From Macrostomum lignano (Eukaryota), in assembly GCA_002269645.1 (NCBI GenBank), contig NIVC01000342.1, positions 124,001-188,000 of the forward strand: DNA of 64,000 bases, written 5' to 3'. This document shows positions 1-64,000 of the stretch, piece by piece. A program made the position numbers and the translations under genes. Within the stretch, counting starts at the first letter, position 1, and each line of letters starts with the position of its first letter. A model generated the notes under the pieces. That model made no database searches and had not been told where the DNA came from. It saw nothing but the letters and a program-made list of their open reading frames with translations.

Positions 1-612
1 AACTCACTCCTGCACCCACCTCACTCCTGCACCCAACTCACTCCTGCACCCACCTCACTCCTGCACCCAACTCACTTCTGCACCCACCTCATTCCTGCAC
101 CCACCTCATTCCTGCACCCACCTCACTTCTGCACTCACCTCACTCCTGCACCCAACTCACTTCTGCACCCACCTCACTCCTGCACCCACCTCACTCCTGC
201 ACCCACCTCACTCCTGCACCCACCTCATTCCTGCACCCACCTCACTCCTGCACCCAACTCACTCCTGCACTCACCTCACTCCTGCACCCACCTCACTCCT
301 GCACCCACCTCACTCCTGCACCCACCTCACTCCTGCACTCACCTCACTCCTGCACTCACCTCACTCCTGCACCCACCTCACTCCTGCACCCACCTCACTC
401 CTGCACTCACCTCACTCCTGCACTCACCTCACTCCTGCACTCACCTCACTCCTGCACCCACCTCACTCCTGCACCCACCTCACTCCTGCACCCACCTCAC
501 TCCTGCACTCACCTCACTCCTGCACCCACCTCATTTCTGCACCCACCTCACTCCTGCACCCACCTAACTCCTGCACCCACCTAACTCCTGCACCCACCTC
601 ACTCTGCAGCCA
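1..612. repeat. 17-bp minisatellite (CACCCACCTCACTCCTG)n
   Basis: Period read directly; about 35 copies, continues off the window start. Confidence 0.95.
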
Positions 613-1522
613 CCTCTTTACTGCACTCTTACTCACTCTCGAAGCACATTCATCAATCAAGCATTTCAACCAGCTTCTTTTTCACCGGTTCTTTTGAATA
701 AACACTTTTAGTGTACGTTAAAGTACGTTGCAATATCAGTTTAGGCTATTGCTTTTCTAGAGGAATCCAAAATATTTAGATGAATTGTTGAAAGTCTTGA
801 AGGTCTCAAGTCTACACAGAACTGTGCTCGTACACAAGTCTGCCCTGTGGAGCCAAGCTGGCAGTCAAAACAAGTCGGCACAATGATCGCTTTTATTTTT
901 TGCCAGCTCAAAAAACCTCGACCATACTAGCTGGCTAGACAGTCCACCGACTTTGCTTCTTCAAGCACTCGCGCGCACCACCCACTGGGAGCAATTGGCC
1001 AACCTTGGTGAAGCCTTCTCTCGGATCCTTTAACCAGAGAGCGCGGCGGCTCCGGCTCCCGGCTACCCGACACTCGAGAGCTCGCGATCCTCTGGGGGGG
1101 GAGGGGAAGTATTTGTGAGGAAGGGGATCGAGGCCCGGGGTATGGGCCGCCGCAAACTCGAGTGGCTCAATTTGGGGCGTTGCTGCGCAGCCTCGCTCTC
1201 TCTCTTCTCCCCCATCTCCTAGCCGCCATTAGTGCCCGAATCGTCTCTTTCTCAGGAGATCTCTGCTCGTTCCTTCGAGACAGCTCAAGCAGAAGCAGCG
1301 GCAGCTGCAACCTTAGTCAGCAACAAACTGCAGCGAAGGCGCTGCTAATTCTGACCTGAACTTGACCGGGCATCGAGTGGGCAGCGTCTGAATGAGCTGT
1401 AGCTCTGATTGCAACTGGCAGTCTGGCTTTTAGCAATATCGGCGCCATGACTGATTCTGTTTTATATTTTATTTCTAGTAGCTATGATGACAAAGATGAC
1501 AAAGTTGTGACGACTGCTCCCG

Positions 1523-2297
1523 GTGTGGTGAGTGAGGTGGCTGTAAAGTGAGGTGGCTGTGGAGTGAGGTGGCTGTGGAGTGAGGTGGCTGTGGAGTGAG
1601 GTGGCTGTGGAGTGAGGTGGCTGTGGAGTGAGGTGGCTGTGGAGTGAGGTGGCTGTGAAGTGAGGTGGCTGTGGAGCGAGGTGGCTGTGGAGTGAGGTGG
1701 CTGTAGAGTGAGGTGGCTGTGGAGTGAGGTGGCTGTGGAGTGAGGTGGCTGTGGAGTGAGGTGGCTGTAGAGTGAGGTGGCTGTGGAGTGAGGTGGCTGT
1801 AGAGTGAGGTGGCTGTGGAGTGAGGTGGATGCGGAATGAGGTGGATATGGAATGATGTGGATATGGAGCGAGGTGGCTGTGGAGTGAGGTGGCTGTGGAG
1901 TGAGGTGGCTGTGAAGTGAGGTAGATATGGAATGATGTGAATATGGAGCGAGGTGGCTGTGGAGCGAGGTGGCTGTGGAGTGAGGTGGCTGTGGAGTGAG
2001 GTGGCTGTGGAGTGAGGTGGCTGTGGAGTGAGGTGGCTGTGAAGTGAGGTGGCTGTAGAGTGAGGTGGATGCGGAATGAGGTGGATATGGAATGATGTGG
2101 ATATGGAGCGAGGTGGCTGTGGAGTGAGGTGGGTGTGGAGTGAGGTGGCTGTGGAGCGAGGTGGCTATGGAGTGAGGTGGCTGTGGAGTGAGGTAGATAT
2201 GGAATGATGTGGATATGGAGCGAGGTGGCTGTGGAGTGAGGTGGCTGTGGAGTGAGGTGGATATGGAATGATGTGGATATGGAGTGAGGTGGCTGTT
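1523..2297. repeat. 16-bp minisatellite (GTGGAGTGAGGTGGCT)n with variant blocks
   Basis: Period read directly; explains ORF 1482..2441. Confidence 0.95.
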
Positions 2298-2784
2298 AAG
2301 TGAAGACTCCTGTTTAATGAAGAGTAGGGCAACTATTACAAAGCCTATTTTTTCATTTTTCTCCGTATCGTCACTTCCTTGAGCAGATCTCAGTGCATAC
2401 TTGTTATTCCGATTAGGTGAACTGCATGACCCGTAGTCCACTTCTGGATGCTCTTGGATAAATGGCCATGTCGAATCGATGCAAATTAGTTTACTGTCTG
2501 GGATTTCTTGCCCAATTGGGTCTTAGGAGCTGCGAGCCGCGGAGGCAATCAGAGGCTCAATTGTTGTCAAATGCTCTCTGATGTGACACAACCTCCTCAA
2601 TGCAGTTCGACTCACACAGGCAATACATTCCCCAACTCTGCTGATGATCATGGCCGGTTAGTCGACCCTGTTATTATGCCCTCTCGGACATTACTTGTGC
2701 GTCTTGCTTGCAGGTTGATAGATTGATAAAATAAAGGTGCTCGCCTAGACTTAAAGGTATAAACGTTTTCTCAATGTCACTCCC

Positions 2785-3250
2785 TAACTCAGATCCTCAA
2801 TTTCACTCCATCACCCAAATCCATATCACTCCATCACCCAGATCCTCAATGTCACTCCCTCACCCAAATCATCAATGTCACTCCCTCACCCAGATCCTCA
2901 ATGTCACTCCCTCACCCAGATCCTCAATGCCACTCCCTCACCCAGATCCTCAATGCCACTCCCTCACCCAGATCATCAATGTCACTCCATCACCCAGATC
3001 CTCAATGTCACTCCCTCACCCAGATCCTCAATGCCACTCCCTCACCCAGATCCTCAATGCCACTCCCTCACCAGATCATCAATGTCACTCCCTCACCCAG
3101 ATCATCAATGTCACTCCCTCACCCAGATCCTCAATGTCACTCCATCACCCAGATCCTCAATGTCACTCCATCACCCAGATCCTCAATGTCACTCCATCAC
3201 CCAGATCCTCAATGCCACTCCCTCACCCAGATCCTCAATGTCACTCCCTC
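2785..3250. repeat. 26-bp minisatellite (CTCCCTCACCCAGATCCTCAATGTCA)n
   Basis: Period read directly; explains three overlapping ORFs. Confidence 0.93.
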
Positions 3251-3848
3251 AGCCAATGCACAATTCCCGGATCTGCAGCCGCCCCAGACCCATAATCAAT
3301 GAACGGTCAGATTCAAAGCAAATTCAAGGCACAAAATGATGCGCTTGAGTAGCGCCGAGTCTCCATAATAGAATTAAAACTGAAGCAGCTTCGAATTCGT
3401 GGAAATGTAATTAAAAGTTAGCACGGAATTGTCCGAGTTCTACTCGGGTCACGGCAGGCGCGGCGCTCTAAAGGCATCGGGGTGGGTCTACCGCGATATC
3501 CGCTGGCAGGAATTTCTCCAGTCAGCTTTTTTCTTCTCAAAAAAGTCTCAAAAAGAAAAAAGAAAGTTTGATGAAAGGCTTGGGTGAGAGCAGCTGACTC
3601 TGATGCGGAACACGAGCGAGCATTGTCTTTTCGATAATGCTCATTTATCCCACGGGTTCCGCACCTGCCAGCCTGCGCATCTCCGATCTCCGCAGCATGA
3701 GTCATCAGCTGCTGTGCTCTGGCTCGCGAAAAAGGAGAGAGAGAGTGATCGGATTGCCGCTTTTAGAAGGCTTCTCGGAGCAGGCGAAGCCAGCTATCAT
3801 TACTCTGCTTGCCGTCCTCAGATCTGCATTCTGTCTCTAGTAAAAATA

Positions 3849-4350
3849 ATGGATTGCTAATCTAGCCGACATCACGGATGCAGGAATATAATGGATTGCT
3901 AATCTAGCCAATATCACGGATGCAGGAATAGAATGGATTGCTAATCTAGCCAATATCACGGATGCAGGAATAGAATGGATTGCTAATCTAGCCGACATCA
4001 CGGATGCAGGAATAGAATGGATTGCTAATCTAGCCGACATCACGGATACAGGAATAGAATGGATTGCTAATCTAGCCGACATCACGGATACAGGAATAGA
4101 ATGGATTGCTAATCTAGCCGACATCACGGATACAGGAATAGAATGGATTGCTAATCTAGCCGACATCACGGATGCAGGAATAGAATGGATTGCTAATCTA
4201 GCCGACATCACGGATGCAGGAATTAAATGGATTGCTAATCTAGCCGACATCACGGATGCAGGAATTAAATGGATTGCTATTCTAGCCAATATCACGGATG
4301 CAGGAATAGAATGGATTGCTAATTTGGCTAGTCTAAAGAATATACAATCC
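3849..4350. repeat. 42-bp minisatellite (ATGGATTGCTAATCTAGCCGACATCACGGATGCAGGAATAGA)n
   Basis: About 11-12 copies. Confidence 0.93.
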
Positions 4351-4717
4351 ATTTCGCAGGGTACGTGGGTTGATGACAAATTGAACTTTGGTTTTATTTA
4401 CCGGTATGGAAAAGATTTTCAAAAGTCACACTTTATATTTTCAAGACTTAAGAGAACAGTTATTGAGACTCAGCTTCTGTTCCATCAGTCACAAAAAACA
4501 GCATTTTCCTGTCCTATCGCTTCTTCTACAGAAATTTACACTATAGTGATGAATAACTCAGAATTTTAAGGAGTTTTTAAGGAGGCATACAGGAAGTGAA
4601 GCGTTTGCGAATTGAAGAGGGGTGAAGTGAAAATGGGAGATTGACAGGTCAGAGGAGTGAGTGGCGTGAGATATAAATTGAAGTGAGATTGTAAAACTGA
4701 GACCCGGCTTTTAGCCA

Positions 4718-6033
4718 GTGACTGCCTAATTTGGTCAGTGACTGCCTCATTTAGTGAGTGACTGCCTCATTTAGTGAGTGACTGCCTCATTTAGTGAGTG
4801 ACTGCCTCATTTAGTGAGTGACTGCCTCATTTAGTGAGTGACTGCCTCATTTAGTGAGTGACTGCCTCATTTAGTGAGTGACTGCCTCATTTAGTGAGTG
4901 ACTGCCTCATTTAGTGAGTGACTGCCTCATTTAGTGAGTGACTGCCTCATTTAGTGAGTGACTGCCTCATTTAGTGAGTGACTGCCTCATTTAGTCAGTG
5001 ACTGTCTCATTTAGTCAGTGACTGCCTCATTTAGTGAGTGACTGCCTCATTTAGTGAGTGACTGTCTCTTAGTGAGTGACTGCCTCATTTAGTCAGTGAC
5101 TGTCTCATTTAGTGAGTGACTGCCTCATTTAGTCAGTGACTGTCTCATTTAGTCAGTGACTGCCTCATTTAGTGAGTGACTGCCTCATTTAGTCAGTGAC
5201 TGTCTCATTTAGTGAGTGACTGCCTCATTTAGTGAGTGACTGCCTCATTTAGTCAGTGACTGCCTCATTTAGTCAGTGACTGCCTCATTTAGTGAGTGAC
5301 TGCCTCATTTAGTCAGTGACTGTCTCATTTAGTCAGTGACTGCCTCATTTAGTGAGCGACTGCCTCATTTAGTGAGTGACTGCCTCATTTAGTGAGTGAC
5401 TGCCTCATTTAGTGAGCGACTGCCTCATTTAGTGAGCGACTGCCTCATTTAGTGAGTGACTGCCTCATTTAGTCAATGACTGCCTCATTTAGTGAGTGAC
5501 TGCCTCATTTAGTGAGTGACTGCCTCATTTAGTGAGTGACTGCCTCATTTAGTCAGTGACTGCCTCATTTAGTGAGTGACTGCCTCATTTAGTCAGTGAC
5601 TGCCTCATTTAGTGAGTGACTGCCTCATTTAGTCAGTGACTGCCTCATTTAGTGAGCGACTGCCTCATTTAGTGAGTGACTGCCTCATTTAGTGAGTGAT
5701 TGCCTCATTTAGTGAGTGACTGTCTCATTTAGTGAGTGACTGCCTCATTTAGTGAGCGACTGCCTCATTTAGTGAGTGACTGCCTCATTTAGTCAGTGAC
5801 TGCCTCATTTAGTCAATGACTGCCTCATTTAGTGAGTGACTGCCTCATTTAGTGAGTGACTGCCTCATTTAGTGAGTGACTGCCTCATTTAGTGAGTGAC
5901 TGCCTCATTTAGTCAGTGACTGCCTCATTTAGTGAGTGACTGTCTCATTTAGTCAGTGACTGCCTCATTTAGTGAGTGACTGCCTCATTTAGTGAGTGAC
6001 TGCCTCATTTAGTGAGTGACTGCCTCATTTAGA
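4718..6033. repeat. 20-bp minisatellite (GTGACTGCCTCATTTAGTGA)n
   Basis: About 65 copies. Confidence 0.97.
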
Positions 6034-7167
6034 ATTTATGGCTTAATAAATTTATCATAATCTCATTAATAAGTTTCTAAAATCATGAGTTCATGACTGA
6101 AACCGAGTCAATTAGTGAGTTTATCAGTTTACGGGAGAGCTGATTAATTAGACTGAGTTTCATTAGTTCATGAGTGAGGTCATAAATTAAAGAATTAAAA
6201 AAATAAATATTACAGTTTGATCGCAGGTGAGTTCACGAATGCCTGTGTGAGTCATTTTTCTACAAACTTGGACAAGTAAAACAAACAGATCCTCTCAGAT
6301 GCCTCACGCTTCATCAACACACGTCTCCAAACTGCTCGGCTGGAGTGCTTCTGCTTTGAGCACTGCTCATCTCAAAGGCAGCAAAGGCCCCATAGCCTGA
6401 GCGCGGGTTTCCTTTGATTTAGTCCCGCGCTGGGCCAAAAATATCATTAGCCTGCTCCCCCAGACAGTCTCAGCTTCATCATCAATTTTTGTGCAAGCGG
6501 GCGATCTTTAATCCTCAGCTCAAAATCCCCAGTTGCCCGCCCGGACCCTCTGCCATCTCAAGAATTTCCTGAATCATCGTCATCTTGAAAAAATCGGAGA
6601 AGGGGGACTTAAAAAATGGCTTCCCCCACCCTCAGCGGGGGGTCTCGCGCACCTGGGGAAGCTGGGGCAGGGAAAACGCCAAGCCGATCGATCCGCCATT
6701 TCTTCGCCAAAAATAATTTATTTGCCAATGGGTTCTGCTCAGTTAGAAAAAAGTGAGAATGAGAAGAAAGAGGAGGAGGAGAGGTAAAAAGTCCAAGCCC
6801 GGGCTACCAGCTGCCGCCCGCCTGAGGGTCACTTCGCGAGGGCCTGTCGGGGCTCCTGATCCAGCCTCTTAGATGAGGAAGGAGTGAGGACGGCAGCAGA
6901 TGAGGGTGCAAACTGAGAAATTTGGAACAGGACAGGCTGGCCGCTTTGAGATCAAGAAAGAGTTGGCTGGTCCCGCCTCTCGTGCTCAGCTAGCTGCATC
7001 AAGTTGCAGCAAGTAAGAGATGGCATGTGGATTCTGGGTGACCTGGCTCTCGGCTTCAGTCCAGCTTCATTTCTTGCCGGCAAAGTGCTAGTAGTTGCTC
7101 ACTCACTCTCAGCTCACTTTCACTCACTTTCTCCAGCATTCACTGAATCTCTCACTCATTCACTTGT

Positions 7168-7288
7168 GGGGGCATCACAAACCCTAAATATCACAAACCC
7201 GAAATATAACTCCAAAAGTGCTAGCAATGTCCAACGCTATTCTGGTTTTCGGGGGTTATGATCTTTCGGGTTTATGATGGCGACCTAT
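7168..7288. repeat. Short inverted-repeat element (MITE-like)
   Basis: CATCACAAACCC..ATCACAAACCCGAAA mirrored by TTTCGGGGGTTATGAT..TTTCGGGTTTATGATG around a core of about 40 nt. Confidence 0.45.
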
Positions 7289-7325
7289 TCACTTATCTCT
7301 TATTCCCCAGAAACTTTTTTATATT

Positions 7326-8600
7326 ATCACCAATTCACTCACTCTCTCACCAATTCACCCACTGTCTCACCAATTCACTCACTCTCTCAACAATTCACTC
7401 ACTCTCTCACCAATTCACTCACTCTCTAACCAATTCACCCACTGTCTCACCAATTCACTCACTCTCTCACCAATTCACTCACTCTCTCACCAATTCACCC
7501 ACTGTCTCACCAATTCACTCACTCTCTCACCAATTCACCCACTGTCTCACCAATTCACTCACTCTCTCACCAATTCACTCACTCTCTCACCAATTCACTC
7601 ACTCTCTCACCAATTCACTCACTCTCTCACCAATTCACTCACTCTCTCACCAATTCACTCACTCTCTCACCAATTCACCCACTGTCTCACCAATTCACTC
7701 ACTCTCTCACCAATTCACTCACTCTCTCACCAATTCACTCACTCTCTTACCAATTCACCCACTCTCTCACCAATTCACTCACTCTCTTACCAATTCAACC
7801 ACTCTCTCACCAATTCACTCACTCTCTCACCAATTCACTCACTCTCTCACCAATTCACCCACTGTCTCACCAATTCACTCACTCTCTCACCAATTCACCC
7901 ACTGTCTCACCAATTCACTCACTCTCTCACCAATTCACTCACTCTCTCACCAATTCACTCACTCTCTCACCAATTCACTCACTCTCTCACCAATTCACTC
8001 ACTCTCTCACCAATTCACTCACTCTCTCACCAATTCACTCACTCTCTCACCAATTCACCCACTGTCTCACCAATTCACTCACTCTCTCACCAATTCACTC
8101 ACTCTCTCACCAATTCACTCACTCTCTTACCAATTCACCCACTCTCTCACCAATTCACTCACTCTCTTACCAATTCAACCACTCTCTCACCAATTCACTC
8201 ACTCTCTCACCAATTCACACTCTCTCTCACCAATTCACTCACTCTCTCACCAATTCACTCACTCTCTCACCAATTCACCCACTGTCTCACCAATTCACTC
8301 ACTCTCTCACCAATTCACTCACTCTCTCACCAATTCACCCACTGTCTCACCAATTCACTCACTCTCTCACCAATTCACTCACTCTCTCACCAATTCACCC
8401 ACTGTCTCACCAATTCACTCACTCTCTCACCAATTCACTCACTCTCTTACCAATTCACTCACTCTCTTACCAATTCACTCACTCTCTCACCAATTCACTC
8501 ACTCTCTCACCAATTCACTCACTCTCTTACCAATTCACCCACTCTCTCACCAATTCACTCACTCTCTTACCAATTCACTCACTCTCTCACCAATTCACTC
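7326..8600. repeat. 20-bp minisatellite (CAATTCACTCACTCTCTCAC)n
   Basis: About 63 copies; explains ORF 7258..8646. Confidence 0.97.
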
Positions 8601-8819
8601 AATTTTTCTCTCCTTTTATCACTTCGTCATCTCGCTTCCCCATTAGTTTATTTTCAACCCACTTGTCAAATGCGAAGCCCTCAGACAATTTTGAAACTCT
8701 AACAAAGGAGATCCACAGGGGATTTGTTTGCTTCCGGATTGAATACAAAACCAGAGGCCAAGCAAAGAAGGCAGCCAGAAAAATAAGAAATGAATCGCGG
8801 CAAGTCGAGCAGCTCCTAT

Positions 8820-8846
8820 TGGCCAATCTGTCAGCCAATCAGCGGC
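8820..8846 (+). promoter_or_regulatory. Two adjacent CCAAT boxes upstream of the protocadherin ATG
   Basis: GGCCAATC and AGCCAATCAGC about 160-185 nt 5' of ATG 9005 match the NF-Y consensus. No TSS data. Confidence 0.3.
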
Positions 8847-9004
8847 GTAGACATGTTTCTTTTAGAAGAAGGAGCTTGCAACGCGGTGAGAGGTGAATTA
8901 GCTGAGAGCCAGGCCAGCAGGGCATAAGAAAAAAGCAGATAACATACCAATGGCAACGCCACAGCTCGGCCTATTAAATTAGGATTATTTAACCGAAAGA
9001 AGAA

Positions 9005-22909
<13,905 letters not shown>

Positions 22910-23239
22910 ACTCCCGAGTCCCGTCCAAAAATTGCCCCCCTCCCCGAAATTGATGGTCCAGTAATCTTTCTGAGTCATCCTGATCATTATATTCTCACCT
23001 TCAAAATGATTCGTAGTTCTCAAGTGTACATGCACGTGTAAATGTACTTTTATAGATGAACAAAACTAGGCTTTGCGATTTACTAGTACTCTGTTCTGTT
23101 CTGTATCTGGTTAGTACACACACACTAAATAACCAAACAGCGCTATTTATATGTGTATTTATGTATTCATAATAAAGTATGGATCTCTTCTATTCTGAAC
23201 CTAGTCCACTTAATTAACCGTTCTACTTTTAGTCCAGAC

Positions 23240-23700
23240 CCTTCAGCCAATAAGTTCACATGCGACCCAGTTCTGACTTTAGCCTAGCCTAGCCCAATAA
23301 ATAGTTTTATTTTTATCCCAGTCCCTCCAGCCAATCGGTATAAGCCAATAAGTTCACATGCGACCCAGTTATAACTTTAGCCTAGCCCAATAAACAGTTC
23401 TATTTTAAGCCCAGTCCCTCCAGCCAATCGGTATCAGCCAATAAGTTCACATGCGACCCAGTTCTAACTTTAGCCTAGCCAATAAACAGTTCTATTTTTA
23501 GCCCAGTCCCTCCAGCCAATCGGTATCAGTCAATAAGTTCACATGCGACCCAGTTATAACTTTAGACTAGCCCAATAAACAGTTCTATTTTAAGCCCAGT
23601 CCCTCCAGCCAATCGGTATCAGCCAATAAGTTCACATGCGACTCCGTTTTAACTTTAGCCTAGCCCAAAAACCGTTCTATTTTTAGCACAGTCCTTTTAT
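23240..23700. repeat. About 93-bp tandem repeat x5, CCAAT-rich
   Basis: Unit starts at about 23244, 23342, 23435, 23527, 23620. Confidence 0.9.
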
Positions 23701-24069
23701 CCTCCAAGTCCTTTAAAACAGTTTTCAGCAATCCCGGCTGATAGGCTTACCTAGGCACGTAGATAGGTAAGTAGGTTGTTATCCATGCGCCTAGACAGTT
23801 CTTGTTGCGTACTTTATTTAGTATTCATCAATATTTGCTATTACTCACTACTATGTTGCAAGTAGTCTCGTTAGGATAATTGAAAAACTATCGCATGTCT
23901 GTCTGTAATTTCAGTGCTTCTTAAAGTACTTTTTGGAAAAAAAGTAGACCACTTCAGTGTTTAGGTTATTACGTATATGGTATATTTTTGTATTCAGTGC
24001 ACTTTTGCTTATATTTTTTGTTAAATCAATATGTTGATGTGTAACGCTTGTACAAGAGGCCCAACTTTT

Positions 24070-24280
24070 GATGGCCCAAATGACCTGATGACTGATAACT
24101 CAAAATGACACGATGGTTGATGACCCAAAATGACCTGATGGTTGATAACCCAAAATGGCCCGATGGTTGATCACCCAAAATGACCCGATGGTTGATCACT
24201 CAAAATGACCGGATGGTTGATGACCCTAAATGACCCGATGGTTGATGACCCAAATGAACCGATGGTTGATGACTTTAGTG
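24070..24280. repeat. 25-bp minisatellite (GATGGTTGATGACCCAAAATGACCC)n
   Basis: About 8 degenerate copies. Confidence 0.85.
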
Positions 24281-25186
24281 ACCTATATTATTAATGATTC
24301 AGAAGACCGTTTGCATAGTAAAGAACACCGTTTGCATGATTCAGAAGACCGTTTGCATCACAATTTCAAACTTGGAGTTGTTTAATTTGTGTATTTAATT
24401 ATAACAAACTTTGTAACGCATCACCCTGTTCAGTACTGTCAGTACTCATGCTGGAAGCTGTAATTGTATTTTGTTCACTATGTCGCCGTTTGTTGCAGCG
24501 TACACTATACTTTCTGCAAGACTCGAGAGCTAACTGAAATATAATGCATCAAGAATTTTATTGCGTTTTAAATTTGAATTTCTAGACAGAAGAGGATTGG
24601 ATAAAAAATGCAAGAGAGAGAGAGATAACTGGTCTGTCGGACAAATGGAGCGCAATATTCGCTGACGTCTACTTGTGAGGAGTGCGGAGCGTTTCAGAAA
24701 GGAATACTAAAACATTATTCGCTAGCAACCTAGCGTCTAGTGTCTTGTCTTAACGTGTAGAGTTGCCTTGGTTTGCTCTGAGGCGTGCCTTTGAGCAGAC
24801 CAGCTTTAGTACCCCCGGGGGGTTGGTTTTGGGCCTTTGTGCGTGCGCGGGGTTGGCGTGGGGGGGTTGTGCGTTGTGTGTCTCTACCCTCCTTTGTGCA
24901 GCGGCCCTCCCCCCTCCGCCTGCTGAGGGTTTTTAATGCCCCGTTTTCTCAGGAGCTCCTGCGTTCTCGCTCTCGCTAAATTTTTTTATTATTCTTCTTT
25001 TAAAAATAAAATGCCGTGTTCGTCACCAAATATACAAGCATTCGAGTCTTGTTGGAGGCTGTTGCTTCGCCTCCGTGTTCTCGCCAACCTCGGTGTTCCT
25101 CTGTTTCTCTGGGTTCCTTCCGGGCCGGGTACTAATAAGAGTTAACGTGCGCAGAAGTCAAGAAAGGCAGGAGGAGCACCAAGAAG

Positions 25187-25552
25187 GGCCAGCGCCAAGG
25201 GGGGCCAGCGCCAAGGGGCGCCAGCACCAAGAAGAGCCAGCGCCAAGGGGCGCCAGCACCAAGAAGGGCCAGCGCCAAGGGGCGCCAGCACCAAGGGGCG
25301 CCAGCACCAAGGGGCGCCAGCACCAAGGGGCGCCAGCACCAAGGGGCGCCAGCACCAAGGGGCGCCAGCACCAAGGGGCGCCAGCACCAAGGGGCGCCAG
25401 CACCAAGGGGCGCCAGCACCAAGGGGCGCCAGCACCAAGGGGCGCCAGCACCAAGGGGCGCCAGCACCAAGGGGCGCCAGCACCAAGGGGCGCCAGCACC
25501 AAGGGGCGCCAGCACCAAGGGGCGCCAGCACCAAGGGGCGCCAGCACCAAGG
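25187..25552. repeat. 16-bp minisatellite (CACCAAGGGGCGCCAG)n
   Basis: Direct reading. Confidence 0.93.
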
Positions 25553-26074
25553 GTCTAGCACATACACACTGAACTTCTGCTCATATTCCAGTGAAGAATT
25601 TCTTCAGCTTCAAAACGAGACTATTTATCGGTACTGCAGTTTTTGGAAATTAACCAAGCCAAGTAATCTTTTAAACAAATTGTCCCGGGTTGGTTCGACT
25701 GGGTCCCATTTTGTGGGGGGTGGGTTGAGTTGTCACTTCCATATCTCCTGTGTTCCCTGAGCGGGGTTTAGACTGGAGCTCATCAATTGTCAAAACAACC
25801 TGCTGCAGGTATGCCCTCCCCCCACTGCCTAAACAGAGTTCCAGTCTCTGGGGTGGAGCCAAGCGGATTATTCCAGCTGCAATTGTTAATTGAATCGCCC
25901 TATCCAAGCACTCGCTGTCCCACACGTTGATAAAAGGAAGCTGCGAGGAAGAGATGATGGATCTTTTGCCCACCGGAATTTTTGGCAAATTGGCTCCCCT
26001 GCTGCAATTGGTGAGCTTGTTTTAACACTTGTTAGAATACCTTTGCTAACTTCATTCCTTCCTACATACTTATG

Positions 26075-26932
26075 TCACGACGCCTCTTCTACACCTCACA
26101 TCTGCACACCTCATGACGCATCTTCTGCACACCTCACGACGCATCTTCTGCACACCTCACGACGCATCTTCTGCACACCTCACGACGCATCTTCTGCACA
26201 CCTCACGACGCATCTTCTGCACACCTCACGACGCATCTTCTGCACACCTCACGACGCATCTTCTGCACACCTGATGACGCTACTTCTGCACACCTCACGA
26301 CGCATCTTCTGCACACCTCATGACGCATCTTCTGCACACCTCATGACGCATCTTCTGCACACCTCATGACGCAACTTCTGCACGCCTCACGACGCATCTT
26401 CTGCACACCTCACGACGCATCTTCTGCACACCTCACGACGCATCTTCTGCACACCTCACGACGCATCTTCTGCACACCTCACGACGCATCTTCTGCACAC
26501 CTCACGACGCATCTTCTGCACACCTGATGACGCTTCTTCTGCACACCTCACGACGCATCTTCTGCACACCTCATGACGCATCTTCTGCACACCTCATGAC
26601 GCATCTTCTGCACACCTCATGACGCAACTTCTGCACGCCTCACGACGCATCTTCTGCACACCTCACGACGCTTCTTCTGCACACCTCACGACGCATCTTC
26701 TGCACACCTCATGACGCAACTTCTGCACGCCTCACGACGCATCTTCTGCACACCTCATGACGCTTCTTCTGCACACCTCACGACGCATCTTCTGCACACC
26801 TCATGACGCATCTTCTGCACACCTCATGACGCATCTTCTGCACACCTCATGACGCATCTTCTGCACACCTCATGACGCAACTTCTGCACGCCTCACGACG
26901 CATCTTCTGCACACCTCATGACGCATCTTCTG
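26075..26932. repeat. 23-bp minisatellite (CACCTCACGACGCATCTTCTGCA)n
   Basis: About 37 copies. Confidence 0.95.
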
Positions 26933-27364
26933 TGTACTTTAGGCCCATTCTCTAGGCACTTTAGAACTTCTCATCTGGCATCGTCTCTCTAAGCACCACT
27001 GTACTGGTGCTCCTTTATGAACCTTACAATGTCTTCATAAATTTGTAAGAATACTAAACCCCTACAAACAGCATAACAGGTGCCCTCATCCTATTCTGGC
27101 CTCATCCAAAAATTCAACCACGAGGTTTTCCATTTTTTCGGAATAAGTGGATATTAATTGCTGAAAAGTTTTAATTGCGACTCACAGTTTCTAACGAGTT
27201 GCATAGCTGGGGAATCATTTTCAGCTGTCATTCATCAAACTGAAACCCAACAGACACATCAGAGGTAACAGAAGTGACACACCTGTCAATACCTAATGAA
27301 TTTGATCGATTCTGCTCAAATAAACAGTATAGTGTGCTCTCGAGCACTAATTAGAATCACAAAT

Positions 27365-27400
<36 letters not shown>

Positions 27401-27413
27401 TAGACAGACAGAC

Positions 27414-27512
<99 letters not shown>

Positions 27513-27545
27513 CACAGACAGTCAGACAGACAGACAGACAGACAC
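27365..27545. repeat. (GACA)n microsatellite abutting the channel A start
   Basis: Ends about 10 nt before ATG 27556. Confidence 0.95.
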
Positions 27546-27555
27546 TAAGACAGGC

Positions 27556-30500
27556 ATGTCCCCTCAATCAGCAGGCATGGCAAACACTGAGAAGCAGAGC
27601 GCCGCAGACGCAAGCGGTACAGCAGAAGCAGAGGCTGGCGGCTTCGGCATCGCCAATTCGTTCCGCGAATTCGCCCAGTACACCACCGCCCACGGCCTGG
27701 GACGCTTCGCCGCCCAGTCGACGGCCTTTGGCCGCACAATCTGGATCGCCTTTCTGCTCGGCACTTATGGCGGTTTCGCTTACCACCTGTTCACCTTGAT
27801 TGACAGGTGAATTCATTTGGGGCAATGAAAATTGGCCGAAGGGTTCACAGCCATGAGGGCCAGCCCAGAGTGTTGACTTGTCTGACCTGACTTAGCTGCA
27901 GGGCGGTCTGAAGACTCGGCGGGGAGGCGAGCGGGTTGTCGTGCAATTCCCCCAAGGCACGGAGAGTGTACATGCCTGACGATTAGAAGATCAAGGCTGC
28001 TGTACACCCTGCGTGAGATCGTGTATGAGTTCATTCCTACGTACAGTATTGGCGGGCTTGCATGTGCTCAGGAGTCAGTAGAAAAGGCACAACTAAGAAG
28101 CATTGACGATGAGTCATCCACTTATCCGTTTGTTCAATTAAACAAATATCAACTAAGAAGCATTAACGATGAGTCATCCACTTTTCCGTTTGTTCAATTA
28201 AACAAATATCAACTAAGAAGCATTCACGATGAGTCATCCACTTTTCCGTTTGATCAGTTAAACAAATCCGTTGACGATGTAGATAATATCAAGATTGCTT
28301 TAACCGTTTGTTCAGTTAAACAAATATCAAGTAGCCCGTGCGTCCGATTTCTGAATTGGCTGAATTCCAATCTACTCACAGATTCACCAGCACGCCGCTG
28401 CTCACAAGCCTGGCCACCTCGCTGCCGTACGAGTTCCCGGACGTGTACATCTGCCCGAAGAATCCGATCTCGATGAGTAAGGCCTACGAACCATTCAAGC
28501 TCAAAGATGACGTGCCGAAGTTGCGCGGACTGAAGAAAGACTGCAACACCACCTGCCAGGCCAGGCTGAGCTACTTCAAGGAATCCGACGTCTACCTGAG
28601 CACGCCAATGTACGCATTCGCTAGAATGGTGTATTCTGTGGAAGCTGCTCTGATGCCCAAGCTCAACAACAAAGGCATCGGTGAGGAAACTCATTCTGAG
28701 GGACAAGTTAATGTTTGAGTGATAAATACTCGAGGCACAGTTGAGGGCGGATTACATGGTGTTTTTAGCACTAATTTTGGCGCTTTGAAGCAAATTTACT
28801 GATTTCAGATAACGGTTCACAAGGTGGGACGGGGGGACAAGATATTGTAATGTCCCCCCGGTAACGAAACCCCTGGGTAAGACTAAAGTGTTAATAAGAT
28901 GCATTGTTTAAGGCCAGTAGCACACTCAGTAAGGGTTCGCAATTATTTGGGACACAAAATGCACAGAAATTGAGTCTTGACCTGCGACTTTTTGTTCATT
29001 GCCTGGTGATGTGAAAATCGTTTACGTATCCGTGTGCGTGGGCATGCTCTAGGTCAGTGGAATGGGAGGCAGTGTTCAAAGCCCTCCTAGCAAAATACGT
29101 AGCCAACTAACAAGGCACTAGTTGAATCTTGATAGTGAAAACGAGTTCTTTAGTTTGCAGAGGGTGCGGGTGGGTCTGTAAGTGCGGTAACTCACGGTAT
29201 TTCTCGACGCCCGTCCCAACATCCTGCGCGGGCGATGACTGGCGGGTCACGTGATCCTGCTGCTGCCCCCAGCCTCTACATTCTGTTGCTCCCCTTACAG
29301 GGCCCATTTAGGCGGGGCCAGGCCCGAACCCGTCGATACGTGGAGACTGCCTGCTTTGCGACGCCGTCTGACGCACCCTGGCCGCTTGACTTTGCTTCTC
29401 TGGGTTGCGTCTCTTGTTGCTGTTGCTGTAAAATCAATATTTAAGCTAGATGCATGACGGTGCATTCATTTGAAGCAATTAGAATGCTTCGAATTTTACA
29501 AGTGCTTTCTCCTAATTAATTCAGGAATCATCCCATGCACTTCATTCTATTCATTACAATGCAAGCATACCGGTACACTACAAAGAAGAAAAGAAGTGCA
29601 GGAGAAAAGCTACTACACCATAATTTCCCACGTTTTGTCTTTCAGCGGGAAACACCAGCGAGTGTCGCTTTACCCTGGACGGAACCGAATACACCGGAGA
29701 CAAGAACTCGGTGCCCGTGTTCGGCAACAGCCTGAGGCTGACACTGCCACCAAGCAATCTGACGCAGCCGAACTACGTCACGGAGCTGCCCTGCATGCCA
29801 TGGAACGAGGCCGCCCGTCTGCTTGCAGAGGCCGGCCTCAAGAACATGTCGGACAAGATTCTGTCCTATAATTTCTCAAATAATGACGCCAGGTGCCGGA
29901 CTCCACCTGGCCTGCCGCTGGAGGAATTCGACAATTTCACCAGTGAGTTTCTGGGGCTGTCTGCTCATGCCAGGAACGCTCGCTCATTCAAAGTTTTTTG
30001 ACTTTGGCATAAAATTCATTGCCCAGATATGAAAGTCTCAGGTTATTAAATGTTATTTCTTGTACTAACCAGAGCCAGAATTGGTAAAATATGCTATTAA
30101 AAGCAGCGGAGAGCGGAGCGGAGTTACTCAGCAAAAAACGTGTCTGACTCTCGCGCCACGACCCCTGGTTCGATTCCCGTGCGCAAACAAATTTATTTGG
30201 TACTTGTGCACGAAAATTGGCCGGCGGGTTTTCATGCGATTTACAGCCGTCAGGGCCAACCCCCAAGGCACAGAGAGCGTACCTGCCTGACGGTTGAAAA
30301 GTCAGAAGCCCGCTGTACACCCTGTGTGAGCGTGCGGATGAGAGACTGCCAAAGCGCTGGTTGTGGGATGATGTCGCCGAAGGCGTTGCGCCAGGGTGCC
30401 TCCAGCCCTGCTGCATCAAATGTAGGTTTACATTTGATGCAGTTGTTGTGAACTCTTGGCCATCCTGTGTTTCGTACACTGTTGAAGACCAGCGCAAAAA

Positions 30501-33500
30501 TGAAATGCGCTTGTTTCGTATCTATAATAACGTTTCTTACTATAGTTGGTTGACTTCGATTCACTGCTATAACACGCTTATATCTGATCGAATGAATTTC
30601 AGCCTACCTGATCAACCTAGACAAGGATCCAATCTGCTATCAGGACAGCGCATCGGACAGATTTTTTGTGAGCTGCTTCGGCGGCCAGATTCCCACTATG
30701 AACGTCGAAAAGTGCACCGAATGCTGCTTCAAAAACAACTTCAAGTACTACGGGTTGCAGTACTATGATTGCTTCTGCAGTAACAGAATTGTGCCTGGCA
30801 ACACGGCAGACTCGAGTAACTGCAAGTACTCGTGTCCCGGACAGGCCGCGGATGCGGATGAAACCTGCGGAGGAGACGGCTTGTACATGAGCGTGAAGCA
30901 GATCCGGCCCACGGGTGAGGGAGCCTTGTCTTGCATATTAAAAGCGGCGCGGTTGCATAATCTCTCGCCTCTGTAGACTCTTTCTCGAGCCCTTCATTTC
31001 GGCACGGTGCCTAAGTTAAGGGCAAGAACGGAAGGCACAGGAGGGAAGGCACAGGAGGTAAGGCACTGAGAGAAGGCACATGAGGGAAGGCACAGGAGGG
31101 AAGGCACAGGAGGTAAGGCACATGAGAGAAGGCACAGGAGGGAAGGCACAGGAGGGAAGGCACAGGAGGGAAGGCACAGGAGGGAAGGCACAGGAGGGAA
31201 GGCACAGGAGGGAAGGCACAGGAGGGACCTCTACCAACTCTACAGTGCCTGCTAATTCCATTCTTCCTAAATTCTATTCCATAAATAAAGTTCCCAAATC
31301 AATGAAGCTGTATTACGTATCTACTACTGTCGTATAATTTTTGCTTATATTATCTAAGAAACAAAGTTTCCCTGGCCCTCTACTTTAATCATAATTGACT
31401 TTCTTTTTTCAGCCGACTTGCCTGTATTCGCGTCCTACGGAGGCTTCCTGGCCGACTATCTGATTGGGCCGTACTGTTTCTACAATGATACGCACAATGG
31501 ACTGGCGCTGTCCTACTGCAACATCCCGTTCTGCTGTATGCGGCATTGCGTTATCTGAGCTTGCTCTAATGAGGGGCCGTAGTCCAGTGGTCTGGCGCAG
31601 CTGCTCTCGTGTGCCAGCGGCCCAGGCTCGATTCCAAGTGCAGTCACAATAATCTGGGACTAAATTGGAATCTCAGCTTGGCTCTGCTCGTGCAATTAAC
31701 GGCCTCGAGGGCCAACCCCCCAAGGCACAGTGAAGTGTACATGCCTAACGATAAATAAAGTTAGGGCCGCTGTACACTCCTGTGTGAGTGTGGGCCTGCG
31801 TACGTATCCGCGCGCTTGTGTGCCTGCTCAGGGGAGTCGGCGGAATGGGCAGTAATGCCTCTCGCCGGTTGTGTGTTGATGTCGCTTAAAGTGCGCCAGG
31901 GTGCACACAACCCCCCGGCCTCTAATAAAAAAAATCATCCCAGTTGCTAAGGTCCTTCAGACTAAAAACAAGTTTCGCTCATATGCTTTCGCCTATCTGC
32001 AAATTTAACTTTCTCATTGCTTCATCCGCAGCCGCCTCGGGAACCTACGACTGCGTGGTGCGCAGCTCCGGCGACGTCGCGGAGAAGCAGTCAGCAAAGT
32101 ACACAGGCAACCTGAATTATACCAACTCCGGTCGGGAGTGCATGGTGTGGGACGACGTGAAGACTGCCATAGCCAAGCGGACGCTTAGCCTGGCAAACTC
32201 AGATTTGATTTCTTGGAATTTTCCATTCCGATGTGAGTTTTTCAGTGCCGTTGTCAAAAAACCAATATAAAAATTTATCAATCATCAATACAACTAAAAT
32301 TGTCATATTTTGCCCAGACTACTCAATCGATCAGATGATCATCTTGACGACTGACTACGCGATAAGCAATCGCACGAACTACTGCAGAGCGGCCCACGTC
32401 CTGTACGATGCCACTTACTACGATGAGACTGGCACGAACCGGGTTGGCTCCAGGTAAGCTCCCCAGCTAATTTTTTTCAATGAAATACCTGTGATAATTA
32501 TTATCCAGCTTGGATTCCTGTACGAGCTACAAATTCAAAAACTCCCCATCAACCCAGCCGAAGCACACTAATCTCGTCGTTGGTTCCCGGATGTTTCTAT
32601 GTTAACGAGGAAGACAGTGAAATTCACTTTGAGACTTGCGCTATCGAATCCTGCGGTGAGGTCGCCAACTGTGTCTAAAAACCTTACTTTGATTACATCT
32701 GCACTAACAAATATGTTTGTTCAACTTTAGTTCAAAAGGTAAATTCAGTCAAAATTTGGAAATACTACACCAGGGGTCAGCAAACTGTTTTGCCTCAATG
32801 AGAGTGGAAAGAAGATGGGATGGAAGATGAGAGATGAGAGAAGAGAGAAGAGAGATTAGAGAAAGGATAGAAGATAATAGAAGAGGAGAGTGGAGAGAGG
32901 AGAGGGTAGAGACATGAGAGTGGAGAGAGGGGAGGGGAGGGAGGGGAGAGGTTAGAGAGAAGAGAGTAGAGAGAGGAGAGAGGAGAGAGGAGAGAGGAGA
33001 GGGGGAGAGAAGGTGAGAGAGGAGGGAAAAGAGAGAGAGGGAGAGAAGAGAAGAGACATCAACCTTGAGCGGGCCGGATTGCTATTTTGAAGTTTCAAAG
33101 GACCGAGGGCCGGATAGAGAGGCTCTGCGGGGTTGCATGTCACCCGCGGGCCGGAGAATGCACCGAGACATTAATTTCTACTCACTCACTTCAGTGGAGA
33201 CCAGTCCCAGCGTCCCTGGCATCGTCAGAAACAACATTGGAACAGCCGAACTGGCTCGCCAGTTTGGTCCCAGCCTCGACGTCAGCTTGATTGACTGCGA
33301 CTTCTACGGCTGGCAGTGCACAGCCAACCATTTTCAGGAGGTCTTACACCCAGAGAGCGGTGTCTGTTATAAGTTCATGAAAGAGCCATTTATTACAGGT
33401 TTGAGCCTGCCAGAACTGAAAGAAGCCAGCCTGGCTGTTCAGCTGTTCACCGACGCCACCGATTCCGACGGCATCGGTCCAGAGCAGGCGCAAGACGCGT

Positions 33501-35759
33501 CGAAGGCGATCTTGAACGAGCTGGGCGATTCAAGCAGAGCAGGCAACCGTGCTTTTGACGTAATGACCTAATCACAGTTATAATATCAAATTAAGCGAAT
33601 ATTATTGTTAGCCAAACTAAGCCGAGAACAAACGCAATAAATGCAGGTGGTCATCGTACCAAACGGCACGTTTCCATGGATATCGCAAGCCTTTGGAGTT
33701 GTCAAGTCTCAAAAGTCGGAATTCAAGGTGCGTCTCGACAGGACAACCCGACTATCAAAGCCATCGCTGGAGTGCAGCAAGGCCGCACCGCCTGTCACGT
33801 ACGTTCTAGACTATTGGAAGCCTGCTGGCCTGCCATCAAATGTGACGTAAGCATTTCGAGCTGTTTCAAGAGATTGATTCCGATGTAATTTTTTAACTTG
33901 TAGCAAAACTTTTTAGGGCCTTGATGGAAACCACCTTTTGGGCTGTTGAAAATGCAGAAAATTGGACTGCTAAGATTGACTTGATGAAGCAACTGGTTAT
34001 TAGCTATAACGGCATGAAGTAAGTGTCGTTGTCTGCGTGTACTTCTGCTGTATCACCCCAACAGTGTAAACTCGCATGGAGCAACTTGGCAACAATATTA
34101 TTTTTAGGAGCTCAACAAAGCAGAAAGTGACGTTCCAGACAAGCACCCAGGAGGACTGCCTCAATGAGTACGTGCTGCGCAGATTCGCCGAAAACTGCCG
34201 CTGTCTGCCGACTTTCCTACCCATCCCTGAGCAGCTATTTGCCAAATATCCCATCTGCTTCAACTCAACAGACATAGAAAATTTGTACAAAACTGACCAA
34301 TGCTTCATCCAACAGAAGAAGAGGGTGAAGACTTACCGAGTTGAAGCTCGGGACCATTGCATGCCGCCTTGCGAGACAAGAAAGTACACGGTCAGCCAGA
34401 ACTCTTTTCCCTGGCCGAACGTTCGGAGGCAGGTGTCGGAGGGTTTCTTAAGAAATCTGGCCAAAACCTACGGCTATCCGAATCGAGTAAAGTCTCTAAG
34501 AGGTCCGGGTGTCATCTATTCGACCTATCTTCGGTACCGGAGTTTGAGCGAAAACATAACTGAACTCATGAACTTCGACTACCAGCTGCTCACGCTGCAG
34601 GACCAGCTGGCCATGGTGTCGGTCTCGTCGGCTCAAATGTTTGGCGAAGACATCCTGGAGGAAGAGGCCTATCCAATTAAGAACTTGCTGGCGGACATGG
34701 GCGGTGAGCGCTTATTTACTTTCCACAGTTTCGCAACACAGTTATAGTACGTAATTTCGCAGATATTGCCTGGATACTAGAGTTTCAGTAACTCTTCTGT
34801 ATATATGTTTCTAATTACGTAGTTTCATAAATCTGATCAATTCGCCTAAAGGAAGTACAAAAAAAATTTGGCCGGAGAGGTCGTTGTGCGATTCACACCG
34901 ATCGTGGCCAACCCCCAAGGGCACAAAGAGAGTACAAGCCTGACGATGTGAAAGTCAGGGCAAGTGCCTGTCGGCGTCAGCGGGATGGGCAGAATTATTG
35001 TACCTTACCTCACCCCTGGTCATGGGACCGTGTCACCAAAGGCGGTGCCCCTGGGTGCCAATCTTGGTTAGAGACAGGGCCTGTGTGCACCCTGGAGCAC
35101 TTAAGCGACATTGTCACAACCCTGGTGAGAGGCATTGCTGCCCATTCCGCCGACTCCCCCGAGCAGGCACACAAACGCGCGGATACGTACACAGTCATAC
35201 GCACAGGCACACACTCACACAGGAGTGTACAGCGGCCCTAACGTTATTCATATCTTTAGGCACCTACACTTCACTGCGCCTTGGGGGGTTGGCCATCAAG
35301 GCCGTTCATTGCACGAGCAGAAATTAATTTGACTGCACTTGGAATCCAGCCAAAACCACTAGACCACCAGGCTATGCCTTTCGCCCATGGGTGCTAACAG
35401 CCCTCCTGAGATTATTATTAGATTATTAGCTGAGAAAACAGCGATAAAAGTATATCCTAGCACCTGCATTCAACGGCTCGAACACAGGCATCCTGGGCCT
35501 CTGGTGCGGCGTCTCCATTCTGACCGTGTGCGAGCTGATCGAGCTGTCAGTCTACGTAATTCTAACGCTGAAGCAGTTCTGCGCTGGGGACAAACAGCGG
35601 CGCGGCAGGTCTGACAGGGGCGCCAGCGGACACGACGGCCCCGGGGCTGCGTACGCCGTACCGGAACTGCCAACAGCGCCGCCATCGATGAAAGACGATG
35701 CCAACAATGGCGGTGAAGTTGCTGATGAAGACGGTGGAGTTGAAACCAGCCGCTTTTGA
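27556..35759 (+). CDS. DEG/ENaC (amiloride-sensitive Na channel family) subunit A with kringle(WSC)-kringle insertion, about 1042-1049 aa, 12 exons
   Basis: Exons 27556(or 27577)-27806, 28382-28680, 29646-29942, 30603-30914, 31413-31535, 32032-32232, 32318-32453, 32558-32655, 33195-33559, 33647-33846, 34108-34703, 35488-35759. All junctions are GT-AG and phase-consistent; total from 27577 is 3129 nt. Motifs: pre-TM1 TTAHG, TM1, [24 protein letters not shown], Cys-rich thumb (NCRCLP, CMPPC), TM2 [19 protein letters not shown]. Confidence 0.93.
28090..28268. repeat. 60-bp tandem repeat x3
   Basis: Three consecutive 60-nt rows are nearly identical. Confidence 0.9.
28770..28875 (-). mobile_element. 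Remnant end of a MITE related to 50306-50941
   Basis: Minus strand begins CAGGGG, then GGGGGGACA..TGTCCCCCC hairpin, CCCACCTT and CTTCA..GCGCCAAAAT in the same order as the left end of the 50306 element. Confidence 0.45.
29200..29400 (+). mobile_element. 3' fragment of the same LINE family
   Basis: [16 protein letters not shown] peptide; nt similarity to the reverse complement of 40870-40960. Confidence 0.65.
30100..30400 (+). mobile_element. SINE A-related subfamily copy
   Basis: B box CTGGTTCGATTCCCGTGCGCAAAC, then GGCCAACCCCCAAGGCACAG...GCTGTACACCC. Related fragments at about 27945-28020, 34890-34965, 48945-48975, 60750-60790, 61450-61530, 61930-62020. Confidence 0.7.
30603..30914 (+). 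other. WSC domain exon of channel A (phase 1-1)
   Basis: ICYQD...[10 protein letters not shown]...[13 protein letters not shown]...CKYSCPG...TCGG..MSV matches the WSC pattern GCYxD..CxxxC..YAGL..CxC..CxxxCxG..CGG..SV. Confidence 0.88.
31030..31228. repeat. 14-bp minisatellite (GGGAAGGCACAGGA)n
   Basis: Direct reading. Confidence 0.9.
31573..31932 (+). mobile_element. SINE family A, full length (intron 5 of channel A)
   Basis: Collinear and highly similar to 62109-62477 from the tRNA head to the poly-A tail. Confidence 0.85.
32032..32655 (+). other. Kringle domain 2 of channel A (3 exons)
   Basis: YDC...[18 protein letters not shown]...NYCRA...PGCFY...ETCAIESC: six Cys with the YxG, SGxxCxxW and NYCR kringle hallmarks. 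Confidence 0.85.
32771..33165 (-). mobile_element. hAT-Charlie-like MITE carrying a GA/CT microsatellite
   Basis: CAGGGGTCAGCAAACT end; shares CAATCCGGCCCGCTCAAGGTT and CCGGCCCTCGGTCCTTTGAAACTTCA with 39638-39900 and 19535-20110. Confidence 0.6.
35085..35350 (-). mobile_element. SINE family A, truncated, reverse strand
   Basis: The reverse complement matches the SINE A body (GATTCCAAGTGCAGTC...GGCCAACCCCCCAAGG...GTCGCTTAAGTGC). Confidence 0.8.
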
Positions 35760-36409
35760 GTTGTAGTAAGACAAATATTTAAGCATAGAGAATAACAAAA
35801 ATGGCTGTTGTGTTTTTAATAACAGACAGCCTTGAGAAAATATTGAATAATTCTAAACTACGAAAGGTATATATACGAAGTCAAATTATTGCAACCTCTG
35901 ATATTTTGTTCTCTAATATTTTTAATGCACACGAACGTTTTTATGAGCTTTTCAAAGCTTTTGTTTATTTAAATGATATTGATATTGCCTTTGTTTGTCG
36001 ATATTTTTTCTGTGATTACTATTTTTCAACTATTTATTGTTAATTGTTAAATTATTGTTAAAAATCGGTTTGAAAGTGTCTTTTATCGTTCTATAAACTA
36101 TATCGTTATAGTTCGCTAAAGATAGTGTATAAAAAAGTTTGCTTATTGAAACAATGTAGGAACTCCTTCCACAGAATTTATATACCCTGTTTTAGTTAAT
36201 TCCCATTTTTTTTAGAATTTTTCAATCTACTGTAATATCAGACGATTTTAAAAAACTATTAAAAATATAACTGTCAGACCGGATCTCCCTTAATTGCTCC
36301 CACCAGAAACACCGGTAAAAATTGAGGGTCGATAGCCTGTAAATTAATCTAAGCGTATATGGCCTGCGATGTGTCAACGGAATTAAAGCGTAGGCATAGG
36401 GGTACGGAT

Positions 36410-37908
36410 ATTCTATTCTATTCTATTCTATTCTATTCTATTCTATTCTATTCTATTCTATTCTATTCTATTCTATTCTATTCTATTCTATTCTATTCTA
36501 TTCTATTCTATTCTATTCTATTCTATTCTATTCTATTCTATTCTATTCTATTCTATTCTATTCTATTCTATTCTATTCTATTCTATTCTATTCTATTCTA
36601 TTCTATTCTATTCTATTCTATTCTATTCTATTCTATTCTATTCTATTCTATTCTATTCTATTCTATTCTATTCTATTCTATTCTATTCTATTCTATTCTA
36701 TTCTATTCTATTCTATTCTATTCTATTCTATTCTATTCTATTCTATTCTATTCTATTCTATTCTATTCTATTCTATTCTATTCTATTCTATTCTATTCTA
36801 TTCTATTCTATTCTATTCTATTCTATTCTATTCTATTCTATTCTATTCTATTCTATTCTATTCTATTCTATTCTATTCTATTCTATTCTATTCTATTCTA
36901 TTCTATTCTATTCTATTCTATTCTATTCTATTCTATTCTATTCTATTCTATTCTATTCTATTCTATTCTATTCTATTCTATTCTATTCTATTCTATTCTA
37001 TTCTATTCTATTCTATTCTATTCTATTCTATTCTATTCTATTCTATTCTATTCTATTCTATTCTATTCTATTCTATTCTATTCTATTCTATTCTATTCTA
37101 TTCTATTCTATTCTATTCTATTCTATTCTATTCTATTCTATTCTATTCTATTCTATTCTATTCTATTCTATTCTATTCTATTCTATTCTATTCTATTCTA
37201 TTCTTTCTATTCTATTCTATTCTATTCTATTCTATTCTATTCTATTCTATTCTATTCTATTCTATTCTATTCTATTCTATTCTATTCTATTCTATTCTAT
37301 TCTATTCTATTCTATTCTATTCTATTCTATTCTATTCTATTCTATTCTATTCTATTCTATTCTATTCTATTCTATTCTATTCTATTCTATTCTTTTCTAT
37401 TCTATTCTATTCTATTCTATTCTATTCTATTCTATTCTATTCTATTCTATTCTATTCTATTCTATCCTATTCTATTCTATTCTATTCTATTCTATTCTTT
37501 TCTATTCTATTCTATTCTATTCTATTCTATTCTATTCTATTCTATTATATTCTATTCTATTCTATTCTATTCTATTCTATTCTATTCTATTATATTCTAT
37601 TCTATTCTATTCTATTCTATTCTATTCTATTCTATTCTATTCTATTCTATTCTATTCTATTCTATTCTATTCTATTCTATTCTATTCTATTCTATTCTAT
37701 TCTATTCTATTCTATTCTATTCTATTCTATTCTATCCTATTCTATCCTATTCTATTCTATTCTATTCTATTCTATTCTATTCTATTCTATTCTATTCTAT
37801 TCTATTCTATTCTATTCTTTTCTATTCTATTCTATTCTATTCTATTCTATTCTATTCTATTCTATTCTATTCTATTCTATTCTATTCTATTCTATCCTAT
37901 TCTATTCC
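36410..37908. repeat. (TTCTA)n pentanucleotide array, about 1.5 kb
   Basis: Direct reading; explains ORF 36359..37912. Confidence 0.98.
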
Positions 37909-39089
37909 TTAATTCCTTAATGAGCAACGGAGCAGCAATGCATCCAAATTTTACACCTGGGTTCGCGTGCACCAAAACTGCTCTGGGGTTTTTCATGCAA
38001 TCAAGCCCTCACGGAGCAACAGTGAACACGCCTGACAACAATAAATATTGCTTAAAAACCAATGTACACAGGAGAGATAAGATCGAGGAACTGTAATTTT
38101 GCTTGCTTGCCAGAGTCCTGTGTTCTCCCGGCCGGCTCAATCTCGTCCCGTTGCCAGTGCGGTCTGCGGCCGTTGTTGATCGGTTGTGCATTCCGAGGGC
38201 CTGTCCTGCAATTCAAAATCCAGTTCTGACCGGTCTCTGGGTTGGGCTGGCATGCTGAACTGATGGAGAGGGCTCAGGGGGGGTGTCTCTTTACTCATGC
38301 TAGCGTCCGTTTTCTATTTTTGTCTTTAGGTTGCTCTGAGAGCTGTCTAATTATCTTTCAGACTTTTTAACTCCTAAAACTCCACTGCAGAAACTGTCCA
38401 TTTGTTATTTCTTGATGTTATCAAATATTAGTCATCAAATATTACAAAAGCAAATCATTGAAAACCCAAGTTCTAGATAAAATAGAATCGAGGTTAGAGA
38501 AGTGACTCTTGAGTGTGTTTTTTAAAAACGCATTTATGACTGAGTCTAAGTTTGTCAGCTTCCGCAAATCAAGGTGTTCGTGCAGGATGACATGCACTCC
38601 CCCGGATCCTATCCTGACTTACTGCTGAACCTGCAGGTAGCCATTCGCCGATCAGTCTCAGCCATGCTGGAAACAGTTGATACATTACCTGTCTATTTAT
38701 GGTGATAATAGCTGGTGGTGGTGACAATTTGGCAAAATTGTAGCCGCCTCGAGCTGCTTGCAGGAAAGTATGACTGCACGTACGAAAGCGATGCAAGCCA
38801 GGTGCAATACGCGGTAAGCTGGGACTGGTTAATGATTGAGGTTGAAAAAGCACACACTCTGCTTTTCTACAACCGAAATGATGCTAGTTATTAGTGAGTT
38901 TTACCAGTCCTGCTTGTTTTTAGCCTGCATTCAGCAATAGCACGAACAGCTGACAGTCACCGAAACTGACGTTCAATTTGTGCTGAAATAAATTTTACAC
39001 AGACTACTGAAAGTAGAAAGATATGAGGCATCTGTTATAAAAAATCTAGACAACTTTATCCTGCATTTTCTGACACTTACTAACAACGA

Positions 39090-39200
39090 ATGGTACGAGT
39101 ATGGTTCTACATGACCGAAGCCGAGACTGAGAAATGCAACATGTGCGGTGAGCGTTTTCATTTCAAGAGTAGTGTCGGGATATTAAACAAGCATGGGACT
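39090..39200 (+). pseudogene. Degenerate BED zinc finger, probable hAT transposase relic
   Basis: VWFYMTEAETEKCNMCGERFHFKSSVGILNKH fits the BED pattern W..aromatic...CxxC...L.xH; no downstream transposase ORF. Confidence 0.45.
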
Positions 39201-39637
39201 GATCTTAAGAGTATCAAAGTACAACAGTGGTTATCTGGCAAAAATAATTATAACTTCAGCACAAGCCCAATTGGCTGGCCAAACGCTTTCCAGCGTCTCT
39301 GACGTTTTGAGAAACCAAGCTCAGTCTCAGCCTCGACATCGATTTGATCAGATGCAGCTTCGCCGGAGACTTTGTGGCGCTTCTGCACCCGGAGATCGGC
39401 ATCTGCATTTGGTTTCTAAAGGAGCCGTTCAAAAAGAACCAGGCCTATAGAGGAATAGGAAAAGCTAAGTGAATAAACATATTTTTCTATGTCACGCGAG
39501 TTCAACTAAAATCTCATGCGCAAGCAGAATACTCAAAGTGATTTTTCTGTACCAATATCAACCCCCAGGACAGTTGCATTCGAGCTTGTGTCATGTATTC
39601 GATGAATTCTGCTAGAATTTCCATTATGTCTCAATAT

Positions 39638-39900
39638 CAGAAGTCGGCAAACTCCAGTCGGGGACCACATGCGGCCCGCAAAGCCACTTTATCCGGCCCT
39701 CGGGTCCTTTGAAACTTCACAATGGCAATCCGGCCCGCTCAAGGTTCGTGTCTCTTCTCAGCTCTCTTCTCTCTCCTCTTCTTTTTCCTCTCCTCTCCTC
39801 TCTCCTCTCTTCTCTTCTCTCCTCTCCCTTTTCCTCTCCCTTTTCATCTCCCTTCTCCTCTTCTCTCCTCTCCCTTTCTCTACTCTTTGTCTCCAGTGTC
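39638..39900 (+). mobile_element. hAT-Charlie-like MITE carrying a CT microsatellite
   Basis: CAGAAGTCGGCAAACT...CACATGCGGCCCGC...CAATCCGGCCCGCTCAAGGTTCGTGTCTC, then a CT-rich tract. Confidence 0.6.
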
Positions 39901-40362
39901 TCATAAATTCCTGTTCAAAAGCCGATTTTTGTGTTCTGACTGATTTCTCTACTCGTTCATGCTGATAGTTTTCGCATTATTTCGCTATTCATTTTAGCTT
40001 TATTGCCAATCTCATCCTATCTTAAAATTATCTATCCTAGAGAAATATATTCTCTAGGGTCTAGTTGTTTATTCAAGTTCAAGGACTACTAGACTATAAC
40101 GAAGTGTTCTTAGTGGTCCTTGTTCGAGTTATTGTACCCTAGCATTTAATAAGCTGTTCGCAGATAGGGCTTTTAAGTTTTCACTTCTCGCAAGCGCACA
40201 TGCAATCATACAATGTATAATTCACTTTTGGCAGACTAACCCGTCTGATTGGTTTGAAGAGACCTGTCAATCGGATTGGTCGTGGCTCACGGAACAAGAG
40301 CGGAACTTGCTGCTGAAATTAATCTCAATCTCTTCTTTGACTAGCTCGTCTACTTGGCTTTG

Positions 40363-40376
40363 GTTTCCATGACAAC
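40363..40376. promoter_or_regulatory. RFX X-box upstream of channel B
   Basis: GTTTCCATGACAAC matches the 14-bp X-box consensus (GTTxCCATGxCAAC). It lies about 150 nt 5' of the inferred ATG, near two reverse CCAAT boxes (GATTGG at about 40247 and 40275). Confidence 0.5.
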
Positions 40377-40528
40377 TTAACCACGTCTATACCTGTAGTC
40401 TGTTCCTCTCTCTGCCTCCAACGGTAATTGTCTCGATTAAACCTGACTTTTATAACCAGCCATCGAGCGCGTTCGCAGTTGTGGTCTGAACAGGGGCAAA
40501 AGCAGCAGGGCTCTGCTCAACAGCGCAC

Positions 40529-43500
40529 ATGGCTTTTCATGAGAAGGTAGGCAAAATGCATTTCACTTATGTTTTATATTGAATAGCTTGGCTACTCCAT
40601 GGTTTTTGTTCGGCTACTGAAAGCTTCTATATGACTCAGAGCCTTTTGTATTTTACTGTCAATAACTGATTGTGAAAATCTTTATGCCAAAGTTGCTTCA
40701 TTTGGCAGTCAGCTAAAAAAATTGCCGCGGTAATTCGCCTTTGGTATCATCAATACGGGAGAAAACAAAAAAAAACAACAACAAAGTACGCAGCCCTGCA
40801 TGTAAGGTCACAGTTAGAGCAGGGCGTGTCAGATGGCGCGCCGCAGAGCCTGAGAGCAGACGAAGTCGGGCGCCCGGCGTCGCATAGGAGGCAGTCCACT
40901 TATCAACGGGTTCGGGCCTGACCCCGCCTGAACGGCCCTAGCAAGGTGAGCAGCAGAACGTCCTGAACAGGTTGGGGACAGTAGCCCTTGGCCCGGATCA
41001 CGTAGCCTGCCGGTTGAAGTCGCCGCCGGCGCAGGATGATGGACGGGCGCTGCAGCTTGCCCCGATCGTACAGGGCCTCGGTCCCGACGCTCTCAACAGC
41101 TTGAAAGGCCGCACGGAGAGCAGCCCTGAGTGCGCCGAGTCCAGCTGCCGCTCCAGCGTAGCCGTCAGCGTCCACGTCTCGGCGTTGTATAGCAGGACGG
41201 TTTCGACCACCGCCTGCCACAGCCGAGCCCTCTGGCGGTCGGGCAGCGCTTCGGACTGGAGGTTAACATCGGCCCACGGTTTAGGCAGGCTGGACTCCCA
41301 GAGTAGAGTAGCTGGTCGAACTATTTGGATTGTCTTCCTCCTGGGAACGAATGGGAGAAAAAACGGCTTATCGTTCCCACTGTATAAGTAGATTAGATAT
41401 TTGCGTAATATAATTTCCTCAGACTGTTCAGCTGGCAAAGAAACTCTCGAGACAGAATGTGTACAAAGAATTTTAGTGGCTTTGTCAAGCAGCTTGTAGA
41501 GGCCATTATCACTGCTAATACACCCTTGAATAATGGACCTAACATTCTACTAGACAAAAGGTAGGATATTTTTTTACACTCTGACTAAATATTGACCAAG
41601 CAAACAGAGCTTCCACCAGTGCACTAACTGCTTTCTGTGGGCTGGGTTTCTTAAAAGAAAATGAGTTCCTTTTGAAATCTTAGCAGCAATTTAGGCCGCT
41701 ATTCAGGCAGTCGTCAAGAGTCGTCAGGCTCGATTCCAAGTGCAGTCACATTAATTTGGGGCTGAATTGGAATCTCGGCTTGGCTCTGCTCGTGCAATTA
41801 ACGGCCTTGAGGGCCAAACTCCAAGGCACAGTAAATGTACATGTTTATCGATAAATAAAAGTTATGGCCGATGTACACTCCTGTGTGAGTGTGTGCCTGT
41901 GCGTATGATTGCCAATGTATCCGCGCGCTTGTGTGCCTGCTTAGGGGAGTCGGTGGAATGGGCAGCAATGCCTCTCGCCGGTTGTGTGACAATGTCGCTT
42001 AAAGTGCGCCAGGGTGCTCACAGCCTCTTGCCTTTGATAGAATAAAAATACACAGATACGCTCGTAGTTCAGTAAAGGCAATGCTCAACTTTCAATAGCA
42101 CTGCCAATCAAACTGTTGGGATTCAACTTGGCAGGTTTCGGTCGACGAGGTTCAATCATTTTCTACAGATGATGCCGCCCAAACTCCTGCTGAGGGGAGT
42201 TCAGCTGCGAGGGGAGGCGCTGCCATCCTGTCGGCTTCCTTCTGGAATTTTTTCAGCTACACATCCGCCCACGGTTTAAGCAGGCTGGAGTCTCAGAGTA
42301 GAGCCGCTGGTCGAACTATCTGGATTGTCTTCCTCCTGGGAGCATATGGCGGCTTCTGCTATCACCTTTACACTCTGATTGATAGGTGCGGATTTAGACT
42401 TAATTTTAAATTTATTTACTAAATTTGCACCGAAAAGTACTTACTCTCGAACGATCTACACCCAGATACTCGAGCACGCCACTGCTGACGAGTCTGACCA
42501 CATCGTTGCCCTACCAGTTCCCGGACGTGTACATTTGCCCGGCGAACATCCTGTCAATGAGCAAGCTCAGCAGCAGGTTTAGCGCTACTTGGGACAGACC
42601 GAGGCTGCGTGGACTAAAAAAAGAGTGCAATCTGACTTGCCAGATTCATTTGAGCAAATTCGACATCACCAGGGGAGAAGACGAAGTGTCGCTGAGCTCG
42701 CCAACTCTGGCCCTGGACGATGCGGCCAACACTGCCGAACAGTCTATCATCGCCTGGTTTCAGCGGAAAGCCTTCGGTAGAGTGAAATGCATTGATCGTG
42801 CAATCACAGAATAAGTATTTTGACTCTAGGCCAAGCCAACTATAATATCGATTTGCACAACTCTTCGAGCGAACAAATTTTCGGTCCAAATCCTGTGAAA
42901 GTCATAAATTTACAACGGAAATAACATTTTAATGGATTAAAAAATGTTATGGATTGCAAATCTAAGCCTTGAGAATTCGACTCAGATTCCTTAATTATGT
43001 TCATCCATCCTCGGAAAAGTATTTTAAATGATTGAAAGAATTTCGCTTCGAATGGAGCTTTATGAGTATATTCTGTAGCACAGACCGGGGGGGGGGTCAA
43101 AGTCTCAGGGAGGAACGGAAGTCGGAAAAGTGGCTCTAGAACCCTACACTTTAGCGTGCTAAGGTTTGGTAACCTTTCGCATCGATGCTCATACCATTTC
43201 CAGATCAGTTTTCCACTTGCCGTTTCACCATCGGCGGAGGCGAGTACAGTGGAAACAGAAGCGCGGTGCCTCTGTACACCGACAGCGTTCAAGTGAGGCC
43301 GCAATCGAGCAGTGCGCCCGCACAGCCGTACACGTTCGAGACCCCGTGTCTGGCCTGGAACCGGGCTGCGGACAGCCTTAAATCCAAGGGCTTGAACTCC
43401 TTGGCTGATAGGATCCTGGCGCTAAACTACTCTGATGGCGACGCGCGGTGTCGCCAAGCGAAAGGACTAACAATGAAAGATATCAATCCGTATGCCACAG

Positions 43501-46500
43501 GTACGATATTAAAAACTCACAGTTTAATTTGCTAGAGTCTATTCATGACTAGCCATTATTGGGTAAAATAGTAAAAAATGAGATGGTGTAGCAATGCTAA
43601 TTGCACTGAATCTATACGTGACGAGGTACACTCAATGGAACAGGCCTGGTTCGCTCTCACTAGGGGGGTTGTAGCCTAGAGGTTAGAGCGTCGGACTCAC
43701 GACTTGAAGATCGGTCGGGGGTTCGATTCCTGCTCCCACTGGAGCAATTTGTGTCCTTGAGCAAGACACTTAACTCTGAATTGCTTTAGTTCACATAGCT
43801 GTAAAATGGGTGCCAGCATTAGCTGGGGTAATTGATGGTGTGGGTGGCGACCCCCCAGTCCTCGTACGCAGCCTTCAGATGCGCCGCGCAATAGCTGCGG
43901 CTGAGCTGTCGGTTGCACATCTGGCCCGATTGGGGCAGGTGTAATAAATAATTATTATGATCGCTCGCAAATTTTGTAAAATCTATAGGAGATTTTCGAA
44001 GCTGTATTCTAAGAGGTATCTTGATGACCGCGTTTAATTTTTTTTACAAATTTGTAAATACAGATTTTTGCTTATTATTTTCATACTTGATCCCATTAAG
44101 TGCCACTGAAATTGGAGTCCGGCTGCTTCAGAGAGAGTGAGAGTAGAAAGCACTTCACCTACAGCTGTTTCGCCCTGACCATCACGCTGCTGACAGTCGA
44201 CGTGTGCTTGGAGTGCTGTTACAACCGAAACTTCACCCACATGGCACTCAGAAGGTCATCCTGCTATTGCGGTAGCGAGCCCGTGTCTGAAGGAATCGAT
44301 GACGACTTCTGCGATTCGCCCTGTCCGGGAGACTTCAACCAATGGTGCGGGGGAGAGGCCTCAGTCAGCGTCTACAAAGTTAGAAACGTTGGTATGAACA
44401 AATCTATTTCAAGTATTTATTCTCGATCGATATTTTGATCAATTTTAGTTTGACTCTAATAACCTTTGGTAAGTTTTTGCCACTTCAGTCAGCTTTGAGA
44501 GTTTGAGTATTTTCAACTGTTTTACTTGGGTTCAGCTGCACCGATGAACAAGGAATCTTTAACTATCGATTAGGTGACACTCTTACCCCCTATCTGCCAA
44601 TGCGTCTGCATCGACCCACCTCCAGTCATCTGCACCAACCCCCCGCCGTCTGCACCTACCCCCAGCCGTCTGCATCGACCCCCCAGCCCCCCCAACCGTC
44701 TGCACCAACCCCCCAGCCGTCTGCACCTACCCCCCAGCCGTCTGCCCCAGCCGTCTGCACCAACCCCCAACCATCTGCCCCCCCAGCCATCTACGCCAAC
44801 CCCCAGCCGTCTGCACCAACCCCCAACCATCTGCCCCCCCAGCCATCTACGCCAACCCCCAGCCGTCTGCACCAACCCCTCAGCTGTCTGCCCCCCAGCC
44901 ATCTACGCCAACCCCCAGCCGTCTGCACCAACCCCTCAGCCGTCTGCCCCCAGCCATCTACGCCAACCCCCCAGCCGTCTGCACCAACCCCTCAGCTGTC
45001 TGCCCCCCAGCCATCTACGCCAACCCCCAGCCGTCTGCACCAACCCCTCAGCCGTCTGCCCCCAGCCATCTACGCCAACCCCCAGCCGTCTGCACCAACC
45101 CCTCAGCCGTCTGCCCCCCAGCCATCTACGCCAACCCCCCAGCCGTCTGCACCAACCCCCAACCATCTGCCCCCCCAGCCATCTACGCCAACCCCCAGCC
45201 GTCTACACCAACCCCTCAGCTGTCTGCCCCCCAGCCATCTACGCCAACCCCCCAGCCGTCTGCACCAACCCCTCAGCCGTCTGCCCACCAGCCATCTACG
45301 CCAACCCCCCAGCCGTCTGCGCAACCCTCACCAGCTGCATCCATCTCCCCATTTCTTCTGCCCTGGCCCGTTGCGTGCCAAATTATGATTGTTTGCGTTT
45401 TTATGCACTGTTTACCCCCTTGTCTCTAAGAGCTTAGTCCCTGCGTTTTACCGACAAATACTAACAGGCGTTGGGTAACCTTTGTAGCCAATCTTTGGTG
45501 AGTATACCCGACCATGGGAATTCCCCGCAATGCTCCATTATAGCAAAAAACAGGATAAGGTGATTCTTGTTTTGAATAACTGATTCCGTTGTTCTGATTA
45601 TCAGTTGAAGCACTTAAATCAGACTTTTCATACGGCTTAATAAAATTCCTTTCTAAAACTAACTTGTAATTCTAATTTGAACCCAGCCTGGGAGGACACG
45701 AAAATCTTCGTGCCGTACGGAAGCAAGATGACTCGCTTCCTGGAGGGACCGATCTGCTTCTATGAGGACCCAGCACGTGGCCTCTCCGTATCGCCTTGCA
45801 ATATTCCGTTCTGTCGTGAGTAGCCTTGTCTTGCCTCGATTTAAACAGAAAGTACAATATCAAGGTCCACTAGTGCTAGTTCGTTGTACTACTAATCGCT
45901 CGATAGACTATTAATCTACAGTTAACCTCCAAAAACACATTATTCAATTTTTTATTGTCTACGGTCTGGTCTCATATATCGTGACTCAAAAAGGAGCCAA
46001 TTATATGATATATCAAAGCTGAAAACGAGGCCAATTATATGAACCCTATTCCCTCTGTATGAACCAAACAGGTTGCAACAAATTGCAACAAATTGGGAGC
46101 GTTGAATCAAACAAAAAACCGTGCATTTTAAGTCGTAAAACATAGTTTAACATCTCGAATGAAAACTGGGAGTAAGTAGGAATAGGAATAAAGACAATCG
46201 GAATAGTCATAGTCATAGCAGTTGGGTCATAGCAACAAGCCAGCAAAAAATCATTCCCAAGTAATGATGACAGTCTCTCCATTAGCGCATAAGTTAACCC
46301 GAAGGTCCTCAAACGGGATTTTCACAGTGTTAGTCTCACCGTTGACCGCCATGCGCATCCTCTTCTTTGCGGAAACACTGATCCTCTCAGAAAGGAGATT
46401 CAATGTAGGCTCAACGGACGCCACGGGTCCTCCTGCGTGCAGTGCGCAGGTCATACGCCAAGTCTTCCTCCAAGTTTAAGTTGAAGTTGCAACCCTCACT

Positions 46501-49500
46501 GATTCTATTTGTTTGTCTGTCTCTGTTTCTCACTGTCACTTCTCACTGTCTCTACTCAAAATTTTACTGTCTATGGTAAATATAGGGGGACTGCGCCCCC
46601 CCCATACCCCCGCTTACATGTATGTGGGGGTTCCGATATCTGTAGATTAGGTACAATCTTTGTCTGTTCTTTTGGTGTTTTTTTGGTGCTCTTCAGGTTT
46701 TTTAACCTTATAAATATTGACCATAGATACTCTAGAATTCAATAATTTTTCTATGGTTAAAAACGTCACTAATACCAATTATGGCGGTGAAATTTCCCAG
46801 CTGCGCCTCCAGAGTACGACTGTACAGCGAGCGGCGCTAGCGACGACACAGAGGTTCTGGAAGCGGCCCGCTACAGCGGTTGCCTGAATGTCACGGCCTC
46901 CGGTCGAGCCTGCCTGATCTGGGCGGATACAAAACGGCGGGTGGAGAACGGCTCGATGCGACTACCGGAGATTCACCACGACTGGGACTCGATGTTTTCC
47001 AGTTGGTTACATTCTGATCTGCAATTTCCCTTTCAGAATCGAAATATGGATTGCAATGCAAGAAATAGAAATATTACTCTGGCTACCACAATTTGACTGC
47101 CAAAAATTCAGGTTACACTACGTTTCTAATTTTGATTAAGGTTTGGGATATGTTTGTCACTAAAGTGACTTCCAGCAGCTCCCAAAGACTGCTCTCAAGA
47201 TTCTTAGAATTAAAAATGTAAAGCGGAACATCCTGTATGAATTTAACCTACTTTGAAAGTTCATTGGGAGCGATCGAATCCGTTTGAGGAGTAGGCTAAT
47301 TTCTTCTTCACAAATAGCAGAAGTACCACTTCAAAGCATTATTTAACTGGGTCTGCAACCTCAAGTTCAGTGTAAACAATTTTGAGTCAGTGAATTGAAG
47401 TTTATTCAAGTCAAAATTTCTGATGTTGAATCAGCAAACAAAAATTCTGTTTCAGCAAACAAAGATTCACTCGATGTCACGGGTAAACGATGGTTTTTAT
47501 TTGTAGTACATTTCCATTAACGGTATACGTCGGCCAAACGTCGGTGGGATGTATTTCGAGTACGAGCTACTCTACGTCACTGCGTGCTCACTTGCAAACT
47601 TTCAGACAAATCAATAGTGCAACTGATTCTGCAAACTCCGGACTACGAACTCAGCAATGAGTCCAATTACTGCAGGGCTGTTCACGCCATGGCGGACACC
47701 TTGTATCAGTTGGCGCCAGGCAACAATGGCTCAAATGCTTACGTGTTCGTGATGATTTACCTTTCAGTTAGCTTATTAGCTAATAGGAGCCGAACCACAC
47801 CTCCCAGTCCTTTCGATAGGAGCCGAACCACACCTCCCAGTCCTTTCGATAGGAGCCAAACCACACCTCCCCATGCAGTCCTTTCGATAGGAGCCGAACC
47901 ACACTTCCCAGTCCTTTCGATAGGAGCCGAACCACACTTCCCAGTCCTTTCGATAGGAGCCGAACCACACCTCCCAGTCCTTTCGATAGGAGCCGAACCA
48001 CACTTCCCAGTCCTTTCGATAGGAGCCGAACCACACCTCCCCATGCAGTCCTTTCGATAGGAGCCGAACCACACCTCCTATACAGTCCTTTCGATAGGAC
48101 CGAACCACACCCCCAGTCCTTTCGATAGGAGCCAAACCACACCTCCCAGTCCTTTCGATAGGAGCCAAACCACGCCTCCCAGTCCTTTATATAAAGCCAA
48201 ATCTCGCCATTTATTCAATATATCTGATATTACTTTGTCCCCAATGGTAAGTGTGAAATCCAAACTCGACTATTTCAGTCGCGAAACAGTGGCCAAATCT
48301 ACAGAACCGGGCTGCTTCTATTTAAACGAAGCCGAAAATACCATCCTATTTGAAGCTTGTACGGTGAAGCCGTGCTGTGAGTGAGCTGCATTTATTCATT
48401 GATGCAATAGAAATAGCACATTGGTCCTTCAATTAGCAACTTGACTTTGGCTTCATTTGGGTGAATTCATCGATCCTATAAAACCCAACCGACCGGCTCC
48501 CAGACAAGGCCAGTCCAGCCGTGACGGGATCGGTGCGCGCTCGAGTTGGTAGCGCTCCGCTGGCCCGACAGTTCGGTGTCGACCTGGCCGACGGCCTGAT
48601 CAAGTGCGAGTTTAACGGCCAGTCGTGCGGTCCAGCGAATTTCCAGTCGGTACTGCAGCCAGAACTGGGCGTCTGCCAGCGACTGTTGAAGGAGCCACTG
48701 CTACGTGGCCTCAGCTCAAGTGAAGTGGCCGATGTTATCTTTCAAGTGCAACTGTTCAGCGATGCTACTGATTCGTTTGGCGGAGTTTACCGCCAGGCCA
48801 ACAAGTTGGCCAATGTTGTGCTAGGCGGTGGTGGCAGCGGAAGTTCTGCGATAAAGGTGGCTTTCGCTTCTTGATAAGTAGAATGAAAAACATGACCATT
48901 GCTTGCGCCAAACCTAAAGACAACACGAAATCGATACGCTTGACAAGTCAGGGCCGTTGTACACCCTTTGCGAATGCTTGGACTACTTGGATTGCGTCCT
49001 GGTTGTTCACGTCTCCCTGAATTTGATTAATATATACCATCCGCTCCCTCACACTGTTAGGTGATCGCGGTCCCGGAAGGCACATTCCCTTGGGCAGCGA
49101 ACGCTCTGGAGGTCATGCCTGCGCAGCACACCAAGCTGAAACTGCGATACGATAGAACTGTCAGGTACTCAAAGCCACCAGTCAGAGAGTGCCTTCGTGA
49201 AGTTATGCCAGTAACGTATATGCTTGACCCCTGGACACCTGCCAGCCTCAGCGACGAAGTACTGTGAGTACCCAGTCCAAGTGGGTCTAGATTCTGGACA
49301 CTGGTGCGCCCCACTTACAAATATTGGATACACTAATGCACTAACGCATCCCTCCTGCATTGTCAATTATCAACCATGCCGGATTTTACATCAGGCACTT
49401 TTTTAAATCAATACGTACCCGAACTCCATCAGCGACCGGATGGACTCGCTGTTTACCGGACCAATTGAGGCCTCGAATTGGACTATCAAGACAGATATTA

Positions 49501-51514
49501 TAAGGGACCTATTTCAGAGCTACAGCAAATTCAGGTAAATCTGTTTGAATCGCTTGTGCAATTGCATGATAAAGATGTTTCAATAAGAACAAAAAACTGC
49601 AGGGGACCAATGCGAAGGAAGATGAAATTCAAAGCAAGCACTCTGCAGGACTGCTTCAACGAGTTTGTACTACATAGATTCGCCGAAAATTGCAGCTGCC
49701 TGCCAACATTTCTGCCCATCCCCGAGCAGCTGTACGCCAAATACCCGATTTGCTTTAACACTACTGACATCGAGAACTTGTACGCCACTGACCAGTGCTA
49801 TATTCGCCAGCTAAATCTGCTGAAAAGCTACCGTAGCGAGGCCCGAAGCCGCTGCAAGCTGCCTTGCGAGACCCTCGAGTTCAAAGTCAGCCAAGTGGCC
49901 AACACGTGGCCGAACATTCGTCGCGACACTCTTTTAAAATTCCTGAGCGGCCTGGCCAGCAGGTTCGGCTACCCCAACTCCGTCAGCCGATTCCGCGGCC
50001 CAGTGAGCCTGTACTCCGCCTACCTAAGCGCTCTGGCCCTGACTCGAAACTTTCGCGGAACAGCCAAGCTGACAGCTAATCTGACCAGATTCGACTACGA
50101 GATGAGCGTCCTGCAGGACCGCCTGGCCATGGTGTCGGTGTCCGCGTCCGAGCCCCTAGGCGAAGAGAAAATCGAAGAGGAGGCCTACCCGGTCAAGAAC
50201 TTGCTGGCCGATATGGGAGGTTTGTGAATTGGGAGCAAGCACAGTTTACCTATGACGGACACTGTACTGAAAGAAAATGACTGCTTATAAAACCATGCGC
50301 ACAAGCAGGCGCGTCACCACCGGGCAGAGACAGGGAGGGCATGTCCCCCCAGTAAAAGCTATGGGGGGACATGCCAATACTTTCCCCCCCCCACCCCACC
50401 TTTTGACTCGTGGTAATCAATAATTTTTCTTCAGGGCGCCAAAATATAGCGCCTACGGCGCTAAAATAAGTGCCTGCGGCGCCAAAATGTGCCTGCGGCG
50501 CCAAAATAGTGCCTACGGCGCTAAAATGAGTGCCTGCGGCGCCAAAATGGTGCCTGCGGCGCTAAAATGGTGCCTACGGCGCTAAAATGTGCCTGCGGCG
50601 CCAAAATGGTGCCTACGGCGCTAAAATGTGCCTGCGGCGCCAAAATAGTGCCTACGGCGCTAAAATGTGCCTGCGGCGCCAAAATGGTGCCTATGGCGCT
50701 AAAATGTGCCTGCGGCGCCAAAATAGTGCCTACGGCGCTAAAATGTGCCTGCGGCGCCAAAATGGTGCCTATGGCATTAAAATGAGTGCCTGCAACGCCA
50801 AAATGAGTACCTGCGGCGCCAAAATTATGGCTGACAACACGATTCTCGAAATAATGGAAATGCAGGAATTTAGTCATGTACATGTACATGTTGAATTCTT
50901 GGCTTTGTCCCCCCACCATAAAATCAATGGCGACGCCCCTGCGCACAAGTGATAATTTCGACAGTTACCAAGGCCATCCGCTGACGTCACTGCTAGTGCC
51001 AGGGGTTCATTGAAGCTCCTAAATCTAAACCTAAATTTAAATCTAAAGTTGGTCCGTTTCACAGCTAGCAAGGTCCGTTTCGCAAACCCAGAGAACGCAT
51101 GCGCACAAACATACCCAGACAGGCACGCACACTAATTCTGTGTGTGTGTGTAGGTCCAAATTCGGTGCCCGCAAACCCCACATTAATGAGGGCAACACCG
51201 CAGAATCGAACTGGAGCGAGGATCGATCTGGCCATCTCGGGCACCACATGCCCATATCGACTTGGTCGATTTGATCAATTTTCAACCGAACGCCCTATTT
51301 GTCAGGCATCCTGGGCCTGTGGTGCGGCATCTCTCTGCTGACTGTGTGCGAGCTGCTCGAACTGTGGGTTCACGTCGCCCTGCGGATGCACCAGCTGTGC
51401 TCGGCCGCTGTTCACACTGGCGATGATTCTAGAGCCAGTGGCGAGCGTCGCGACGACAGCGAGACTAGCGCGGGGAACAAGCGCGGCAAGTCGACGACTA
51501 GCAAACCAATGTAG
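40529..51514 (+). CDS. DEG/ENaC subunit B, tandem paralog of A with the same kringle(WSC)-kringle insertion, about 1037 aa
   Basis: Exons [40529-40546 inferred], 42135-42385, 42466-42776, 43204-43500, 44101-44391, 45687-45815, 46801-47001, 47606-about 47741, 48279-48376, 48504-48856, 49061-49263, 49603-50219, 51306-51514. Intron positions and phases match gene A; three exons have identical lengths (297, 201, 98 nt). Motifs [48 protein letters not shown]. The first exon and the donor near 47741 are uncertain. Confidence 0.88.
40830..41262 (-). mobile_element. 3' fragment of a non-LTR retrotransposon (RTE-like RT C-terminus), frameshifted
   Basis: Minus-strand peptides LPDRQRARLWQAVVETVLLYNAETWTLTATLERQLDSAHSGLL and [46 protein letters not shown]. 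LLYxxETWT is typical of the region C-terminal to LINE RT. Clade is an inference. Confidence 0.7.
41266..41346 (+). pseudogene. Orphan duplicate fragment of the channel HG/TM1 exon
   Basis: Encodes TSAHGLGRLDSQSRVAGRTIWIVFLLG; about 90 percent nt identity to 42261-42341 by eye. Truncated on both sides and abutting a LINE fragment. Confidence 0.8.
41724..42047 (+). mobile_element. SINE family A, 5'-truncated
   Basis: Starts at CAGGCTCGATTCCAAGTGCAGTCAC and is collinear with 62109-62477 to the AATAAAA tail. Confidence 0.82.
43663..43960 (+). mobile_element. tRNA-derived CORE-like SINE (family B)
   Basis: A box TAGCCTAGAGG, B box GGTTCGATTCC, then TGTGTCCTTGAGCAAGACACTTAAC...CTGTAAAATGGG resembling the CORE domain; AT-rich tail. 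Confidence 0.7.
44590..45330. repeat. C-rich compound minisatellite (CCAACCCCCAGCCGTCTGCA / CCATCTACG subunits)
   Basis: Direct reading; explains the Pro-rich ORFs 44574 and 44600. Confidence 0.9.
46801..48376 (+). other. Kringle domain 2 of channel B
   Basis: YDC...RYSGCLNVTASGRACLIW...SNYCRAV...PGCFY...EACTVKPC. Confidence 0.82.
47785..48185. repeat. 33-bp minisatellite (GTCCTTTCGATAGGAGCCGAACCACACCTCCCA)n
   Basis: About 12 copies in the intron within kringle 2 of channel B. Confidence 0.92.
50306..50941. mobile_element. Non-autonomous hAT-type DNA transposon (MITE) with internal 39-bp tandem repeat
   Basis: TIRs CAGGCGCGTCACCA / TGGCGACGCCCCTG (12 of 14 match); perfect 8-bp TSD CGCACAAG at 50298-50305 and 50942-50949. 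Confidence 0.85.
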
Positions 51515-52228
51515 TGCTGTAAACTTTGTGGATTTACTTCTGCAAATTGCAGTTTGATTGCCGCTACTCACTACTGTTCAATGAGAGTAGATTGACGCCG
51601 CTCGATTAAAATGATTCATATTTTACTAATTTTGGTCTCTACATTATGTAATTTTCAATGCAAGCAGATCTAAAGAATCACCTAAGAAACTTCGTAAGAA
51701 TTTCCCTGCATAACTGAAGCATAACATCGTCAATGACATTTACCTAAGCACGACTTCAGAAAACTAATTCGCCTTTATACCGTTTTTGCTTAGTATTTTG
51801 TAGACTCGATGACTGATGATTTTTTGCGATGAAATTTTCTGACTTTAAACGCTCTGTGACTACTAGCAAGATGCCCGAAATACATTACATCATTGAAATA
51901 TGACGTCATGTGTTTATCAAAAAATCTCACCTTTAATTTCAGTTTGAATGATTTATTGAACCGAATATTATTTGTTGCAGTGGTCCGATTAAGTGAGAAA
52001 AAGCTTAGTACAAGAGGAAATCATTTGAAAGCATGCACAGAGCCGTTTGGTTTGAAAAATTGTTCCAATTGCCGAGGTGAATCTGGTCGACTAGAACGCA
52101 TGGGAACCAGACTAGGAACTTCTGCGGTGTCAACATGGAGAATCTATCAATACCATAACGCTCAAAATCTCAAGTTGACCTTCCACTCTCCTAGACTTCA
52201 TGGCAGCATCGCACAGTGGCGCCCAAGA

Positions 52229-53558
52229 TCACTTGCTCGCCCACAGAACTCGCTGCACAGTGGACTGGCTGGAGTTGCCGCTAGACAGAGCCCGACTCAC
52301 AGCCGTGTCGCACTTCATCAGCTTCTGCCGGTGCACGAAGGACGATGCCGTTGAACGCCAGGCGGTCGCAGAGTCCGCGACGCTTCGACGATGCTGCATC
52401 GCCGATGCTTCATCGCCTGGAGCGACAACCGTCAGCAGAGACTGCGGAGCGCCGGGTCTCAGATAGAGAGTCGATGATCGAACCTTGAGAAAAAACGCAT
52501 CGATTAATTCATCTGGAGTTACGACGTATTGGTCTGTTTCTACAGTAGACCATCCGAGTGACTGGTATCAACATTATCAGCAGAAGAATGCAGGCTGCGA
52601 GGAATTCCAGCAGGATCTTACTAAATCTACTGGACCAAAAAAACGAACCACACAAGTGCTACAAGTGGAACCTACGCTCGTAATGCTTAAAAACCCACAA
52701 AAAACAGTAGTCTGAAGCACAGGATTTTATAGTTGATAGCCCCCAATCTAAAAGCCGATCTCCAGCTGATAAATGCAACATCAGAGTCTGACTTTAAGTC
52801 GATACATCCCGACTTTTCCCCTACTCTAAAGAAGTGAAGGCATGTTCGTGCACCTCTTCACCACCGTCGGGTTCCGTTGTCGCAGCTTCGAAGGCGGCCG
52901 CTGCGCTGCGTCGTGGTCCGCCAGCCAGACGGAGTCGAGCGTAGAAGCTGGCGACGCCTCCTCCAATGCTGCTGCTGCCGCCGCTGGCCTGACTGTTCGA
53001 CCAACGCGACTGCGGCAGCGGAGTCGGCCGAGGCAGAAGTCGGCTGGCCTTGAGCTCCACCCGGTTGGCCCTGTACAAGGCTCGGCTACTGCCGCCGCCG
53101 CCGCTGCCACCGCCTGTGTCGACGACCTCCGGCATCTCTGTTAGAGGTTGCATTTTCCCGTGCCGACTCCCGTTGGATGGAGCTCGTCCTGTGGAACACC
53201 TGAAGCGATTCGACATCCGGCTATTAGACCAACGCTGATACGCTCGCTATTGCAGGCTCTTTGGACCACATTTCCCCCAGCAACTATCGCATCAGTCGAG
53301 CTACTTAAGTTCGGTTTAAAATTTGTCGTGATTTACATTTCACCTAGCAACAAAAATCACTTGTTTCAGAGAATGTCTTATAGTCTGTACAAGACGGCTT
53401 AAGCATTCGAAAGAACGCTCGTAGCTTCCATTAATTGTAAAAGGAGCAAATTTTGTAGTCTGACCCAATTTGGCTGTTTCCTACCTCACTGACTGGTGCC
53501 GCTGCTGCTTTTGCCTCCGTCTGCTGGAAGCAGTCAGAGGGGCTTCGCCGTCTTCCAT
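52229..53558 (-). CDS. Possible orphan low-complexity protein (about 232 aa, 3 exons)
   Basis: Exons 53558-53485, 53220-52825, 52457-52229 join with GT-AG at phase 2 and sum to 699 nt. The segments are GC-rich like the real exons. No recognisable domain. Confidence 0.35.
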
Positions 53559-54520
53559 CCGTTTGTCGCCTCCTGCCAGCTGTGCCGCAGAGAACTGCCC
53601 TGCTCTCAGAGTCTGAGCGCGTCTGCTCTGGGGATCTTCTCTGCTCCTCCTCTCATCCTCTTCGTCTCCTCCCCCCCCGTTCCCATCAGCGACAGCTCTG
53701 CAGCTGCTCCTAAACCCTCGTCTCTTTGTCCTCGCCAACCCGAACCATTGCTCCGGCGCTATCATCCTATTGAATGCGGGCCACCCCCCCCCCTCAGTCC
53801 CTTTCGACTCCCTCCCTCCTCTTCCCGGTCTTTTCTTCTCCAAAAAAGAAGCAAACGTCAGAAGCAATACACTTCTCACGGGGCTGGCTCAATATTGAGC
53901 TGCTGCCGAGGGGGGAGGAGGCGAGCCCAGCGACGCCGCATCCTTCAGCTTCCTATAAGGTGTGACTGACTTGAGCAGTCTCTCTCTCTCTACCTCTCAA
54001 TAGGCTCCTCTTTGGTTGCTAAGGCCCAGGATTTTCTATTCAAACATAATGAATATAACAGCTTGCTGAATAAATAAACACAGTTTTCTGGGAAGCTTCT
54101 CGATCCTGTGTTATTTTTCCACTATGAATAAATTAGGAGTATCGAATGCTTCGCGAAAGCTCTGTGCCATTAAGCGCAGGAAATCGATAAAGCATTTTGC
54201 AATCCATTTTACAATTTTACAATTTGTTTGTAAACTTTTCTTGCAAAACACTTCACTCTCTACTTGACTTTCAGTTTGGGAACAGTAGTGCGTCTAGAAT
54301 GTCACGTTTTATGGAACGTCAAAAATAGTCAATAATAATAAAATATTATATTTAAATAAACAGAGCAGTTTCATCTCATCTAAACTGGGCATGCACGCGA
54401 AACAGTAACAGAAGGGTCAGGCAGTCTCTATATAGCTACAAGGCGTGGATACAGGCGAAAAGTTTCTGTCCAAGTCAAAATGATAACACAGTATTCGGCC
54501 TCAAACAGGCCAGGGGCTCG

Positions 54521-59718
<5,198 letters not shown>

Positions 59719-60220
59719 GTTCAGCGTCGGTAACCCCTGGGATTGCCAAATATTGCTTCAAAGCAGGGCCAACTGCTTTAACTACGCAGCGCCATCTAGC
59801 TAATGTTAATAAACCTGTGCTTGCAGCTTTATTTGCTTCCAATTGACAACTCTTCCGACACAAGCAAAGGTTTGCGCGTCTAACGTCTTGCCTCTCTCTC
59901 TTTCTCTCTCTCTCTCTGTTGTCAAGGGGCAAGTCAAGAGTATGGCAAATGCTATTCAGTTAGAAAGGGCTGGTAAGATGGAGAGCTGCAGAGACCTCAT
60001 TGGGTGGCTAGTTGCTGAGGCCTGTTCATTTTTCTGTGCATACGCAAGTCCGCTTTCTGCTAGATAGCAACCCCAGCCTCTACACCCCCACAACTCTCCT
60101 GCGCCCCTGCTCCTCGGATTCGCACTTGTCAGTTGGTTGCGCATTTTCTGCAAAGGAGCTGCGCTCTGCTCTGTGCTCTATCAGCTCTACCAGCCTGGCG
60201 AGAGGGAAAGAAGAGAAAAC

Positions 60221-60257
<37 letters not shown>

Positions 60258-60264
60258 CGCCCAG

Positions 60265-60279
60265 GTTGCTCCTGGCAAC
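60265..60279. promoter_or_regulatory. RFX X-box upstream of CFAP92
   Basis: GTTGCTCCTGGCAAC (GTTGCY-N3-GGCAAC, palindromic arms), about 550 nt 5' of the ATG of a ciliary gene. Confidence 0.55.
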
Positions 60280-62108
60280 CAGAGCTTCTCAAATCGTACT
60301 GTGCGTATTTGCTGTGGCAATCATAGCGTTCATATCAATCAAAGTCTGTAGATAATAATATGCGAGTCTGCAGTCATAAATTTCAGTTGTACTACTGTCT
60401 GCTGCCTGCGACAGACTGAAAGCAGAAAGTGTTGCAGAGAATTCTTTCTCGCTCAATTGCTATGCAAGAGACGTACCTGTAGCAATGCATGAAATGGGCC
60501 CACGACAAGCTTTGCAGAAGAATCCACTCACTTAAAGAACCTTTTTATAATGCCGAGAATTCATGAGTGTCCAACGGACCCGCATAAAAGAATTGCTAAT
60601 TATGCACATGATGATGGGGAGCAGCTGCTGCTTTTTCTTTTCTTTCCAAAGCCAAGGAGATTTCGAAAAGAGAATCTGGAATGCCAATTAATTTTTCCTT
60701 AAAACCCTTTCTTCGTCAAAAAAAGTCGACTACAGGAGCGGAGCAGAAAGTCAAGAGTCCGCTGTACACCCTAGGTGAGCGTGTGTACGTGCTACAAGCG
60801 TTTTGTTTCATAAAGCGTCTATGTCTACAACCCCAATCACTGGTAATTGCTGACAAGTTGAATAGTCGCCTTCTTTTACTCGCACTTGTAAACTAAAAGC
60901 ACACAGTTTTCAAAGAACGCTTTCTTCTAACCTCACTCAGCAACCTCTAACCGCACTGCATATTTTTCACTATTGATTATTATTGTGCTTAATTGTGCTC
61001 GGGCTACTTCGATTTATGCTGTTCGAAACGTCAGACGATGAGAGCGACGACCGAGAGCCTCGGTTAGCACCGAGGTGAACGCGCCAAATAAAGTTCCCTT
61101 GACGTCGCGTATCTTCTCTAACAGAAGCGTCTTCTCACTTGCAGAGAGAGGCATCGTAAGCGAAAGCGAATAGACGAATGTAAGAAGCTAGATGGATGAA
61201 AGATGGATGGAAGAAGCGTGGATGAAATGAGTTTTGTTTTTAATTAGCTTCGAGTCGTTTTCTCTACCACCCCAAAGAGGTAGTTTTTTACCATAGACGA
61301 TGAAGTGAATAGTTACAAGCTTGTCAAACTTGTACGATTCTTGGCTTGTAGCTACGAGCTACAAGAAAAAGTGTTTCACAACACTGCTTGTAGCTCGTAG
61401 CTTGTAGCTATTAAACTTGTAGCTTGTAGCTTGTAACTTGTAAATTCCCGTCAACGGAACGGGCAGAATTGCCGTCAGCGCTGGTATATTGTGGGACCGA
61501 TGTCGCCGAAGGCGTTGCGCGAGGGTGTCCGAGCTCAGAAGACAAGATGCGCTTTGAAGTGCAATCAACACATGAGAAAAATGACGCACAGTTTTGCACT
61601 ATAGTCCACATTCTTTTTAATGGTCTCCTTGCCAACTTGAATGGAAATTAACGGATTCACGTCAGCAGCTGTCAGTAGAATAATACGTCTCGTCAAATAC
61701 AAAATGCAATCCACCAGATAACTTTGGACAGGTGAAAGAGGCACAGCAGTGTAATGGACAATGAACAGTTTAAAAAATTGCCATTTAAGTAGACTAGCTG
61801 TATGGCCAGGCTATAAAATCCGCCAAATTCAATTGGGATAATTTTCAGAGTCTGCAAAAAAGTTTTTGAGACTTCCACGGGGCGGTAAGCGGGGACTGTT
61901 TCATAAGTCAGACACTCATTTGGGGCTTGTGCTCTGCGTGGGGTTTGACGTGCGATTCAAACCTAGGAGGGCCAACCCCCAAGGCACAGAGAGTGTACAT
62001 GCCTGATGATTAAAGTCCAGGGCCTCCTATTTCAAGGTCAGTGTAGCGAGAGTTAAGGGACAGTGTAAGAACTCTACAAATTATCAAACAAACAAAATTA
62101 TTTGCATA

Positions 62109-62477
62109 GGGGGGCCGTAGCCCAGCGGTCTAGCGCAGGCTCTGATGTGCCAGCGACCCAGGCTCGATTCCAAGTGCAGTCACATTAATTTGGGGCTGAA
62201 TTGGAATGTCGGCTTGGCTCTGCTCGTGCAATTAACGGCCTTGAGAGCCAACCCCCCAAGGCGCAGTGAAGTGTACATGCCTAACGATAATATAAAGTTA
62301 GGGCCGCTGTACACTCCTGTGTGAGTGTGTGCCTGCGTACGTATCCGCACGCTTGTATGCCTGCTCAGGGGAGTCGGCGGAATGGGCAGCAATGCCTCTC
62401 GCCGGTTGTGTGCCTATGTCGCTTAAAGTGCGCCAGGGTGCACACAACCCCCCTGCCTCTAATAAAAAAATAAAAAT
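62109..62477 (+). mobile_element. Full-length tRNA-derived SINE (family A) with target-site duplication
   Basis: A box TAGCCCAGCGG, B box GGCTCGATTCC, A-rich tail, flanked by AAAT(T/G)ATTTGCAT at 62095-62107 and 62478-62490. Confidence 0.85.
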
Positions 62478-62804
62478 AAATGATTTGCATCATTTATATA
62501 TTAGCTCTAAAATCTGCCAAATAAATACAACTACTCGTAAGTAACGAAGACGGCTTTGTATTTTCGTTTTCGAGTAAATGATTGAAATCAATAGAGCGCC
62601 GTTCAACAAGATCAAAACCTTCAGAACAAAAAGACGACAATTAAATCCAACGACATGCACGCAATTATTTAAACAAGTCGTGCGCGTTTAGAAAGACTTC
62701 GGAATTTGATATTATCGTGTCATTGTACCAAACTCGCTAGCCCAAATTATTGATTTTTATTTTTGACACAAAATCAGCTAGAACACAGCCGTACCTGTGT
62801 ATAT

Positions 62805-63350
62805 TACTGTGCTATCCCTCCTGTGACTTCAGGGAATTGCTGTGCTATCCCTCCTGTGACTTCAGGGAATTGCTGTGCTATCCCTCCTGTGACTTCAGGG
62901 AATTGCTGTGCTATCCCTCCTGTGTCTTCAGGGAATTGCTGTGCTATCCCTCCCGTGACTTCAGGGAATTGCTGTGCTATCCCTCCTGTGACTTCAGGGA
63001 ATTGCTGTGCTATCCCTCCTGTGACTTCAGGGAATTGCTGTGCTATCCCTCCTGTGACTTCAGGGAATTGCTGTGCTATCCCTCCTGTGACTTCAGGGAA
63101 TTGCTGTGCTATCCCTCCTGTGACTTCAGGGAATTGCTGTGCTATCCCTCCCGTGACTACAGGGAATTGCTGTGCTATCCCTCCTGTGACTTCAGGGAAT
63201 TGCTGTGCTATCCCTCCTGTGACTTCAGGGAATTGCTGTGCTATCCCTCCTGTGACTTCAGGGAATTGATGTGCTATCCCTCCCGTGTCTTCAGGGAATT
63301 GCTGTGCTATCCCTCCCGTGTCTTCAGGGAATCGCTCTGCTATCCCTCGT
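62805..63350. repeat. 33-bp minisatellite (CTGTGCTATCCCTCCTGTGACTTCAGGGAATTG)n
   Basis: About 16 copies. Confidence 0.95.
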
Positions 63351-63839
63351 GTCTTCAGGAAAACACAGCTATCTGCCTCCCCTAAGGAATGAAAACTTTG
63401 TCTATTAAAAATGAATAACCAACTACTCGAACACAAACGACTTTAGTCATAAACAAGATGATGGACATAAGCAAATCAGGGACATGATGAAATCAAATTA
63501 CATGCGATAATTGTAAATATTAGGAACCTTAGTTAGAGGATCATAAAATACCTTTATAGTTTCCAGTCGATATTTTAAGCATCGAGGGTAAAAGCTAAAC
63601 AAGAATATATATTTGAATTTATGTGCGCATATTATTATCTATAGTAGTATCTAGCCCGCTAACACTGGCAGAATACCTTACTGCACCAATACAATGAGAA
63701 TATGATCTGTATAAGCATTTGTTTTAATACAGTAATAAGACATTCACTCAGCAGCGCACAGAGTTGTAAAAGTGACATTTTCTAAGTGACTGGGAGCTCT
63801 TGTAAGCACAAGGTCAACCGGTGCGTGGGGGGGGGGAAG

Positions 63840-64000
63840 GGGCAGAGCAGCCCAGCGGTAAACGCGACTGACACTCACGCAACGACCCCTGGTTCGTTTC
63901 CGTGCGCAAACACATTAATTTGGGGCTCGTGCAAAAAAATTAGCCGGGAGCCGCTGTACACCCTGTGTGAGCGTGTGTGTGAGTGCGTGTACTGTACGCG
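63840..64000 (+). mobile_element. SINE A-related subfamily copy running off the window end
   Basis: AGCCCAGCGG A box, GACCCCTGGTTCG B box and GCCGCTGTACACCCTGTGTGAG shared with 30100-30400. Confidence 0.65.

Follow-up and report, generated by a model that had tools for sequence, protein, structure and literature searches.

The analysed window, a stretch of 64,000 nt of Macrostomum lignano DNA within which all coordinates are counted, carried a gene, here called gene A, and its tandem paralog, gene B, both with their exons on the plus strand. Judged from its sequence, gene A is a 13-coding-exon gene for a subunit of the DEG/ENaC (amiloride-sensitive sodium channel) family. The spliced model was free of internal stops and identical over 755 residues to the GenBank M. 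lignano protein P0002 (BOX15_Mlig034226g1). The features of gene A were assigned as follows, with K1 and K2 for the first and the second kringle and TM for transmembrane segments.

25974-26012, plus strand: upstream 5' exon, approximate and probably untranslated; tblastn of P0002 N-terminal residues, donor GT following
27577-27806, plus strand: coding exon 1 with start methionine (MANTEKQ), HG motif and TM1; identical to P0002, Pfam ASC match
28382-28680, plus strand: exon 2, ectodomain after TM1 ([11 protein letters not shown]), ending in phase 1; 50 % identity to gene B
29646-29942, plus strand: exon 3, N-terminal part of K1 with Cys1, Cys2 and Cys3, phase 1-1, 297 nt; aligns with a canonical kringle from Cys1 through CRNPD
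30603-30914, plus strand: exon 4, whole WSC domain with ten cysteines, phase 1-1, 312 nt, 104 codons; Pfam WSC and Foldseek
31030-31227, no strand: 14-bp minisatellite in 14.2 copies (TRF), non-coding, in the intron that separates exons 4 and 5
31413-31535, plus strand: exon 5, C-terminal part of K1 with Cys4, Cys5 and Cys6, phase 1-1, 123 nt; aligns with kringle GPWCY...C....C
32032-32232, plus strand: exon 6, Cys1 and Cys2 of K2, phase 1-1; sub-threshold Pfam Kringle match (E 2.6e-4), PDB kringles with the family profile
32318-32453, plus strand: exon 7, Cys3 of K2 (NYCRAA), phase 1-2; spliced translation
32558-32655, plus strand: exon 8, Cys4 to Cys6 of K2, phase 2-1, end of the cassette; spliced translation
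33195-35759, plus strand: exons 9-13 (33195-33559, 33647-33846, 33917-34018, 34108-34703, 35488-35759), rest of the ectodomain, TM2 with the GVS motif and C-terminus; Pfam ASC, E 1.6e-51

The ASC match (PF00858) of gene A came in two pieces around an ectodomain cassette of about 390 residues, which has phase-1 introns at both ends and the layout of a kringle enclosing a WSC domain, followed by a second kringle. The translation presented TAHGLGRF, the HG motif before TM1, and [13 protein letters not shown], the GxS motif of TM2; two transmembrane helices are predicted from the sequence. Best PDB relatives of the host were FaNaC, ASIC5 and ENaC gamma. In FaNaC numbering the cassette is placed between positions of about 155 and about 207, an interval which we take, from solved structures, to be the finger region of DEG/ENaC channels, and we infer that the cassette sits in this finger. 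The DEG/ENaC host and the second kringle were absent from the original prediction for this locus. The databases name the cassette channels no more specifically than 'WSC domain-containing' or 'amiloride-sensitive sodium channel' and leave their kringles unannotated, and many UniRef models from M. lignano are visibly garbled, for instance P0001 from the gene A locus itself.

The exons 29646-29942, 30603-30914 and 31413-31535 were each bounded by AG/GT splice sites with phase 1 on either side, and the junctions of P0002 are exactly those that join them. The coordinates and phase-1 flanks of the original prediction were thereby reproduced, as was its distribution of the cysteines in the spliced model and in gene B: Cys1-3 on one exon, Cys4-6 two exons further on and the WSC exon between them. 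According to the class 1-1 module rule of exon shuffling, a mobile domain corresponds to an exon or exon set with phase-1 introns on both sides (PMC7502776). The cassette as a whole has this configuration, and so do four of its exons taken singly: the one for the WSC domain, the two of K1 and the first of K2. The same organization was present in gene B.

42186-42776, plus strand: gene B exons 1-2 (42186-42385, 5' end unresolved; 42466-42776); gene model
43204-43500, plus strand: N-terminal K1 exon with Cys1-3, phase 1-1, equal in length (297 nt) to its gene A counterpart; gene model
44101-44391, plus strand: WSC exon, phase 1-1; Pfam WSC, 43.3 bits
45687-45815, plus strand: C-terminal K1 exon with Cys4-6, phase 1-1; gene model
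46801-48376, plus strand: K2 exons (46801-47001, with the least certain donor; 47606-47744; 48279-48376); gene model
48504-51514, plus strand: other DEG/ENaC exons (48504-48856, 49061-49263, 49433-49534, 49603-50219, 51306-51514); Pfam ASC, E 1.5e-44

Between genes A and B the exons were conserved, the introns not. The cassette was found in at least seven diverged paralogs, all from M. lignano. Genes A and B and two paralogs on other scaffolds, P0003 and P0152, shared the four phase 1-1 exons within a phase 1-1 cassette. Across old paralogs of 32-38 % identity the cysteines (3 + 10 + 3 + 6) were all kept, and the open frame and splice phases of the WSC exon were retained. The nested layout is thus older than the duplication of A and B, as had been proposed, and also older than far more ancient duplications. 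An exhaustive profile search, informative down to about 100 bits, yielded no cassette-bearing protein from outside M. lignano, the other top matches being multi-WSC proteins; over the same range it revealed no relative that lacks the WSC exon.

The middle exon encodes an entire WSC domain with a predicted WSC/PAN-like fold, in agreement with the claim that this domain occupies an exon of its own. It passed the Pfam WSC model (PF01822, cut-off 27.8 bits) with 44.7-47.2 bits in gene A, and the E-values ranged from 1.6e-11 to 2.7e-12. An alignment with 31 WSC domains revealed the eight canonical WSC cysteines together with two family-specific ones. In the AlphaFold2 (AF2) model of K1 with its WSC domain, the WSC part had a pLDDT of 84-93 and was superimposed by Foldseek on yeast Wsc1 (7pz2) with a TM score of 0.71 and an rmsd of 2.6-3.2 Å over 94-99 columns. 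The model also matched Kremen1 with an E-value of 3.4e-5.

Kringles are compact, loop-rich folds with the disulfides 1-6, 2-4 and 3-5. Canonical kringles (plasminogen, tPA, HGF, ROR, prothrombin; PF00051) agree with K1 from end to end in the positions of the six cysteines and of the main motifs, but have about 80 residues, 10 of them between Cys3 and Cys4. In K1 with the WSC domain, about 140 residues separate Cys3 from Cys4, versus 10 in a canonical kringle (P0019). After deletion of the WSC exon in silico, K1 still had 137 residues and a Cys3-Cys4 loop of about 36 residues, similar to the 34 residues in the loop of its WSC-free neighbour K2. K1 contains three extra segments, two of them of about 20 and 11 residues.

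The evidence for a kringle depended on the sensitivity of the comparison. On single WSC-deleted K1 sequences the Pfam Kringle model stayed below its curated cut-off of 34.3 bits, with 12.2-12.3 bits and matches in two of six paralogs (best E 0.059); Kringle was nonetheless the sole Pfam family that appeared. A six-paralog profile of WSC-deleted K1 aligned in hhalign to 56 Pfam-positive kringles with 96.1 % probability and an E-value of 3.6e-9 over 85 columns. In this alignment, which spans Cys1 to Cys6, all six cysteines are in register, and so are the motifs YxG, CxxW, CRxP and GPxCF; the WSC profile, as a cysteine-rich negative control, reached only E 0.78 against kringles. A full-length alignment was also obtained between WSC-deleted K1 and one mussel kringle (P 0.002). 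With the WSC domain retained, the kringle match reached CRNPD and ended at the insertion point. The profiles of K1 and K2 aligned across the junction with an E-value of 8.8e-6 when built from 6-7 paralogs; two-sequence profiles were underpowered for this comparison (probability 2 %). Among PDB sequences neither the two-sequence nor the six-sequence K1 profile had a significant match, a single plasminogen kringle appearing with the K1-only profile at E 0.52. K2 obtained 21.7-22.3 bits from the Pfam Kringle model, below 34.3, while its profile against PDB matched nearly exclusively kringles (best E 1.1e-6), and the combined profile of K1 and K2 likewise mostly kringles. Each flanking exon carries three cysteines in all paralogs and the WSC exon carries ten, so the outer exons need partners outside themselves.

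Taken together, these comparisons support the homology of the two outer exons, as a pair, to one whole kringle. The original prediction had called the fold a kringle and proposed, as a test that could refute this, a rescan for a kringle after removal of the WSC exon; Pfam searches with single sequences gave no match above the cut-off, and domain and label emerged from the comparison of family profiles. Its central statement, that the WSC domain interrupts the Cys3-Cys4 loop of one kringle, agrees with the whole-kringle homology of WSC-deleted K1 and with the halt of the intact match at the insertion point. K1 is, as far as profiles and motifs can tell, a strongly derived kringle, and K2 is a putative second derived kringle, uninterrupted.

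In the reading that we favour, with a probability of roughly three in four, the DEG/ENaC ectodomain carries a cassette in which a derived K1, its Cys3-Cys4 loop holding the WSC exon, precedes K2, and this inserted, paired unit would bind a ligand and modulate gating. Intron-mediated exon insertion may have brought the WSC exon into an already enlarged kringle loop ahead of the expansion of the family. The halves of K1 would still pair via the canonical disulfides, and the WSC domain would project from the loop which in plasminogen-type kringles holds the lysine-binding aspartates. The two shuffling events proposed originally can reasonably be inferred. An entry of the WSC exon through an ancestral kringle intron common to K2 was considered and not adopted: the loop intron of K2 is in phase 2 and displaced by a few residues, and descent of both from one intron is therefore not apparent.

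A layout of this kind could also have arisen by loss. The two K1 pieces may be remnants of two kringles of a KR-WSC-KR array, each of which lost its WSC-side part by deletion. The N-terminal K1 part followed by the WSC domain reproduces the KR-WSC order of Kremen1, to which Foldseek aligned the model over 232 columns, serial WSC-kringle proteins such as Mytilus P0019 are known, and immediately downstream there is another kringle, K2. Two independent in-frame deletions would, however, have had to leave exactly complementary pieces, and the insertion of a single exon is simpler. WSC-deleted K1 aligned to one kringle with neither overlap nor a missing segment, and its residual loop resembles that of K2. 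We regard the origin from two kringles as unlikely.

Very unlikely is a second alternative, in which the flanking exons encode a lineage-specific cysteine-rich domain that resembles kringles by convergence or composition, or exons that fold separately. The sub-threshold Pfam scores and the insignificant PDB search with the K1-only profile are in line with it, as is the AF2 model: its pLDDT was 73 on the whole and under 50 in residues 1-44, the poorly predicted Cys1 region, and in K1 it has two confidently predicted helices in the stretch from Cys2 to Cys3, where kringles have loops. Foldseek matches of this model to kringles alone were not significant; a model from a three-row alignment had a pLDDT of 48. 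Against convergence stand the full-length profile match with cysteines and motifs in register, set beside the negative control, the appearance of Kringle as the only Pfam family and the predominance of kringles among the PDB matches of the K2 and combined profiles. Finally, an artefact of the gene model, with the WSC exon skipped or spliced into another transcript and not joined to both flanking exons in the mature mRNA, is hardly credible: the symmetric exon could be skipped with the frame preserved and the UniRef paralog model P0066 lacks the C-terminal K1 exon, but independent GenBank models of four paralogs place the WSC exon between the same neighbours, its frame, ten cysteines and splice phases persist at 32-38 % identity, and garbling is frequent among the UniRef models of this species.

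The favoured reading, a WSC domain nested in K1, can be compared with several known systems. In Kremen1 and Kremen2, too, the extracellular unit contains both a kringle and a WSC domain, and Kremen1 was the top match of the model in Foldseek. Both Kremens are single-pass receptors with the serial order KR-WSC-CUB, whereas the cassette channel has the WSC domain inside the K1 Cys3-Cys4 loop, K2 following, no CUB match and two membrane passages; the distinction from Kremen drawn in the original prediction thus holds. In Kremen the kringle and the WSC domain form a rigid pair with a joint surface for the ligand Dickkopf (PMC5014086). The mollusc serial type, represented by Mytilus XP_076108178 with five WSC domains and then one kringle, has the same two module types in a secreted protein, but in strictly serial order, with a canonical kringle and without a channel. 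Loop aspartates of plasminogen-type kringles bind lysine; read from the sequence, K1 is without them. DEG/ENaC channels with elaborated fingers (the GRIP domain of ENaC, the extracellular regulatory and the cysteine-rich domains of nematode degenerins, the peptide site of FaNaC) have the same core as the host and vary in the same part of the ectodomain. Their elaborations are family-specific sequences, in contrast to the mobile extracellular modules of the cassette. Nematode touch channels use separate matrix partners, from which a built-in cassette would differ.

A fixed kringle-WSC unit in the finger, where DEG/ENaC channels are regulated, may serve as a built-in binder of a ligand, a glycan or a matrix component that modulates gating. 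A more specific version is only tentative: the nested kringle and WSC domains might be locked into one binding surface as a composite module, and binding of a glycan, a matrix protein or a peptide at the finger might act on gating in a manner specific to Macrostomum.

The layout of a domain within a domain is unusual and, in the literature searched, undescribed for kringles as for the DEG/ENaC family. No report combined ENaC with 'WSC domain', co-mentions of ENaC and kringle among the papers listed concerned proteases or unrelated topics, and to judge from titles and abstracts none of the papers listed dealt with an insertion of one domain into a kringle. Extracellular modules that are small and rich in disulfides usually follow one another in series; here a loop of one module encloses a second, which has a phase 1-1 exon to itself. 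Exon shuffling may thus also yield nested architectures that are kept through many gene duplications, and a kringle would tolerate an insert of 100 residues in its Cys3-Cys4 loop. A DEG/ENaC subfamily with kringle and WSC domains in the presumed gating-control region would offer a system to study the coupling of ligand or matrix contact. If the more specific, tentative version given above is true, the nested module would equip the channel with a tether or receptor that is part of the protein itself.

Gene A comprises 13 coding exons on the plus strand of the window (27577-35759), and its spliced model yields a product of 1076 residues with no internal stops. Over 755 consecutive residues this model is 100% identical to the GenBank protein P0002 (BOX15_Mlig034226g1, partial), a stretch spanning the junctions 29942/30603 and 30914/31413. 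Database proteins identical to the translated window were M. lignano entries only. The name of UniRef entry A0A1I8F7R0 (P0001), 'RRM domain-containing protein' (window 31413-34200), cannot be trusted; the entry is a frame-shifted, mis-spliced model of the gene A locus. The tandem paralog, gene B (42186-51514, plus strand), shares its exons, with amino-acid identities of 32-58%; the introns of the two genes are unrelated. No database protein was found for gene B. Its first recognisable exon has no in-frame ATG; at window 42099-42200 a good acceptor is followed by two ATGs (TTTTCTACAG, then ATGATG), but in another frame than the conserved channel N-terminus. Either the start lies in an upstream exon, which was looked for and not found, or the 5' end is defective.

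Gene A encodes a DEG/ENaC channel: the Pfam ASC match (E 1.6e-51) lies in two pieces around an insert, the translation shows the HG motif and, in the second membrane helix, the GxS motif, and the closest solved relatives are FaNaC, ASIC5 and ENaC gamma. Exons 3-8 encode this insert, a cassette about 390 residues long with phase-1 introns at both ends, predicted to hold a first kringle (K1) split by a WSC exon and an uninterrupted second kringle (K2). It follows the post-TM1 strand (FPxVxxC) and precedes the conserved CxFxxxxC...GxC, corresponding to FaNaC residues about 155-207, which we take to be the finger of the DEG/ENaC ectodomain. The finger is the most variable part of this ectodomain and the part most involved in regulation. 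Judged by its sequence, the product falls under the definitions of both WSC and DEG/ENaC. The nested exons are:

29646-29942, plus strand: gene A, N-terminal part of K1 (297 nt, AG/GT, phase 1 on both sides)
30603-30914, plus strand: gene A, WSC exon (312 nt, AG/GT, phase 1 on both sides)
31413-31535, plus strand: gene A, C-terminal part of K1 (123 nt, AG/GT, phase 1 on both sides)
43204-43500, 44101-44391 and 45687-45815, plus strand: gene B equivalents of the three exons

Each outer exon carries an odd number of cysteines (three) and the WSC exon an even one (ten), all kept in every complete paralog. Checks of exon boundaries and translation reproduced the coordinates, phases and cysteine counts of the original prediction. 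Its assignment of a complete WSC domain to the middle exon held as well, with Pfam scores of 44.7-47.2 bits (cut-off 27.8) and, in an alignment with 31 WSC domains of other organisms, all eight canonical cysteines and two more that are specific to the family.

The outer exons had been proposed to form one kringle once the WSC exon is removed. Pfam searches of single sequences did not recover it: after in silico removal of the WSC exon, gene A reached 12.2 bits (E 0.23; cut-off 34.3), covering just the last 21 profile positions, and gene B gave no Kringle match. Two of six WSC-deleted paralogs had sub-threshold Kringle matches (best E 0.059), Kringle being the sole Pfam family to appear, and a K1-only profile retrieved one plasminogen kringle from the PDB (E 0.52). 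The family profile did recover it. Our reference profile was built from 56 proteins, all Pfam Kringle-positive, and seeded with the canonical kringle of a Mytilus protein found as a WSC match. The six-paralog K1 profile without WSC aligned with it over 85 columns, from Cys1 to Cys6, at 96.1% probability and E 3.6e-9, with the six cysteines and the motifs GxxYxG, CxxW, CRxP, GPxCF and CxxPxC in register. The single Mytilus kringle was likewise aligned end to end with WSC-free K1 (P 0.002). As controls, the WSC-exon profile gave E 0.78 against the kringle profile, and natural K1 plus WSC aligned with the kringle from Cys1 to CRNPD, ending exactly at the WSC exon start. The alignment of K1 without WSC to K2 crossed the deletion junction (E 8.8e-6), and the K2 family profile had 76 PDB hits, almost all kringles (best E 1.1e-6). 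Because of the profile-profile matches and the controls, we conclude that the two outer exons are jointly homologous to one kringle with the WSC domain in its Cys3-Cys4 loop, as predicted; this homology of K1 is seen solely at the profile level.

By sequence comparison K1 is a strongly derived kringle. The Cys1-Cys2 interval is longer by about 20 residues and the Cys2-Cys3 interval by about 11, and its Cys3-Cys4 loop without WSC measures about 36 residues, against 34 in K2 and 10 in the canonical Mytilus kringle. K2 (window 32032-32655) is itself atypical, with spacings of 28 (Cys1-2), 52 (Cys2-3) and 34 residues (Cys3-4); two introns divide it among three exons, one of phase 1 between Cys2 and Cys3, the other of phase 2 within the Cys3-Cys4 loop. 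AlphaFold2 gave a pLDDT of 48 from a three-row alignment, and a pLDDT of 73 and pTM of 0.65 from 38 rows, which comprised seven members of the family and, for the WSC part alone, aligned WSC domains. The pLDDT of the latter model was 84-93 in WSC, 62-92 in the Cys2-Cys3 part of K1, about 80 in the C-terminal hairpin and below 50 in the first 44 residues. Both runs placed two helices (pLDDT about 90) between K1 Cys2 and Cys3, where canonical kringles, in contrast, have almost no helix:

about 29795-29865, plus strand: K1 helices, gene A exon 3, modelled-segment residues 52-73 (AlphaFold2)

Foldseek matched the 38-row model to Kremen1 (E 3.4e-5) and yeast Wsc1 (TM 0.71), and kringle-only matches were non-significant. 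The cysteine parity of outer and WSC exons bears, as an indirect argument, on the predicted contact of the K1 halves and the proposed 1-6, 2-4, 3-5 disulfides.

Among 1.84 billion representatives, searched exhaustively by profile, the whole cassette turned up solely in P0002, P0003, P0004, P0006, P0008/P0152, P0010, P0076 and P0066, all M. lignano proteins; those long enough also hold DEG/ENaC channel sequence. The remaining top matches were all multi-WSC proteins, and no WSC-free relative was found. Identity of the paralogs to gene A within the cassette is 32-38%; nested order and cysteines are retained. In the genes of P0003 and P0152, on other scaffolds, the K1 N-part, WSC, K1 C-part and first K2 exon are separate and all phase 1-1. 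Shared by such diverged paralogs, the architecture is older than the A/B duplication, as had been suggested, and older than the family expansion. Database names of the cassette proteins derive from the WSC or ASC match alone.

Two paralogs deviate. P0066 (UniRef A0A1I8HMR1), encoded elsewhere in the genome, runs from WSC directly into K2 and lacks the Cys1 part and the C-terminal exon of K1 (a frame-preserving 123 nt in other genes); the gene model may be at fault, or the protein may truly be a skipped or degenerate form. The nested exon of P0152 (2962-3237 of its locus, L002) has lost the CGG motif, has 11 cysteines by our count and lacks WSC in the stored Pfam annotation, with position and phases unchanged.

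Mini- and microsatellites abound in the window (TRF, 30 rows at score at least 200, some overlapping). One interspersed repeat family has copies within introns of the two channel genes as well as outside them, with 44-93% identity at the translated level; some copies begin with a tRNA-like stretch (GGGGCCGTAGTCCAGTGG...), and ARAGORN found no tRNA genes in the whole window. The open frames at 8993-12276, upstream of the channel genes, probably belong to a protocadherin-like gene. Region 54524-59757 is G+C-rich (0.55-0.63).

30100-30450, 31573-31950, 34837-35330 (minus strand), 41726-42080, 61870-62470 and 63786-63998: interspersed repeat copies, one family
31030-31227: 14-bp array, gene A intron between WSC and K1 C-part (TRF)
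36409-37907: (TATTC)x300 array between genes A and B (TRF)
44622-45327: 56-bp array, gene B intron between WSC and K1 C-part (TRF)
47783-48188: 33-bp array, gene B K2 intron (TRF)
8993-12276, plus strand: two long open frames that together hold five cadherin repeats (Pfam Cadherin E 4.9e-28 and 2.8e-43)
54524-59757, minus strand: open frames of 523 and 579 residues, the latter with DUF4550 (E 7.8e-26)

The simplest origin would be that one WSC exon of phase 1-1 was inserted once into a kringle loop that was enlarged; a derivation of the nested layout from KR-WSC-KR by deletion is improbable. With a single-exon insertion, the whole cassette, itself phase 1-1, would have entered the channel gene before or after the WSC exon arrived. 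Identity with Kremen is ruled out: Kremen has a CUB domain and serial kringle and WSC domains, whereas the M. lignano cassette lacks CUB, carries WSC within the K1 Cys3-Cys4 loop and resides in a channel, a difference from the serial order that the original prediction had rightly drawn. Literature searches turned up no paper that reports ENaC alongside a WSC domain, and no description of a domain inserted in a kringle was apparent in the titles and abstracts of the papers listed. The cassette represents a nested arrangement of modules, and its host proteins form a DEG/ENaC subfamily that carries mobile modules. In Kremen1, kringle and WSC are rigidly paired, and Dickkopf binds to the surface that they make jointly (PMC5014086). 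Nesting would hold the two domains in a similarly fixed mutual position, and the K1[WSC] unit in the presumed channel finger may plausibly act as a built-in binding site for glycan, matrix or peptide that modulates gating.

Follow-up and report, generated by a model that had tools for sequence, protein, structure and literature searches.

DEG/ENaC channel subunits of Macrostomum lignano with a kringle-like and WSC module in the finger region

Two tandem genes at the locus

The window, a 64,000-nucleotide stretch of Macrostomum lignano contig NIVC01000342.1, contains two neighbouring genes that we assign, from their predicted proteins, to a subfamily of M. lignano DEG/ENaC (ASC) subunits as tandem paralogues (Table 1). 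Gene 1 has 13 coding exons, all spliced at GT-AG sites, that join into a single open frame of 1076 aa; gene 2 likewise has 13 exons with identical intron phases, and its protein is 45% identical to that of gene 1 over the full length, exon 12 being the most conserved (59% identity). The DEG/ENaC identity that the first-pass annotation had proposed for both genes is borne out by the Pfam ASC profile (E=1.6e-51), which matches in two stretches, one covering profile positions 1-85 and including gene 1 exon 1, and the other covering positions 136-455 and beginning in gene 1 exon 9.

The gene 1 product is identical to GenBank protein PAA85180.1 (P0001) at 788 of 788 residues, and it differs from the full-length PAA47210.1 (P0162) at 7 of 1076 ungapped positions (99% identical). 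Annotations of M. lignano are TransDecoder ORFs on transcripts assembled from RNA-seq with StringTie and TACO (PMC5730564); the match of gene 1 to GenBank proteins from such RNA-seq-guided transcripts therefore means that the module exons described below are spliced into the channel mRNA, as had been claimed, and gene 1 is transcribed with every module exon in frame. The PAA85180.1 transcript retains the intron after exon 11, resulting in a premature stop, and its N-terminus, RNFWQIGSPAAI, is encoded by an upstream exon spliced to 27572. Two details of the initial gene models required revision: the start had been placed at an ATG at 27556, which precedes the true acceptor (AG at 27570-27571), whereas the spliced mRNA has its first exon 1 ATG at 27577; and the estimated length of about 1040 aa falls 30-40 residues short of our models, apparently because the 102-nt exon 11 was missed in each gene.

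The single frame through the HG, FPDVYIC, CxFxGxxC, GxCY and TM2 motifs that had been listed for both genes is confirmed from HG to the stop, whereas the start of gene 2 is provisional. Exon 1 of this gene has no in-frame ATG, its frame being open from 42099; an ATGATG at 42169-42174 comes immediately after a good acceptor, the arrangement seen in gene 1, yet is shifted +1 out of frame. No gene 2 protein was present in the sequence collections searched, and the single annotated locus fetched spans just the 5′ end; the gene is possibly a pseudogene, or its start may be affected by mis-assembly. A partial duplicate of gene 2 exon 1 sits about 1 kb upstream of that exon; its frame breaks after LLGT, and it is therefore probably a dead exon fragment.

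Table 1 Features of the two genes, in positions of the window
Feature	Position	Strand	Content
Gene 1 upstream exon	25974..26010	+	5′ end provisional; donor G/GTGAGC at 26010/26011
Gene 1 exon 1	27572..27806	+	ATG 27577; cytoplasmic N-terminus; HG motif 27685-27699; TM1
Gene 1 exon 2	28382..28680	+	Post-TM1 strand; FPDVYIC 28434-28454; N-terminal finger part; phase 1 at end
Gene 1 exon 3	29646..29942	+	Kringle-like domain 1, N-terminal half; phase 1-1
Gene 1 exon 4	30603..30914	+	WSC domain in one 312-nt phase 1-1 exon; Pfam WSC 40.6 bits
Gene 1 exon 5	31413..31535	+	Kringle-like domain 1, C-terminal half (GPYCFY...SYCNIPFC; Cys4-Cys6)
Gene 1 exon 6	32032..32232	+	Kringle-like domain 2, N-terminal part (YDC, YTG, CMVW); Pfam Kringle 22 bits, E=2e-4, below cut-off
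Gene 1 exon 7	32318..32453	+	Kringle-like domain 2, middle (NYCRAA); enlarged Cys3-Cys4 loop
Gene 1 exon 8	32558..32655	+	Kringle-like domain 2, C-terminal part (PGCFY...ETCAIESC); phase 1 at end
Gene 1 exon 9	33195..33559	+	ASC ectodomain restarts; 10-residue motif 33290-33319; GVCYKF 33359-33376
Gene 1 exon 10	33647..33846	+	ASC ectodomain
Gene 1 exon 11	33917..34018	+	ASC ectodomain, 102 nt
Gene 1 exon 12	34108..34703	+	ASC ectodomain, cysteine-rich region ('thumb' of the first-pass annotation)
Gene 1 exon 13	35488..35759	+	TM2 with G-V-S filter 35496-35546; cytoplasmic tail; stop 35757-35759
Exon 1 duplicate (partial, gene 2)	41266..41354	+	HG motif, start of TM1; 88.8% over 89 bp
Gene 2 exon 1 (readable part)	42168..42385	+	HG motif 42264-42278; TM1; frame open from 42168
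Gene 2 exon 2	42466..42776	+	FPDVYIC 42518-42538; N-terminal finger part
Gene 2 exon 3	43204..43500	+	Kringle-like domain 1, N-terminal half
Gene 2 exon 4	44101..44391	+	WSC domain in one phase 1-1 exon; Pfam WSC 36.3 bits
Gene 2 exon 5	45687..45815	+	Kringle-like domain 1, C-terminal half
Gene 2 exon 6	46813..47001	+	Kringle-like domain 2, N-terminal part; Pfam Kringle 21.9 bits, E=2.2e-4, below cut-off
Gene 2 exon 7	47606..47744	+	Kringle-like domain 2, middle (NYCRAV)
Gene 2 exon 8	48279..48376	+	Kringle-like domain 2, C-terminal part
Gene 2 exon 9	48504..48856	+	ASC ectodomain restarts (IKCEFNGQSC, GVCQRL)
Gene 2 exon 10	49061..49263	+	ASC ectodomain
Gene 2 exon 11	49433..49534	+	102 nt; matches gene 1 exon 11
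Gene 2 exon 12	49603..50219	+	ASC ectodomain; matches gene 1 exon 12
Gene 2 exon 13	51306..51514	+	TM2 with G-I-S filter 51314-51364; tail; stop 51512-51514

Composition of the finger module

The channel core is intact, keeping HG, FPDVYIC, both transmembrane helices, the G-x-S filter of TM2 and an ectodomain rich in cysteines; in the gene 1 protein, TAHGL lies at aa 37-41, FPDVYIC at aa 95-101, the 10-residue motif at aa 598-607, GVCYKF at aa 621-626 and the 17-residue TM2 stretch at aa 990-1006. In the variable region that runs from FPxVTxC to CxFxGxxC, approximately 390 extra residues stand in for ASC profile positions 86-135, which confirms the insertion in the finger noted in the first-pass annotation. 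In gene 1 this cysteine-rich module (aa ~180-566) is encoded by six exons, 3 to 8, totalling 1167 nt or 389 codons, with 22 cysteines and phase-1 junctions on both sides. Its position between TM1 and TM2, together with the N-x-S/T sequons of the gene 1 protein (8 of the 14 fall inside the module), indicates an extracellular location.

The WSC call was upheld, as this domain, of a sugar-binding type, scores above the Pfam cut-off of 27.8 bits in both genes (Table 1). Kringle assignment was less straightforward: PF00051 yields 15-22 bits against a gathering score of 34.3 bits and misses some paralogues. Kringle is nevertheless the sole Pfam family that matches these segments at E<=0.002, and it does so in four of five domain-2 segments and in two of four 'healed' domain-1 segments, where the match (profile 18-79) spans the healed junction. 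Searches of the PDB gave a similar picture: 58 of the 60 matches to the domain-2 profile were kringle chains, the best single-kringle chains being tPA K2 (E=1.7e-5) and ROR1 (E=1.8e-5), and the healed domain-1 profile matched kringle chains in 17 of 17 cases, weakly (E=0.04-0.8). Aligned with hhalign, the two domains match each other with 88.5% probability (E=2.7e-6) and with Cys2-Cys6 in register, and both retain a six-cysteine framework; the spacing [FY]-C-[RH]-[NS]-x(7,8)-[WY]-C, which we take to be of the PROSITE kringle type, is not kept. An exon 6-8 fragment has been automatically named 'Kringle domain-containing protein' by UniProt. AlphaFold yielded two low-confidence models, with pLDDT values of 51.7 and 34.6, and a Foldseek search returned no significant match. 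The kringles of the first-pass annotation are thus better described as divergent kringle-like domains whose loops are greatly enlarged.

The proposed nested order, kringle(WSC)-kringle, is supported by the healed alignments and by exon structure: gene 1 exon 3 carries Cys1 (in CRFT), Cys2 (in CMPW) and Cys3 (in RCRTPPG) of domain 1, and the WSC exon is nested between Cys3 and Cys4. We therefore describe the module as a divergent kringle-like domain that a WSC domain interrupts, followed by a second kringle-like domain, both with enlarged loops.

Paralogues, distribution and origin

The module recurs, in the same domain order, in at least four more paralogues that are complete or nearly complete and 30-35% identical to gene 1, and the architecture is retained in at least six paralogues; all 22 cysteines are invariant in the four paralogues aligned. 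The module has a pN of 0.41 against a pS of 0.78 and has been under purifying selection since the paralogues split. A module shared among paralogues, with pN far below pS, argues that the arrangement is not a product of chance.

Among 1.84 billion representatives searched by profile, the complete module was confined to DEG/ENaC paralogues of a single species, M. lignano, and the design is seemingly restricted to Macrostomum. Literature searches recovered no published description of an architecture combining DEG/ENaC, kringle and WSC, in agreement with the earlier statement that none was known. The family sequences are already in GenBank and UniProt as uncharacterised 'WSC domain-containing protein' entries, and hence the novelty is one of description rather than data. 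Since exons 3-8 are bounded by phase-1 junctions and the WSC exon is itself phase 1-1, phase 1-1 modules probably entered an intron of the finger by exon shuffling, prior to expansion of the subfamily.

Possible roles of the module and its known relatives

One explanation for this architecture, to which we give a probability of about 0.5, is that the module is a cis-linked binding or tethering unit that acts on gating via the finger. Subunits would form trimeric cation channels, as other family members do, and the module would sit at the top and on the outside of the ectodomain, so that each trimer would carry three WSC and six kringle-like domains. The module would bind an extracellular macromolecule, the likeliest candidate being a mucus or matrix glycan or glycoprotein given the roles of WSC and kringle domains elsewhere, and occupancy or pulling would be relayed through the finger to the gate. 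The finger region is reported as a ligand-sensing or regulatory site in other members of the family (the inhibitory tracts of ENaC, the peptide site of FaNaC and the acidic pocket of ASIC), and it is on these grounds that we place the effect on gating there. If this is correct, the channel would be modulated by macromolecules or tethered to matrix in a mechanosensory manner, and a previously undescribed design may provide a receptor or tether built into the channel. The observation in the first-pass annotation is confirmed, with the revisions given above, and its interpretation is partly supported; the 'new class of receptor-channel' and the suggested modes of gating are hypotheses.

WSC and kringle domains elsewhere also have purely structural or scaffolding roles, and one may tentatively postulate that the module serves in anchoring, localisation or assembly (at glycocalyx, mucus or basal lamina, or in subunit clustering) with no direct part in pore opening; gating by a conventional stimulus, whether peptide, pH or constitutive, is on this account similarly tentative. 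WSC domains are numerous in adhesive or carbohydrate-associated proteins with several WSC copies, which account for most of the database matches, the module diverges faster than the channel core (39% versus 51% identity), and peptide-gated FaNaC channels are the nearest relatives of the core, all of which fit such a role; against it, the module occupies the part of the ectodomain tied to gating in studied members, and 22 of 22 cysteines are conserved with the architecture kept across the paralogues. We consider it improbable that the module is an auto-inhibitory plug removed by proteolysis, comparable to the GRIP inhibitory tracts of ENaC, even though the protease-sensitive tracts of ENaC are reported to lie in the same finger region and kringles typically occur in protease zymogens and in proteins that bind proteases (domain-2 PDB matches include plasminogen, prothrombin, tPA and HGF). 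A strongly conserved, disulphide-rich module of 389 aa is far more elaborate than an inhibitory peptide would require, and the ectodomains of gene 1, P0002, P0003 and P0151 contain no furin-type R-x-[KR]-R site, which also leaves the earlier suggestion of proteolytic release of the module without such a site.

It is also unlikely, though slightly less so, that the proteins are non-conducting receptor or adhesion molecules built on a DEG/ENaC scaffold. The ASC core is divergent (best PDB E-value 5.5e-13, with most chains matching in the TM2 region alone), and EGAS proteins of C. elegans, which are DEG/ENaCs with accessory domains, gave no currents in oocytes (PMC10424705), such that channels of this kind may be hard to demonstrate. 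Both genes nevertheless keep HG, FPDVYIC and the G-x-S filter within a well conserved TM2, HG and FPDVY are present in four of four aligned paralogues, and constraint is among the strongest in exon 12 and TM2. Nearly refuted, finally, is the notion that the fusion is an artefact of annotation or assembly in which cysteine-rich exons derive from a nested gene or chimeric transcript. The M. lignano assembly is indeed repeat-rich and redundant, with transcriptional units that can hold several genes (PMC5730564), and several database entries of the family are fragmentary or frame-shifted; but gene 1 shows the same continuous ORF at two independent loci or haplotypes (P0001 and P0162), unannotated gene 2 repeats the exons and their phases, the more distant paralogues share the domain order, and no separate signal peptide, start or stop lies in the module exons, with every junction in frame.

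Returning to the favoured reading of a binding or tethering unit joined to a channel, both parts have relatives of solved structure. Those closest to the channel are FaNaC1, Aplysia FaNaC, ASIC5 and ASIC1, and TM2 of gene 1 aligns to that of FaNaC and ASIC; the best solved relative of the module is Kremen 1 (E=1.6e-9 for the module profile against the PDB, with yeast Wsc1 at E=1.5e-7), in keeping with the Kremen-type pairing of kringle and WSC that had been recognised at the outset.

Tandem channel genes and their transcripts

By joining stop-free segments of the plus strand at phase-consistent GT-AG sites, we arrived at a final model of gene 1 with 13 coding exons and a product of 1076 aa. 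Its spliced translation has a 100% identical match in GenBank, the partial hypothetical protein BOX15_Mlig034226g1 of the free-living flatworm Macrostomum lignano, which lies on contig NIVC01000342.1 of the Mlig_3_7 assembly (GCA_002269645.1); the window is therefore M. lignano DNA. PAA85180.1 is identical to the gene 1 product at all 788 comparable residues, and the full-length PAA47210.1, which differs from it at 7 of 1076 ungapped positions, is a second locus or haplotype of the gene. The Mlig_3_7 annotation is an RNA-seq-guided assembly that drew on StringTie, TACO, a de novo transcriptome and TransDecoder ORFs (PMC5730564); PAA85180.1 and PAA47210.1 therefore constitute transcript evidence that splicing keeps the exons of the module, a 389-aa cysteine-rich insert, in the channel mRNA and in frame, with the TM1 exons on one side and the ASC exons on the other, as the first-pass annotation had supposed. 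An annotation artefact is essentially excluded as the source of the fusion, because independent paralogues share the design.

According to the database proteins, the gene 1 transcript has a 5' exon that ends at 26010 and is joined to an acceptor at 27570-27571. The ATG at 27556, previously proposed as the start codon, is thus intronic, and translation most likely begins at 27577 (MANTEK...). The earlier observation of two genes for module-bearing channels was confirmed, while its start, exon count and length needed correction. In the PAA85180.1 transcript the intron after exon 11 is retained and brings in a stop just beyond the exon, so that the product would end at 802 aa, without TM2 and the C-terminal portion of the ectodomain; this transcript may be unprocessed RNA or a genuine truncated isoform.

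Both genes encode DEG/ENaC subunits, as first proposed. The ASC family (PF00858) scores 176.2 bits in gene 1 and 153.5 bits in gene 2 against a cut-off of 23.6 (E=1.6e-51 and 1.3e-44), and the match is split in two: positions 1-85 of the profile lie ahead of the module, and 136-455 behind it. Because the match stops at 85 and resumes at 136, the module takes the place of the variable segment that runs from FPxVxxC to CxFxGxxC, in keeping with the finger placement given in the first-pass annotation. The topology of the gene 1 product fits the family: TAHGL lies at aa 37-41 and TM1 at about aa 50-75, the motifs FPDVYIC, CxFxGxxC and GxCY are present, and TM2 (aa ~981-1015) is the only Kyte-Doolittle peak above 1.6. 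In TM2, the sequence GLWCG(V/I)S(I/L)LTVCEL holds the filter (gene 1, G-V-S; gene 2, G-I-S) and aligns to the TM2 of FaNaC and ASIC; the closest solved channels are FaNaC1 (8on7, E=5.5e-13) and Aplysia FaNaC (7yvb), followed by ASIC5/BASIC and ASIC1. A full-length AlphaFold2 model of PAA47210.1 from a 4-sequence alignment was unusable (pLDDT 34.6, pTM 0.25). Gene 1 is transcribed and encodes a DEG/ENaC subunit whose pore signature is intact and whose finger holds a conserved extracellular module rich in glycosylation sequons.

Gene 2 matches gene 1 in its 13 exons and in the phase of each intron, shares 45% identity with it over the whole length, and is open in frame from 42099 through the stop at 51512-51514. 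Exon 1 contains no ATG in this frame. An ATGATG at 42169-42174 lies directly 3' of a good exon-1 acceptor, at the position homologous to the start of gene 1; relative to the conserved coding frame it is shifted by +1, and the frame it opens stops at 42276. The assembly is PacBio-based (PMC5730564), and the missing start may reflect a single-base error of the assembly, a frameshift of recent date or a coding exon further upstream that escaped detection; a counterpart of the gene 1 5' exon was not found upstream of gene 2. No gene is called at this locus in the portion of the GenBank record covered, and none of the protein searches returned a gene 2 protein. An 89-bp copy of exon 1 (88.8% identity), with the HG motif and the start of TM1, lies some 1 kb upstream of the exon itself; its frame breaks after 'LLGT', and a minus-strand ORF that overlaps it has no Pfam match.

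The window is rich in micro- and minisatellites. The (TATTC)n array lowers GC to 0.235 in a 2-kb bin, and the large minisatellites yield long spurious ORFs on both strands and mislead a naive splice-site search. The two open segments with cadherin repeats belong to a cadherin or protocadherin-type gene upstream of the channel genes.

Features of the window by position
Feature	Positions	Strand	Remarks
Cadherin repeats, two long open segments	8993-12276	+	Pfam Cadherin E=4.9e-28 and 2.8e-43
Minisatellite, 23-nt x36	26101-26932		intron or just upstream of exon 1
(AGAC)n	27368-27544		intron or just upstream of exon 1
Module, exons 3-8 of gene 1	29646-32655	+	
Intron after exon 11 of gene 1	34018-34108	+	retained in PAA85180.1 transcript
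(TATTC)n microsatellite	36409-37907		~300 copies, 98% match; between gene 1 and gene 2
ORF overlapping exon-1 copy	40998-41438	-	
Copy of gene 2 exon 1	41266-41354		
Minisatellite, 56-nt x12.7	44622-45327		intron or just upstream of exon 1
Minisatellite, 33-nt x12	47783-48188		intron or just upstream of exon 1
Minisatellite, 39-nt x10	50435-50825		intron or just upstream of exon 1
Gene region	54524-59757	-	DUF4550 in 58021-59757 (E=7.8e-26)
523-aa open segment with poly-threonine run	54524-56092	-	no Pfam match

Domains and exons of the finger module

The first-pass annotation had read the module as kringle(WSC)-kringle in an ASC channel. Along with ASC, the WSC domain stood above its Pfam cut-off; the kringles fell below theirs and are kringle-like instead. 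WSC (PF01822) scores 40.6 bits in gene 1 and 36.3 in gene 2 against a cut-off of 27.8, covers profile positions 3-82 of 82, and has 10 invariant cysteines across the paralogues in its exon. The best PDB matches of the module profile are Kremen 1 (E=1.6e-9), in line with the Kremen link suggested earlier, and then yeast Wsc1 (E=1.5e-7).

Kringle (PF00051) reaches 15.4-22 bits against a gathering score of 34.3, and this profile gave no match in full-length gene 2, in two of the four 'healed' domain-1 segments (WSC cut out, halves rejoined) or in one of the five domain-2 segments. It is nevertheless the only Pfam family that matches these segments at E<=0.002 (4/5 for domain 2 and 2/4 for healed domain 1, the latter over profile positions 18-79, spanning the junction). 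Both domains keep six invariant cysteines in kringle order in all paralogues, in the shared contexts Y-x-G ... C-x-x-W ... [FY]-C-R ... P-[WY]-C-[FY] ... C-x-[IV]-x-x-C. The Cys4-Cys5 spacing of 14-15 and the Cys5-Cys6 spacing of 5 are near the canonical kringle values. A canonical kringle is a triple-loop fold of about 80 aa, closed by 1-6, 2-4 and 3-5 disulphides, with the PROSITE-type spacing [FY]-C-[RH]-[NS]-x(7,8)-[WY]-C; here domain 2 is ~140 aa long, the Cys3-Cys4 distances of 141 aa in domain 1 (with WSC inside) and 35 aa in domain 2 depart far from canonical loop lengths, and C-R is followed by T or A where N or S is expected.

Kringle chains make up 58 of the 60 PDB matches shown for the domain-2 profile (seven sequences), the best single-kringle chains being tPA kringle 2 (E=1.7e-5) and ROR1 (E=1.8e-5), which match significantly, though in two short stretches; for healed domain 1 all 17 matches are kringle chains, at marginal E=0.04-0.8. 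The alignment of domain 1 with domain 2 in hhalign (probability 88.5%, E=2.7e-6, Cys2-Cys6 in register) suggests that the two are mutually homologous, and UniProt automatically names a fragment equal to exons 6-8 'Kringle domain-containing protein'. The AlphaFold2 model of the module (6-sequence alignment) is of low confidence (mean pLDDT 51.7, pTM 0.47), and a Foldseek search of it against the PDB returned nothing at E<=0.001, the weak top matches being Kremen and Wsc1. Because matches almost all to kringles stand beside sub-threshold Pfam scores, non-canonical loops and low-confidence fold models, both domains appear best named divergent kringle-like.

The exon structure agrees with the nested order of the original reading. 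Exon 3 encodes Cys1-3 of domain 1, exon 4 the WSC domain with symmetrical 1-1 phases, exon 5 Cys4-6, and exons 6-8 domain 2; the nested reading fits because the WSC exon stands between those for Cys1-3 and Cys4-6. These six exons comprise 1167 nt, exactly 389 codons between phase-1 introns, a pattern that is the signature of exon shuffling and makes in-frame skipping or deletion possible. Skipping would leave an ordinary-sized, in-frame DEG/ENaC, and no module-skipping isoform was found among the database entries. Five database relatives considered as module-less isoforms (P0152-P0154, P0166 and P0168) were rejected as fragments or frame-shifted predictions.

The module has been kept by selection. 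Synonymous sites are saturated between gene 1 and gene 2 (pS 0.6-0.9), and selection is for this reason expressed as pN versus pS and not as dN/dS; non-synonymous difference is far below synonymous in every exon (module pN 0.41 vs pS 0.78), and 22 cysteines of the module are invariant in four paralogues.

Distribution of the subfamily

We ran the module profile with HMMER against 1.84 billion cluster representatives, in which 50%-identity clustering would hide close orthologues of sister species. Full-length or multi-domain matches were P0001 (PAA85180.1), P0002, P0003, P0005, P0007, P0009, P0061 and P0075, all from M. lignano and all DEG/ENaC subunits where long enough; the remaining top matches covered the WSC part only. 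A donor protein with kringle(WSC)kringle and without ASC was also considered and rejected, as 8/8 checked matches extending past the WSC were plain multi-WSC proteins. Word-index searches with full-length gene 1, the family alignment and the C-terminal half of ASC returned M. lignano only, among the matches listed, and are too insensitive to bear much on other phyla; they yielded no sister group without the module, and no close sister-species orthologues, which would rank first in such searches. The subfamily comprises at least six to eight paralogous loci in M. lignano, with mutual identity of 30-45%. As annotated, P0061 (UniProt A0A1I8HMR1, outside the window) retains WSC and domain 2 while both halves of kringle-like domain 1 are missing; it is either an older-assembly mis-prediction or a natural variant of the module.

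The claim that no DEG/ENaC with these domains had been described has held up so far: we found no report in the literature searched of an ENaC or degenerin coupled with a kringle or WSC in this sense, and these domains go unmentioned in papers on DEG/ENaC phylogeny that cover M. lignano. The M. lignano channels tested in oocytes in that work (Mlig049925.g2, Mlig051885.g1 and Mlig041003.g1) are other genes. The sequences are already public as uncharacterised proteins and the design itself is not described; from the matches at hand, these genes would form a lineage-specific subfamily of DEG/ENaC, seen so far in one species, whose insert is a shuffled and nested set of domains.

Possible function and likeness to known systems

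It is in the finger that DEG/ENaC channels have come to differ as sensors of protons, peptides, proteases and force, and in ENaC, FaNaC and ASIC this region is coupled to the gate; as known from Wsc1, Kremen and plasminogen, WSC domains bind or sense carbohydrate-rich matrices and kringles bind proteins. In a trimer, the top or periphery of the ectodomain would bear three WSC domains and six that are kringle-like. Because such domains bind matrix or protein and the finger couples to the gate elsewhere, the most economical reading is that the module may serve as a cis-linked binding or tether unit that modulates gating. Nearly as likely is a module that purely anchors the channel and has no direct part in opening the pore. 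Release of the module by proteolysis, which the first-pass annotation had offered as an option, would follow ENaC, whose finger tracts are released at furin sites; it is unlikely here, since an R-x-[KR]-R furin-type site is absent from the ectodomains of four family members.

A stronger form of the binding and tether reading holds that extracellular glycan or glycoprotein binding, or tension, on the finger-borne module directly gates the pore, which would make this the first DEG/ENaC with a built-in macromolecule receptor; we put its chances at roughly one in four. It is still debated how large ligands or tethers outside the cell could gate DEG/ENaC channels, and if direct gating were true, these genes would provide a genetically tractable tethered or macromolecule-gated channel in an animal with working transgenesis. 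A finger with whole, independently folding binding-type domains would mean that inserts the size of a domain are tolerated by the scaffold and would offer a natural fusion of receptor and channel in one polypeptide, and the WSC nested in a kringle-like domain would be a clean example of exon shuffling. Transgenesis is established in M. lignano (PMC5730564) and the module occupies six exons and 389 codons between phase-1 introns; its role is therefore directly testable by in-frame deletion or swap.

With DEG/ENaC channels of the FaNaC/ASIC type the genes share two TM segments, the HG motif, FPxVxxC after TM1, a cysteine-rich ectodomain and G-x-S in TM2, although the sequence similarity to any characterised channel is low. 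A variable finger as the site of lineage-specific elaboration is common to DEG/ENaC in general; the typical finger consists of a few helices, whereas here it holds three recognisable extracellular domains and the gene 1 product reaches 1076 aa, against 500-700 aa for typical members by the figure of the first-pass annotation. Kremen 1/2, a single-TM Dickkopf/LRP6 co-receptor with a kringle - WSC - CUB ectodomain (5fws, 5fww), is the only solved family that pairs kringle with WSC, and it matches the module mostly through WSC. In Kremen the domains are in tandem, whereas here WSC is nested in kringle-like domain 1, which precedes another such domain, and all three together are inserted into a channel ectodomain; Pfam detects no CUB domain and the host is a two-TM channel subunit, so the architecture is not that of Kremen. 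Yeast Wsc1 (7pz2) and polycystin-1, which contains a WSC domain, offer a candidate likeness as membrane proteins with WSC that are implicated in mechanical sensing. Neither is a DEG/ENaC channel and the likeness extends to one domain only; the resemblance may be taken as a lead, not as evidence of mechanosensing.

The EGAS ('EGF plus ASC') channels of C. elegans, which gave no currents in oocytes (PMC10424705), are a precedent for DEG/ENaC subunits with an extra, otherwise independent extracellular-type domain. Compared by description, their accessory domain is EGF, unlike the WSC and kringle-like domains here, with no evidence of common origin. The GRIP domain of ENaC and the regulatory domains of MEC-4/MEC-10 are lineage-specific finger insertions that regulate gating, and the module shares with them its lineage-specific insertion in the finger region. 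The GRIP and degenerin inserts are family-specific sequences, whereas those in M. lignano are predicted to be shuffled modules of an independently folding type.
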